Below, one piece after another: positions 1-64,000 of a stretch of 64,000 bases of DNA. This DNA comes from Oikopleura dioica. Taxonomy: Eukaryota > Animalia > Chordata. The position numbers and the translations under genes were made by a program. The notes beneath the pieces are model-generated. The model saw nothing but the letters and a program-made list of their open reading frames with translations, made no database searches and had not been told where the DNA came from. The DNA lies in the NCBI GenBank assembly GCA_907165135.1, contig OU015566.1, forward strand, positions 10,602,001 through 10,666,000, given 5' to 3'. How positions within the stretch are numbered: the first letter of the stretch is position 1; every line of letters starts with the position of its first letter.

Positions 1-1517
1 TTCTTGGAAAATGGTGTAATTTCCTAAACTGGCTCGTGCTGGGTCTAAAATTTGGAAAGCCATTTATTTGATATTATTTGCCCAAAAGCATGGTTCTGTG
101 GAAATAAAAGGGGTTTTTTAAGGGCAGCCGCAAACCCTTATTCCTCCTTTAAAATCTGTTTCGGCCAAAACAAACCCATGGTACAGATGAATACTCTGAG
201 CAACATTAATTTTCCCCCCTTCTTTGTTACATTCCGGGGAAGGGTTTTGCGGTACAAAAACAAGCGGCGGTCTGTTTTGCCCGTCAATACTCACTTTCCA
301 AACTTGGCTGAAAACTGTGTTTTGGCCGTAAACGAGCGGAGCCAGAATTCGTCGCGATAAGCTCCTACACGTTGCGTGCTCAACCAAAAATACGACAGCC
401 CTAAACACCTATATTATTACTATTGATTCACACGTTTCCAGCATTTCTGCTGTTTTGGGCAAACGATTTTCCGAACGAGAACCGAGTAATAGAGCTAATC
501 TAGTTTCATCGAGAGTTTCAACCGATAACAGCTACTTCAGATGTCGTTCTTTAGAATTTAAGACACTGTAAAATGATTGAATTGAAATCAACGAGGCACT
601 CCTTATATGGGTTCTCGATAAGAAAGACAGACGACGCAAGAACGTCAGTATACCGATACCGCTAAATAGGGGTCGATGTGGTGCATCATAAAAAAGCTGT
701 TTCGCTCATCTTTGATTGTGGCTTAATCCATTCTAGGGCTGCTTATCTCCGGCACTGGGGAGCGCTTTATCGCGCTATTGTGGCGTTGATAAGGCTCCAT
801 CCAACGTGTGCAAAACTGCCTCGCTTCAAAAGCGAAATCAGAAAGTCACAACACACTCTAGCCATAATCAGCGAACGGTGAAGGACAACTCTAACTAGTC
901 CTTATCAGTTCTGAAGTATCGTTATCTTACTCCCTGGGAGGGAGCATAACAGAACGCGTTAGCTGAATATTGTTAACTACCCAATTAATTATCCTGATTC
1001 AGAATAAATGAATCAAGAAAAAAATGCATAGATGAAATAGGTACTCGTATCTCAGCCTGTCTGGAAAAGAAGAAAAGAAGAAGTTAGAACTTTCCACGTT
1101 ATAATATCTTGATAGCAGTAGATTCATTGAGATACAAAGGAAGAAATGCTATTGATGATACTAGGCATCTTCAGCCTGCCAGCAACTAATTGTCCGCGTC
1201 ACTTTTGTTTTTCATTCACAATCGTTTGCTTTGTTGATATCAAGGAAGACTCACATACTGGCAAATTAAGGTATTCTTCGAAGTTCTTCGATGATGCTTT
1301 CGAGTTCCAAAGATTTTTATGAACAAGATAAAAAGGATTGAAATTTCGAAATAAATTCGATACTTCGGTAATCGAGACGCGTAAATCCATTTTGAAAAGT
1401 AAAACTATAATTATCCTCGTCACCGTAATCGATCAGGCCCTTGGGCGCTTTCTATTGCTGACCAATTCACGCGTTATTCATAAGTAGCATGCCATACGGT
1501 GAGAGACGCAAGAGAAA

Positions 1518-2729
1518 ATGATTTTTCTGCTGTTGATTTTTCTGAATACTGGCGAACCATGCGTTCAAAGACCAGCTCTAGGGATATTGATGAATCCGTG
1601 TCTAAACCTCGATGGAAAATGTAGAGTTTGCGAAGAAACAAATTTCAAATTACCTGCTTACCTTCAAGAATATGAAAGACCGCCAAGAGCAACTCCTAAG
1701 CAGAGAAATCCAGAAGATCGTCAGCGATTCAAAGTCCAATTTTCAAATTTTACGTTCATTAATAAGAATGGGGTCTGCGAAAAGAAATGCATCAAGAAAC
1801 TTCGCCAGTCTAGCGCACTCTATATTCCTGATGATGGCTTTTCCTCGATGAAAGTCAAATTGGATCGTAAATTTGCAGATAAAATTAATCTTACTTCTGT
1901 GCGACGAGATTTCGAAAGGATACACACCTGGCAGCGAAAAATCATCATGGCTTACTTCCTTTACCAAGTCTTTGAAATTCCAGCAGAGAAGAAAATTCAG
2001 TTGACATGCGAAGAAAGCATCTGTGACCTGATAAAAATTATAGAGGAGACAAATTATCCAATGGGAAAAGAAACCTTCGTGCAGATCGCAACCTGTCTCC
2101 AGAAAATACTCTTTCGCTTGCAAAACACAAACCGGGAGTCTATGCCAGTATCAGTCAAAAGAAGATCAAAATTTACAAAGTGGAAGTTTGAAGACAACAA
2201 GGATTCGAATGAAATCATACCCACCAAAGTCAACGCTCTCATGGCGGATTTTTTTCAAAAGACCTTCGACTATCCAGTCTGCATAATTCACTCTTGTTTT
2301 TTCAATAACACATTGGCTAGTAAAGAGGGAGATGTTATTCATACTAGTTGGGTAAATGACTTTAATAACATAACGTATTCTTTTGAAAATTTACCGCTGT
2401 CTACTGCTTCTTTCGAAGTTGCTTTCTACGAAAATGAGTTCGTGTATTTCAATGAACACGTGATCAAAAAGCATGGCGAAGTTATCATCTTGGGAGAGAC
2501 TTTTGAAGAAGCCAGTGAATCTCTGCCCGACAAAGATGATAGCTCAGAAACGGAAGTTAACAACGATTGCTCTCTAGATCAAGATGACATCTTTGATGGA
2601 ACATCGGACAAAATTTATTACGATGACGAATCGACAGAAAGTAACTTCAATTATGATGCAAGTTCTCATTATTATACTATTAATGAAGATTCCTCAAGTC
2701 TTTGGGATCAATTCTGGTATTTTTATTAA
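1518..2729 (+). CDS. Uncharacterised 403-aa protein, hydrophobic N-terminus, acidic C-terminus
   Basis: Uninterrupted ORF starting MIFLLLIFL, Cys-rich N-terminal part, D/E/S-rich tail; converges on the neighbouring minus-strand gene. No family recognised. Confidence 0.6.
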   Translation: MIFLLLIFLNTGEPCVQRPALGILMNPCLNLDGKCRVCEETNFKLPAYLQEYERPPRATPKQRNPEDRQRFKVQFSNFTFINKNGVCEKKCIKKLRQSSALYIPDDGFSSMKVKLDRKFADKINLTSVRRDFERIHTWQRKIIMAYFLYQVFEIPAEKKIQLTCEESICDLIKIIEETNYPMGKETFVQIATCLQKILFRLQNTNRESMPVSVKRRSKFTKWKFEDNKDSNEIIPTKVNALMADFFQKTFDYPVCIIHSCFFNNTLASKEGDVIHTSWVNDFNNITYSFENLPLSTASFEVAFYENEFVYFNEHVIKKHGEVIILGETFEEASESLPDKDDSSETEVNNDCSLDQDDIFDGTSDKIYYDDESTESNFNYDASSHYYTINEDSSSLWDQFWYFY

Positions 2730-2851
2730 ATAGTTTTTGATAATTGATTTTGTGTGATCTTTTATTTGTAGGTAAAAATAGAGTTTTGTGAGGGTAGAAA
2801 AATATAAAAATCTAAAATGCAAAAGGTGTAGTAAAAAATATAAATGGCTAG

Positions 2852-5800
2852 TTAGTCGTCTTCGTAATTCATACTTGCTAGTTCGTCCTCTATCTCTTTC
2901 ATTATCGTAGATGAGTTCTTGACGGTACTGGCGCTAAGAGTGATCGTGGAATCTTAATTGTGAAATCCTTCCTACCGTTGTCTTGAAGGCTTTTTCTCGA
3001 TGCCTGTGATAGATAAAGAGATGGAGTTCTGTAGCAGGCTCGAAGATGAATTCATTGAGGCAGAAGCTGGACGTCTACGAGACCCAGGCTCGAACTTGGA
3101 TGCACGCTTTGTTATGTTCAATATTTTTCTGCTAAGTTAAAGTGGCTTGCATTATGAGAACATTTCCTGAGATGCAGTAACAGCTGATTGTGGCCTCACG
3201 GAGACTCTTGGGTTCTTTTTTATAACCGTCTTTCTTTTCGAATTTTGATCTTCTTTCACCTCTTCTTCATTCTCAGTAGGGACCGAAGCGGAATAAGGAG
3301 ACCATTGTTTCGGTATCTGATTCGGTGTGGTTCTTCTTTCAAAAACAGTTTTCCTATAAACGTTAAAGTGAGTCTAAACAAAGTACGCACCTTAGCGCGG
3401 AATAGTCGATAGTAGTAAACTGAGACGATTGTCTCTGCCGTTGATTCCATGCTGTTGAATTTCTATTTTGACGATATGAACTTTCATTTACTAATGGAGC
3501 ATTTTCTTCTAACTGCTCGACTTGAGAGTAGAGTCGTTTAACATTTTCATATGCTTCAAGTTTCAGCTCCCTTTCTACTTCTAGCATACGGCTTGTTTGT
3601 TTCAACGCCTATAACGATATAGACTTTGTCTAGATAAAAAAGGTCTTACCGTTGTTTTTTCGTCTTGAAGTTGGCTTGTCGCGAATTTCAGCTCTCTTAT
3701 TTCTTTCTCCAATCTCTCAATTCTTTCATCTTTTTCTATGATCTGCTTCTCATACTCAGCTATAAGCTCATTTTTGACACTGTCGACTCGATCTCTCCTC
3801 TTCGAACTGATGCTGCTTCGGCTGATTGTCGTCGTTGTTGATGGCCTTATAAGATCTTCGACTGATGATTTCTGGGGAATTTCTTCCCTGAGCTTTGTGA
3901 TGACTCGATTCTGCGCTAAAACCTGCCCTTGCAGACTTGAAATCACATCCAAGCTATCCCCTCGCAGTTTTTGAAAAGAAGTCCTGAGTGTTTCGATCTT
4001 TGCTGCGGATGATTTCTCAATTTCGTCAGCTTTTGCTTCTGAAGCTGCTGCTTGTTTTCTAAGTCGCACTTGCTTCAAGACGTTCCATGCAGCGTATGAC
4101 TTTGGAGCAGGGGCAATCGGTCTCGTTTCGTTGTTGGCGATTTGACTGAATGTGTTTTCTTTTACGCCTTGAACAAGAGACATCAGTTGATTATGGATCG
4201 AGTTTTGGTAAAAATTCAATCTCGCGGCCATTTGCAGCATAGCTTGATACTGAGCAGTAACAAGCGGTCGAAAGTGCTCTTTCGCTTTCGCTCGTTCATC
4301 TTCTCGGACGTCGTTCAATTCTGATTTGAGCGAGGCATTTTCTTGCTGGAGTCTGTGAATCGTATTGGCTTGGTCTTGGTGTAGCTTGAGCATTTTAAAC
4401 TTTGGATTGTCATCGGGAAAGTAAGAGATTTCATCAACATCTGAGCCGCGAATGTCTTTTATTCCTTGTTGAAAATCATTGTCAAACTGCTTCTCAACGC
4501 GTCCCCATTCTCTTTCAATCTGCCGGAGGATTGTTTCTTTGGAAGCTTTTGATAAGCCATGTTCCTGAAGAAGATCATCAAGCCAAAACCAGAACACAGG
4601 TTTTATCTTTGCTCCCTCTTGCGCAGATTTCTTCTCTTGCTTAAGAAATGCTCGTTGTTGTTGTATTGCTTCTTGGTATTCCAATTCCATGAGTTTCGAA
4701 ATCTCGCAGACCATGATCTCCAGTCTCGATACTCGATGCAAGAGCTTGTAAATCTGTCCTATGTCATCTATAACAACAGGTGCCTTGGGTGCCCTTATGG
4801 TCACGTTTTGCGTTTCGCCGAGTTTTCGCACGAGTGGCATCAGAATCTCATTTCGGAAAACGCGTTCAAACTCTTGAAGAACTTGAGGATTTTGATAAAT
4901 GCTGCCGACTTTGAGCTTCCTTGCGCCCCAACGAGCTTTGAGGGGGATCAAACGCATGTATGTCGTCAGAAATGATACTGTGAATTCAAGAGCCTGGAAA
5001 AATGAAGAACTCATATTGTCAATAAGTTAAATTACCTCATCAGGTTGAAAAATCGCCAGTTTGTCCTTCGCCCGGAGTCGGTCCGTGATTGATCCATCGT
5101 GCGTCTCAAATGCGCTCAGCGCTTGGGCCAGGGAAGGTTTGGACTTGGTGATGCTGACCGGTACTTTCCCTATTAGTTTGAAAAATTTAGCAACGCCTCT
5201 TTCTAGTCATGGTGTTTTCATGCAAAGTAAATGATAGTGAATGGTAAATGAGAGAAGATTCCTATCTGCGGATGGAAAAATGACGATCTCGTCGATTTTC
5301 AAAGAATTTAAAAATTGAATTCAGCATGCGGCAGAAGGTAAAAATTAGATAAATGAAAAAGTAAATGAGAACGATAATGAAATCCATTTGCCTGCATTTT
5401 GTCGTCGGATGCCAATAGTACTCTCGCAGTCGATTATTGCATCTTCAACGAGAACTGAGACAGATAAAGTCTCTGCATGAGCATTGTGGACATCAGTTCT
5501 TTCCAAGGGCGCAATTATTTGTCCGAGACATGTTTCAAAATACTTCCAGGGCTGGACGAAGTTATTTTCCGTTGGATATCGAACCATTTTAAATGCTTTC
5601 TCAAACGAATTCATCAAGTCCAGTCCGCGTCTCATCAATCCTCTCTTCACGAAGCGCTCCCTCAGAAATTCAATCGAAAGTTCATTTTCCAAGAGGAATT
5701 GCTGCCGAGATAGTACCAATACTTTTTTAGACTGCTGTGGGTCTTCGATTCTGTCAAGATGTCGTCTGAGCTCTAGGAGGTTTTGATGAATGCCTTCCGC

Positions 5801-8800
5801 TCCGCCCCATGCTCCTTTTTCGCCAACTCCGAATTGGCCTAATCGAGATTGGCCTATCCAAAGTCCGACTATGTCTGCCAAACTGCTGATTTTTGTTGAC
5901 CATATCTCCAGTCCAACAAGAAGCTCGTCTGGTTTCAGTTTTCGTCCAGCATTTAAGATGGTACTGTAGTGAGAAAGTTTCCAAAGATCATTTGGTCCGT
6001 TGACCGTCATAACATCGACCTGCTCAGGATCATCCTTTAGACTTGTCCCCATCGTAAAATGACTAGAGTGGTAGTCTCCTTCCCATTGGTTTCGAATTAA
6101 CCAGAGCAATCGATTCGTTTCTTTGATAATTGTCACCCGGTACCCGATTTCGTCGATGACATCGTCAAGAACTTTGAGAAGAACTTTCAACGCTTCCTTT
6201 TTGGAGATCGATATTGAAATCATAGAGGAAAGCTCAAAGTTATTGAAATTTATACAACAAAACCTCTAATATAGGCGGCCTATATCAATAAATTTTAGAT
6301 TTGTGAGTCGAGCCCCATTCCTGTCTAACTTTTTCTTGCGATCCTGAAGCATTTGAAAATGCCTCATTGTACTTTGATCGAACCCATTGTCTCTCCCACT
6401 GGATCGAAAGAAAGGAATCTGCAAACGCATGTTTAGCTTTTCCCATTCCATCTCCAAGTGCGGTCGTGGCCGTGGTGACGGTCCCGCTGTCCATCATCGA
6501 GACAGTACCTTCCGGGCCTGGCAGTTTTTCGCCGTTTTCTCGTGTGTCGCTGAAGATTGTTGGCCCTTCCCATGTAGCCATGATTTCGCAGGCTTGGCAG
6601 CAAAGCTGTAAAAGCTGATTGTGCCGGTGTTGGATTTTCACTGTGACTTCTAATTTGTTCAGTAGCTTGTCTTCCTGAGCGATATGAAGAAGTTGCTGAA
6701 GACTTGAGAAAGTGAGTCCTTTTGTCAATGTATCGTCAAAATCCTGAGCTGCGAGGGAAAACGAGCCTGGTCTGAATCGGTCCATCGCACGCTCATCTGG
6801 CGGAACAGATCGAACCCCTCGCAAAACCTCCGGTCTATCTTGACCAGATCCTAAAGATGGCTGCGCGAGACGAAGAAACAGATGCGATTTGGAGAATCCA
6901 AGAGTTTCGGCGATTCCTATGTAGTTATTATTCAGGTAAAAGGTTTCATTCGCCAGGTTTCTGAGGTGCAGAAGACTAAAAGTTGCCTTGTGAAGATTGA
7001 TCAAATCGGGAGTTTTTAGGTTTTCGTTTTCTGATGCAGCTTTGACGAGTGCTTCTGGAGAGAATTTGAAGGAAAGAAGATCTTTTTGGATCGACATAGC
7101 GTAGTTCATCTGGTCCTCGCGCTTCGGTACGACATTGTAACATGCTATCGCTGCATCGTAAATGTTCACAAGCGTCTGGCTCGATTGCATCACAGTCGAC
7201 TCACCAGAGCTCGTGTTGAATTCGATCTCGGCGGCATTCTCAATGTCGTGAAGTATTTCGAATATCTTTGGAATCATCGGGTTGATTTCGAATAGTTGAA
7301 GACGATCAAGTGACGAAGTGTCGAAAGAAGGGATGAGCGCCATTTTTGGACCCAAGTCGTTTTCTGAGTTAAAAAGTTGATTGATATTCCTCAGCTCTTG
7401 AACTGTAGCTGTTCTCTGTTTCCGCAAAAGTGTGAGTTTCCGGTGTAGAACGCGCAAATGTTGAAGCATGTGAATTTTGGAATGTGGATGGCCGAGGTCG
7501 TGAAAGAAGTCCGCAGTGAGTAAATGATTGATATGCTGGGATAGGTTCTCCAAATCTTTTAGGCTCGTCGCGTTGAAAACTGCGTCAAGGAGAATTTCGC
7601 AAATTTCGCCTTTTGCGGCTAGAATTTCGCCTGTTCCAGCCCAAATGTCGTGAAGAAGTGCATCGTAGTCAACGTTTACCGAGTTTTTCAGAGTGTAGTT
7701 AGATGATAATGCAATTATATGGTGCTTTTCATGGTTACAATTTTTGTGAGATAATATCAGTTTTTTATGTGTTGTTGCAACCGCCCTCAAGCTCATCCAG
7801 TTTATCCAACGCAGCTTGATATACAACCGGATGTCCGTTGTAATCCTTGACGGACATAACTGTACTTCCGTAGATTTCTTCCCTATCGTAAAAATCCATG
7901 AAGCATTTCACTTGGTCCAATTTGTCGACTTCTATACTTTGCAGTGCCTCGATTAATTTCTTACAGGTTCGCTGGGTTGAAATTATGTAATTGAAGTGAC
8001 ACAAAGAAAGATATCTGAATCGACGAAGCTCGAGGAATCGTAAATGTAAGAAGCTCAAATATGCGCCTGAACCAATACTCGCATCTTTCTGTGACGATTT
8101 AATCTTCATTTCCGCATCTGTTCCATCGGAGAGTCCAAGCATTTGGTAGCTCCTAATGAAGTCGTAAGCACCATCGCCCGTGTAGTTCGGATTGTCTTGC
8201 ACGGTCTTTTCTGGCTCTAGACAGGCGTTGAGTGTTTTTAACCACTTTTTATTGAGATCTTCTTTTTTCCGCCTCTCGGATACGTCTTTTGGTATGCTTT
8301 GTTTTCTTGGAGTGCACTAAAGGAATGTCTGAGGCCTTGGAATCAAGATGAGTACTTACGGGGCCATCGCCATTCAAAGACACTTGAGACTGTTTAGCTG
8401 CGAAAGTTATATCTTCTATGCACTTCTTATACCAACTGGTCACTTTTGCTGGATCTCGAATTTTCGCAAACTCTGACAAGGCTTCAATATTCCTGTTGAT
8501 CACATCTTTCTCAATCAGCAAAGCAAAACTTCTAACTGTCGCCATTTGTGAGGGAAGAACATCGTTGAGTGAAGTCGGCCAGTCAGTTTGCTTGAGAACT
8601 GGCTTGTTATAACTCGGATCGGCAATATTTAGAAAGACAAATTGTTCGTTTTGTTCTTGATGGATTTTTCGGAACTTTTGATGAGTTGAGGTGAAGAGCT
8701 CTAGTTCGTCTGCAGCTGTGCGCAATTGCTCGGGCATTTCGATGTCATAACGTCTACAGAGAAATTTAATAAGACTTTACTAGCGATGAAAAACCTCAGT

Positions 8801-9459
8801 AGCGTCCGTAAAAACGGTAAGAAATCATCTTTCGCCATTGAAATTCTCCTAGGTGAGCTCTCTGCCAGCGACTGAGTATCTCGATAAAACATCGAAACGG
8901 TATCTTCTTCGTCAAAGAACCTAAGAATCTTCTCCTGGCAGAATCTCAGCGGATCCAGTGCTTCTGGTGGTGATGATTTTGCGTTTCGTCCCACGATTCT
9001 GTCTGATAGCCGCGAGCTTTTGTTCCGGTCCCTTGAACGTTTTGGCTTTTCGACAATCATTTTTTGAAGTGGAAGGTTTTTGAGCTTGAGACGAACTTCG
9101 CTGAGCTTAGTGTTGAGTTGCGCCTGTAAGCATTCATGTTTGGTCCAAAGATGGACATCGTTGCTCCTGAGCGTGCCCTTCCACTGCTCGCCGACGAGTG
9201 TCGCGTCGAGAAAGCTTTGCAAGTGCTCTTTAACATGTTTGGCGTGTCCAAGCTCCTGTCGTGTATCAGCCAGAGTGCTTCTGTATTTATGACTGAATAC
9301 ACACATGTCATCATTTGGTGATAGCTGCAGAACAAGTTGTTTACCTGACCTTGTCGAAATCCTCCGCAGTTCGGTGACGCTTGGACACAGCAAAACGCCG
9401 CCATCTTGTGGATAGTTGAAAGGACCTGTTCGAAAGCTCGGAGACAGTAGCTTCCGCAC
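2852..9459 (-). CDS. CCDC162: Large multi-exon coiled-coil protein, CCDC162-like (5' end uncertain)
   Basis: Successive minus-strand ORFs (8701-9459, 8249-8737, 7765-8202, 6285-7826, 5345-6223, 3602-5014, 3363-3605) are separated by ~40-nt AT-rich intron-like gaps; final exon reads ...EDELASMNYEDD* (stop 2852-2854). Segments AYLSFLHLRFLELRRFRYLSLCHFNYIISTQRT, YQAALDKLDELE and VDYDALLHDIWAGTGEILAAKGEICEILLDAV resemble CCDC162 blocks as I recall them; not verified by search. Confidence 0.6.
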
Positions 9460-9581
9460 ATTGTGCTCCCACAGAGTTCAGGCTTTACTGAGAGAATAGT
9501 TAAACTTTTTCTATTCTAGAACAGTTATTTTTCCAGGAATCTTTTGAACCCGGGCCTATTTCTGCAGCAGCTTCTTCAATC

Positions 9582-11029
9582 GGGGTGTCCCTTCCTGGTA
9601 AAAATCCCTTCCTGGTAAAATTCCCTTCCTGGTAAAACTTTTTTTCTTTACCAGGAAGGGATTTTTACCAGGAAGGGAATTTTACCAGGAAGGGATTTTT
9701 ACCAGGAAGGGAAAATCGAAATGTCTAATAAGTCAAAACATAAAATGAGATTATTGACTTCTGAATTTACTCGACCCCCCTCTGAGCATATTTTTATTGA
9801 TTTTTAGAATTTTTTATTATATAAAATAATTTAGTCTGCCAACGCCAAGCGTGCCAGAAGGCCCAACCTTACGTTTTGAACGCACTCGATACAGGTTTTC
9901 ATTACAGTTTTTTATGGAATTTCTGGACATCAAATTTCTGGACATTTTTCGAATTTTAAGGGGTTTAATTGGGACACTTTTAAAAACCAAAAGTATCAAA
10001 TTTCTGGACATTTTTTCTCAAAAAAGATTTTCGACTCCGAAATTTATAGTCAAATTTGAGTTATGAAAGGTTATTCTATTTACGAAGAAGACTTTTTCTT
10101 GTAGAATCTTAGTATTTTAAGCAAAATTCGCTGCTTCATCGCACTTTATTATTGTTTTTAATCAATTTTTTGAAAAAAAAACGTTTAATTTTCCTCCGTG
10201 AAAAATTTTAAGCAATTGTGGTGGGACATTTTTTTCAAGGTTATGTATCAAATTTCTGGACATTTTTGTGAAAAGTGTGCGACAAAAAATGTCCAGAAAT
10301 TCCATAATTAACTGTATTTTGTTTTTTTTTTTCATTAATGAGTTTGTCAAATCATTACGAATCATTCATTCAGGAATGCTCTTTGGGTTGAGTTCAAAGT
10401 CGCATTTGGGCTCGAATTGAATCCGACGGATTCGCACTTGGATTAGAATCAGGGCTCGGGAAAGGGCTCTTGTTTGGCTTTTGATTTGCGTCCGGACTCG
10501 AGTTTGGGTCAGGATTCAGTTTGGAGCGGAAACTTACCTCGATATTTCGACGTACGGAGGGGTTTTTCATAAAGTTCTCTAGATAGATCCATGTTGGGTT
10601 GCATCTGCTCCGCCCTAAACTGAATCGTCACCCAAACTCGAGTCCAGGCGCAGATCAAGAGCCCTTTTCTGAACCCTGATTCTAAACCAAGTGCGAATCC
10701 GTCGGATTCAATTCGAGCCCAAATGCGACTTTGAACTCAACCCAAAGAGCATTCCTGAATGAATGATTCGTAATGATTTGACAAACTCATTAATGAAAAA
10801 ACAAAACAAAAAAATTCTAAAAATCAATAAAAATATGCTCAGAGGGGGGTCGAGTAAATAATTTCAGAAGTCAATAATCTCATTTTATGTTTTGACTTAT
10901 TTGACATTTCGATTTTCCCTTCCTGGTAAAATTCCCTTCCTGGTAAAACTTTTTTTCTTTACCAGGAAGGGATTTTTACCAGGAAGGGAATTTTACCAGG
11001 AAGGGATTTTTACCAGGAAGGGACACCCC
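9582..11029. mobile_element. Non-autonomous foldback/MULE-like DNA transposon (1448 bp)
   Basis: Ends GGGGTGTCCCTTCCTGGTAAAA...TTTTACCAGGAAGGGACACCCC with CCCTTCCTGGTAAAA subrepeats; 9-bp TSD TCTTCAATC at 9573-9581 and 11030-11038. The arms are inverted copies over several hundred bp apart from an insertion in the left arm. Confidence 0.9.
9905..10314 (+). mobile_element. Tc1/mariner-type MITE (410 bp), copy 1, nested in the foldback element
   Basis: CAGT...ACTG ends, ~26-bp imperfect TIR CAGTTWWTTATGGAATTTCTGGACAT, TA on both sides (9903-9904, 10315-10316). A near-identical inverted copy lies at 57732-58141. Confidence 0.92.
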
Positions 11030-12150
11030 TCTTCAATCGTCTTCGAACTGAGTTTTCTGTCAAAGCTATCTCTCGCTAGTTTGTTGATTCTTTGCAGCGT
11101 GCAGGGATATTGATATGGCGGCTGTAAAACGATTATGATTTTTGTATTTGATTTGTGCCAATTTGATTGTTAAAAAATGGTGCGATAAAAAATTTTAATC
11201 ACGGTGCCTTTTGAACAATAAGATTTGCAAGTTGTGCCTCGCGACGTGCGCGTAAAAGATTGTGCCGGTGGGATCCTTGTGCTGACAGAGGTTTTTCCAG
11301 ATCCGACTGAATATAGAAACAAGTGATCAACCTCTCCTTGTGCGGTGTTCTGTGATGAGTCTTCTATGTTTCCCGATTCGTTTACCTCGGCAGCGAATTC
11401 TTCTTCTAACTCTCTGACTTTCGCCGTGCGGGCTTTCTCTATCAGAACCGCTTGAAAACGGTCCATTTTTGCCATTTTCTCTCAGACCGGGCCAAGGAAG
11501 GAAATAACTTCGTCGCGATTTAGACGGGGCTCTAGAGAAACACAGGAATATTAGATCTTCTGACAATCGGAAGAACGCTTGGAACGCAAATAGTAAAACG
11601 TATTTGACTTTTAGATTTATATGCAAACCGTAGAGATTAGTGCTGAGCCAGCTTGTGAGTACAGACAAAGTACTTCTAAGTCAATAATTGCAACTTATCG
11701 AAAAAAGTGAAAACAAGCTTACTCAGCAGTGATTTTTAGAGAAAAATTCTCTGAGAGTATCTTGTTAAACTGACCCGCGAAAGTTTGCCTGTGGCATCAG
11801 AGTCCATTCTCTTTAAAGATTTGGGCACACTTCTCTTCCATTGTGAATCGGCTGTGGGCTCTAAATCGTGATTTTGGAAAGTTGAAAAACGAGAGCTTAG
11901 GGCACAAAGACTCCCAAACACAACACCCTCTCAATGGACTACGATTGTAACCACTGTTTGATCACTCATTAAAGCCACTCTAGCGCTTTTAAATTCCCTT
12001 CCTGGTGACTGGAAATTTCATGCTTGTTTAATTTGGCTCATCATTAACGACGATTTTATTATGTTTTTTATTGATAAACTTGTAGGACAATTATCAAGAG
12101 ATGTTCAGGGGCAAAAAGCAAAATTTTAAAACAATGAGGACAAAGGGTAT

Positions 12151-14189
12151 TTAGCAATATGGGTTTGTGATCTTCTCGATGAATTTGGAAACTCGTTTCA
12201 CTTGCTTGGCTTTCTTGCCGTCAGTGCAGGAGTAGTTGTCGATAAAAGCTTGAAAGCCTTCTTTAATTTGCGTAGCTTGAGTGCAATGATCGTCGGAGCG
12301 GTCGTGATCTCGGTCCCAGATGGCAAAGTCATTACTTTCATATTTCTCTTCATTGTATGGAGACTTAAATATTGTGAAAATATTTAAGCTTTTCGAAGTT
12401 GATCATTTACCTTGCAGTTTTTCTGGATACTGTTGAATGCATTTCGTGCGAGCTTGCCAGTTCGAAGGGTGAATTTTCCGACTCGGTTGTGGTCTTCGAG
12501 AACATTCGATGTCATTTCGATCCATTCTTTGAGTGTTCGAACAGCATCGGAGTAGGCCATTGGTGGCCAAATGCATTCATTGTCGTCGTCCTTGGTGTAT
12601 CCATCGTCACAGATGCATTCATAGCCTCCTTCGTTGTTCTCGCAAGAAGAATTCGCTCCGCATGCATCGTCTGAAAGACATTCATTGATGTCAGCGCACA
12701 CGACAGCAGTTTCAGCACTGGAAAGAGCATGTTGGTATCCGACGGGGCAAGCTTCAACTTCCAAGATGATTGTCATACATTGTCGGTCAGACACGCGGCC
12801 GTAAGGATCGTAGACTTCAGCACAGTGAGCATGATCGCGTTGAATCGCCTGAGCAGCTGTTGGTGTCCACGTGCAAGTAGCCTCGCCTTTATCATCAAAA
12901 GCAGAACATTCCATGCCATCTGGCATACTAAATTGATATCGAGGGAAATCATAAAATGTTTGATTTCCCAGTTTATATGATGCAGTCCATGTAATCGTGA
13001 TTAGATTCGGATTTTCGTCATCATCAGTATTACGGCGTTTTCTCCCAGCGCAGAGCCAAGGGTAGCAATCCGGACCTTGCGACAAGTTTATCCAAGTAAA
13101 GTATTTTTGTTGTTCATCTGTAAGATCATCTCTGACAGAGATTGAGGGTGAATTTGTACAATAATCTGGCTGTGTAACAGTTTGTCTTCGACGTCGACTA
13201 TGGTCATGCTCTTCGTCGTGATCAGGGAAGATTCCGGCATACAATTTATCTCCCTCTGGGATCATGTCACCTCTAATCGAGTCCATGTCGGGTTCAAAAG
13301 TGACAACGATGAAAATAAGCGGAACTGAGTGAAGGAGATTTCCATCGGAATCAAAATCTTCAACTTGAAGGGCAATCGGCTTATTACTAGGCCCCTGCTC
13401 GTCGAATTCAGGGTGATATGTGACGACACAATTCTCTTCGTCAAGCGAGAAGCTTTGCATATTAGCTGGATCGTACTGGAAATTGTATGCCTCAGAACTG
13501 TCTCCCCATCGGCAGCGCACATCGTCTTCGTCAGTGACTCCTATGTGATACTTCTGGTCCACGCAGCCTTTCATGATTACCCAAATAGGTCGTGCAGCGA
13601 AACGTGGTGCGCTATTTGCGACATCATTTACAGTTGCCTTGAATCCAAAATTTCCTTGAGCAACACTTCCCGTATCAGTTGAGAATGGGATCGTGCAGCA
13701 TCCACTCCCTGTATGCGTGAATGATGTCACGCCAGTCGTATCAATTTCAAACGTTTTCGTTCCGAAGCACCAATGTGATGTGAAATGAACCGATGGGTGG
13801 TTCTCTATATTCGTGACCGTGTAATGCGATGGAAAAGTCCCGATTCCGCTGATGACTTCATTGATTCTGGCGTACGACGACTCGATATTGTCGTCAATAT
13901 CGGATTGCTCGCAGCCGTTGTATCCATCTGAGTCCCAGTCCCATGTCGAGCCATAAGCATCACCAGGCGCTCGTCGCCATCCAATTGACCTTTCAACGCT
14001 GAGGATATTATCCCGCACATGCCGGTACTAATTAAATTTGATGATATTTAATTAATGTATTAATCTTATTATATTCATTTATTGAAAAAAAATAAGTTAT
14101 TATAACGATTAAAATTTAACCTGTAAAGAATACGCTCTGAAGTGAGTCGCGCTCGCAAGCGAAAAAAGAGCAAAATCAATTTGAATCAT
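12151..14189 (-). CDS. Secreted Cys-rich protein with a calcium-binding EGF-like domain
   Basis: Signal-peptide-like exon MIQIDFALFSLASATHFRAYSLQ (14189-14121); intron to the 544-aa ORF containing DINECLSDDACGANSSCENNEGGYECICDDGY (cbEGF consensus); a 47-nt intron then leads to a last exon ending NPYC* (stop 12151-12153). Confidence 0.8.
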
Positions 14190-15792
14190 AATGAAAGTCT
14201 CTCCAAAATGATGATTTCAGCAATGAAACACCCGCCTTTTTATAGGGCACTCAGTTATGGTGCGGTGCACGGTGGTGCGCGAGCGCAGGAATTTCCAAGG
14301 GAATATTTTGACGCGGGTCCTCCGGATTAGCGGCCACATCCCATTTTTAGCTCCACGGTTTTGCTTTATCTAAACGTGAGTGCTCTCAGCTTCTTTTTTC
14401 CATATTTATTATGACATCCTTTCAGAAGACTTCCGGAACGTGGAAAAGATTCACGGTTCTAAGATGTTCCTCCGATATTTTTTCAAGTAAAATATGATAA
14501 TTGATGTGGATAAGCAACGAATCACAAAGTTTCTAGGGAAAAACGTTCGTGGAGTATTATGAGTAAAAGACTTGAATATCACTTGTTACAAGTGACTTGT
14601 ATAACTCTAAAATTGCGAATTCCCGAGAAAAAGGTCGCGCCGTCAAGCACTCAGCTTTATTCTACCAACAAACGATTAGTGCGTCATTTTTCCAAGCAGG
14701 ACTCGCGTGGTGTATCTCGTGCATAATATTCCACCTTCAAATCTGCTTATAAGATCGAAACGTCAGCAAAACAAGAACAGAAAACGTCTTATACGACATA
14801 AAGATTAAAATGGAACTGCTGAATGGTACATTTTTCGCGCTAAAACTGGGCAGACCGTGGGGGTAATCCGATTTCTTGAATGAGGTTTGCGGGGAAAAAG
14901 AACCGGAAAAGAAAATTTCGAAGTAAATCAAAAAGTTCAATTTTGAATGTAAAATTATTTTTATGGCTTCAACTCCGGGAGTCTTAATTTTGCTATCTCG
15001 GTCCAAGTAGATCCGTTCTCAACCGCTTTTAAAATCGGATAGGCCTCGGAAAAATCTCACTTCATCAGATCTTCATTCTTTTTTCCGAGTCAAGTTAAAA
15101 TCTGTTTATATTTTTATCCGCTGAAAGTCGATATGGGCACTTCGTAAGACATGGCTTAGAGCATCTAATTGCTTGTTCAATATTCAATACCGCAAAAGAT
15201 AACAAACTGAGTGAGTATCAAGATCTAATGGAAGCCATTTTTTATTTTATTTCAGCGGGGCTCGTAACTCAAGATTTGTCCTTGAGCTGAGGGAATCGTT
15301 AAAATACTCAAAACAACCAGTCAGAGACTGAGAGAAGTCTGAGAGAAGAAGAAAAGAATGGGAAATTATTTTAGCACAGAAGTTGAGTAATTTACCAATC
15401 TATCTATGAAAATGAAAATTAAGCCCGATCCCGCCCCGACGAATGTTGGGCCAGGCCGCAAAAGTAAGTTGAATATGGAGACAAAAATGACTTACATATT
15501 CCGTTTTGAGGCACTTTTTGATATGTATCGCTTTGAAAGATAATGCAGCTGCTTATAAGCTTCTACTTGCTACTTGTGCTCTCGCTTCTACTCACAATTT
15601 GAGTTTCAAGTGATATTCATTTTTTAAATGCGTGTCCGAATATCACCAAAATGTAGTCAATAGTCTGATTTAAGCACTGATAGGTGGGCTAGCCACAAGA
15701 CTCGCCGGAGGTCACCAAAAGTAAGAGGTTCAAAAGTTGCTCAATTTCAAGAACGCTAAAAAAATGAGCAGCTTTTGAATATCTCTCTGTAG

Positions 15793-16520
15793 CATAAGAA
15801 GGCAAAAAATAAAACCATAAACGAACTCAGCGAGGAGGAGAAGATGGAAGAGCTCAAAAACACTTTTGATTATTTCGACAAGGATGGATCTGGCGAGGTA
15901 ACTCCTCGTACAGAATCTTTTTTATAAAATCTAAGATTTCCATCGATGAAGTTCGCTGCGCCCTAAATGCTTTTGGCTTCTTTCCATCTGAGGCATTTCT
16001 TCAAGAGTGCCTGGAGAAGTTTGACTTGGACAACAATTGCTTGATCGACTTTGACGAGTTCAAATTCATGTATGCAACGTTGATGAACGATACGCCTAAG
16101 ACCGTTGCCGCGGAACTGTGTGAAGTTTTCAAGTAAGGTTTAAATCAATGCTGAGTCTTCTCTAATCTCTAGTACTCTGGAAGTTATCGACAAAAGAAAA
16201 GCAAACACTGTTGGCTACCACGGTATGGGCAACGACGAAGACGGCTTCATTCCAGATAGAGAGAACCCTCTCTACTTCTCAAACTACCATCCAACAGGAA
16301 CTGTAGCGGTCGAAGATGTCGTCAGAATGCTCACGATGACCGGGACTAATCTGGACGAAAGCGAGGAGTGTTCAGCTATTAGGTAAAATCGGTTGAAAAA
16401 AGGTGAAAAAATGTTTTTAGCGAGCAAGAAGCAAGAACTTTTCTATCGCTCTTTGACAAGGACGAAAGTGGAAGAGTCAAAACATCACATCTTGTTGGAT
16501 ATCTTACTGAGAGTCATTGA
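15793..16520 (+). CDS. Calmodulin-like EF-hand protein (start codon uncertain)
   Basis: Spliced exons give ELKNTFDYFDKDGSGE/ISIDEV, FDLDNNCLIDFDEF and FDKDESGRVKTSHL (EF-hand loops), with short GT-AG introns. Confidence 0.85.
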
Positions 16521-16607
16521 TATCGAAATAAGCGCGGAATAAATTTCTTCTTTTTATGTGTGTCCTTGTCACTCACTTTATTACTATTATCTTTAACGAT
16601 GGTCACA

Positions 16608-16954
16608 TCAGCATAAATATACATTTGGACTGACATAAAGGTCGAGATACAGTCTACCAATACAGACAATATGCAAAGTAATAGCAATAGGGCAAATGAT
16701 CAAACTCCCCAAGCAAAAATGCAGTGGAATTCGAAATTTCGCACCCCAGAGTTGTCCGTTTTCAAATTCATTTTCCAGTTGAGTTTTGAATTGTTGCAAT
16801 CTTATTAATAATGATTATAAAAAATTACGAGAGTCTTACTTGACTGATCTGGCGATGAGGATACCAGAGATAGCAATGAGACTTCCGATTTCTAGTATGA
16901 GCAATGAGAATAGAAATTTTTCGTACGACTTATGATACGTTATTGCCAGATAAA
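16608..16954 (-). pseudogene. 3' part of a host four-transmembrane protein gene split by the hAT/Polinton insertion
   Basis: Joining 56528-56544 to 16946 through one TSD copy gives in-frame VLVVYLAITYHKSYEKFLFSLLILEIGSLIAISGILIARSVK; a GTAAG intron then joins ORF 16608-16799 (LQQFKTQ...LHIVCIG...YLC*). Confidence 0.75.
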
Positions 16955-17271
16955 TAGGGTTCGCGCCCAAAAAAACTATCTTTTGATAGACAAATCGAAT
17001 TGTTTTCAAATTTTTACAGGTTAAATGAATCTGTTTAAAGATTAAAAAAACATATTTAGGAGAAAAAAAAATTTAAGGGTTGAAGAGATATAGGTCAATT
17101 AATGTTCAAAAACAATGTTAGTCAAATGCTTCCCAGAAATTTTTTAGATATATATATAATTTCGATTGAGGAGAACAAAATTCAATGAAAAAATTATGGG
17201 AAACAGATGACTAACATACTGTAATTGACATTTGAAGGTCTATTTTTGACCATTTTTGCGCAGCGCGCAGC

Positions 17272-17388
17272 AGTAGTTATATCTATGGGTGGGTACCTTG
17301 CGATGCAGGTTGTCTGTGATTGGCTAACACCGTTTGGCGCTCAGTTTAAAAATTGTCTACTTTTTGCTCCCTGCTAAAACGCCTCTGG
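17272..17388 (+). repeat. Left terminal inverted repeat of the Polinton (~117 bp)
   Basis: Reverse complement of 54307-54423; the outer ~36 bp are identical, with scattered mismatches further in. Confidence 0.95.
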
Positions 17389-17867
17389 TTAAATACAATA
17401 CACAAGTGTGGTAAGTTTTTTGGTGTAGTAGTTTATTTTTAGTGTAGTAATTAAAATTATTGTTGCAGTGTAATTAAATCACGTGATCATAATGACTTGT
17501 CGTGTTGGGTAGAGTTCTTGCGCCCCGAGCCAAAATTCTCTCATGTAATCGTATAGCTCTTCTCCTTGAAGATTTCTGTGATCTTTAACACACAATATCC
17601 AAATCGGTGGTGTTGGGCTATAAGGCATTTCTTTTAGTTTTGAATAATCTAAATATCTTTTAACAACAATAATAAACTGTTAATGAACCCTTTCGCACAA
17701 GCTCATCGCTGCTGATTTTTGTAAGTGATGACATTCTAAAAAATGACAATATTTTTCAGAGTCTATCTTGCAGAAAAAACCGATATAATTACGACTGCCG
17801 CAGGCGACAACAATCAACAAACGGTTTCAATGTAAGTTTTTATTTTTTCATGCTTATAAAACACCAG

Positions 17868-18729
17868 TTAATTGTTTTTAGTATCCATTTTCTCTTCAAG
17901 TTCTTTGTTGATTTCAGCCACAAGTTCTTGGATGGTCATTTGATTGCTTGGTTTGGGAAGAGGCATTTTCTCCAGTCTTATTTTCTTTGCTTTGGAAGGT
18001 TGAATCATTTTTCTTTTTTTCGGTCTGAGAAAAATAAAAAATTAAAAATATGCTGTTGCGTCTATTGTTACAAAAACGCGACTGAGCTTACATTGTAAAA
18101 TTCACCCGTGGAAAGTTCTTCTTTAATCATTTCCAGGTAACAGGGCCAGAATTCCATTCGTTGTTTCCTAGAAAAAGCATGTTTCGGCACATGTGTGTTT
18201 TTAATAATTACAGCTCCCGTTCAAAGTATTCCATTGATTTCGCAAGTGCATCGTAAGAGCAGTCACTGGTCTCGATATTCTGTTTACAGCACATGGCCAA
18301 GAAATTTAAATCAAGTATGACTCAATGAATTTCCCCTTTCACTCTAAACAGAATGCCGAGACCAGGGCAGTCGTCGCAATATCCTTGATCTGCAATTATT
18401 GGAATTGCTTTTGTTTTAAATTTACAAATGACATTATCGCATCGATCATCTTTCAATATTTGAATTGTGTGAAAATCTCTTGGAGTAACTAAATCTTCAG
18501 CATAAGCAAGCGCCTCATCGGGATCAATTTCACGAGCCTTTTCTTCGAGTTCTTGTTGTGAGAGCAGTTTAAATTCATAAGCAAGTTCTTTCTTGCGTTT
18601 TTCAATATCCTCTTGTTTAAGTTTGCTGGTATAAGAGCGTCTATACATTCCGGAATATCGTTGCTGGTTGTAAAAATGGCTCATCCAATTTTTATATTCC
18701 TTGCTATTCATTTTGCTATTGTTTTGCAT
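17868..18729 (-). CDS. Polinton orphan gene, spliced, with Cys pairs and a basic C-terminus
   Basis: ORF 18322-18729 (CDNVIC, CDDC) splices in frame to NIETSDCSYDALAKSMEYFEREL/KQRMEFWPCYLEMIKEELST and a last exon ...RKKRKMIQPSKAKKIRL...DTKNN*. Confidence 0.6.
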
Positions 18730-21206
18730 TGATATTTATTGTCGAGTGCATACTGTGGCTTTTTAAACTCTTAAATTCATATTTTTATTTTGTAATACCA
18801 CGTGGCGGCGTGTTTGTCGCGCGCCATTGGTGGCGCTGTTTTGCAAATTGCCTTTTCAATTAAACGTTGTAGAGTAAAGATGATAATACGATGACCATAC
18901 GATCTATCTACTTTGTTTTTAATTTCAAGTCAATAGATACGTGTCGTCACGCATGTTTACATCATTGGTAAATCGTCGATTGGTGCGCATATTCATCATT
19001 CAAGCCGGTTAGGACGCCTTTTTAAAATGCTTTTATTTAAATAAACGTCGCCTTCCAACTGTTATGATAAATGTCATTTGTTTTGACGATTGTAAGTGAC
19101 AATTTGAGGACTTTCAAATCCGACTTTTTTTAACTTGATCAAAAAAGTAATGCTTGACAGGTCCTTTTTTTGTACACTTTTGTTCTTATCACGTTCTCTC
19201 TCTCTCTCTCTCTCTCTCTTGTCTCTTTTTGTCTCTCTGGCTCTCTGGTCGATGACTTTAATTATGTTCAAGTTAGCCTATTCCGATTCTCAGTATTGTA
19301 TAATCATTTGAGTCTCAGTCTTAGGGCTAACGGAAACAAAATAAAAATGTGTGAATTGTAGATTTGTGCCTACATTAATGCGTGGCATCTAATCTTCAAC
19401 TTCCATTTATCTTTTTTGAAAATTGAGGTATTAGTGCCGCGTTATAATGTGGTAAAGAATAAATGTAGAGTGGTCGATGGTATTCAGAAAGCAGACTGCA
19501 CGAGAATTCTGTAAATAATTTTACTAGAACTAACGAGCAGACTGTTTTTTAAATGATTCGCATGATGTAGTTTGTTGACAAGAGTAGCCAAATAAAACGC
19601 TAAAACAACGAATGCGAATTATTCCTCTGTCTTTGCGCATTACTGAGCTAGCTATTGTCATTTTTTGGGTAAATGAGGTCTCTTCGTCGATTGTGATAAT
19701 AAGTTGAGTTGTGCTCCGTCCACTTTATACATTTTAAAAGTTTGTACAAAGAGTTCTTTACACAAGTCGCATAATTTTCATGCAGCTTTCGTCGACTGAT
19801 CATTAAGGATCAAAGTAAAGCAAGCGCTGGTTCTATACAAATTCTCATCTAGTAGAGACCCCACGCATACTAAAATTTGATCTGTAGTAAGAAGCTTGGT
19901 TGTGAGTTTGATCACATGTCGACGCGCTTTTAAACTATTTTTGGGTACTATCAGCGCGATGGCGCTAGAGGATAATATTTTTTTGCCGATGTCGCACTTG
20001 TTTTTTCCTCGCGTTTTTAAAGAAAGACAATCGGGGACCAAAATTCAAAATCATGTGAAAAAGAAGAGAGCTTCGCCCTTTTAGGGTCGGCAATTTTAAG
20101 TAAAAGAACAAGGTCCAAGATTCTTTCAATTTCGATAACAAAAATAGCGAATTTTGTTGACATGTTTGTAAAAGCCTTCTTCTGGCAGTAGCGGGGTTTT
20201 TAAAAAAGCGACAAAGCTCGTTCAATTACGCCAAAGTCTTTTGGCGCTGTATATATGACCCAGTATCTCAAAAACATCTTATCTTCAAAAAAAAATACAA
20301 TGTACATATATACTATCATTGACAGAGCGTAATGGGCAACAGCAAGAACGCAGCTGACATTGATAGCTTTTTTGAAAAAAACTCCGTTTTATTGTTGATT
20401 TTATTTCTTTAACTTATTATCGAGATTTTATTTGTTTTTATTTTATTTATGCCAACGTCACTGTCATGGAATATAGCAGCAAATGAGGATATAGGAACTT
20501 TAGGAACTAATGGAAATCTTTCTTGACAGCAATGTAAAATTTGCGGGCACCTTATTTTACTGCGTTGTCTTTTCTTTGTTATCAAAATTTTGAATCATTG
20601 GTTTTTTATTTTAAAGTTGTCGACCTTAAAAAAATTTTCATTTGCGCTGTGAAGCTGGCAAGTTGAAAAATTCTTACGTGTTAGTATAATTGCATGTATG
20701 CACACACTCATTCCAATTTAAGCGCGCTTGATGATAAAATGCTTTCAAAATCATTTCTGCTGTGGAACAGCCAAGTTGAAAAATTCTTACCTGTAAGTAT
20801 GATTGCATGCACTTGTGCACACTCACTCTTATTTTAGCTCGCCTGATGATGAAATGCTTTCAAAATATAAAAATGCAAAGAAATGAGTAGAAAAGGAATT
20901 ATGTGAATATAAAAAATGAAGAACAAAATCGTCAGAAGCATCCAAATTAAACAAAATGTTGTCTTAAATTTCATGCAATTCGTTGTAATGAGTTATCATG
21001 TTATTGAAAATATTGAATAAAAAGGAAAAAATCGAAAATATGGTGGTGTTGTTGACATGTTTGCAAAAGTGACAAAAAATCTCTCGAACGTGCGCAAAAG
21101 TTTCTAGAATTACTGTTGTTGTGTAAAGCATGTTAAGCATTTTTCGTCAGTTTCTCAAAGTCTTTTGTAGAAGCAAGACGCAGTCGTCGATTTTACTACT
21201 GTTACC

Positions 21207-22131
21207 ATGTCCGAGCAACCGGTAAGCAAGCAAGGTTTTTAGATACAGAAATGTAGGTTTAATTTTTAGTCCCCAGCTGGGTCCTTGATCAACATGGTCT
21301 CCCCCACTCGTAGCTCTCATCCTCATCCCGAGGAATTTCTCCACCACAATTGGGAGGACGTTGACGTCACCCAATTCACCGAGTTTGCTCCTGTTGGCAA
21401 CCTTGGCGACGCTGAACTCGTTTCAGTTAGTAGCTTTGGTTCCAACTTGGGATCTCGGGATCTCCTAGAGATCGACGAGTTGGACGAGGAGGAAGACCGA
21501 ATCTCCCGCAACATTGTGGGCGATGACTCCGCGGCTAACGATCCCACCAACTTCGCCGCCGATCACCCCTTCTTCACCGACGGACCACCTCGACACGTGG
21601 ACCCCGAGCAGCAGGCCGAAATCGAGCGAATCGAGAGGGAGGCCATTGCTCGACGCCGACAACACGCTTCCACGGCCAAGTTGATCAAGGGCGTCACCCT
21701 GTCCAAGCACCCCAACCGATTCCCCGAGCTTCTTCGATACGCCGATGGCGCTTCCTTTTCCCAGTGGGTATGGAGGCCATACGACTGCAGGCTCTCCGTG
21801 GAAGATCTCATGAAAGATGTGCCTTTCGACGAGAATGATCAATGTAAGTTATTTTCAAAAAGATTTAAAAATTAATTTTATTTTAGTCATTCCAGCGCGA
21901 GGCGAAGAAACCCCCACCGCGCTTATGCTTCTGAAGGCATTCTACAGAGGCATGGTTCGCGAGACAACCCAGCTGGAGATGGAGCTGAACTCCGGCGCCT
22001 TTGCTGCGCACCTGGAAACCTCCAAGTGCACCATCCCCCTCGTCAATCTCCAGTTTGGCCACATCCCGCTCTCCGGCAAGAAGGGCTCCATTCGACGTGG
22101 CCGAATCTTCAAAAGACAAAGACGAAACTAA
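21207..22131 (+). CDS. Polinton orphan gene, 3 exons, acidic N-terminus, basic C-terminus
   Basis: MSEQP micro-exon, GTAAG intron, 21285-21875 frame, second GTAAG intron, then the 21817-22131 frame ending RRGRIFKRQRRN*; GC-richer codons; AATAAA downstream. Confidence 0.7.
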
Positions 22132-22660
22132 TGAAAAAAATCAAATTCATTTGATTTTTTTCAAAAAAAAAAACCCTTTTCTGCGGTTCATTTATTCTTT
22201 CAAAAATAAAATTTCTTTGAAATTTACATAAATTTGATAAGGATTGATAATGATTCATCATCATATCCTTTGACCTCGTGTATTTTCGATAAAGCGGTTT
22301 GATTGGTGGTTGATTGTGGAAAAGAGGAGTAGTTTGGTTCAGATTCATTTTTTCAAAACAAGTTGACTTCTAGAAAGATTGGTTTTGCGGCGGCGTCGGC
22401 GGATCGCGCTGTGATTTTCCAGATTTGCTTTTCCGAACGGGAATTTTTCGAGAATTGAATTGAGGCGCGAAAAAACGTTTAATTTTACAAAAAACCGCTA
22501 TCAACTGAAAGAGAATATATTCAGAAGAAAGAAAGAATAAAGAATTTTTTAAATCAAGCTGATAATTTTCACCTGCGCTGTGAGAAATTGACACACTTCC
22601 GTTTTTGATACAGTGTTTTACAACTTTCTCACTGTTCGTTATCTTTTCAGAGGCGGAATC

Positions 22661-23866
22661 ATGGTGGTCATTTTTAGCAAGCTTCGAAAAAAACCAACCG
22701 TTGCAGCGCCAGAAGTGGTTGCGCCAACGCCGTATCGAGCGTGTTGCTCGCCAGAAAGTCACCGCCTTCGCCGAGAAGCAGAGCTTTCTCTGTGAGTGAT
22801 TTTAAAGAGATTTATTATTAAATTTTTTCTAGCGATTTTCCCGTTAGACGACCACGGCCTATCTTGATGCGATCCACAACTACCAACTCCGCTGATCCCA
22901 CTACTACGACTCCGACGATGAGCGATTCCGCCAAAGAGGTAAATTTAAGCGGTCTTTTGGCAAATTTCTTGTACTTTACATAGACGCCAACTGGTGCTCG
23001 CGGCGGTGGTGGCAACAGATTGGCCTCCTGCGAGCAATTCACCACCAAAGCGACTTTCTTCTTTTTGGGCAGTTTTTTCGCCTTGTCTGTCTACTTGTTG
23101 GTCGCCAGCTTTCAGCATGTGTGCAACTGGCCGACGGTCAAGACTGCCAAAGCGAAAGGCGAGGAGGGAAATATCGTGCGAAACCGACGCGAAGGTAATC
23201 AACGGGAATAATTTAAAATTTTTCTAATATTTTATAGGCGTTGAAGAAACCATTGCAATGGTGGATCTTGGCGCCGTCGCGGCCGATTACGAAGGCAGCG
23301 TTGAGGGAAGTGGTGTCAAAGAAGATGCAGCGGGGGCTTTGGCGGAGGGCTCCGGCGGCGACTCTGCTAGCTCTGGTCGGTGGCCTTCTGAAAACGATGA
23401 GGACCCAATGTGCTCATATTGTCGCGATTATTGCTGTGAGTACTCTCAATTTTTTTTCTTGTATTTACACGCTTTATATAGACAAGATCGATCCGCGCAA
23501 ATCTACCGCTGCTTCATCCTTGAACGGTGATGGTGGTGAAGCCGCCCTCGCCGTCGCCGCCGCTGAAGATGGCGGGCCTGTTGATTTGAAACTTCCCAAG
23601 TTGGCCATCACCGAAAACGAGAGCAATCAATTCCCCACAATCAACAACGCCCCAGACAAACTCGAAGACAACTCGCTTCGCTCGGCCAGCTCTTCTTCCA
23701 CTCTCGACTTCGAGTTTGTGGATGGAATCTTCAATGATTTCACATCCGACGGATCTGCTCTCATTCTTGAGAATAATCTCGGCGGTAGCGGCGATAAATA
23801 CGGTTAGTTTTTGTAAAAAAATAGAATTTTGAATTAAAAAAATATCTAGAAACTGATGCTGTTTAA
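22661..23866 (+). CDS. Polinton type II membrane protein with Ser-Gly (EGSG) motifs, proteoglycan-like
   Basis: Five GT-AG introns of ~40-45 nt all keep one frame: MVVIFSKLRKK...TM (TFFFLGSFFALSVYLLVASF)...DYEGSVEGSG...AEGSGGDS...CSYCRDYC...LGGSGDKYETDAV*. Confidence 0.75.
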
Positions 23867-24073
23867 TGACGCCGAAGATCGTCTCACTCTGCTGTCGCTA
23901 CTTCCCCGCCGCGCCGCCTCATCGCTGTTAGAAGCCTCCTTCCAAATAAAAACCTTTTGTCGCTCCATTATTTTGCTCTCCAATTTTGTTCCCTGCGTGA
24001 TACCCTGAATTTAGCGCGGCGGCGACAGCAATGTCCCCCAAAAAACACAAATTTCATTTTGCTCTCTTTTAGA

Positions 24074-24507
24074 ATGGATAAAGCAATTTTCGACTTTATC
24101 CTCAGTTCATTCTTCAAGAAATTCAAAATAACGGTAAGCCGTGTTCGCATTTGACAAAAAAATTGACAAAATATAAAGCTCTCACTACTGGCGGCGGAAG
24201 ATCAATCGACGAATGACAATGACGGCCCGTGTTTTACTTTACGATTGTTCGAAAACTATGCATATGAGGTAAACAAGATCATTTTTACAAACATAATATT
24301 AAAAAGAAAATGTAGATTGATGACGTCAATACGCGACTTGCCGTCATGTGGATCGAAGATGACAATCGTTTCAAATCGTGGCGTGTTGAGAATTGGGTTC
24401 ATTCTCAGCGAATGATTACTTTGTGTCCGATCAGAATCACTGGCAGACCAAAGTACTCGCCGCGATATGATCTTGAATGGGAGCTAGAGTTTCTTCGCGA
24501 TTTTTAA
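24074..24507 (+). CDS. Small Polinton orphan gene, 3 exons
   Basis: MDKAIFDFILSSFFKKFKIT/LSLLAAEDQ...NYAYE/IDDVNTRLAVMWIEDD...LEFLRDF*, joined by two GTAA...AG introns in frame. Confidence 0.6.
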
Positions 24508-24599
24508 TCTGTTCCCAATTGCTGCTACACAAAAATGATGTCAACTGCCAATATTATCTGCTAATTTTTGCTTTTTTAGGCTTTTGAAGTATTATTGTC

Positions 24600-25719
24600 A
24601 TGGGTCGGGTCGCGACAAATGTAAAAAACGAGTTTGTCGCTTTAACAAAGTAAGTTTTCACCGACCATGCAAAGATATAAACAAATTTTTTGTAGCGATT
24701 ATCTCGACAAGAAGATAAATAAGCATGCCAAAAAAGTCGCTTCAAAAGCGTACTCCATGGCCAACAATTACCAGAGCGGTAAGCGACGGCGTGGATCACC
24801 ACAGTACTATGCTCATCGTCGCCACTCGCCAAGTAAGCAAATTGACAGTTTAACTGATTGTAAAAAAATTTTTAGCTGGCTATTTTTATGATCAGCAGCA
24901 CGCGCTTTTTGCTGATCGAGCATCGCTTACACCTTCCCCAGAGCGAAAGAAGCAAAAACTGGCCAAGAAATGCAAGAATGCGGCCATCCTTTTTGCGGAA
25001 AAAACAAAAGACGCAATTCGCGGTAAGTCTTTGTAGTTCAAGCTCTGCATTTTCAATTTCTTAGAAATTGCTTCCGCGCCGCCCAAAATGGCTACAGCGT
25101 TTTCTTTCGGCCCGTACGAGGCCAGATTCGCTCTCTGCCCCAAGAACACAAGCGAGGCTGATGCAATTCCCTCCCTTCGCGAGATCACCCACGCGATCGA
25201 GACTCAAGATGGCGATCGACCGATGATCATCCAAGGCAAGGGGATTTTTTTCCCTTTTCATCTGTTCACTACGCGGAAGATGAATATGGAATCTCTCTTG
25301 CCTGCGATCGCAGCAACTGAGCATCAAGCGCCGCCGCCACCTCCACCCGCTCGTCGATCTATTGCCTACACTCCAGGTAATTTTTTTTTGCTTGCGCATT
25401 TTGTTTACTTGTATTTTTAGTGAGCAGCAGCAACAACAACAACATCATTGATGATGATGATGATGAGTTGGCTCACGAGGAGGCGGTGGTAATGGAAACA
25501 TTGCCGCTGCCAAAGATCAGCTCTCAAGATCAGGCGATTTTGGCAATTTCTTCGGACAATGATTCCGAGATTGAGTTTAACAACCCATTGCTCCGCCGCC
25601 ACCGCCGCTCGACTGCTCCACCCGCTCGACCACCACCACCACTGTCTGCCGGAGAGACACCAATTCAGCGAGAACAGCGCCGCCGATCTGCGATGAAAAG
25701 TCGCTCGGCTAGAAAGTAA
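24600..25719 (+). CDS. Polinton orphan gene, multi-exon, basic/Pro-rich nuclear-type protein
   Basis: Exons matching ORFs 24667-24891, 25088-25420 and 25420-25719 join in frame through GTAAG/GTAAT introns; KRRRGSP, PERKKQK and RRRSAMKSRSARK basic motifs. Confidence 0.6.
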
Positions 25720-25935
25720 GAATGCTTGCTTCTAAAACTGCCATCGGGTCTTTTCCAAATTTATCACACTGCTTCTAAACTGCTTGCTCTGCTGATTTGC
25801 TTCTTAATAATTAGCTGCTTATTCCACAATTAATTAACCCAATTACTCATGTTTATGGCATCAAAATACATCATTTCGGTGTTGTTCAAATTTAATTGTT
25901 TTTATCTTTGGCATTTTTAGATAATTGAAAATAAA

Positions 25936-28871
25936 ATGGGGCGCCCGATTCGTCGCGCGCACCTTGAGTCCTCTGAAAGCGATTCCGAATCGCAAGCAAG
26001 CAATCTCATTTCGCCAGGGTCCTTTTCACTCCAACTTCCACCATCATCGTCGTCGAGTGACTCTGAGACAGCGGCGTCGTCGGCGGCGGCGGCGAAAGTT
26101 ACTCCGCGTCGAGCAAAGACATCTTCTTCGCGTCGAGCAGAAACACCTTCTCCGCGGCGAGCAAAAACACCTTCGCCTCGAAAAACGTCTCGACCTCCTG
26201 TATCACCTCCTTACAAAAAGATCATTTCTGGTCTTTCGTCATCGATTTTGCACTCTGCTGGCACCAAGAAAAATGCCAAGGTAAACGTTTTTTGTAAAAA
26301 AAGCTCTTTTTAATACTTGATTCTAGCAAATGAGCATTTCTGATTATATCAACAAGAAGCCAAGCAAGGAGGTGATGGAAGGGGTGGTCCCACTTTCTTC
26401 GTCTGACGATGAGTACGAGGAGAAACAACAACAACAACAAGGCTAGGTTCAATATAGAGCACGCTTATTCTTTTTTGTCGTTTTAAATTGTTGTTGGTTT
26501 GAACCCCATCTATTAGAAAAAAAGACGAAAAAAAAGAAGGCCAAAAAGAGTGCCAAGACTGCAAAACCAGCAACGCCGCCGCCGCCATTCGAAAGTCTGC
26601 CAGAAGTTGGCATCAAAAAGAAGCAGAATCGAAAAAAAAAATCTGCTAAAAACACGCTTGTTATTCCACCAGCTATCCGCGATCTTTCGAAGCCGAAAAA
26701 GAAAATCTCTGCCGCTCGATCTTCGCCCCCAAAGCTTTCACCGATGAAAGATCCATCCAAAGAGGTTATTGAGCTCTCGTCAGAGACATCCGACGCCGAA
26801 GAAGAAAACACCGCTGCCGTCGCCGCCGCCGCTAATCAGAGCGCGTTTTTCAAGCGACCTTACGACGAAAGCGAAGGCGAGTTGGTGATTGACGAAGAGC
26901 ACGAGGAAGTCGCGCAACCTCCAAAACCTCGAAAAACGAGCAAGGTGCAGCGAGTTCCTAATCCGCCAAAGAAAAGAAAAACTGCGAATGCGGCAGAAAA
27001 AGCAGCGAAAAAATCGACAGTGGCGAAAAGACGAACCGATACTCCTCGCCCGCGCCGATGCAAGCCGGTCCCTCCAAATTGCATTTCGCAAATGGACTAC
27101 AATCGATCTCGGCTGTTTCAAAAGGGAGATCCAGAAACACCAACAAATGATGCGGTCGGAAAGCCAACTGAGCCGCGTATTCTCCCTGTCGTCGATAAAA
27201 AGTCGACGGTTCCTCGCGATCCAATGCCTAATTTGGAAAACACGGTGACAATCGAGGAGGGTGAATTTCCGCTCATCTTGCCAAGTGATCCCAAGGTGGA
27301 TGAAGAAGTTGGCGAGCTTCTTCGACGAACGGACGCGCTCGAAATTACGGACAGCGAGGACGAGTCTACCGGCGAAATTAAGAAGAGAATCGAAGCGTTC
27401 AAAAAAGAGGCACCAGTTTGGCCAATGAATCGCTACGCCTTGCGAAAAGCTTTTAAATTGGCCTACGATTCCAAATATGGGGTGCGACCGACAATGGCTG
27501 ACTCTCGAATTGGCGCTTGGTTGCAGCGAGTCGCCCGAAAGTACCACCATGCAAAGCGCTATGGTCAACCGCTGAACGAAGCCGAATATCGCATTTTCAT
27601 TGAAAATGTAAGCAAGGGCTCCTCGCTCGAAAGTTTTTTCAATGAGCCGGGGCTCGAAGTTGGCCCGAGAGTCGTCTGGGATAAGATTGGCAGCTTTTTT
27701 CCCATCTTCGCCATCGATGGATTCGTGTTTTACTACATCAAGGATCTAAAAATTTGGGTGAGTTTTTATTTTGTTTTCAAAAATATAACGACGGCCTTTA
27801 TTAGGTTCACTTCGAGAAGAGCGGCTGGCGACTTGTGTCAATCACTGACAAAGATCTCGGCCATCCAGCTATTGTTTTGGCAACGCTCAACGACATGCCG
27901 CCAATGGTTTTTCCGTGGCCCTTTCCGTCGGCTGAGGATCCTTACGCAAAGGCGAAGTCGACCATTCTACTCGTTTGTGGATTCATCCCTTTGGGTGCTT
28001 ATCCGGAATACGCGCTTGAAGCTGTCGACATAAGTAAAAAGGTTTGCACGCGCCCAAGTACATACACTCTGTTATCATAATTGTTTTCAAGGTTTTACAG
28101 ACGCTTTGCATCGAAGAGCAAATCACTCAACCGCCCTCAGCTGACCAGATGATCGCTCTCAACGAGCGACTTGAGAATAAGTGCTACAGGATGGTCAATA
28201 CAGCGTTCAAGATGGATCTCTTGAACCCCGAAGATGGCCTCACCGATGAGGAAATTCTAGAGGTGCGATACAATGGCCTCATTCTCAAAATGGACGAGAT
28301 GCTTGGCTCTCCAAAACCACCAACAAAGCTTCCTCTGAAAAACCGCGATCCATTTGAGGCAATTGTTGGCGCTCTCCCGCGTGTTTTCACTGAAAATGAA
28401 GATGTCTGGCCTCAGAACATTTTCATCAAAACGCTGATTTACGCCAACTCGTGCCAAAAATTTACAGAAAATCCTGCAATGATGCAGCTTGTAAGTGAAT
28501 TGTTTTTTTTCAAATTTTAAAATTAATTTTAGTTTGGCGTCGGCGAAATTTTGCCAGCATCAGTCGTCGCTTGGCAACAGTGGCTCAATTACCCGCTGCT
28601 CGATTTGAAGATGAGCACCGCGGAGAATAAGCGAGCTCAAGTCAACTTGGAGAATTTCGTCACCAATTACAAGCCAATGCCGCCGACTACGTCTTCCAAA
28701 GACTCCACCACTGCCACGAATGCGCCAGATCCGACTAAAGACGCCCAAATCCGCAAGAAAAAGGCTCGAGCGCTGACTCTTGAGCAGATGGAAGAGGCTG
28801 CGACTCCGTACGGGCTTCATGAATCCGACGATGAAAACATTTCCTCTGTTCCTCGCGCAAAAATGCCCTAG
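25936..28871 (+). CDS. Large spliced Polinton orphan protein (~900 aa): S/T-P-R repeats, K-rich region, SIM-like motifs, globular C-terminal half
   Basis: ORFs 25936-26313, 26744-28033, 27835-28080, 28044-28520 and 28551-28871 link in frame through short introns (one needs a GC donor); repeats RRAxTPSPR, motifs EVIELSS and EGELVID. Confidence 0.65.
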
Positions 28872-28921
28872 AAACTTTTTTGATATTTTCTTTTATTTAG
28901 ACATTTGAAAAAGGGGGGATC

Positions 28922-30983
28922 ATGAGTCGCCAATGGCAGCCGAGTCGATTGCTCCTCATTATATTCATGTGCATGTATGCACCTTTGGCGCGAAAAAGAA
29001 ATTTTGCCAATGCATCGATTATCATTATGACATCATCTGATAATTGGTACCCGTTCCCATCGTGCTTCAATGCGCATCCTTACATCCCTCATGGCGATTT
29101 TTGCGAGTTTGAACACGAGCATTGTGCTGCGGTATTGGCACCTTCGACTTCGACTACGACAACTGTTCGTTCGAAAACGGAGACAGTGGCGAGAACGACA
29201 ACGACGACTACAGAAGCGTCTACCTCTACCACCACCTCTACCAGCACCACCAGCACCACCAACGGCCTCATTACTACGTCGGAAAACGTTACTGAATCAT
29301 CTGGTGTTGATGGCGGCACGACTGCTGCTACTGACGACAGTGATAAAAAACTGTTTCCAGTGTTGAAGCCGGACCAAGCGACAATGCCCCCCGAGATTCG
29401 ACCCAAAAAGAAGAAAAATGAAAAAAAAGAGCTGGAAAAAAAATTTTCGTCGACCAGGTAAGACTTGAAACAAGGGTGGGTTTTGGAGTTATGTGGCATT
29501 TGGATGCATGGTGGTAGTTGAATTCATGGTGTCTTAAACACACATGTGGTAATTTTTGTAAAAAAACGCAAGGTTTTGCCACCCCGCGTTTCATACCACC
29601 CCGCGTTTCAAAGCACACCTAGTTTCAAAACACACTTTGAATTACAAAATTTTTTTTATCATTTTTTTTTAGCATTTTCTTCATTATTCTGGCGTCGATT
29701 ATCGGAACGATTTTGGCTTGTTGCGGAATTGCGGCGGCTGTGTTGAAATGCAAACACCAGCACGAATCTTGCTGCTCAATTTGGCGATATGTATTCTTTA
29801 CTCTGCGTGAATGGATTGGGGCGTTTTTCAACGCTCTCTTTGATCTTTTGCGATGCCGAAATCCGATTCAAGAATACAGACGACGTCAAGAATATTTTGA
29901 CAATATAATCTACTCCGGTCCAAATAATCGTCTCCGTCGAAGCTCATTTTTACGTAAGTTTTTCAAAAATCAAAAATTTTCTAAATTGTCTTTTCAGGTC
30001 GAAGGCAGCATTACGAGCGTCAACATTTGCTACCTCCTCATTTGGAAGCTGCCTTCCAGGCCCAACAAGCTTATCACCAAGAAATGCGAGATATGAATTC
30101 CGCCGCTGCCGCTGCTCCTCCAAGACGCTCCTTTTTCCGACGGTTTTTTAATCGTTTTACAAGTAGACAAAGATCGAGGGATAACGAGCAGTCGGCTGGT
30201 GATATTGTTAATTTGGCTGGAAGGCGACGGCCAACTCCTTCTCAAACACAAATCAATCAAGCTAATGAGCGATATGCTTGGTACAGAGGACGAAGCAACG
30301 GTCAGCAGCAGCAGCAGCAGCAGCATGACGTGCCACCTTCTTATAATACGGCTGTTTTTGGCCGCAGAAACCAACCCTGTTCAAACGCAGCTGCTGCTGC
30401 TGCTGCCAATGATGTAAACAATTCAACCTCTTCCCCCTCCAATGCCTCTTCGTCCTCCTCCTCCTCCTCAATTTCATCTGGCGACGAGGGCGAAGATGAA
30501 GCAAGCAGCTCTAGCAGCTCAGACGAGACGGGCGGCGGCGGCGGCGCAGACGAGTCAAATGATAAAACAAAAATTTCGCCAGATGTTTATCACGAGATGG
30601 CTCTCAATTCTTTGGTAGAGGTGCTTTTGGCAAAAGTTACCTACAACACGGTGGAATCTGTTTTTGAAGACTTGCTCAACTCAACCTGCAAAAAAACAAC
30701 ACTCGCCGAATTAGATATTCTGCCAAAGGACGACAGCGACGATGACTCCAAGAGTTACGATTCAATTGAGCCGCTCAGCTCGCCAGCGATGAGTCCAATT
30801 GTAAAATTTCAGCACAAGACCGATTACCAAACGCCTCGAGTTGAAACTCGCTACTCGGTAAGTTTTAGGGCACCGCACGTAGCGCTGTTAGAAAATAGAA
30901 TGTCGCCGCGTGCAGCGCTGTTTCTTTTCGATGCGCTTATTATGGCGCTGTTTGAGCACAACGCGCGCACCATAATTACATAA
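28922..30983 (+). CDS. Polinton type I membrane glycoprotein: signal peptide, mucin-like Thr stalk, TM, long tail with PPxY; may extend to 32527
   Basis: MSRQWQPSRLLLIIFMCMYAPLA; Thr-rich stalk; an intron from 29459 leads in frame to TM SIFFIILASIIGTILACCGIAAAVL; the next intron joins the 30027-30983 frame containing VPPSYN. Confidence 0.72.
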
Positions 30984-31237
30984 TTATACAAATCTCACAA
31001 CAATTTTATCAATTAACAACATAAATTGACAATTGAGTGGATCTTCTTGCGTCTATAAAAAATCGCAAAATTACCTAACTACCATAAAACGCTTATGTGA
31101 ACAATATTCAAGTATTTTAAATCAATTTTTCAAATTGACTCTAACCAATAATTTTTTTGCGCGATTTTAGCAAGTTTAACTACAAAGATCAAAACAAAAA
31201 ACTAAAAATTTCACACTCAACCCAATAACAAACCAAT

Positions 31238-31680
31238 GCCACCCTGACGAGCCTTTTCCAGCGCCGGCGCTTACACTCATCCCTGACGGGCTCCTCCGCC
31301 GGCGAAGCCGGCGCTTACACTCAACCCTGACGGGTCGGCTCCGTAGTTCCCTGACGGGCCCCTTTTCCATGGCCGGCGAGGCCGTACGGCGTCGCCGGCC
31401 ATTCCAAAGACGGGCCGTTCCAGCGCCGGCGAAGCCGGCGCTTACACTCATCCCTGACGGGCTCCTCCGCCGGCGGTGCCGTACGGCGTCGCCGGCTCCG
31501 TAGTTCCCTGACGGGCCCGAAGGGCCCGTCCGCGAGGCGTAGAACCTGCGCATGCGCAGGTTCAAGCGAGCCAAGTTCGCGCGAAGCGCCGGGGCGGGCG
31601 CGGGCCGCGGAGCGGCCCTGGCTCAAAAATTTTCGCTCGCGAGCGACCGCGTACGCGCTCGCTCGCTCGGCTCAAATTTT
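31238..31680. repeat. GC-rich island of short repeats and hairpins inside the Polinton
   Basis: Six CCCTGACG(GG) motifs, repeated GCCGGCGCTTACACTCA, palindromes GCCGTACGGC and GAACCTGCGCATGCGCAGGTTC, and GAA-loop hairpins GCCGGCGAAGCCGGC and GACGGGCCCGAAGGGCCCGTC, all within AT-rich flanks. Confidence 0.85.
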
Positions 31681-31721
31681 TTCGCAACCTTGTGCGCTTG
31701 AAAATAACAAAATGTTTTTAG

Positions 31722-32527
31722 ATTTATGGCGGCGTCGGCGGTGGCGGCGATCAACAACAGGACAAGTTCTTATCAGCTATCATTTCCTCCACAACGAAAA
31801 AGGACAATGTTATTGTCTTTGACACGCCGATTACTCAAGAGCAAGACAAACAATTTGCTCAATCACCATTTCGAATGGTTGAACTTGTCGCCCAACATTG
31901 CGCCGACAATTCCGAGCACATGACGATGATTTCGGCAGCCACTTCACCACTGCCATATAGCAGCAGTGATGATGATGATGTCACCGCAACCGCTGCCGCC
32001 GATGCAACTGTCTTTTTGTCTGCATGTGACGAGACTCTGCACGCCGAAGCTGGTGATGATTCCGCCGGTGATGATGCCGCCGAAGCTGGTGATGATGCCG
32101 CCGGTGATGATGAATCTGCATGGAGTTGGATGACAAAAACTCCGCCACCAAACACTCCGCCAGCTACACCACCGCCAACGCCCGCTACAGATGACGAATG
32201 GTAAAAATTTGAAATGAAAAAATTTTGTTTTGATCTTTGTGTGTTTAGCAAAAAGAAGAAGCAGCAGGAGCAACCAAAAGCTGGAGATGAAGAAAAGGAG
32301 AATCAGCAGCCAAAAGCTGAAGATGAAGAAAAGGAGAATCAGCAGCCCCAAGAAAAGGCCCCAAGGTATGCGTACGCGCTCGCGCATTTTTCTCCAATTA
32401 TGTCTTTAGCAAGAAGAAACCAAGAAAGAAACGAATGGGGGCTGATCAATTGATTGCAAATCAATTTGGAACAAGCACACCGATTCTTGAACGCCGCGAA
32501 CGAAGACGCAAGATAAAAAATAATTAG
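31722..32527 (+). CDS. Acidic/basic exons with two KENQQP motifs (separate gene or 3' exons of the 28922 gene)
   Basis: Acceptor TTTTTAG at 31721 opens IYGGVGGGGDQQQ..., in frame with ORF 31875-32204; two more introns lead to EEKENQQPKAEDEEKENQQP and KKKPRKKR...NN*. Confidence 0.6.
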
Positions 32528-32799
32528 GAAAATCACACACACAAATTTGCACTCACACACACACAAATGCCGCTGCACGGCGCTGGTACACTTGTCAACG
32601 ACGACGGCGGCGGCGCCCCACCACTGACTATTTTTATTCCTGTCAATCAACTTTTTGTTAGTTCAAAATTCTTGAATAAAAAGTTCACTCACACAAAAAA
32701 AAACGCTGAGTCTTTTAAAATTTAAACGCTCTTCTCTTGTCGGCATTTTGTGCATGCTTTTTGCTGAAGCAGTTGCAGCAGGTGGAAAAGAGCAAAAAA

Positions 32800-33899
32800 A
32801 TGAGCAACGAAGTCGACGATCAAAAGCACCACCAATTCGGAGTATCTCACCACCACCATCACCATCCTCTCAAGTAAGCATTGATATTATTGTATTTTTT
32901 TATTTACATGTTTGCAGAGTGGAGCAAGATCGTGTTTTGATGTCTGTAGCGGAAGAAGAATTAACCCAGTTTCCACCACCACCACCAGAGCAGAGCGATC
33001 GTCTTCTACAGACAATACAGGCCTCGTCGTCCTTACTCGATCCTCAGCTCGTCTCCGCAACCGTAAACAATCATCAGCAGTCACTAGAACGGAGGAACCA
33101 AAAACCTCTCAGCAGCTTGGTATTGAATCGATCGAAACTATGGAAACGGAGATATCTTCGCCGCCGAAGAATCCAGGAGCACGAGAAATTGGAACAAGAG
33201 AGACTTCAGCGACAGGAAAGAGTAACATTGGAAACGCTGAGAGAGAGACGATCCTCGCTACAATCTCCACTTCCACCACCACCACCGCCAAAGTTGCTGT
33301 CTTGCAACCGCGACGATCAACCATTTGTCAACGTCGACAACAGAGCAATGACAATGACGCTTCCCGACCTGCGAGTGATCGCCCAACCACCACCACCACC
33401 ACCCCCACCATCGTCGTCGATGGAGAGCTCGCTTACTCCAGTAAACAGCCCAGTGAACAGCCCAGTGATGAGCCGACGGAGCCGCCGCGGCCGACGGAGC
33501 CGCAGACTAGGGTGCAACAATTGCAACAACTTCCTAATGAGACACCTGGCAATTTGTTTCACCCTTATGCTTTGCGTAATATGGTTAATCGCAGGTCTGA
33601 GCGTATTAGCAATAAAAACAACGCAGAAAAACATGCAGTCGAGAACACAGCTGGCTCACGAACTTGCCGTCAAGATGATCGAAAATCACTCTCGATTGAA
33701 GACTCACCACTCTCATCACCGTCAAAAGCCGTCAAACACTGTGTCGTCATCGACGACGACGACGACAACTCTGCAACCGATGATAATCAGCGAAAAAGGT
33801 CCAATCTTTGGAGCAACGACAATCAATCAGATTCCTGTTCAAATGACAAGCGAGTACGAAGGGGAGGGGAGCGGTATGAAGAAGAATACAAATCAATAA
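32800..33899 (+). CDS. Polinton type II membrane protein, Pro-rich cytoplasmic part, C-terminal EGEGSG
   Basis: ATG 32800 (MSNEVDDQKHHQ...HHHHHHPLK) and a 44-nt intron (32874-32917) join the 383-aa frame; TM HLAICFTLMLCVIWLIAGLSVLAI; ends ...SEYEGEGSGMKKNTNQ*. Confidence 0.65.
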
Positions 33900-35740
33900 G
33901 TAATCGACGAAATTATGCTCACAAGGTGGTGGTGGTTTCCACCGCCACCAACAATCAACAACAACAAAAACTTTCAAAAAAACCAAAATACCAAGTCAAC
34001 TATTCTCTACACCAAGTGCACGCGAAGAGATCATTAAGACATACAAAAAAATTCCGAGAAACTTTACATAAACTTATTTCCGAGAAATCGGGAATATTTG
34101 AAGGATCACCTGCCAATTTTTCCATTCGAGGTAAACGAACTCCTCGCTGGTCGAAAGCGCTCACTCACGACGAGTGGTGCAGATTACGAGATTACTTTTT
34201 CAATTCGGATGATGGCCAAGTGTTGATGCCATTTGATTTTTACAATTTTGAACGTGGCAGCGGCGGTGGCGGTGGCAGAGTGGCAAAAAAACCTCGTTTC
34301 GAGGAAGACGACGACGACGACGATTATAACCTTGACGAGAACGACGCGCACGTAGAAGGAAGTGGCTACAATGTCAATTACGAGGATGGCCGCTTCAAAC
34401 TCATCGATCATGAGTCAATTGCTTCCATGATTTCAATTGAAAACAAATCTGCCATTTTAGCCGTACTGGAATTTTTCTGGGTGATGCTTGAGATAGATTT
34501 TCAATCGCCCCCGCTCGAGACCGTTCATCATTGGAAAAGTGAACCAAATTTGGACAAAACCGACATGAGAATAATCGCCAACTCGATTCGATTGATCAAC
34601 CCAAATTTACCCAGCAACTTTTTTCAAGATGAATTCTCAACTGCTCAAGAATTTGAACAAACAAACTCTGCCGATAGCTACACAAATGGACTCGATGTTA
34701 CAAGAGAGATTCTTCATCTCCTCTCAAATAGCATTACATTTTCCTACATATCGGCAAAAATGGATGGCAAGCACTCGGCGCAAGCTTATCAACAAATTGG
34801 TGGCATTGCCGAAAAATGTGTTCTTGAAAAACCAATCCACATGAGTGACATGTACATGTACTTGGTTTATCTCGAGATGACAATTAGAGAATGCTCACCG
34901 TTTTATGAATTTACAACTTTCTTGACGGATAACAAGGAAACGATTGTAAAAATGCCTGCGAGTATTGTCGCCGATTGGCGCTCAGATCGACCACATCAAT
35001 TTCGCGAAAATTATGTTCCCACTGATAACGCGCCAAACAGTGAAAAAAGGCATGGATTGTGGAGAACATTTTGCTCGCAGGGACCTCAATCAACTGCCGA
35101 TGTTAAAACGTCAAGAAAACGATCGCTGTGCAGCACGTATAGTGAGGCGGTTGACACTGAAACTCTCAACAAAACACTTTTTCGACTCAGCATTTTAAAA
35201 CCAATGACCAGTCACCCACAAATTGCCTATTTGATGACGCTGAAACGTTTCTTTAGCGGATTCTGTTTTCTTGAGAAAAAGAAAATTGAAAAAATTTTAA
35301 AAATAACTCCCTACGAGCAAGAGATTCTCGACACGCGGCTCCTTGGCAATATGGAGAGTGAAGAACAGCGTGAACGTCGTTTCTCTCTTCAAAATCTGAT
35401 GGTTAAAGCGCGAAAACACATTTACTATCAGCATCGAGCGCGTATTAAAAATTTGCTGAGAAGAATGCTCGAAAATTATGTAAATTTTATTGCAACTTGC
35501 GGCTCTGCTCCAAGTCTATCCAAATGTCGACTTCGCCGAGTACAAACTCAACCGACGAATCCGATTGCCTTCTTTGATGATCACTACAATTCATGGGAGA
35601 TACGCTGCTCAACTTGCATTTCCAGTTACAATAACGATTACAATCGAATCGAGGGTTTTTTAAACCAGCTTGGTCATAACCACGATTTTAATCTCAAATC
35701 TGAGTTTATGTCAATGCGAAGAGCTCAGCTGCATCGGTAA
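32912..35740 (+). CDS. Large Polinton orphan ORF (942 codons), disordered N-terminus, helical C-terminal domain; probably continues after a GTAAG intron
   Basis: 2.8-kb open frame; first Met at 33140 (METEISSPPK); ends at LHR/GTAAGT donor. No family recognised. Confidence 0.8.
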   Translation: MQSGARSCFDVCSGRRINPVSTTTTRAERSSSTDNTGLVVLTRSSARLRNRKQSSAVTRTEEPKTSQQLGIESIETMETEISSPPKNPGAREIGTRETSATGKSNIGNAERETILATISTSTTTTAKVAVLQPRRSTICQRRQQSNDNDASRPASDRPTTTTTTPTIVVDGELAYSSKQPSEQPSDEPTEPPRPTEPQTRVQQLQQLPNETPGNLFHPYALRNMVNRRSERISNKNNAEKHAVENTAGSRTCRQDDRKSLSIEDSPLSSPSKAVKHCVVIDDDDDNSATDDNQRKRSNLWSNDNQSDSCSNDKRVRRGGERYEEEYKSISNRRNYAHKVVVVSTATNNQQQQKLSKKPKYQVNYSLHQVHAKRSLRHTKKFRETLHKLISEKSGIFEGSPANFSIRGKRTPRWSKALTHDEWCRLRDYFFNSDDGQVLMPFDFYNFERGSGGGGGRVAKKPRFEEDDDDDDYNLDENDAHVEGSGYNVNYEDGRFKLIDHESIASMISIENKSAILAVLEFFWVMLEIDFQSPPLETVHHWKSEPNLDKTDMRIIANSIRLINPNLPSNFFQDEFSTAQEFEQTNSADSYTNGLDVTREILHLLSNSITFSYISAKMDGKHSAQAYQQIGGIAEKCVLEKPIHMSDMYMYLVYLEMTIRECSPFYEFTTFLTDNKETIVKMPASIVADWRSDRPHQFRENYVPTDNAPNSEKRHGLWRTFCSQGPQSTADVKTSRKRSLCSTYSEAVDTETLNKTLFRLSILKPMTSHPQIAYLMTLKRFFSGFCFLEKKKIEKILKITPYEQEILDTRLLGNMESEEQRERRFSLQNLMVKARKHIYYQHRARIKNLLRRMLENYVNFIATCGSAPSLSKCRLRRVQTQPTNPIAFFDDHYNSWEIRCSTCISSYNNDYNRIEGFLNQLGHNHDFNLKSEFMSMRRAQLHR

Positions 35741-36404
35741 GTGTGTGCGCGCGCGATTGCAATCACGCACGTGCGAATGCACATTACTTCCGATTTAATT
35801 TTACTTTTTAGCGTTATGGAGAATCACAAATCAATTTTCGATTTTTTTACTCATCATAAACTCAACTTTGGTCTGCTCAATGTAAACAACAGCAGCATTC
35901 TTGCAACGGCCGCTGAAATTGCTGAAATTGATCCACATTGTGAATCCGCGTCGTCACCGCCGCCGCCGCCGCCGATGGGCGACGCGGCAGGAGAAATTAC
36001 ATCAAAAGAATCTCAATCTGCTGCATTTAACAGTAGCAGCAACAATGCAAACAATGATGATGATAAATTGATGATAGGTAAGCAAATCGAGTTCATAGCT
36101 CCTGTCTTCTAACAACATTTGTCAAGAGCCGACTTCAACAAATTGGGGCGGCAGCGGCGGCGGCGGCAACGATGGCCCCATCATTGAGATATCATCAAGC
36201 TACTCTTCAACTGATGATGAAACTGACGATCCGGTAAGCGCCACCATGTGATAACCGCGCGAGCGCCGCGCGGCGCTGCTTGTTTTACTTTAATATAAAA
36301 CCAATCATCAAAACATTACTTTCAGTCAAACAAACAACAAACAAACAAACAAAACGAAACTTTTACAGCAACACGCAAAAAACTCTTGAAGAAGCAGCGA
36401 AGAA

Positions 36405-38576
36405 ATGTCTCCACTCAAGCGGCTCTTACAAGCAACCTGCAAGAAGAGCAGCGATTTAGAGCAAAGTCTAAGCGATTCGGAGGAGGGGAGACTAGTGATT
36501 GTCGAGTCAGATTCAGAGGAGGAAGAGGAGGAGGAAGACAAGCGAGAGAGGAATCCCAAAAGACCCGCATCGACACCACCATCAAACTTGTCAACAGATC
36601 TACAACAACCAGCAAAGAGAGCAGCAATCGAGCGCCCAGCAGCAACGACAGTGCAGCAACCAGTCAAGCTACGGCTAAAGGCTTTGAAGGGTGTTGCGAA
36701 TCAGTGCCAATATTCGATGGGCACTTCAGAAAAATTGGCCTTAAAAAAATTCACCCAAAGCCACCAACTTCCAAATCAAAAAAAAATGGCGAGCATTACC
36801 TCCCCGGAATATATTTCAACCCAAACTACAATGGTGAGCGGCGGTGGCGCAAGCAAAACCGACAATCAACAGACCGAGGACGAGGTAATTTATTTTTTTT
36901 ATAAAAACAATATCAAGAAAAAATCTAGAATCTTCCGCCACCACCAATTCCACCACCAGTTGCCGAGTCAACTCCAACCAAGTTCACGACAACGCCAGAG
37001 ATGAAAACAGTCACCCCATCGTCAAAAATCGTCAACTGCAAGAGAAATCTAACGCAAGCAATATTTGGCAAAAGGTAATTTCAAAGCAAAAAATAAAGAT
37101 AAAAATTTGTTAAATTAGACAAAAACAATCGCCACCGAAACAACCAAATGTGCAAAGAATTCAACCGTCGCCAATCAAGTCAACAGTGACGCGAGAAACT
37201 CAAACAGACTTTCCACCACCACCACCACCGCAACCGCCGCGTCAGCAGATTCACAACAACTGCAGCAGCAGCAGCAGCAACCCCCCTCAATTCATCATAA
37301 CAATGACAAATTATGGTCTTTTGATGACGCCAGCCAACAATTCCAATATTCAAGTGAACGCTCTCAATCTCCCAAAAGCTCTCCACCCCATTCCTGGAAC
37401 AATGCCTCAAAACATTGGAGCCAATCGTCTTTACATGAACGTGAGCTCTTCACAACAACAACAACAACAAAAACAACAACAACAACAGCGACCAGCAAAA
37501 CCACCCCGACGGAAGAAGCAACAAAAGTCCACAACAAACTCCCCGCACCACCATCACAACAGTTCAACTGGCAGCAACAAGACTTCTGGCAGCAGCAGCA
37601 GCAGCAACAACAGTACTACTACTGGAATGGATCAATCGCAGACCATCAATCACTCGACTACAACCCCTTCAACCACGGCAACTATCACAACCACCACCAC
37701 CAATCCTCTAGATACGACCAGTCACAGTATCAACAGCGAGACCAGCACGACCAGTCACAGCAACGATTTTACAGCAGCCGACCAATGTTTTCTTCTTTCG
37801 GAAGAGAGGCAGAATGTGGACAGAGCAATTTTGGAGCAAATTTATACCGACCAATATATCAACAGAGTCACATCGACTACAGCTCCTTTTATTCAAACGA
37901 CGCCACGCCACTTTCAACAACGTCATATTACCCAACACCACCACCAACAACAGCAACAGCACCACCACCACCACAACCACCACCAACAACCAACACAACC
38001 AATCACTACAACAAACACTACCAGCACGGCGGCAACAATCAACAACAACAACAACAAAATGTCAAACAAAACAACGGCTTACAATCAACTTTTCCCAACT
38101 ACTACGGCGGCGACGACGGTCAACTATCGCAAAAAGAACACTTCCAACATTATGAACAAATTGACAAAGGACCAGCTTGCTCACTATTTTCAGCAGCAAC
38201 AGCACATGTTGGCGAGGGCAGCGGCGGCGGCGGCGGCTCAGAGACGACAACAGACAACCAATTCGACACCACAACAAATTTTTTACCAACAGCAATTATT
38301 CAACCAACAAACATTCAACAGTTGCACCCATCCAAGCAGCACCAATTCGGCACCACCAATGCCACCAACAACCAGCAACAATTCATCGTTTCTACAGCAA
38401 ATTCCACTATCTCAAATTCTGAATCAACATCAGAAAACCACCAACCCCGCCCAATTTCAACACCGATAATTTTCACAGATATTGATACAGGAGGTAACAA
38501 TTTTTTACAACAACGTTTTTATTTATGCTATCATTTTAGAAATCATCTGCAACGACAGCATCGAGTCAATTCTTGA
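36405..38576 (+). CDS. Polinton Q/T/H-rich low-complexity protein, transactivator-like, spliced
   Basis: ORFs 36405-37004 and 37150-38469 link through two short introns; acidic SDSEEGRLVIVESDSEEEEEED, RETQTD, poly-Q/poly-H tracts. Confidence 0.6.
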
Positions 38577-38695
38577 ACTTTAAAAAATACTAACATTCTT
38601 TCCACGTTATTTTGCTTCGAATCTTTACTAATAATAATGCGGTGTGCTTTTTTTTTCTAATAAAACAAACAACAAAATAATTGTTTTGTCTCAAT

Positions 38696-39638
38696 TTATT
38701 TATACATCCAGGTCAAAGGATAACTCAAAATGGCGATTTGATAAGCGAGTATGCGATGAACACGAACATTTGATTCTTTAAAAACATTGCGCCGATGAAA
38801 GGTGTTTCGCAGGATTCCATCTCGAAAAACTTGTGGCTCAATTTCACTAAGCAGTTGTTTTGCATCTTCAGCAGTGCGAATGTATTCTGTATCGTTGACT
38901 GAACCCCATCCATTGGCGTAGATTATTTCCGTTCGTGTTTTTGACTCCTTTTCGCCAGTCACGTGATTATAGACTACACTTGTTGATTTTGTGCTGTAAA
39001 AAGCGTCAACACTTATCCTTAAAAATCCAGATAGATTTTTCATAAGTAGTTCAGTAGCTTCGACAACGTCGCGATTGTTCAAAATCGTAATAACAAATCT
39101 ATCGCACATTTGACCGCCACGACCCTGAAGATCCGCTCCGGCAAGAAATTTGTTGTGTTGCCATTTTTGTTCTAAAATTTTATAAATTTTTTTATATAAG
39201 CAATATTTACAAACGAATATAATGCTTGATTGGAAATCTAAAAGAGCTATTTCCACCTGCAAGCGCTTCGATTTCTTCTTTTTCAAAGTACGAATCGTCT
39301 GGCACAATAACGGGAAAAGCATTGTCCAGAAATTTCTTTTCTTGAATAAGAATTTCATCATCAATGTTTGCAATGTTGTCATCTTTGGAAGTTGAGCGTG
39401 GTGGAAAAAACCATTGAATCTGTGAAGGCGTCAAATTAAAATCTTTTACATTGTTTGAGTAAAAATCGAGAAATTTTTTTGGAATGTTTTTTGGCAATCC
39501 ATCCTGTCGCGCTCGAAGTCTTGTCAATTTTCGAATTCTCTTAATTTCAGCAAATTGTCTGTTTGCAATTTCGCGTATCAACTGTTGAGACGGCTGCGGC
39601 GGCGGCGACGACGGTGGTGATGATGATGGTAGTGACAT
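38696..39638 (-). CDS. Polinton gene immediately downstream of PolB; candidate stand-alone terminal protein
   Basis: Exon 1 MSLPSSSPP...EEIEALA, 85-nt intron (39172-39256), exon 2 EQKWQH...FLRISVDAFY...AEDAKQLLSEI...ESNVRVHRILAYQIAILSYPL. The gene model is solid; the TP identity rests on a by-eye resemblance. Confidence 0.6.
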
Positions 39639-39684
39639 TCTTAATAAATTTTTTTGAAACAAAAATACCCGTCTATAATTTTGT

Positions 39685-42600
39685 CTAAATGAGCGTTCCA
39701 TCCGCTCTACGCAATGGATAAGTTTGTATCTTGTCACAGTCAATTATTCTCTTTTTTAAGGTCGAATTTATAACGCGTTTTTTCATTATCCAAGTTTTCA
39801 TTTTCTTGTTCTTCTGATCGTAATTGATAGTCGGCATGCTTTTCTCGATTCGCTCTTCCATATTATCAGAAAACAAAGCGGCCAAATACTCGTAATGACT
39901 AAACATAATAGCCTCTGCTATGATGCAATTTACTTACTTTAGTTTTATCTTATGGGCAACCCCTTTTGCTGACCGCTTCTTTGGGACTATATTTTGGTCA
40001 TCGCCACCACCACCGGCGCCGCTGCTGTTACCACCACCACCACCACCACTGCTTGCAAGCGCGCTGTTATACTCGTCCAGTAATTTGTAAATCTTTGATC
40101 GATTTGCAGGATCCAACAATTTTTTTTCAAAATCACTAGTGTAGCACTCGCTCATAATGTAGCATTTTGGTGATAGCGCAATAAACCAACCGCGAGAAAT
40201 TTGCTCTTCGATTTTCAATAGCCCAGGCTCCTTTTGAGATTCTGGCGCTTTTGTTGCAAACCATTTTTTAACAATAATATCGTCCCATTCTTGACGAAGC
40301 TCATCCCTTACATGCTCCTCGAGTGTCGGTCTTGTCAAAGCCAGTAAAAACGAATCAGTGTCACAATAACAGAATCGATAAGAACCCTCGCGCATGTACT
40401 TTCGTAAAACATCGAGAAATTTAAAAAATAGTAGCTTACTATTTTGATAGACAAAAATTTGAATATGAATGGCCAAATCTTCAATTATTCGCTTCTTTTT
40501 AAAGCTTACTTCGTGAAGAGGATCAACTCGATGGCCATCGGATTTAAGGGGCTCCATTTGCTTCATAAGCGGATTTCTCAAAGCTCGATACAAACCATCG
40601 GCAGCAATGATTTTCGTATCAGTAAAACGGCTTCGATTGACTGCAAAATTGCCCACACAAGAGTTTTGCAGAAATTTTGCGAGATTTGAGAGACTAACAT
40701 CTTTGTCGCGCACAGCTTGCACGCGATCGGCAACCATTGATCTGATAAACTTGTGAAAGGGTTTTCGGCGAGTGTATTGTACAAAGTACTTCAACTTGAA
40801 AGCTATGCCCTTTTTTACATAGTAGAGAAGAGTGTCAGATGTTGCCAAATAATTCTCAGCATGATAGCAAAATACATTCTCATCACATGGAAAAAGATTT
40901 TTTTTTTGCTGATCAGACAAAGTATTCAGCAAATCGCCATGAAGATCTTCAGCGCGAAGTGTTTTCTTTACAAAAATCGGCGGAATTGCTGGATGATCGG
41001 CAATCACTTGCTCAGACGAAAATAGATCAACCATGGCAAAACCATAGAAGCGACTCTCTCCATCGGCATTTGTCTCTAGCAAAACTTTTCGAAATTCGTC
41101 CTCGGTGACACCCTCATCGCCCAACGCATAACCAGTATAATTTTTTTGAGCGCCTTTAAAAATAAATGGAATACTGTCTGAAGCTGGTGCCATGTCATCC
41201 ATAACAAGTTGTCGCCACTCTTTGAGCCATTCGCAAGAATATTTTATCAAAACAACTGGCGGTGTATATGAATCGCCATCCTCGTTTTTAATGAATTCGC
41301 GAATAGCGATTATTCGTTGTGCATCGCGCTCGGCAAGTTCTTGAGCACTAAAGTAAATCGTTTTGGGATTTTTTGCATCCTTTTTGATCTTGACAACTCG
41401 CGGATTTCGCTTACACTTGAAGCAAGTGTGAAAAGAACAACCTCTGAATTCGAATATAAAGCGCTTCTTCAAACCAGTATCTTCATCAATTATTTCAGCA
41501 TATCCATCCACAAAATAATCACCAATTTGCTTTTCTTTAAAATTGTAAGAGTGTTGAATGCGCCCATACCAAATTTTATTGCTTTGAGAGTTGAGATGCT
41601 CAAGCCATTGAATAGATTGAATCGAAGAATTTTCGCGTTGTTTAAATAAACCTCTACAGAAAAATCTTTTTTCATCATCAGCAGCAGCACTGTTACACGT
41701 TGTTGTTATCGACATTGGTTCGAAAATCATACCCGGACCGCAGGGTAAAAAATGTTGAAATACAAACGGATACAAAGCGTTGAAATCCAACAGCAAGCAT
41801 TTCTTAAACAAATCGCCATTTGGCGCGCGATAAGCCGACTCTGGAACGTGTGGTTGAGCTCCATTTAAATAAATGGCGCGATGAAGCACTTGCGTTATAC
41901 CTCCAGTGAGACTCTTGCGGCAATCTCGATAAAAGTATGCAAAATCGGGTGGGATCGAGTAAATTGGCGGCGAGTCTTTATCGTAAAGTGTAAACGCCAA
42001 TCTATGAGCGATTTTTGTGATACTGATTTCAGAATGTATGCCAAGATTATACTTGGTCAAATACTTTTCAGCATATGCCGAAATCGACCCTTCCAACAAT
42101 AAAACATCATTGTAATTGTAATTGATCAAGTATTTCATCATACATGGTCTTGGTGGAGGAGGCAATGACTGTTTCTCCATTTCGCTCTTTTCACGCTGAT
42201 ACTCATCTTGCATTTCATCCCACATCTTGACACATTCTTGATAAATTCTTGGCGAAAATTTGAAAAAATCGAGAGAAGTGGCATCACGCGCATCAATCAC
42301 AGGATATGGTTGATCATCGAGTAATTTTATACACTTTCCCAAAATCAAATACAAGTGAACCGAATAGTCAAAACCATCTTCAACAAGCTTTAAAATAGTT
42401 TGGAAAATTTTTTTAGAAAACGTGTCAATGACACAAACACCATAACAAAAAAATTCAATAAGTTGCACAAATAATTTTAACTCTAAGACAGAAAATGAAG
42501 CAAAGCTAAAACTCTAGAAGTAATTTAGACACAAGAAGATAGCAATAATTTTCCAAACTACTCTCAATCGGACACTCGCGCTTTTCAAAGTACTCTTTCA

Positions 42601-45145
42601 ACGCATAATCATCTCTCAAATTGCTCAACTTCAGAAAATTGTAAACATGATCGACGATTGTTTCACGTTTCCACCTTTTTTCGTCAATCTTTTCCTTTAT
42701 AATTTCATTCATTTCGCTAATGAATTTGCTGTCCTTCATCGTCATTGTTGAATAGAAGCAAGTGTAGGCGCAAAATTTGTGTGTTTTATATAATTGATCA
42801 ATACTGCTAAACCATTCATACGGAAATGAGCCTTTTGAATAAACATCCGGGTTGAGCCCACATGATCGAGCCAGACTTTCCAACTTCATCGGGCATGTAT
42901 AGTTTTTAAAATCGCGAAAGCTCAGATTTATAGCATCAATCATCATATATCCAGAAGATCGCTTGATGATGTTGATTTGAGACGCATCGCGACCACAAAA
43001 CTCAAAGAGCGCACAAATCAAAGCCGGAAAGAGAACCACTAAATCATAACGTTCGCCAACCCAACTGTAAATTTTGAGTTTTAAAAAGTCTTTTAAATAA
43101 TTGAGCTTCTTTTTCATCATTCCCAAATCATGAAACGCCAATGTAGGATTCTTTTTTTCTTCTTCAATCTTTGACGAGTAATGTTCGATTCCGCTCTTAA
43201 TACAAGCTGGAAGATTTTTTTCAAGCTCTCTTTGCAAGTGCATTAAATACTTGATAAACTCGGCGCACATGACCAAAGCAGATTCAAAATCATTCGTCTT
43301 TCTTACAAAGCACATTTTCTCCTTTTCGCTTGTATAAGTAGCAATTGTGGCAAGATTGTGATATTTTGATTCAGTTGAAAAGGGTCCATTATTCATTAAA
43401 CATTCTATATCATAAACGGCAAAAAATTTTTGCACATAAGATGAAGAAGGCAAAAATTTTTCCTCAACAAGTTCGTGAACATGTCGATTGATGGTTTGAC
43501 AATCCTCAACACTTTGACGAATGATTGATATTGGCTCATCGGTGCACGTTTCTTCATGCTTTCTCATACGGTGTTTTCTCGATGTCGTAAACAGGCAATT
43601 CTTTGTTTTGCACTTTGGCAAAACTTTGACAGCGCTTTTGGGTAATATTCTTACGCGCGTATTATCATCAAATACATTTGGAGCCAAGCAAAAAACATTG
43701 CGAATGGGTGAATACTCGTCATCATCATTGTTGTGACCAATTGACTCGGGCAGCGGCGGCGGCGGCGGCGGCGACGACGGCGGCGAGGGCAATGTTGAAA
43801 GCGCATCTTCATGATCGCATTCTGCATTTAAAAAAGGATTATTTATAAATGATCTTTCAGAATCGGCATTGTTTGTCAAATTATCAAAATCAACAATATC
43901 GTCATCGTCATCATCGGCGGCGGCGGTGGCGGTAGGAAGCGGCGTTGTTTGCTCATCATCATCATCATCGCTATTTGCAGCACAATGATATCGATGACCA
44001 GCGGTATTACACCAATTACGAATTCTATTCATTTTATTATCACTCATGTTAACGCATTTGGCTCTTCTTCGATTAAAATCCAAGTCTTCTGAGAAAAGAG
44101 CCAAAAGACCAGGATTCTTTTGAAATCGGCGATAAGATACCGACGTCAATTTTTTAAATTCTTTTTCAAATTCATCTTCTTTATATGAAGCCACCAATAA
44201 ATTTAATTCTGTCATCTGAGAGCTTCCAATTATCTTGTATACACAAGTTTTGAGATTAACATTGTCATTCACAATTTTTCCAACGAAAAGAGCAATATTT
44301 ATTCCAAATCGAGTTCGGATTCGCTTAAAAACATCGTCGCCAATCGTAAAAACATTGAAAGATTTTTCACCGATAATTGTTTTTTTAACAAAGGTTGCTT
44401 TCTCATCAAGACGATTTCCTCCAAGATTTGGCCATTTTGTCTTTGCGATTGCTCTCCAAATTGAAATCCACTCAGAATCACATCGCTCTGCAGATTCTCG
44501 ATTAGGCAAAACATGAAAAACACCAAGACGGTGAAAAAATGGTCGAGCAGACTGTAAAACAACACGCGGGCGATCTTCATTATTACTTTTATTGGCACCT
44601 TCGAATAATTCACCAATATTTGGAACTGCGTGTAAAAACTCATCCCTTTGCGCGCGATAAGAGACACCAAGCGGTGCAAATTTTCCACCATACAGCACAT
44701 AAATATCAACGTTTAAATATCTCTCCACTTGAGATATTGTTGCTCTAGTTGGAAATTTGCCAAATTTTTCAATTAATTCAGCCGGATCTACACATGATAA
44801 TTCCTCGCGGAGAGCTCTCGTTATTTTTTTCGGTACACATGGGTATGATCTCTTGTAAAAATTCCACCATTTAATACCCATTAAAACAGCGGCATAGAAA
44901 TTTGAATAATTTTCCAAATCACCAACTGGAGCATACATCTCGCTGCTGCTGCTGCTGCTGCTACTGCTGGAATGACGTTGACGATGAGGCTCAGCTGATG
45001 TTGTAGGCTGATTATCGCCAGCATTTGAGAATCGCTCCTCAGATAATATTTGAATGTTTTTACTCTTTGTTAAAAAACGTCTGCGTCTCTTCTTAGCGGC
45101 ATTGTCTAAACCGCCAGGATGTTTCTTTGGAAGAAACCTTTTCAT
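39685..45145 (-). CDS. polB: Protein-primed family B DNA polymerase (pPolB)
   Basis: Exonuclease motifs VYDIE, GERYD, KGSFPYEW, YNYNDVLLL; polymerase motifs LDFNALYP, KFLQNSCVGNF, YCDTDS, SPKCY, KGV; nuclease-like insert (DGYAE...FEFRGCSFHTC) between motifs A and B; 39-nt intron 39899-39937; frame break near 42506. Confidence 0.95.
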
Positions 45146-45277
45146 AATCTTGAACTTCAAACACAAAAAAACACTTGTTTTTATACTTGAAAATATTTTT
45201 TATTTCACCAAACACATCACGGCGCTGTTTCTTCTTTATAGCTCAACAGCGCCCCATAATAATAGTCACGAACATAA

Positions 45278-47092
45278 TTAAGAGCCGGCTTTTCTTTTCC
45301 TCGAATTCATTTTGCTTCTGTCAGCCATTGTCGATAAAATTGTCGCCTCTAAAAATAATCAACTTTTGTAACAAAAACAAAACAAACCTTTTCGATTTCC
45401 ATCAAGCATAATAGCGTCGATTGGTATCTTCATCACAAGAACATCCCAATTTTCTTCGAGAATTTTCTCAAACGTTATTCTTGCAGTAATTGTAGAATTC
45501 TCCCCTTGTCGATCGTCAAATAGCAAAGGAACCATCCAAGATTGATTCTGAAATTGAAAAAAATCCAATCCTCCTCCAATCGATTTGTTTTCATATCGTC
45601 CATTGTGCATCAAGAAATTTTGATAGTGCTCCAGCGGATCAGTCCAAGGTGTCAAAAAAGCATTGTAATTGTCGACCAAAACCTCAAATTCCTTTATTTT
45701 AAAACCCTCCTCATGCATTGTCGTCTTTGTTATGCATCGTTGATAATCCGGTCTTTGACGCTTCTTATTAGACATACCAGTCAAAACGATCATATAAGGC
45801 ACCGGTCCAGAGCTCAACTCTACCTCATAAGTGGAGAGGCCCTTTGACAACACGTGAATTTTTAATCTAGGATAAAAAAACGGAATCTTGAGCATTTTAT
45901 CACTGTTACCAACTTTAATTGGTTTTTCGCATTCTCTCGCTTTGCAAAAAACACTCTTGAGCCAAAAATTATGAAGATTTGGCTCATGACTTTCTATACG
46001 AGCAGACTGTGCTGTTGGAATCAAATCTCTTTGTAGCCAAAAGCAAGCATAACTTTTGTCGTTAATCTTCTTGACTCGAATTTTTGGAACTTTCTTAGTG
46101 ATTTTATGCGCTTTAAAAGTCGCCTCCTTACAAATAGATGTTTTATCGGTTGCAGGTACTTCATTGACATTTAGCATCTGTTCAAGTGTTGAGACATCAT
46201 ACTCGCCACTTGTTATCTTATCTTTATAATCGTCAGGATCTTGAGGTTTCTTTGGAATTGCACAATCGCACTTATTCTTAGAATCATGAATGAGCGTTTT
46301 AGTCTCAAACTCGACTCCAGAATCTTCATTAAAAGGATATTTTAGCTCATCTGAGAAAAATTCCGTATCCTCTGATCGACACTCGATATAATCACTATGC
46401 CTCATGATATAATTTTTTGTTGGAGCAAGAATGGTATTAAACCAGAGGCGAGAAGCAGGAGGTAAGACTCGAGCTTGGCGAGCCAATCCATGAGAAATTG
46501 GTGTTTTAATCTTATAAATATGATTTTTAAACTCATATTTGACTTCCCGTTGGTCTTGCCCAATTTTAATATATCGCGCCGATTCAACGTCTTCTTCTCG
46601 CCATATAGGCGTTGCATGTAAAACTCGATTCTCAAGAGCTGTCAAATTATTACTCTTCAATCTATAATAATTCAAATCAGCGGCATCCAAATCGTAAGAA
46701 TCAAAATGACCTTCGGGAAAAAGCTCAATCTCTTGTGCTGAAGGTGAGTAGTTTAACTTTTTTATAAAATGATTAAAAAAAGTATACTCCAAACCCTCTG
46801 TGTAGGAAGAAAATATCGTACTGTCCATAATGTTAATATCCATTTTTGAAAATATCTTTGATCCAATCTCATTATCAGGAACGCAATTCGATGGTATTTC
46901 AATATCAAATTCAAATTGCATTTTGTCCAACTTGATGGGAAGTTTGTCTTTTGGAGTTTCAAATCGCCATGTAAAGGGTAAATCTTTAACTCCCAAACGC
47001 CTGACCACTTTTAACCCATTAAATGGATCCATCGGACGTTTTGAATCTTTATAAAATAAAAGATTTCCATAATCGCTTGTTGACTCGGGCAT
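45278..47092 (-). CDS. Major capsid protein (double jelly-roll, Polinton PY family)
   Basis: PDNEIGSKIFSKMDINI...KKLNYSPSAQ, PISHGLARQARVLPP, GPVPYMIVLTG and ITARITFEK...IMLDGNR follow the Polinton MCP pattern; a putative 39-nt intron (45349-45387) adds a C-terminal exon ending RKRKAGS*. Confidence 0.8.
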
Positions 47093-47187
47093 CGTTTTTT
47101 CTCTCTAAATTGACAAGTTTTGATTGAATAAAAAATACTTGCTGTTGCTGCTTATTGCTCGCTTTAATTTGTCGTTGTTGTTGTTGG

Positions 47188-47223
<36 letters not shown>

Positions 47224-47462
47224 GGATAAACTGTGATTGCTAAAAAGAGAGTTTATTTAAGAGAATTAAAAAAAGAGTTGAATGAAAATTTTTCTCTTAT
47301 CTTTAAAAGAGAATATAAAATCAAACTTATTATAGTCAATTGGATAACAAAGCAAAAAATCAGGGACGCGTATTTGTAGTTTTTGTAGAATCCATCGATA
47401 AATCCAGGAGAGCACTAAAAATTTTCTTTAAAATATGTAAGAACCGCATAGCCAGACCTTCA

Positions 47463-47639
47463 TCATCGTCGTCTCCGAGAGTACGCTCGGCGCCGACGTC
47501 GTCGTTGTTGTTGTTGTCTCCGCTTTGAAGTCTTTCTTGTCGACTTTTTTCGTTTTGTTGTGCTCCGGCGACTTGAACGTCTTTTTCTCACAAGAGGTCC
47601 CACTGAATAAACTCGTGGAAACCTCGAAATTCGAGCCAT
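47463..47639 (-). CDS. Protamine-like Arg-rich 58-aa protein (candidate virion core protein)
   Basis: MARISRFPRVYSVGPLVRKRRSSRRSTTKRKKSTRKTSKRRQQQQRRRRRRAYSRRRR*, located between integrase and MCP on the same strand. Confidence 0.65.
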   Translation of the reverse strand: MARISRFPRVYSVGPLVRKRRSSRRSTTKRKKSTRKTSKRRQQQQRRRRRRAYSRRRR

Positions 47640-47695
47640 TTGAATACACTTTAACAATCTTAATAAAAAACAATTAATTTTCAAAATATTGTTCT

Positions 47696-49801
47696 TTATT
47701 TCATCTCAGAAATAGGAATAACAACATTCAATTCATTTTCATAATATCGCCTAGATTGAGGATGACCGAATGAATTCACCAACGAAAATGTGGGAACTCT
47801 TGCTCCCTGATGTATTTGAGTAACTTGAAACAAATCTCTTGACCATTTCTCTTTAAAACCTTTGACAAAATTCTTTTTAGAATTAGCGGATCTTGCTATT
47901 CTTACAACGTCGCCTAATCCTACAAGCGATTTTCGCTTTTTATTATAAAGAGATCTTTTTTGTTCAAGATAATCAAATAAAACACGGGCATTTTTACGCG
48001 TTATAACAGAAGGAGCAACTCCAATAGTCGAATGCACAGAATTATTAATAGCTGTGTTGACTTCTTGAAGTATGTGGATCCAGCGTTGAACGCCACCAGA
48101 AGCAGTAAAATAACGACCCAAGCGAGCTTCCAACGTTCCGCTAAAATTTTTTGTTAGAGTAAAAATCACTTATAAAATACTCACTTGAATCGCTCGACAA
48201 GAGCCGCCTTGTGCCTACCCTGAAGATGAACAGGTGTCATCGACCAACGGGCAAGCAAATCATAAGTATCTTTTTCAAATTCAACGCCTTGATCAGAACA
48301 AAAAAGTGTGTCCAGGAAGATCTTCGCCTATTTTAACAAAAATTGATTCCAATTCTTTGGCAATTTCAGCAGATTTAAGAGATACTAAAGGAGCAACAAA
48401 ACTTTTACGCGAAAGACCATCAATAACAGTGAGAATATATTTGTAGCCATTGTTTAAATGGGCATAATTTTTGAACGCTGCAATAGTGTCGGAAAACAAA
48501 CATGTAAACAAACCAGTAGCGATAATTGGATTACGCTCGAAATTTGATTTAAATGGTTTATGTAAAGATATAGCATTATTCATACGTTTAAAGCGAGCCA
48601 AATTCATACCACTATAAAAAGAAGGGTTTTTACTATTATAAAACAAATCAAGGGCTGGACTTGAACGTTGAGAAAAAAGCGGCGCCTCAAAAGTTGCGCT
48701 GTTAACCCCAGAAGTTGTCGATGTCTGCTCCCCCACTTCCTCTTCCGCCGCTGGGGCCTCCGTCGCCGCCGATTGATTCATTCTCGTCAATGTAGAGTCG
48801 ATCGTCATCGGACTCCTCATCTGATCGAGATTCAATCCCGTCTGGGTCATAATAGTGGGATTTTTTGATTGCGCTTGAAGTTGGAGAGACGGTGTTCTTA
48901 CTAGACGATTTGGGTTTATTAGCGAGTTTTCGCGATTTTGCGTCTCGAACGGTAGTGACACGTCCAGCGGTTCTCTTTCGCTTTGATCGCTTTGAAATGC
49001 GTTCACTCTCGTACCCGCCGTCTTCGTTAGGGTCGACGTCGGCGTCGTCATAAGCGTTGTTGTAAAATGGCGTTTGCTCTCTGATGCGGCGTCTTCCGTT
49101 GATTCGGGCAACTCTTGAATTCGATTTGACGCTATTGGCAATAGATTCCGCCTCGGAGATGTCTTCGTCACTTGCAATTGAATCGGAAAACTCAATTGCC
49201 CTTTTTCGTTTCGAGTTCCGATTACTTGCGTTAGAAATTGCACTCCTCCATTTTCGGTAATCATTGCTGGTGATAGGATACTCTTTGAGGCGACTTGGGC
49301 GAAGGAGTGGTTTACGGGGATTTTTCGTAACTGGTTCAGGTTCCGCGAAATTTGATCTTTCCACACGGCCAGATCGCTTTGATTTGACAACTGGACTTGC
49401 TGAATCGGCGTCGGCTCCCCGTCGTTTACGAATTTTGACGCGTCGCGCATCTCTTCGGGCGCTTGTTGCTCGAGTAACGGGCTTTCTTGAAAGCTTACTA
49501 CGCTTAGATCGCGCTTGGAGTTTTTGTCGTCGAGTTTTTGCCTCTTGCTCGAGTTTTTTGATTTTGAATTCTTCCTCGTCTTCCGAGTTTGAGAATTGGT
49601 CAATTTCTGCTTCGCTTTCTCCATCGCTTTCTCCTTCGCTTTCGCTTTCCGATAAGCTTCTTTTTCTGCTTTTTCTCGTTGCTCGATCACTTCCGTAAGG
49701 AATTTCTCTGTTGCATACACCGGCGATAGTGCGGGCGCTCGCGTCCTCGTCGGTCTCATAATCGGGATATGGTTCTGCTTTGGTCTTTGGTGCAATAACA
49801 C
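47696..49801 (-). CDS. int: Retroviral-type (rve/DDE) integrase with long N-terminal extension and C-terminal chromo-like part; one frameshift
   Basis: LFYNSKNPSFYSG, FSDT, YILTVIDGLSR, then in the shifted frame SDQGVEF and KAALVERFNGTL, NNSVHSTIGVAP, KGFKEKWS, YYENEL; 44-nt intron 48141-48184; extra T in a T6 run at ~48300-48305. Confidence 0.93.
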
Positions 49802-49901
49802 GAATTCGATTTGTCTTTGGATTCAGTTCCCAAAATGAAGCAATATTATCCAAAATTGATAATCGAACGAAACAACCACCGTTTACCAGTGCGTTATTCA
49901 T
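48702..49901 (-). CDS. 399-aa R/S/K/D/E-rich protein overlapping the integrase frame
   Basis: ATG directly after a splice acceptor (AAATCAG/GATG); open for 399 codons; mixed acidic and basic tracts. Confidence 0.65.
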   Translation of the reverse strand: MNNALVNGGCFVRLSILDNIASFWELNPKTNRIRVIAPKTKAEPYPDYETDEDASARTIAGVCNREIPYGSDRATRKSRKRSLSESESEGESDGESEAEIDQFSNSEDEEEFKIKKLEQEAKTRRQKLQARSKRSKLSRKPVTRATSARRDARRVKIRKRRGADADSASPVVKSKRSGRVERSNFAEPEPVTKNPRKPLLRPSRLKEYPITSNDYRKWRSAISNASNRNSKRKRAIEFSDSIASDEDISEAESIANSVKSNSRVARINGRRRIREQTPFYNNAYDDADVDPNEDGGYESERISKRSKRKRTAGRVTTVRDAKSRKLANKPKSSSKNTVSPTSSAIKKSHYYDPDGIESRSDEESDDDRLYIDENESIGGDGGPSGGRGSGGADIDNFWG

Positions 49902-50141
49902 CCTGATTTAAAAAAATAGCAAAATAAATTAAATTTACGACTTACCTTGGGTCAAATTGCAGTTTTTACTGTTTGCGGCTTCTTCTTCAGAAGAATAATT
50001 ATAAATGAATAAATACAAACAAAAATTATATTATATAATTATAAAAATGGTGCTAAGACGACAATCACGCCACCATGCGGATTTTATAAATAAGTGAGTA
50101 TAAATACTCTTGCTCTTGCACCATTCTATCACAACTCAAAA

Positions 50142-50567
50142 ATGTTTCAACATCTTAATTTTGATCAACTTCAACAAATCAGCGCCAAGTCAAAACGAGC
50201 TAGAATTTTGAAATCAAACTTCAACCATCACGTCATCAAAACAAAGGAGCAATATTACATCAAGGCAAGCATTGCGGAACTTGTTGACGCTGAAGGAGAA
50301 GAAAAGTTCGGCATTGAAAAATTGGAGCTTAACAAGACGGCTACCTTTGCGCTAATTGAGAATAATTTCAATCTTGACTGTCCGAAAACACGCAACTGGT
50401 TCAAAAAAGAAGTGCCAGAAGCTCTTCGAAGAGAAAACACTCTTATCGTCTCAATCTACGAGTACCAGCCTCAAGCCGAAGAGTACAAAGGCAAATACAT
50501 CACCGATCCTGAATCTCAGATCGACGGGCGATTCGTCATCTGTGGATTGAAATGCCCCAGCATATAA
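50142..50567 (+). CDS. Small Polinton orphan protein upstream of the ATPase
   Basis: ORF of ~141 aa from ATG 50142; overlaps the ATPase start by 16 nt. Confidence 0.65.
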   Translation: MFQHLNFDQLQQISAKSKRARILKSNFNHHVIKTKEQYYIKASIAELVDAEGEEKFGIEKLELNKTATFALIENNFNLDCPKTRNWFKKEVPEALRRENTLIVSIYEYQPQAEEYKGKYITDPESQIDGRFVICGLKCPSI

Positions 50568-51283
50568 TCAAATGGGTGCCCGATCCGCGCTTTCAACATC
50601 CTAGCGCGCTTCTTATATCGGGAACCACTGGTGCAGGTAAAAGTTATTTTGTAAAAAATATTATTGAGAAAGAGGGGATAGTAGGAGACATTAAACATAT
50701 TTATTATTTTATGCCTAGATTAGAAAACTTGGATATTCAACCATTGGCTCATCAACAATTATACCTGATGGAAGGTTTGCCTTCTAAAAACTGGGTTGAT
50801 GATACATTTAAAAGTGAAAATAAAAATTGTATGATAATTGTTGATGATATGTGGTCTAAATGCGTAGAAGATCCAGTCATTGAATATCTTTTAACATATG
50901 GTCGTAGGCACTTCAATGTCTCGCTCATCTTTATCGCTCAAAACTTTTACGAAAAGAGTCGAAAGGCGATCACTCTCAGGTACGTTGTTTACATGTTTGC
51001 AATTTTATTAAACCTTATATTTAGAAACTGTATGACTGCATATGTTTTATTCAAAAATAATACCGACACTGGTATGAATAAAACAATTGCAACGAAAACA
51101 GGAGAAGTGGACGCCTACAATTCAGCAATGAAACTCTTTAAAGAAAGAAGAATTCCTGCCTACTCGTACGTTATATTCAATCGAGATACCATAAACATGG
51201 ATCAAGCTACTGTACTTACAAATTACTTTGGTGAAATACCAGGTCTTGGACCTTGGTTATGGATTTTCGGGTATAATGACTGA
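50552..51283 (+). CDS. A32/FtsK-HerA-like genome-packaging ATPase
   Basis: DPRFQHP, Walker A GTTGAGKS, Walker B MIIVDD, GRRHFNVSLIFIAQN; removing a 45-nt intron (50980-51024) gives ITLRNCMTAYVLFKN, closer to the family pattern. Confidence 0.93.
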   Translation: MPQHIIKWVPDPRFQHPSALLISGTTGAGKSYFVKNIIEKEGIVGDIKHIYYFMPRLENLDIQPLAHQQLYLMEGLPSKNWVDDTFKSENKNCMIIVDDMWSKCVEDPVIEYLLTYGRRHFNVSLIFIAQNFYEKSRKAITLRYVVYMFAILLNLIFRNCMTAYVLFKNNTDTGMNKTIATKTGEVDAYNSAMKLFKERRIPAYSYVIFNRDTINMDQATVLTNYFGEIPGLGPWLWIFGYND

Positions 51284-51287
51284 TTTG

Positions 51288-51318
<31 letters not shown>

Positions 51319-51498
51319 AATAAAATTGGGCATGTAAATAACTCGTTGTTTTTATTTTTGTTTATTTCATTGATAGAATGAATTGGGAATATGTCGTTTT
51401 TCAAGTTTGGTCAAAAAAAGATTGAATATTATTTTATCAAATTGGCAAAGAATCAAATAAAATAAAGAATGATCGAGGCAAGTCGCGCATTATGGTGT

Positions 51499-51816
51499 TT
51501 AGAGCAATCGCAATTGAGTATACTTGAATCGAACAGAGTAGCTCCGACGAATGGTGGCATATTTCAAAGTCTCCTCATCGTAAGTTGACGGTAAGCAAAT
51601 GGGTTCCTCTTTTGAGATGCGTTTTACAGATGCAACGGAAGCAGCTGTAATTGCTCCAACAGGTTTGATTTCTTCCGCATCGCAAAAGCATTCTTCAATC
51701 TCACTAACTGGATATCGAAGAGTAGTCACGATTGGATTTGCTTTTTTGAAAAATTTGACAATTCTTTTAGTAAAAGACTTTTTCTCTGGCTGAATTTTTT
51801 CAATCTTGACAATCAT
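51499..51816 (-). CDS. Small Polinton orphan ORF (105 aa)
   Basis: ATG-initiated ORF in AT-rich context; no motif recognised. Confidence 0.45.
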   Translation of the reverse strand: MIVKIEKIQPEKKSFTKRIVKFFKKANPIVTTLRYPVSEIEECFCDAEEIKPVGAITAASVASVKRISKEEPICLPSTYDEETLKYATIRRSYSVRFKYTQLRLL

Positions 51817-52590
51817 GATTGAAAATTTTTGTCGTTGTTCTGTCGTTGGTTTGTTTGTTTGTTTTGACGATTGGTTGTATGATATGAATATGATAGAAAG
51901 CGCTCTGTATTTATAGGCCCCGGCGCTAGAGTTTTTTCCTTTTCAAAAAAAAAGTTTGTTTTGATCTTTGTCATGTTTTCTAATCGCCGATCGAATAAGT
52001 GCATAATTACTGCTTCACCGCCGCCGCTGCCATATGATCTGACCACTGATCGCAATATACAATTAACAGCTACTAAAAATCGGCACTTCCGCTCGCCAAA
52101 GACAATAACAAGCAACAATCTCTCTAGAACACAATATTGACATAAAATGAAAATTTTGTAAACAACCATCGCCCCTTTCTTGGCTAAAGGGTGAGAGTGT
52201 TAAACTACAAAGAGAGTTGCTCGAGTTCGAATCTCGACATGAACATACGAACATATATCAGCTATCAATTCCTCACAATCAAAAAATTTTTTTTATTCAC
52301 AAGCCATAAATAACAGACACAAATGCGACGCTAAATTTTTAAACAACTCGGTCAAACTGATCAAATTAAACTACAAAATGAGTACCCTTCTTTGGTGAAA
52401 GATCTACAAACTACATAACAACCGCACAAACATCAACAAAAAAACACCATTTTTTTCTAGAAAAATAATTGTTTTTATTACAGCTCAACTTTGGAACAGA
52501 TAAAAAGTTTTTGCGCGCGCTTGAATCGGTGGTGGTGGTGGTGGTCTTGTATCTGCTCACTTGGAGCGTAGAGGTGATGGTGGTGGTGGT

Positions 52591-53217
52591 TTACTGACGG
52601 TTGTTCATGCCGGGGCCATCGACGGCGAAAGATCGACCTGACCGCGTGGTGATGACGACTCGGGATGCGCCAGAACGGAGATCACTCCACAAATGGTGGA
52701 AAGCCCGTTCATAGGACTCCTCCAATCGAAGAAGTTCGGTCTTCAACAGGTCTCGGCCAGCGGCATCCAAATTTGACGCAAGAGCGTCGTAGATTGCTTG
52801 CCAGGAGGGTTCGCGTGGGAGAGCTTCCTGGTCGAGAGGCTGCTCACCAGGGAGAACAACTGTTTCGGGTCCTTAAAAAATATTTAATAATCAAATTACA
52901 AAGATCAAAATATAAACTTACGTCGAGACCCCACAGAAGATTGGAGAAGTTTTCCCAATTTCTGCTTGGATTTTTGGGCAAAAGCCCGGAGAGGAGCCTG
53001 TTCCCGATCGCGGTTGCCACCGGCGCGACCAGTTTCCACGCTCTCCGTTTCCATATCGGCGGTGGTGGTGGTGGGATCCTCGTGGATGGTGGCCGAAGAG
53101 ACGGTTGGGGTGTCGAGAAGTTCGACGGCATTCGCTAGGTTAGCTTGCGCCAAACCAATGCTTTGTCGAACCTTGTTCTTCGAAGCTCTGGTTTTAGCAG
53201 AGGTGCTGGCTCGCTAA
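52591..53217 (-). CDS. Polinton orphan gene, spliced (5' exon not located)
   Basis: Exon after TTTAG (RASTSAKTRASKNK...VGSR), GTAAG intron, in-frame exon PETVVLPGEQ...GMNNRQ* (stop 52591-52593). Confidence 0.6.
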
Positions 53218-54306
53218 ATTATTTTTTATTTACTTGTTTGGCGTAAAAAATTAGCGGATGATAACCATTTAATTTAAGTTTCATTTTAATTTAAGTTGAA
53301 AAAGTTTATGAAAATTTGTGTTTTTTAATGATTATGGTGTTAGAGTTTGACGAACTAAATTTAAGAATGATGATTTATATTAAGTTTCAGATTTTTAAGT
53401 TTTTTAAGTTTATAAAGATATTATTTTTGTTTAGTTTTATAGTGTTTGATCCTAACTCCATTAAGGTTGCTAAAGATGAGTGATTATTTTGATCAAATTT
53501 ATATTCGGTCATTTTGTATAAAAAAATTTTTTCATTTAACAAATTTATAGTATTTAGATTGCGGAAATGCGTGTGAACTTGTGTGTACTTACGACCATGG
53601 CGAAAGGTGGGGGTAGGTAGGGCAAAGTCAGGTGACGACGCGCGAGAACTGGAAATTGAGAAAAAATCGAAAAACGACTTTTCTCTTTGCTGTTCCAAAG
53701 CAAACTGACGTGTTTTCATCTCTTGCCCTGAGGTAAGCAGCTGTTCTAGAGAAAAATTTGCTTGTTTTTCTTGGAAATGGAGAAAATTACCACGAATTTG
53801 AAAAACAAAAACAAGTGATTCTAGAAGCGTCTCGATGCGATTGCAGACCAATGGTGGTGGTGGTGGGGCTTGGCCCGCGGCGGGATAATTATCTTTGGCA
53901 AATCGATAACAAATCCGAATGGCATTTGATCAGTCTACAAAATACAAAATAGAGAAAACACGCTTTTTACTTTTTTTTGTTTTTTTTCTTCTTGAAGAAT
54001 GAATAATGCAACAGAGGATGATGATCTTTTTTTCGATAAAGATGGTCTAAACGTTTTGAATTTCTCTTTTAATTATTTTCAGATATGATACGATTATTTG
54101 AAATCGATAAAAGAGTATTCCCGCCAGTCTGGTTTCTAAACAAAGAAGATACATATGAAAATCGAAAAGAATATTATGAATATATGAAACGATTATGGAA
54201 AACAACGAAAAGACTGCACCCAAACACCTGACTAATTATTTTATTGTACTGTACAAAAAATACACGTCAATTAACATAATTAACACACTTGTTGATCTGA
54301 ACATGC

Positions 54307-54423
54307 CCAGAGGGCGATTTGCAGGGAGCTAAAAGTAGACAAATTTCAAACTGCGCGCCAAACGGTGTTAGCCAATCACAGACAACTTGCATCGCAAGGT
54401 ACCCACCCATAGATATAACTACT
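54307..54423 (-). repeat. Right terminal inverted repeat of the Polinton
   Basis: Ends ...AGATATAACTACT, followed by the TSD CGCAGC. Confidence 0.95.
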
Positions 54424-54750
54424 CGCAGCGCACAGCGCCGCGTTCGCCCTCAGGCATTTCTCTTCCGCGGCTAGGGTGGACGCTGCGTAATCCGCATTTC
54501 TTTCTTTTCAAAGAACTTCTTTCTTTTCAAAGAAAGATTTATAAAATGTCCATTGATATTAAAAATTAAAAAAATTATACATATACTAATTGTAATTTTT
54601 TGATTTTTCAAAAAATAGATAATAATTTCATTATGAGCCGTAAAGACCATAATTTGCAAATAAAATGGGACAAATTGAATTTAAATAGTAAGGGGTGTGG
54701 GTGGGGTTGGGGACATAACTGAGATTGATCAACTCAGAGTTCAAACCCTT

Positions 54751-55809
54751 CGTCAAGCCCCTTAAATTTAAAAATCATGGAATGGGGCTGAGACGGCCCG
54801 AAGGGCCGTCAAGCCCCTTAAATTTAAAAATCATGGAATGGGGCTGAGACGGCCCGAAGGGCCGTCAAGCCCCTTAAATTTAAAAATCATGGAATGGGGC
54901 TGAGACGGCCCGAAGGGCCGTCAAGCCCCTTAAATTTAAAAATCATGGAATGGGGCTGAGACGGCCCGAAGGGCCGTCAAGCCCCTTAAATTTAAAAATC
55001 ATGGAATGGGGCTGAGACGGCCCGAAGGGCCGTCAAGCCCTTAAATTTAAAAATCATGGAATGGGGCTGAGACGGCCCGAAGGGCCGTCAAGCCCCTTAA
55101 ATTTAAAAATCATGGAATGGGGCTGAGACGGCCCGAAGGGCCGTCAAGCCCTTAAATTTAAAAATCATGGAATGGGGCTGAGACGGCCCGAAGGGCCGTC
55201 AAGCCCTTAAATTTAAAAATCATGGAATGGGGCTGAGACGGCCCGAAGGGCCGTCAAGCCCCTTAAATTTAAAAATCATGGAATGGGGCTGAGACGGCCC
55301 GAAGGGCCGTCAAGCCCCTTAAATTTAAAAATCATGGAATGGGGCTGAGACGGCCCGAAGGGCCGTCAAGCCCCTTAAATTTAAAAATCATGGAATGGGG
55401 CTGAGACGGCCCGAAGGGCCGTCAAGCCCCTTAAATTTAAAAATCATGGAATGGGGCTGAGACGGCCCGAAGGGCCGTCAAGCCCCTTAAATTTAAAAAT
55501 CATGGAATGGGGCTGAGACGGCCCGAAGGGCCGTCAAGCCCCTTAAATTTAAAAATCATGGAATGGGGCTGAGACGGCCCGAAGGGCCGTCAAGCCCCAT
55601 TAAATTTAAAAATCAGGGAAGGGGGCTGAGACGGCCCGAAGGGCCGTCAAGCCCTTAAATTTAAAAATCATGGAATGGGGCTGAGACGGCCCGAAGGGCC
55701 GTCAAGCCCCTTAAATTTAAAAATCATGGAATGGGGCTGAGACGGCCCGAAGGGCCGTCAAGCCCCTTAAATTTAAAAATCATGGAATGGGGCTGAGACG
55801 GCCCGAAGG
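54751..55809. repeat. 56-bp tandem minisatellite, ~19 copies, each a hairpin; inside the hAT element
   Basis: Unit GGGGCTGAGACGGCCCGAAGGGCCGTCAAGCCCCTTAAATTTAAAAATCATGGAAT; near-identical copies with no spacers. Confidence 0.97.
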
Positions 55810-56527
55810 AAATGAGTCATTTCAAATGACAGTTCCGAGTTTGAGAGGAGCTGCGTCGTCGGAGAGTGTCTCTAGCTCAATCACTTTGGTCTGGATTTGC
55901 ACAGCCAATTCGACTCCTCAGAAGTTGTTCTTTTAAATGAGTACAAGAAATATGGGGGTTAGAATTATGCTCCGCAAAACTTATTTTCACGTATTTTCCA
56001 AGAAAAATGGAGAAAAATTTTCAATTTATGACTATTTATAATTAATTTATGTATTGTTAGCTATAATTCATTATAATATCATTATTTATATTATGAATTA
56101 TCTATTTAAAGCGTTTAAAAGAAGGATTAGAATATTCCGGCGAAATTGATTGGAATTTTGCGTGGCCACCCCCTATCACGCGCGGTTATGCGTGCGCGCG
56201 CATGATCACGTAACAGAAAAATATTGCCAAAAAAGGCAGTTTTTTGTTAATTCTAGGGAAACCGTAGATGCTTCCCAAAATTTTTTTATCAAATAATGGT
56301 CAGAAAACTCTACTGATCATCCCCTTTTTCAAATTTTTAATTTTGGGCTGACTAACATGCTCAACCCATTTTTTGCCATTTTTGGGGCTTGTTTTCTCGT
56401 CAACCCTCTATATTTTTGAAAAATTTTTAAAGAAGATATTTCATATTTAACCTTATCTATCATATATCTAAAATTGAGAAAGATACAATAAGTATTTCGA
56501 GCACTTGATTTTTGGGCGCGAACCCTA

Positions 56528-56821
56528 CAGATAAACGACGAGAACTAAAATGTTTAATTCCAAAACATGAACTGCAAACAATCGTTAACCGTTGAAAAAT
56601 ACCAGTACTGAAAAAATACCATCTCCAGCTGTTACTCGCCAAGAAATTTCTTCCTCCTTCGCAAGCTCAAGCAGACTTCCGTCTTCATGAACCGTTGTGT
56701 TGATCGATTTCAAGCTCAGGATCAAGATTCCAAAGGAAGCGCAAGAAAGTAAAAGAGCTGCGATTTGAAGGCTTTCTATGAACTCGAAAATTGTCTTATG
56801 AATCGAATAAATTTCTTTCAA
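56528..56821 (-). pseudogene. 5' part of the interrupted four-transmembrane host gene
   Basis: ORF 56585-56821 (MKEIYSIHK...IAALLLSCASFGILIL...IFSVLVFFN), a ~45-nt intron, then an exon cut by the hAT TIR. Confidence 0.75.
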
Positions 56822-57343
56822 GTTCGTTTCTTAGGAGAAAATTCCGGTTGTCCGCCTTGTTGGTGTTCATTTGTCTAAGCGAGCACATGCTTCTCTTTTT
56901 TTAATTTCTCTCTTAATTTCTTCTTTTTTACAATATTTTTAATTCGTGTCTTCTCGTCAAGTCCGTATTTTTTTTATTTCAATCAGACTGGTACGCATAA
57001 TAATGCGCTCTATCACAATCGGACAGCTTGACGATCCAACCGCTCTCAGAACTATTCTCCGCATAATCGTGTCATCGATAATCAGCAGAAAAAAAAGTGT
57101 TAAATGATCCATTTTATTATATCATATAACTTATATGTGAACCTATAAATCACTCTGAGCTGCCAGCTAATAAACTTGTTAAACCTTTACAACGTAGTTT
57201 TAGCGGTTTAAATATGCGCAAATGAAAGTTCAATTTTTCCAAAGTGCATTTTTTGTAACTAAGGGTTAGACTTGCATCAAGCATTTGGACTTTTCTCATC
57301 GACTAAACTATACTTCTCCATGTTCCATTCTGCGAATTGAGAG

Positions 57344-59359
57344 ATGTTCCCGAGTTTGTTTCTGTTTTTATTAGCTGTTATCGCTGCTCAATTAAGGAGG
57401 GAGATCGAATGCGAGTAAGTTTAATAATGGCTGAAAAGGACTGAGTCAAAATTTTAGAGACCAAGAACTTCATGACACTTGTCTGACTGAATGTCGACTA
57501 ATTTACATCGATTGCTTGTCGGACTGCGATACATCCTTCTGCAATAGCGAATGCTTGCTCGACTTCCAAGGTTAAGATTCTAATGATCAGATGTCATTTA
57601 CCAAATTCATAGACTGCGACTCTTTTTGCCCTTGTGGATATAACTGTCCCTCTGGATGCGAGGATTGTGACCACCCTCTTTGTTTGCCTTTTTGTGAAGA
57701 TGCTGAACTTAATAATGACGAGTACCAATTACAGTTAATTATGGAATTTCTGGACATTTTTTGTCGCACACTTTTCACAAAAATGTCCAGAAATTTGATA
57801 CATAACCTTGAAAAAAATGTCCCACCACAATTGCTTAAAATTTTTCACGGAGGAAAAAAAAACGTTTTTTTTTTGAAAAAATTGATTAAAACAATAATAA
57901 AGTGCGATGAAGCAGCGAATTTTGCTTAAAATACTAAGATTCTACAAGAAAAAGTCTTCTTCGTAAATAGAATAACCTTTCATAACTCAAATTTGACTAT
58001 AAATTTCGGAGTCGAAAATCTTTTTTGAGAAAAAATGTCCAGAAATTTGATACTTTTGGTTTTTAAAAGTGTCCCAATTAAACCCCTTAAAATTCGAAAA
58101 ATGTCCAGAAATTTGATGTCCAGAAATTCCATAAAAAACTGTATGTTTGAACGAAAAAATCGACCAAATGGTATTCCTATATATTTTTAAATAAATAACC
58201 AAGTAAGAAAAGGACCTGTGTTTGAAGTCATCTTCACCATTTTTGGGAAACTATGATTCTTGCTACGAATCTTTCCGAGAGAATGTGTCATCGTGCCCTT
58301 GCGTAGAAGATCAGACTCAAAAGGAACCGGTTTGCACTCCTTAAAAACCGAGAACGTGGATATTTTTAGGGCGACGTCTCTATACTATCCATTCTCCACG
58401 ATGTCAGTCAAAGCTATGTTATGTCTGGAGATGGATCATCGAAAATTTCCGCAGAGATAGAAGAACAAAAGCGAGGCCAAGTCATGTTCGCAAAACACGC
58501 GATCATAAAAGAAAAGCTTTATCTTTTTGGAACCGGAACAAAGGTTACTTTAAAACAAATAAATTTCAATAAATATTACTTAGATCGCGATTCTCTTCGA
58601 ATGCAGCGTTATTGAAATCGCAGAAAAATTAATCTATAATCGCGATGAACGAGCTGAGGCACTGTCCATTACTGAAGGATCTCAAGGTATGTAAATCAAT
58701 TTAACCCTTCTTTAATTTTTCTAGCTCTGATATGCTTTAGCGAAAATTCCAATGAGTGCGAGATTTTTGATGGGCGTACTTCTCGACGCACCCTGAATTC
58801 CACTTTTACGCATGATCTTGGAGGCCTCGGCTATTACAAAGGACAGCCAACATCAGTCGGCTGCCAAAGTACGAACAATAAGAAAACAGAGACTCTTACA
58901 GCTTCCGGATGGACGACTCTTCCTGATTTTCCAGAGTAAATTTGAATCCTTCTTTTGCAGATCATAGTTTTTAGAAATTACGCTAGCCATAACCTAATTG
59001 GCTTGAAAAATGGTGGAATGATCCTTGTTGGTGGATATAATGCAGTTGGATATTTTTCCCGAATATGGCAACTAAAAGACAATAGGTGGACGAAACTTGG
59101 TGATTTACAAACTGTAAAAACTGGTCATTTTAATTTGTTCATCCATTTTAAGGCACACGGTCTCGGGTCTGCAATTTTTACGGGCAATTCTATCTACGTT
59201 TTTCCAGGAGGGCCGAAGACTGAAAACGAGCATGCAATTCAACGGATCGATTTTACTGCTGGAGAGGACTTCTTGCAAACACAGATCATCGGGTATCATT
59301 CTGGATGGTACAAATACCCAATTCTTCTTGAAACATCTGCTTATTACTGTCGTTATTAG
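57344..59359 (+). pseudogene. Secreted Cys-rich plus kelch-like repeat protein gene, interrupted by a MITE
   Basis: Signal peptide MFPSLFLFLLAVIAA; Cys-rich exons (CPCGYNCPSGCEDCDHPLC); repeats LGGLGYYKGQPTSVG, WTTLPDFP, LIGLKNGGMILVGG, WTKLGDL. Removing the MITE restores EYQLCLNEKIDQM. Confidence 0.75.
57732..58141 (-). mobile_element. Tc1/mariner-type MITE, copy 2 (inverted relative to copy 1)
   Basis: Reverse complement of 9905-10314 with only a few differences, mostly in homopolymer runs; TA duplicated at 57730-57731 and 58142-58143. Confidence 0.93.
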
Positions 59360-60028
59360 AGAAAACGCTGCCGTGCAGTCAAATGATATCAATAAAATAA
59401 AGAGACGAGCATTTGTTTCTCTCAAGAAACAATCATAATTATTGAGATTACGCAAGGCGATGTGAGCTCAGCAGATTCGTAGCTGCAAGTCTGAGCTCGT
59501 AACATTATAAAACTGCTGCTAAACTTGACCATTATTTGCCAAGGGGTTCGTAAACAGTGCATTTTTAACTCGCTCTTCAGAGAAAACTTTATTAATTCAA
59601 AATAACGAGAAATAAAATGTAAGTTTCAGATTTCAATAACTCATAATTTCGCTTGCAAGGTACAAAAAGCAGAAACAAATAATCTTTCCCCGCCGAACAA
59701 GTCTCCAGCGAAAAATCATCGACCATTTCCGCAAAAATCACTTAGAAGAAATCATAGAAGAGAATCCCATTGAAGACGAACTGATGAAAGCCTGGCAAGC
59801 TGCTTTTGAAAAACAAAAACTCGAAGAAATGGAGCGAAATCAACGAAGAGGATCTTTTTAATGATTTAAATAAAATTGACATCGTTTTGAATTTATTGGT
59901 ATTGCAACTTTACGTGAACTTTTAAACAGTCAATTAAAGATTTTGAGCGATGAGTTTAGTATTACTAAAGGATTCTGATATGAGGAGATGTAGGGTGGAA
60001 GTTTTCTTTCTTGAAGAGATGGTAAATT

Positions 60029-61110
60029 CTAGCCGGTTTCTTTTGTGATCATCTGGCGTCCGAGGCCATAAGGAGTCATCCCTTTTTGGGAGGCCACTTG
60101 ATTAGTGCCCATCTAAAAAGTTATCTTACAACAAGAATAATTCGTATTTTACGTCTTCTCACTTCAGATCACGCCCAATTAGCCCGTTTGATTAATAAAG
60201 ATTGATGGAAAAATAAATTGGAAGCGCTCCAGAACGCGCTCGTTACCGCATTGAAGGCTCACCTGAAGACTGATGATGTTTTTGCCCGCTTGAAGGGTCG
60301 CTTCTGAAAAATCTCGACGGTTTTCGTCGGCCATTTTTGCTCCAATAACCGGGCCTTCGAATTTCTTTTTCTGGGCCATCGATCCAATCTTAAAGAAGTA
60401 CAGTTTCTATTCGAGTTCGAATGGGAAAACTTACATTATACAGTCCTGTCTGGACCTGTGCCATATTCTGACCATCGGTCAAATCGACAGTTTGAAACAA
60501 GTTGCTGCTCGGCACACCGTAGTTCTGCGCTGCTTGAAGAAAGAATGAAATATTTTCATTTGCTTTGTGTCCTCTCAGCGCCTAAAAATAGCGTAAAAAT
60601 GTAATTCAAAAATATATCTTAAGTGAAGTACCTGTAATTTAATTTTGCTGACGTCATGCGGGCGTTTACATATTCCCGGCTGAAGGACGTCCATTAGAGC
60701 GCATAAAATTGTTCCATCGGAGAGCCATTGTCGGAAAGCTTCAGGGCCTTCTTCGTTTGGGCCATCGACGTTTGTGATGTCGCATAGCCAGGCGATGATC
60801 TCTTGCTCGTCTTCTATCGAGTACTACAGACCGTTTAAAAATGTTTTTTCGTTTACGGAAATTTCGTTGTTGAATCAAAATCTTGATAATAAAAGCCGCG
60901 CGCGGCTGTTTTGTTGGCAGAAATTATTTCCTATATGGATTTATGAAACTGTTAAGCAAAATTATGGGTACTTTTATTAGCACGCGGAGAGTCTACCGGA
61001 GTTATTACGGTAGTAAACGATCCGCAAATAACGATTTAAAAAATTACCTTGGCATTAATTTTGTCCGCCAATTCGCGTGTCAGTCCGTATCCCTTTGGTC
61101 TAGTCGCCAT
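60029..61110 (-). CDS. TAGLN: Transgelin/SM22 (calponin family)
   Basis: MATRPKGYGLTRELADKINAK, CH domain (FRQWLSDGTILCALMDVLQPG, ENISFFLQAAQNYGV, LFQTVDL) and a single calponin repeat IISLQ/MGTNQVASQKGMTPYG; short introns. Confidence 0.9.
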
Positions 61111-64000
61111 TTCTGATATTTCTCTCGCTCGAATTTACAGTATTATTTCTCTAAAAAGAACAAAATGATCAAATAGACAGACAAGAAAAGAAAGCAAATA
61201 AGAAAGAAAAAAGAGAGGTGATGAAAAAGGAAGCTCCAAAAATCGTTGAAAGTCCACTTAGTTGAGTTATCTCTGGCCGGTTTCTTAGCGACCGGGATTA
61301 TTGGCTCACTGTAATGCTCTCACAAATTCCAAAATTCAGATCTTCTGAATTCTCAAAAATGCGTCATTTTTGCCCGGCCAGGCGAAATTTGCTCTAGGCC
61401 AGCCCGAGCGTAAAAATTTTTACAACGTAAAAAATCGCCACTGAACTCTGAAAAAAAAGAAGGAATTTTGCGAGATGAAAGAAAGTTGAATCGATTGTGA
61501 TTTGCCAAACAACACGTTTTTAACGCCACTATAGATGGACCGTTTTACGATCGAGCTTTTTGGAGCGGTAATTTTTTTAAAGGTTCCCAAGAAAAAAAAT
61601 ATATTTTCAACAAACTGGCAGAAAAATAAATTTCAGAAAATATTTATTCTATAAAATATAATGAATATGACTCCCTAGAAGATCGAGAAGTTAGCTGAAA
61701 AACTGGAAAAAATTTAAAAAGACGCACTTTGCGCGGCTTTTCTACCCTTGTATGTCCCTCTGCCTGATGCTTTGAAAAGGATGTAAGAATGAGTATTCAA
61801 ATTAAGCGCACGTAATGTCTAGCGCAGAAAGAAGGGATCAATTCGTATCCTTCCTTCCAACTTGTCAACATCGATCCGATCCCCTTTGCCAAAATCGTCT
61901 AGCACCGACTCTGGGAACGGACACAAGTTCATTATGATTGCCATTAGTAAATATTTGATGCGCTTTGAAACTCTTCCCACTTACTCGCTCCAACTCAAAT
62001 TGGTGTGCTTCCTTTTTCTCACCTGCGGGTTCACAAATGTTCTTTCACTAAAATTAACCTTGTTTACGAAATATCAGATTTGAGATAGAAAATATTAGAC
62101 AGTTTTCTTTAAAAACTAAAAAAGGGCAAACTGGTGTTATGGAAATATTTCCATGCTTCAATCGCAAGACCAAATCATAATCGAACCAAAAAGATACATT
62201 TAGGTTTAGATTTTAGCAGCTTTTTGGCGCTATTCTTCACTGCTTTATTTTGGTGCGCGTGGATCGAACTTGTCAAGTTGATATTTATGCAATATTATTG
62301 CGCGCGGCAAGAACGAAGCATGTAAGATAAGCAAGCGTTTGTTCACCGACAAACGTGCAATCTTGGCCCCTTGCCATTGCCCGGACATTTTAATGCCTTC
62401 TCGACTTCTTATTATAAGTTAAAAACTGGCCGCGAATATATTGTCTCCAGCTTTTTTATATACAGATTTGCATTTTCAAAGGCAGCTCGCGTCAAGCCAG
62501 ACATCCTCCCGTCAAGAAACTGTATTTAGAATTCGCATAAATGATGGAATTGCAATAAAAACGTCCAAAAAGAGCAACGGCTTGTTTAGGGAAGGATATC
62601 AAAGATTGACCATGTCAAAAAGAGATTAGAAAAGTTTGACAAGGCTTAGCAGTTCTGGGAAATTCGACCTTGATGAGGACTAGAGTCCATGATTTTAGCT
62701 CTTTCTCTCTCTCTAAGCAGATTCTAAGCAGCCAAAAGCCGCGTGCGGCTATTACAAAGGCTAAACAGCCTTGAGTATGAAAAAAAGAAGCTGACGGCTT
62801 TGAGATCATGACTTTTCTTCTGGCATTCCACCAGATTCAAGATAGTTCATCGTTGAAAACAACTTCTGTTAGTGAAGATAAAGTGAATCCAATACAATCT
62901 TGACGACTCCAACTCCTTCCTAAGCTCTTCCCAAAGGTGTTGGTCTTATTTCTAAGTTTGGCGCCATGCCAGGCCTCGCGGTAGCCATACTGCGGCCACG
63001 CCGCGTTGTGGCGCTGCTGCCCGATGTTCGAAGCGCTCGCCAGATAGTCGTAGTAGTAGTAGAGTCGAGTCGCACTCCTGACATTGTGCAAAACGGGGAC
63101 TTTTGTCGTTTTCCCCATGTCAATCGTAGTAGAGTGAGTAATTCGCTATTTCCCTAGAGTAAAGACCGCGCTCCACCCACACCACGAGACGGGGACACAC
63201 AGTGATCCCGTGACGCGCTCGTAGACAGCACACCCCAAGAAGAAATCCACAGAAATAGAGATAGAAAAAGAGAGAGGGACTTGAAATTCACTTACTTTCT
63301 TGGCCGAGAAATTCCATTTCTGGGCAAAGGTAAATGTATGCGTAAGCATAAACTTACCGACATCTTACATGTACCGTTGCTCAGAGACGGTCTCGCGCTA
63401 TTATCGACGATGCTGCTTGTTTTCCGTGGAATCAGTTATGACTTGATGTTGATTCTTGACTTGAGGCATAAATTCCTCTCTTGCGGTTGACGCACCTCAA
63501 GAATGTGAGATTTGGGCCACCAACGATGCTTTATTTCTTCAAATCCCATTCTGTATATTTTCCGTATCTGTCAGAAAAGCATATATAAAGCGGTAGAAAA
63601 TCCGGAGCGTAGCTGGCCCACCGCCAAATCATCTGATGCGCGACGCCGGTGTTGGCGCGCCGCCAAACTTGAGCTTGGCAGCGCTCCAAGTCGCAATAGA
63701 ATTTCTATCTTATTCCAGTTTCCACTCGGGGGCAAATCTCAGGACCAGGATCATCCGGCAGCGAAATTTTTTAAGTGTGTGTGTTGTAAAAGGCCGATTT
63801 ATGATTACGATGACGATTAATTGGAGAAGTTTATTGGTTTTATGGGGAGTTAAACTTGACATTGAAAACTTTTGGAAGAAAAAAATTTAGTAGACTTTGA
63901 AAATGTTAGGTCAACAAAATAAAGTGAGACTGACCGCAAGAAAATTTCACAGACAGGAAGTCATTCTTACGAACTGAAGCGTAACGAATCGGGCAGTTTA

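Follow-up and report, generated by a model that had tools for sequence, protein, structure and literature searches.

A probable 37-kb Polinton-type element with an arm of spliced accessory genes in chromosome 1 of Oikopleura dioica

The window analyzed here, a stretch of 64,000 nucleotides, raises the question of whether viral core genes at one end of a 37-kb interval and spliced genes without recognizable domains at the other belong to a single mobile element and, if so, what kind of element this is and whether the copy is intact. An exact match to the public model Oidioi OKI2018_I69 chr1.g2860 assigned the host, and the interval is a single insertion at 17272-54423 (37,152 bp) in chr1 of Oikopleura dioica OKI2018_I69. 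Its ends are made up as follows.

17266-17271: left 6-bp target-site duplication (TSD), CGCAGC
17272-17388, + strand: left terminal inverted repeat (TIR); the element's 5' start is AG
17482-17679, - strand: small outward-facing ORF immediately inward of the left TIR, homologous to 54073-54228 (+)
51284-54072: right subterminal 2.8 kb, short ORFs only
54073-54228, + strand: small outward-facing ORF immediately inward of the right TIR, a homologue of 17482-17679 (-)
54307-54423, - strand: right TIR; CT-3' is the element end
54424-54429: right 6-bp TSD, CGCAGC

The two CGCAGC flanks are identical and form a perfect TSD. The TIRs are 117 nt long and 91% complementary, with 10 of the 117 positions mismatched and only 1 mismatch in the outer 40 nt; their likeness runs to about 190 nt (82%) and then fades. 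The termini, 5'-AG...CT-3', were read directly from the sequence and are reportedly typical of Polintons, an observation said to go back to Kapitonov and Jurka in 2006. Mavericks have TSDs of 6 bp (PMC8097293). The two terminal ORFs align locally with a score of 71 across 50 residues, and no gene was identified among the short ORFs of 51284-54072. Within the element there are no further long inverted or direct repeat pairs, and it has no repeats in common with its flanks. Because of the TIRs and the 6-bp duplication, we conclude that the interval entered the genome as one 37,152-bp unit; the boundaries, TIRs, and TSD proposed in the first-pass annotation are thus borne out.

The genes that would identify the family lie toward the right end.

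38696-39743, - strand: two overlapping open frames 3' of the polymerase gene
39934-45145, - strand: protein-primed family B polymerase (pPolB), matching PF03175 and relatives; one reading-frame change, no in-frame stop
45359-47092, - strand: predicted double-jelly-roll major capsid protein (MCP), 577 aa, one uninterrupted ORF, assigned by fold search
47696-49759 (approximate), - strand: probable rve-type (DDE) integrase, broken, with weak profile matches
50094-50564, + strand: unassigned ORF of 157 aa that overlaps the ATPase gene at the latter's start
50552-51283, + strand: A32/FtsK-type packaging ATPase (PF04665), open throughout

The polymerase, MCP, ATPase, and probable integrase all fall in the right 14.5 kb, in agreement with the earlier placement of the core genes. 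pPolB matches PF03175 with an E value of 3.5e-13 (49.7 bits; cutoff, 25.8), and its best solved-structure match in the PDB, with a profile of relatives, is the phi29 polymerase (E 1.7e-4). pPolB has 900 homologues, of which the closest (1807-1849 aa) come from O. dioica models and metagenome ORFs. These relatives are encoded by single ORFs, align across both pPolB frames, and agree in the position of the natural stop. The C terminus is 93% identical to PAR.g9798 on the PAR chromosome, and no sequence beyond the Oikopleura/metagenome clade exceeds 33% identity. Relatives of the element come only from O. dioica and metagenome assemblies. In this lineage the polymerase measures approximately 1,750-1,850 aa, including a conserved N-terminal extension of about 800 aa. 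Neither of the overlapping frames at 38696-39743 (-) matched a known family.

The capsid gene was identified through its predicted fold. Five homologue clusters align with the protein at 39-47% identity and 97-99% coverage. In Foldseek searches (E <= 0.001), an AF2 model of modest confidence (pLDDT 60; TM-scores about 0.2) yielded 29 PDB and 32 BFVD matches, nearly all of them double-jelly-roll capsid proteins. The top matches, with probabilities of up to 1.0, are the capsids of iridovirus, Sputnik, mavirus, PBCV-1, giant viruses, and adintovirus, and adintovirus entries stand at ranks 14 and 46 of the BFVD matches. The product of 45359-47092 (-) is, as judged from this model, a double-jelly-roll MCP. 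The packaging ATPase matches PF04665 (Pox_A32) with an E value of 1.2e-8 (35.2 bits; cutoff, 22.8), and a candidate intron of 45 nt (50980-51024; GT..AG) lies in frame within its gene.

The gene at 47696-49759 (-) is a probable rve-type integrase gene on the strength of its sequence. It reads in three frames, with at least two reading-frame changes inside the catalytic core, and its 5' 1.1 kb is low in complexity, with two frames open. When the pieces were searched singly, the same residues gave profile matches below significance to Pfam rve (E 0.2) and to an IS481-family transposase (E 0.07), and the remaining pieces gave no profile match. A resemblance to the integrase catalytic core was also seen in motifs read by eye, which we take as a lead. 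No adenain-like protease was found with Pfam in about 55 ORFs, a scan that passes over short exons and in which single-sequence profile searching has low sensitivity for this lineage; one match to Peptidase_C5 or a related family (E 0.14) falls on an integrase piece. No penton was found in these ORFs with Pfam or NCBIfam.

We consider it likely that the region is one endogenous Polinton/Maverick-type element ("polintovirus") in O. dioica chr1. It has in common with Polintons and Mavericks (Kapitonov and Jurka in 2006; Pritham and colleagues in 2007; named polintoviruses by Krupovic et al. 2014; summarized in PMC6431247 and PMC8097293) the TIRs, a 6-bp TSD, a protein-primed PolB, an A32/FtsK ATPase, and a double-jelly-roll MCP, and the DDE integrase of Polintons has a probable remnant here. 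It differs from them in the N-terminal extension of its polymerase and in that we detected neither protease nor penton, two genes said to rank among those best conserved in Polintons. Whereas vertebrate Mavericks carry eight conserved intronless ORFs (PMC8097293), about half of the O. dioica element consists of spliced accessory genes. Polintons are typically 15-25 kb, with "representatives reaching 40 kb" (PMC6431247), so the description "unusually large" holds only in that 37 kb is at the upper end of the published range. The suggestion of an undescribed tunicate polintovirus lineage stands: the element is of Polinton type, its host is a tunicate, and we found no description of the lineage in the searchable literature. 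Like adintoviruses (Starrett et al. 2021, as cited in PMC11957031), it is an animal-associated, mid-size linear double-stranded DNA (dsDNA) element with pPolB, a probable integrase, a jelly-roll capsid protein resembling hexon, and accessory genes. No sequence-level link to adintoviruses was found, and the likeness rests on gene content and the BFVD fold matches; in contrast to adintoviruses, the O. dioica lineage has no known free, nonintegrated genome.

Is this copy intact? The element had been called complete, a description that our results do not support: pPolB is split between two frames and the integrase among three, and our searches recovered neither penton nor protease. Because of these interrupted frames, the chr1 copy is, from its sequence, probably no longer autonomous. 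Either the damage is slight and probably recent or it is partly an assembly artifact, since the MCP and ATPase genes are open and the core genes lack in-frame stops; each frame change may reflect a genuine lesion or an error of the Nanopore assembly. It is unlikely, though worth serious consideration, that the copy is intact and potentially active, with the frame changes being indel errors or unrecognized introns, noncanonical ones included, and the penton and protease escaping detection through divergence or very fine splicing. The assembly is Nanopore based, polished with short reads (Pilon), and weakest in repeats (PMC8008620). All three frame-change zones contain homopolymers of 5-6 nt. 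An intact copy would also fit the perfect TSD and the lack of in-frame stops in pPolB (5.2 kb) and MCP (1.7 kb). The MCP and integrase likewise escape Pfam, so failure to find a penton or protease counts for little. At the pPolB frame change there are approximately 125-220 nt more than in relatives, in a poorly conserved linker, but the one candidate intron there (316 nt) is at about chance level and the gene is a single ORF in relatives. No predicted intron fits either integrase frame change, and the homologous residues of successive integrase frames abut or overlap, leaving no space for one; the scan, run uniformly for short canonical introns, recovered three of five model introns. The 10 mismatches between the TIR arms also speak against an intact copy. 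We favor a slightly damaged, nonautonomous one.

The remainder of the insertion is occupied largely by the accessory genes.

21201-38650 (bounds approximate), + strand: accessory arm, about nine ORF blocks without Pfam domains
26588-28868, + strand: accessory gene, paralogue of O. dioica PAR.g9795 by protein comparison; in three frames, like a spliced gene
32754-36675, + strand: accessory gene identical to public model chr1.g2860 (1130 aa; exact match, five exons)
35465-37881, + strand: region similar to O. dioica PAR.g9797 (57-70% at the amino acid level)

The arm has a GC content of 0.458, versus 0.380 for the core arm. PAR.g9795 is 73-87% identical to 26588-28868 across its 716 aa, with 77% for the match to 26.6-28.9 kb, and a metagenome homologue of this gene is 41% identical. 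The g2860 model, which is supported by RNA-seq hints in the public annotation and maps exactly, has introns of 44, 75, 49, and 364 nt with GTAAG donors; the three short ones are near the genome median of 49 nt (PMC8008620). No Pfam domain was found among the arm's ORFs. The earlier count of 10-12 spliced orphan genes captured the character of the arm, which does consist of spliced, domainless genes, but we find approximately nine plus-strand ORF blocks (21-38.6 kb), three of them with model or homologue support. Similarly, "intron-rich" applies to the accessory genes and not to the uninterrupted MCP or to pPolB as encoded in relatives. The products are low in complexity, with basic, acidic, and Q-T-P-rich tracts, and only two ORFs have membrane-like segments; such a composition suggests that the proteins act in the nucleus or on chromatin and not in membranes. 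In three stretches, 326-449 codons long, two same-strand frames are open at once, beyond the expectation from codon shuffles.

The arm is, on computational gene models and protein-level synteny taken from gene numbering, part of the element family and inherited with it, because PAR.g9795 and PAR.g9797 occur in the same order beside the 93%-identical polymerase model g9798, which g9797 adjoins. Between the two copies, arm proteins are 57-77% identical, compared with 93% for the polymerase. That the arm is instead ordinary host DNA, trapped between two partial Polinton insertions or captured locally and recently, is improbable. Its GC content unlike that of the core, its short host-type introns, and its genes without any viral domain would suit such an origin, and host-derived cargo is documented in nematode Mavericks (bioRxiv 10.1101/2022.07.12.499685). 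However, one identical 6-bp duplication brackets all 37 kb, the only O. dioica paralogues of two arm genes are g9795 and g9797, just before the PAR polymerase, and no other host paralogue emerged from about 5.8 billion proteins searched. The prospect that the left-arm genes might prove to be captured host DNA was thus not borne out, and inheritance of the arm as part of the element is compatible with its capture, long ago, by an ancestor of the family.

The nematode cargo offers a close comparison in layout: a higher-GC, poorly conserved, intron-bearing region inside the TIRs (Widen et al., bioRxiv 10.1101/2022.07.12.499685). Like it, the O. dioica arm is GC richer, is less conserved between copies, and contains a five-exon gene, g2860. 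Unlike it, the arm extends over approximately 17 kb and nine or so ORF blocks without a recognizable family, and its place is between the element's left end and the polymerase gene's 3' end. The herpesvirus gB-like fusogen of nematode cargo had no Pfam match in the scanned ORFs.

Nesting of one or more unrelated mobile elements in a normal-sized Polinton would account for the extra 17-20 kb, for a length roughly double the usual 15-25 kb (PMC6431247), and for the sharp GC difference. This is very improbable, as internal pairs of LTRs or TIRs that reach 30 nt occur only as low-complexity matches, none of the arm ORFs encodes a domain of a reverse transcriptase, a transposase, or any other mobile element, and the PAR copy has a collinear arm.

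A specific relationship to adenoviruses in place of Polintons is hardly credible: genome size, inverted terminal repeats, a protein-primed polymerase, a polymerase block reading leftward with spliced genes reading rightward, and the presence of hexons among the MCP fold matches are shared features, but hexons score probabilities of 0.25-0.54 versus 0.8-1.0 for iridovirus, virophage, PBCV-1, and giant-virus capsids, the MCP of 577 aa is not hexon sized, Adeno-family Pfam domains are absent from all scanned ORFs, the ATPase is of the A32/FtsK type, and a probable integrase remnant and a TSD are present. The resemblance is only an analogy, one of design and not of membership. With Adenoviridae the element shares its size class, inverted terminal repeats, replication by protein priming, the jelly-roll fold of the capsid protein, and the use of host splicing. 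It differs in its short-type MCP (about 580 aa, versus about 900 aa with towers for the hexon type) and in its probable integrase remnant and target duplication; to our knowledge, adenoviruses have neither of the latter. Of the adenovirus-specific genes (pTP, DBP, fibre, and 100K), none was recovered as an Adeno_* Pfam family in any scanned ORF. The "adenovirus-like organisation" of the first-pass annotation therefore survives as analogy and fails as kinship, given the absence of Adeno-family matches in about 55 ORFs, the rank of hexons below giant-virus and virophage capsids, and the mere two membrane-like ORFs.

If the element behaves as its Polinton family would predict, its linear DNA would be copied from the TIR ends by protein-primed synthesis, and the integrase, cutting with a 6-bp stagger, would insert it. 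The ATPase of intact members would package the DNA into a capsid of the jelly-roll protein. The host nucleus would transcribe and splice the accessory genes. A bolder reading, speculative and distinctly unlikely as it stands, is that the element represents a lineage of appendicularian nuclear viruses with mid-size dsDNA genomes that is still in circulation, whose genome was doubled by the acquisition of a host-style spliced module of approximately 17 kb and whose coding capacity was possibly expanded through long overlapping frames on one strand and intron retention. The uninterrupted 1.8-kaa polymerases and the capsid genes of relatives, on metagenome contigs of 6-13 kb, are a hint of circulation, and the three double-open stretches are a hint of overlapping-frame coding. 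If this reading is true, an adenovirus-like gene-expression strategy would have arisen independently within the Polinton group.

The 37,152-bp element at 17272-54423 ends in terminal inverted repeats (TIRs): 17272-17388 and 54307-54423 are inverted copies of 117 nt that are 91% complementary, with 1 of their 10 mismatches in the outermost 40 nt. Similarity fades further inward, to ~190 nt (82%). The element starts with 5'-AG and ends with CT-3', and the six bases outside the two ends, CGCAGC, are identical on the left and right. Besides low-complexity triplet runs, the interior contains no further long repeat pairs, either inverted or direct, and searches for repeats common to the interior and the flanks and for nested transposons were likewise negative. 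The inverted ends, the identical 6-bp flanks, and the lack of internal or flank-shared repeats establish the 37,152-bp unit as a genuine element that entered the chromosome whole, in agreement with the TIRs and target duplication reported in the first-pass annotation. Just inside each TIR lies a small outward-facing open reading frame (ORF), 17482-17679(-) and 54073-54228(+). The products of these two ORFs are homologous (score of 71 across 50 residues). The inverted repeat must therefore once have extended further inward and taken in coding sequence. Scans for tRNAs and Rfam families found nothing.

By its ends, duplication, polymerase, major capsid protein (MCP), and ATPase, the element is a Polinton/Maverick. 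At 37 kb it is inside the published size range of Polintons, which are typically 15-25 kb and reach 40 kb (PMC6431247). Its core genes are as follows.

39934-45145, minus strand: polymerase; Pfam DNA_pol_B_2 match in the downstream ORF (E = 3.5e-13)
45359-47092, minus strand: MCP; a single 577-aa ORF with double-jelly-roll fold matches
upstream of the MCP gene, minus strand like it: putative integrase; one open piece has sub-threshold profile matches
50552-51283, plus strand: ATPase; Pox_A32 match above the curated threshold

An exhaustive search returned 900 homologues of the polymerase. The closest full-length relatives (P0014, P0016, P0163, and P0165) are metagenome ORFs of 1807-1849 aa whose alignments cover both polymerase ORFs of the window; in two cases the natural stop coincides as well. 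When a profile of the polymerase relatives was compared with solved structures, the best match was the phi29 polymerase (E = 1.7e-4). At 1.75-1.85 kaa, with a conserved N-terminal extension, the polymerase sets this element apart from other Polintons/Mavericks. Part of the window, 43800-45145(-), encodes an N-terminal domain of ~250 aa that is conserved across Oikopleura-clade polymerases. OTU-domain proteins and the phi29 and RB69 polymerases were the sole recurring matches of the model of this N-terminal ORF; the model was poor (pLDDT 50) and the matches were nonsignificant (E >= 0.24), and we rejected them as a guide to function.

Homologues of the MCP form five clusters only among 5.8 billion proteins, at 39-47% identity. 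Almost all PDB and BFVD matches of its AlphaFold model (pLDDT 60) are double-jelly-roll MCPs, including those of iridovirus, Sputnik, mavirus, PBCV-1, giant viruses, adomavirus, adintovirus, and PRD1. The ATPase gene is followed immediately by a (CA)n microsatellite at 51292-51321. An integrase gene is probably present, although it is not demonstrated: one piece matches Pfam rve (E = 0.2) and IS481-family transposases (E = 0.07) over the same residues, both below threshold, and the later pieces resemble, by eye, the remainder of a DDE core. Apart from these sub-threshold matches, Pfam searches of ~55 ORFs and NCBIfam searches of 9 ORFs detected the polymerase and ATPase only; each exon or open frame served as a separate query. 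Single-protein PDB sequence searches with the MCP, both polymerase ORFs, three integrase pieces, and the ATPase gave blank results or noise. Neither a penton nor an adenain-like protease was detected in the ~55 ORFs, a non-detection that also sets the element apart from Polintons/Mavericks; a scan for a short protease catalytic motif yielded nothing usable and carries no weight.

The MCP and ATPase genes have no reading-frame changes. The polymerase has one, with no in-frame stops, and the integrase has at least two; the earlier description of the element as complete is therefore unsupported. The polymerase frame change sits in a linker of low conservation that is ~125-220 nt longer in the window than in its relatives, and could possibly be an intron. 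When short canonical introns were predicted by one uniform scan, which recovered three of five model introns, support at this site was at chance level. None of the predicted introns fits the integrase frame changes, where the homologous residues run on from one frame to the next with no gap, a pattern that suggests small indels. Assembly errors are also possible, since homopolymers of 5-6 nt occur in all three frame-change zones and the host assembly (O. dioica, Okinawa) was built from Nanopore reads with Racon and Pilon polishing (PMC8008620). Overall, damage to the element is slight.

The polymerase belongs to a clade with 39-55% identity that includes the O. dioica loci PAR.g12375, chr1.g1460, and XSR.g14641/g14647, the Norwegian-strain proteins CBY15417/CBY40627, and sequences from JGI, ENA, Logan, and NCBI assemblies. 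Outside the clade, identity is at most 33%, and the sole named match is a chytrid fungus; the second-tier relatives thus supply no named sister group. One 13.5-kb NCBI contig carries an MCP relative (P0005) together with a polymerase relative (P0165). PAR.g12375 (P0015) is a chimeric public model in which two-thirds of an MCP (the first ~400 residues), 34-41% identical to the MCP relatives P0001-P0005, is followed by a polymerase. This fusion indicates that capsid and polymerase are adjacent at PAR.g12375 as they are in the window. In contrast to Polintons/Mavericks in general, the close relatives of the element are confined to Oikopleura and to metagenome or other assemblies.

To the left of the core lies an accessory arm with a GC content of 0.458, compared with 0.380 in the core arm and ~0.40 in the flanks. 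The arm and its supported blocks are as follows.

~21.2-38.65 kb, plus strand: accessory arm, with about nine open-frame blocks
26588-28868, plus strand: paralogue of PAR.g9795 (P0169), 73-87% identical across three frames
32754-36675, plus strand: g2860, a public five-exon model
35465-37881, plus strand: region similar to PAR.g9797 (P0007), 57-70% identical

Public models or homologues thus provide outside support for three blocks. The products of the arm are basic, acidic, or Q/T/P-rich; none has a Pfam domain, and hydrophobic segments occur in two only. From composition alone, we lean towards nuclear or chromatin-directed roles for these proteins. At 100% identity, the largest ORF of the arm matches the NCBI protein Oidioi.mRNA.OKI2018_I69.chr1.g2860, which places the window on chromosome 1 of the Okinawa assembly. 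The model of this protein has introns of 44, 75, 49, and 364 nt whose donors read GTAAG. The match at 26588-28868, which is also 41% identical to a metagenome homologue (P0170), would be the pattern expected of a spliced gene. Two further repeats lie within the element: towards its left end, a tandem duplication at 20638-20866 (113-nt unit, 2 copies, 81%), which may be a duplicated small exon, and, inside the arm, GC-rich repeats of ~48 nt at 31263-31518 (3 copies, 79-96%).

The left arm could be borne by the element or consist of syntenic host orthologues. On PAR, the g9795 and g9797 paralogues adjoin the next model, g9798 (P0013), which covers 402 aa at the C-terminus of a polymerase; identity to the polymerase of the window is 93%. 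Protein matches and gene numbering place g9795, g9797, and g9798 on PAR in an order that mirrors that of the window. This shows that the arm is element-borne and passed on with the element family, so that the refuting condition set in the first-pass annotation fails. Between the window and PAR copies, the arm proteins diverge far more than the polymerase.

Introns are supported in the accessory genes (g2860 and 26588-28868). In the core, the sole candidate is a 45-nt in-frame GT..AG stretch in the ATPase; the MCP gene is uninterrupted, and the polymerases of relatives are single ORFs. Three segments are open in two same-strand frames for 326-449 codons: 32918-33896(+), 37119-38466(+), and 48705-49822(-). 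Codon-order shuffles matched these double-open lengths in 0-15 of 2000 trials, and T-poor composition was rejected as their cause. The second open frame at 32.7-33.9 kb is the frame of g2860 exon 1, so that a transcript keeping the 44-nt first intron would encode a different product, a predicted protein of ~380 aa with one hydrophobic segment.

Another feature that distinguishes this element from known Polintons/Mavericks is its spliced accessory arm of 17 kb, which is conserved between copies. Vertebrate Mavericks are without introns (PMC8097293). The closest precedent is the GC-rich, intron-bearing cargo region of 2-5 kb in nematode Mavericks (bioRxiv 10.1101/2022.07.12.499685). The adenovirus-like organisation proposed in the first-pass annotation amounts to no more than an analogy in layout: among the fold matches, hexons come after other capsid proteins, and no adenovirus-specific domain was found in the ~55 ORFs scanned. 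Unlike adenoviruses, the element has a target duplication and a probable integrase.

The surrounding host sequence contains further repeats. A 56-nt satellite (54751-55809; 19 copies, 98% identity) begins 330 nt beyond the right end of the element. In the left flank, a 17-nt unit forms two identical arrays of 3.9 copies, at 9647-9712 and 10958-11023; the arrays are 1.3 kb apart and may mark the two ends of a separate repeat. The left flank also has long minus-strand open frames, 3605-9515(-) and 12387-14027(-), which are presumably fast-evolving host genes; their one Pfam match is a calcium-binding EGF domain in 12387-14027. The host annotation, made by AUGUSTUS with RNA-seq hints, has a median intron of 49 nt, and 44% of the repeats in the assembly are unclassified (PMC8008620). 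Polintons and Mavericks go unmentioned in the assembly paper (PMC8008620), and "MAV" appears in the O. dioica literature as a class label only, in one chromatin paper (PMC5240408).

Judging from knowledge of the Polinton family, replication would be protein-primed and start at the TIRs, and the integrase would insert the element with a 6-bp stagger. In intact members, the A32-type ATPase would package DNA into a jelly-roll capsid. The accessory genes would be expressed via host splicing.

The genome of O. dioica, a laboratory model and major marine grazer, is among the smallest of any animal and among the poorest in transposons. Several diverged lineages of this 37-kb virus-like family occur on chr1, PAR, and XSR as well as in the Norwegian strain, and the family makes up a sizeable, undescribed share of the O. 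dioica mobilome. Its accessory arm adds a second and much larger case of intron-bearing cargo within a Maverick and bears on gene movement by Mavericks and the growth of viral genomes. If the metagenome relatives are free genomes, they would represent the first candidate DNA virus of appendicularians.

What the first reader, a model, noticed from the sequence alone, without database searches (positions are those of the whole stretch)
38696..45145. Possible adenovirus-like split: separate terminal-protein gene and pPolB with tandem, apparently inactive vOTU-like domains
Knowledge: structural work on Preplasmiviricota found Polinton pPolB arranged as TP-vOTU-exonuclease-polymerase, with vOTU inactivated in adenoviruses where TP is a separate gene. 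Seen: this PolB starts almost directly with two blocks resembling the vOTU region (ENYSNFYAAVL...FPTRATISQVERYLNVDIYV and SEWISIWRAIA...FGINIALF), neither with Cys at the expected DNxCF position, and no TP-sized region precedes them. The adjacent downstream gene ends with ESNVRVHRILAYQIAILSYPL, resembling the GSGW...Y.PL end of Polinton TP regions. Inference: independent fission of TP from PolB.
Basis: partly seen in the sequence, partly recalled or inferred. Interest (0 to 1): 0.8.

Follow-up and report, generated by a model that had tools for sequence, protein, structure and literature searches.

The report
Polinton with relocated terminal-protein gene
In this 37-kb virus-like element of an animal genome, the protein predicted to prime DNA copying has its own gene behind the polymerase instead of being the polymerase's front end, and the polymerase starts with one and probably two protease-like domains that lack the cutting cysteine, likely a separate arrival at the layout adenoviruses use.

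Summary
Largely confirmed; a variant of a known theme. The genes lie in a 37,152-bp Polinton (TIRs, 6-bp target duplication) whose named relatives are Oikopleura dioica gene models. PolB opens with a short basic leader, then a block that folds as an OTU domain (top 24 of 50 structural rows are OTU-type deubiquitinases) with Asn at the cysteine position in 8 of 8 sequences. A second block aligns with a Polinton vOTU only weakly (z 2.3-2.6) and was not resolved in the model. The downstream spliced gene (~299 aa) folds confidently (pLDDT 85.6) in the terminal-protein topology. Its best viral matches are an adintovirus protein and a MELD-virus PolB. A Ser in the linking loop is invariant in 20 of 20 rows. 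Two relatives share the gene order, under strong purifying selection. A separate TP gene in a Polinton is already published (coral; vOTU active), and this scan noted split TP with dead vOTU in other genomes. What is distinct here: TP behind PolB, an N-terminal extension, and the probable tandem dead vOTU. Function is untested, and independence from adenoviruses was not tested by a tree.

The parts
17272..54423 (.). Whole Polinton/Maverick element, 37,152 bp; terminal inverted repeats begin AGTAGT; 6-bp target-site duplication CGCAGC
   Evidence: self-blastn TIR match 17258-17461 / 54234-54438 at 82%; ends and flanks printed
42506..45145 (-). PolB first reading frame (879 aa): basic leader, vOTU-like blocks, acidic insert, zinc knuckle, exonuclease motifs I-II
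   Evidence: 43-51% identity to 6 long homologs; M-x-R-x-L/C-P start shared by window, P0001, P0002, P0004, P0007, L001, L002
44501..44914 (-). Block 1 (PolB residues 78-215): OTU-fold domain, Asn82 at the inferred catalytic Cys position
   Evidence: AF2 model; VIA search, best 4boz Z 6.6, rmsd 3.6, 106 aligned; Asn in 8 of 8 rows
44186..44479 (-). Block 2 (residues 223-320): probable second vOTU-like domain, Ser228 at the inferred Cys position
   Evidence: global alignment to L003 vOTU z 2.6 and to block 1 z 2.3; Ser in 7 of 8 rows, His in 1; not resolved in the model
43718..44185 (-). Helical stretch plus acidic low-complexity insert between block 2 and its probable last strand
   Evidence: 117-319 residues, 19-33% Asp+Glu across 8 rows
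43544..43717 (-). EYSPI strand (inferred equivalent of the vOTU H-Y-x-x-I strand, His replaced) and C-C-H-C zinc knuckle
   Evidence: no His at this column in 8 of 8 rows; knuckle aligns with the one after the L003 vOTU, z 4.3
39934..42294 (-). PolB second reading frame: exonuclease III, palm motifs DFNALYP, LQNSCVGNFA, YCDTDS, and a VSR-like insertion (label recalled)
   Evidence: Pfam DNA_pol_B_2 E 3.5e-13; tblastn with P0002
39685..39933 (-). Last PolB exon and stop, ending YPLRRADGTLI, an end shared with full-length homologs
39215..39638 (-). TP gene exon 1: ~141-codon N-terminal extension with a basic patch
   Evidence: tblastn of the stand-alone O. dioica model P0013 hits it at 33%
39172..39214 (-). 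43-nt GT-AG intron (predicted), same position as in L001 and L002
   Evidence: not confirmed by RNA
38696..39171 (-). TP gene exon 2: predicted terminal-protein core, beta0-beta1-alpha1-beta2-beta3-alpha2-beta4
   Evidence: AF2 pLDDT 85.6; fold searches
38771..38773 (-). Ser codon in the alpha2-beta4 loop, predicted DNA-linking residue
   Evidence: Ser in 20 of 20 rows covering the column, 22 rows aligned
45359..47092 (-). 577-aa ORF upstream of PolB, possible major capsid protein
   Evidence: conserved at 36% in the same place in L001 and L002; comparison with the capsid-like ORF of L003 not significant
47696..48577 (-). Integrase-like gene in several reading frames
   Evidence: tblastn with the integrase-like ORF of L003, E 1.7e-14; integrase label recalled from motifs
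50552..51283 (+). Packaging ATPase
   Evidence: Pfam Pox_A32 E 1.2e-8

Best explanation
This Polinton lineage carries a separate gene right behind polB whose product has the predicted fold of a terminal protein and likely primes DNA replication in trans through a conserved serine, while the polymerase begins with an OTU-fold domain, and probably a second one, that lacks the catalytic cysteine and so is predicted not to cut. Shown: gene order, own start and stop, no TP-like sequence in the PolB N-terminus, missing Cys, invariant Ser, purifying selection. Inferred: PolB links the first nucleotide to that Ser at the terminal repeats; once TP was made separately the self-cleaving protease was no longer needed; the dead domains are kept as a structural or binding module; the ~140-residue extension serves to bind PolB or DNA, as proposed for stand-alone TPs; the split arose within Polintons apart from adenoviruses.
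For: TP: secondary-structure order matches the published TP/D1 fold. BFVD ranks 1-2 are a Drosophila adintovirus protein (E 8.5e-4, prob 0.99) and a MELD-virus PolB segment (E 2.9e-3, prob 0.96). 9 of 50 VIA rows are Y-family polymerase little-finger regions, Z 3.9-4.9, including 4ir1 and 1unn, the chains the paper's TP models hit. Ser is invariant in the alpha2-beta4 loop, where linking residues lie. The TP exon is the most conserved of five segments between L001 and L002 (91% identity, dN 0.07, synonymous sites saturated). Separation: same order in window, L001, L002; stand-alone 272-aa O. dioica model P0013; the TP profile finds one strong hit in the window and none in 7 of 7 PolB homologs P0001-P0007. 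vOTU: top 24 of 50 VIA rows are OTU-type deubiquitinases over model residues 1-159; blocks 1 and 2 have dN 0.23 and 0.26 against dS of 1.5 or saturated.
Against: TP fold matches are modest. BFVD TM-scores by query are 0.35-0.37 with rmsd 8-13 A and matched ranges are not shown. Five unrelated chains score Z 5.5-5.6, above the Y-family rows. The Gly or Pro that the paper finds near all linking residues is absent in the window copy and present in a minority of rows. hhalign of the TP profile against the L003 TP-like ORF and of block 1 against block 2 gave no signal; global alignment of the TP profile to L003 reached only z 2.1. Block 2 has pLDDT under 50 over most of its length and the whole PolB model averages 51.5. 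Catalytic positions come from motif register, not residue-level superposition; block 1 has an invariant His two places past the inferred site. Two O. dioica gene models join this domain to the C-terminal side of PolB. No tree with adenoviruses was built.
Confidence: 0.78

Rival explanations
1. Only one vOTU is present. Block 1 is the vOTU and block 2 is an unrelated or unrecognisably changed domain. The separate TP gene stands either way.
For: hhalign block 1 vs block 2 gave nothing; local profile scores were weak, z 0.9-2.5; block 2 was unresolved and drew no structural rows.
Against: Global alignment puts SIWRAI on the SPFRAI helix of the L003 vOTU and GINIALF on SINVY (z 2.6; 1 of 150 shuffles reached it), no worse than block 1 scores (z 2.0), while the adjacent control segment scores z -1.1. 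Block 2 leads, after the insert, into a Y-x-P-I strand and the zinc knuckle that follow the vOTU in L003. Segment ends were chosen by hand.
Confidence: 0.25
2. TP moved to the other end: it is spliced onto the PolB C-terminus as one protein and is not a separate gene.
For: O. dioica gene models P0008 and P0012 join PolB to this domain; only 46 nt separate the PolB stop from the TP ATG, and a U-rich tract ending TAAG precedes that ATG in window and L001.
Against: The two models use different joints and each drops conserved PolB C-terminal sequence; P0013 is a stand-alone model; the PolB stop follows a conserved terminal motif in window, L001, L002, P0002, P0005, P0006.
Confidence: 0.07
3. The downstream gene is not a terminal protein but another small alpha/beta protein with a similar topology.
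For: Middling Z-scores tied with unrelated folds; no Pfam or PDB sequence match; no Gly or Pro by the Ser in this copy.
Against: Two independent libraries point to TP-type neighbours; invariant Ser at the linking position; no other TP candidate found in the element or PolB; fixed position beside polB in 3 of 3 loci of this lineage.
Confidence: 0.09
4. The split is inherited from the same ancestor as the adenovirus split, not independent.
For: Same two traits (separate TP, dead vOTU); the paper suggests adenovirids may come from polintons with detached TP.
Against: No helical insertion between beta1 and alpha1, which marks adenovirid pTP; no Pfam adenovirus terminal-protein match; nearest structural matches are adintovirus or MELD proteins; integrase-like gene, A32 ATPase and target duplication present. 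No tree was built.
Confidence: 0.06

Closest known systems
Stylophora pistillata polinton with separate TP gene (Krupovic, Kuhn, Fischer, Koonin 2024, PMC11161782)
   Same: Polinton with TP on its own gene and vOTU at the PolB N-terminus
   Different: There the vOTU is catalytically intact. Here the Cys is gone, the domain is probably doubled, and TP lies downstream of polB. The position of the coral TP gene is in a figure I could not see.
Adenoviridae pTP plus polymerase with inactivated vOTU (PMC11161782)
   Same: Stand-alone TP with terminal extension, Ser as linking residue (predicted here), dead vOTU retained on the polymerase
   Different: No large helical insertion between beta1 and alpha1; ~299 aa; integrating element with TIRs, target duplication, integrase-like gene and A32 ATPase
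Canonical Polinton/adintovirus pPolB, TP-vOTU-exonuclease-palm (P1-CB; Alpha adintoviruses, PMC8502044)
   Same: Pfam PF03175 polymerase with N-terminal OTU-fold domain; TP-fold domain in the element
   Different: TP not fused; protease residues replaced; 117-319-residue acidic insert; PolB of about 1,800 aa in full-length relatives
Tectivirus PRD1 terminal protein (as described in PMC11161782)
   Same: Separate gene, same predicted core topology, N-terminal extension
   Different: Tyr is the linking residue in PRD1; PRD1 polymerase has no vOTU; no direct PRD1 match appeared in my searches

Membership tests
Polinton/Maverick | Terminal inverted repeats and 6-bp target-site duplication (feature recalled) | tested here: met
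Polinton/Maverick | Protein-primed-type family B polymerase with catalytic motifs | tested here: met
   Pfam PF03175 E 3.5e-13; motifs read; TPR1/TPR2 not examined
Polinton/Maverick | Packaging ATPase | tested here: met
   Pox_A32 E 1.2e-8
Polinton/Maverick | Retrovirus-like integrase | tested here: met
   tblastn E 1.7e-14 with the integrase-like ORF of L003; that label is from recalled motifs, and Pfam gave no integrase hit on the two pieces scanned
Polinton/Maverick | [quoted passage not shown] | tested here: inconclusive
   577-aa candidate; hhalign E 0.66; no PDB sequence match
Polinton/Maverick | Ulp1/adenain protease | tested here: inconclusive
   one-query tblastn and motif scan found none; a spliced or divergent gene could be missed
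Canonical Polinton pPolB | TP fused at the N-terminus, ahead of vOTU | tested here: not met
   first folded domain is OTU-like; TP profile has no hit in 7 of 7 PolB homologs
PRD1-like terminal protein (TP/D1) | Four-stranded sheet plus two helices, optional beta0 | tested here: met
   DSSP order on a pLDDT 85.6 model; sheet order inferred from little-finger matches
PRD1-like terminal protein (TP/D1) | Structural similarity to Y-family little finger/PAD and to Polinton D1 | tested here: met
   9 of 50 VIA rows, Z 3.9-4.9, tied with unrelated folds; BFVD ranks 1-2 with low TM-scores; modest strength
PRD1-like terminal protein (TP/D1) | Ser or Tyr in the loop between alpha2 and beta4 | tested here: met
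   Ser in 20 of 20 covering rows
PRD1-like terminal protein (TP/D1) | Gly or Pro near the linking residue (accompanying trait in PMC11161782) | tested here: not met
   none in the window copy; Gly at -2 in L001 and L002; minority of rows overall
PRD1-like terminal protein (TP/D1) | Covalent nucleotide linkage and priming | not testable with these tools
   needs biochemistry
OTU-fold domain, block 1 | OTU fold | tested here: met
   top 24 of 50 VIA rows; best Z 6.6, rmsd 3.6, 106 aligned
OTU-fold domain, block 2 | OTU fold | tested here: inconclusive
   unresolved model; alignment z 2.3-2.6; hhalign blank
Active vOTU protease | Catalytic Cys in alpha1 and His in beta4 | tested here: not met
   Asn in 8 of 8 (block 1); Ser 7, His 1 of 8 (block 2); His position Thr/Val or Glu/Thr/Val/Gly by motif register
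Adenovirid pTP | Large helical insertion between beta1 and alpha1 | tested here: not met
   beta1 residues 20-30 run into alpha1 35-45
Adenovirid replication module | Phylogenetic grouping with adenovirids | not tested
   no adenovirus sequences were at hand from the tools

The most novel reading that the evidence does not exclude
Larvacean-type Polintons reached the full adenovirus-style two-gene replication module on their own and went further: TP was moved behind polB, gained a new extension, and is expressed as a downstream trans-spliced operon gene, while the dead vOTU was duplicated into a tandem pseudo-protease adaptor that binds TP or ubiquitin. That would give a small, natural model for what the retained dead vOTU of adenovirus polymerase does.
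Probability: 0.25. Interest if true: 0.72.

Novelty: new variant of a known kind. Interest (0 to 1): 0.5.

Why it matters
The 2024 model says vOTU cuts TP off the polymerase and dies once TP is its own gene. The published coral case has the split with a live protease. This lineage has both steps, fixed across relatives at 40-50% identity and under purifying selection, which fits the model's prediction. It shows that dead vOTU domains are kept and perhaps doubled, so they likely do a non-catalytic job. It also names a single testable linking residue in a stand-alone Polinton TP.

Tried and rejected
No whole genome was held, so copy number and other copies were not examined. A word-based search for longer TP relatives found 0 of 221 candidates. 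Pfam, NCBIfam and PDB sequence searches did not recognise TP, the vOTU blocks or the capsid candidate. Foldseek of the PolB N-terminal model against BFVD gave nothing at E up to 0.001; Foldseek of TP against PDB gave nothing at that level, top row polymerase kappa at E 0.07. No PRD1 TP or adenovirus pTP row appeared in the lists shown, which excludes nothing. Complex prediction of the vOTU region with the TP core returned no verdict, score 0.00, alignments unused. No RNA holder was listed; 4 raw RNA runs gave 91 reads, all partial matches, so introns and expression are unconfirmed. Of 32 HMMER hits for TP, 11 long multi-stretch proteins or PolB-joined models were left out of the folding alignment; 19 plus the 3 seeds were used, and the two PolB-joined models were read separately. 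The O. dioica model P0006 joins the upstream 577-aa gene to a partial PolB and was treated as a prediction artefact. Literature: searches for Oikopleura with Maverick or Polinton gave 3 papers each, none on this by title or abstract; searches on Polinton TP and vOTU showed no report of a downstream TP gene or tandem vOTU; the library is incomplete. Figures S4 and S8 of PMC11161782 are images that I could not see and bear on residue register and on where the coral TP gene lies.

Full report
Setting. The finding lies in a complete Polinton/Maverick at 17272-54423 (37,152 bp). Its ends are inverted repeats starting AGTAGT, flanked by the duplicated hexamer CGCAGC. It encodes a PF03175 polymerase and an A32-type ATPase and an integrase-like gene. 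Named relatives of both PolB and the downstream gene are Oikopleura dioica gene models, so the host is likely a larvacean; that is an inference. Genes are spliced, with short introns.

PolB N-terminus. The quoted motifs are all present. Six long homologs (1,548-1,879 aa) and one partial were found. Five of the long ones and the partial share the two blocks; the sixth, P0006, is a model fused to the upstream gene and lacks them. An M-x-R-x-L/C-P start recurs in the window, four database proteins, and as a short first exon in L001 and L002. Only 213 nt lie between the upstream ORF's stop and the PolB ATG. A profile of the downstream protein hits none of the 7 PolB homologs and only one place in the window strongly. 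An upstream TP exon is therefore unlikely.

Block 1. An AlphaFold model of residues 68-551 from 8 sequences has mean pLDDT 51.5 but 60-88 over most of block 1. The top 24 of 50 structural rows are OTU-type deubiquitinases over model residues 1-159, best OTUD2 at Z 6.6, rmsd 3.6, 106 aligned. Several are the chains that published vOTU models hit. By motif register the cysteine position is Asn in 8 of 8 rows and the histidine position Thr or Val; an invariant His lies two residues further on. With no Cys there, it is predicted to be inactive.

Block 2. It was not resolved in the model, and hhalign against block 1 gave nothing. Global alignment places its first helix and central strand on those of the L003 vOTU (z 2.6) and of block 1 (z 2.3); the neighbouring control segment scores about -1. 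Local scores were weaker. After an acidic insert of 117-319 residues comes a Y-x-P-I strand without His and the zinc knuckle that follows the vOTU in L003. I put a second vOTU at about 70-75%.

Downstream gene. It has two exons, about 299 aa in all, with a predicted 43-nt intron at the same site in L001 and L002. Both loci have it directly after polB. HMMER over 1.84 billion proteins gave 32 hits, including a stand-alone 272-aa O. dioica model and two models that join it behind PolB by different joints. The second exon, folded with 22 sequences, has pLDDT 85.6 and the order beta0-beta1-alpha1-beta2-beta3-alpha2-beta4, the published TP/D1 topology. The best BFVD matches are a Drosophila adintovirus protein and a MELD-virus PolB segment, with low TM-scores of 0.35-0.37. 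Nine of 50 PDB rows are Y-family little-finger regions at Z 3.9-4.9, below five unrelated chains at 5.5-5.6. A Ser in the alpha2-beta4 loop is invariant in 20 of 20 covering rows; the Gly or Pro reported near linking residues is missing in this copy. Between L001 and L002 this exon is 91% identical with saturated synonymous sites, more conserved than the palm segment (86%); blocks 1 and 2 are 72% identical.

Mechanism. Most likely the separate TP binds PolB in trans, receives the first nucleotide on the Ser and primes copying from the terminal repeats. With no fusion to cut, the protease lost its catalytic residues, yet selection keeps the domains, so they likely have a structural or binding role. 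These steps are inferred.

What is known. Krupovic et al. 2024 (PMC11161782; I read parts 1-4 of 6 and the supplement text) define TP-vOTU-exonuclease-palm, report dead vOTU in adenovirids, and state that the TP split occurred independently in polintons, with a coral example whose vOTU is active. For PMC8502044, PMC12721341, PMC11296320, PMC10748475 and two 2026 preprints I saw keyword passages only. Earlier notes of this scan describe split TP with dead vOTU in five other genomes; none matched this TP family by sequence. L003, fetched here, shows an in-place split with Ser for Cys. So the split with inactivation recurs. I found no report of a downstream TP gene or a tandem vOTU in the searches listed.

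Open points. The joint between the first two PolB frames (about 42560-42320) may be intron or lesion; relatives are continuous there. No RNA support was obtained. No tree was built. Verdict: real, well supported for the separate TP and first dead vOTU, a new variant of a known kind, interest 0.5.

Noticed in passing
L003:4574-8811: Another Polinton with a TP-like ORF carrying two C2H2 fingers whose stop overlaps the PolB start (TAATG); its vOTU has Ser in place of Cys but keeps His. An in-place split in a different lineage, or a single-copy lesion.
   Followed up: partly
window 39639-39670; L001 about 6960-6990: U-rich tract ending TAAG right before the TP ATG in both, like a splice acceptor; possibly trans-splicing of a downstream operon gene.
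   Followed up: partly
window 42320-42560: PolB changes frame where relatives are continuous; intron or lesion unresolved.
   Followed up: partly
L001 about 7420-7460; L002 about 12985-13028: The TP intron appears to have GC-AG ends in both relatives and GT-AG in the window.
   Followed up: partly
window 47696-49901: Two long ORFs overlap on the same strand in different frames ahead of the integrase core; L002 has the same arrangement on its own strand.
   Followed up: no
window 17272-38600: The element is large and its left 21 kb holds many low-complexity spliced ORFs, among them an 866-aa ORF at 33140-35740 with no Pfam match; no adenain-type protease was found.
   Followed up: partly
window 9903-10322 and 57724-58143: 420-nt inverted repeat pair, 97% complementary, 47 kb apart, outside the Polinton; the left copy sits in a foldback region at 9575-11036.
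   Followed up: no
window 54639-55943: Tandem array with a 56-nt period just outside the right end of the element.
   Followed up: no
window 3602-9477: Run of long minus-strand ORFs of unknown kind left of the foldback region.
   Followed up: no
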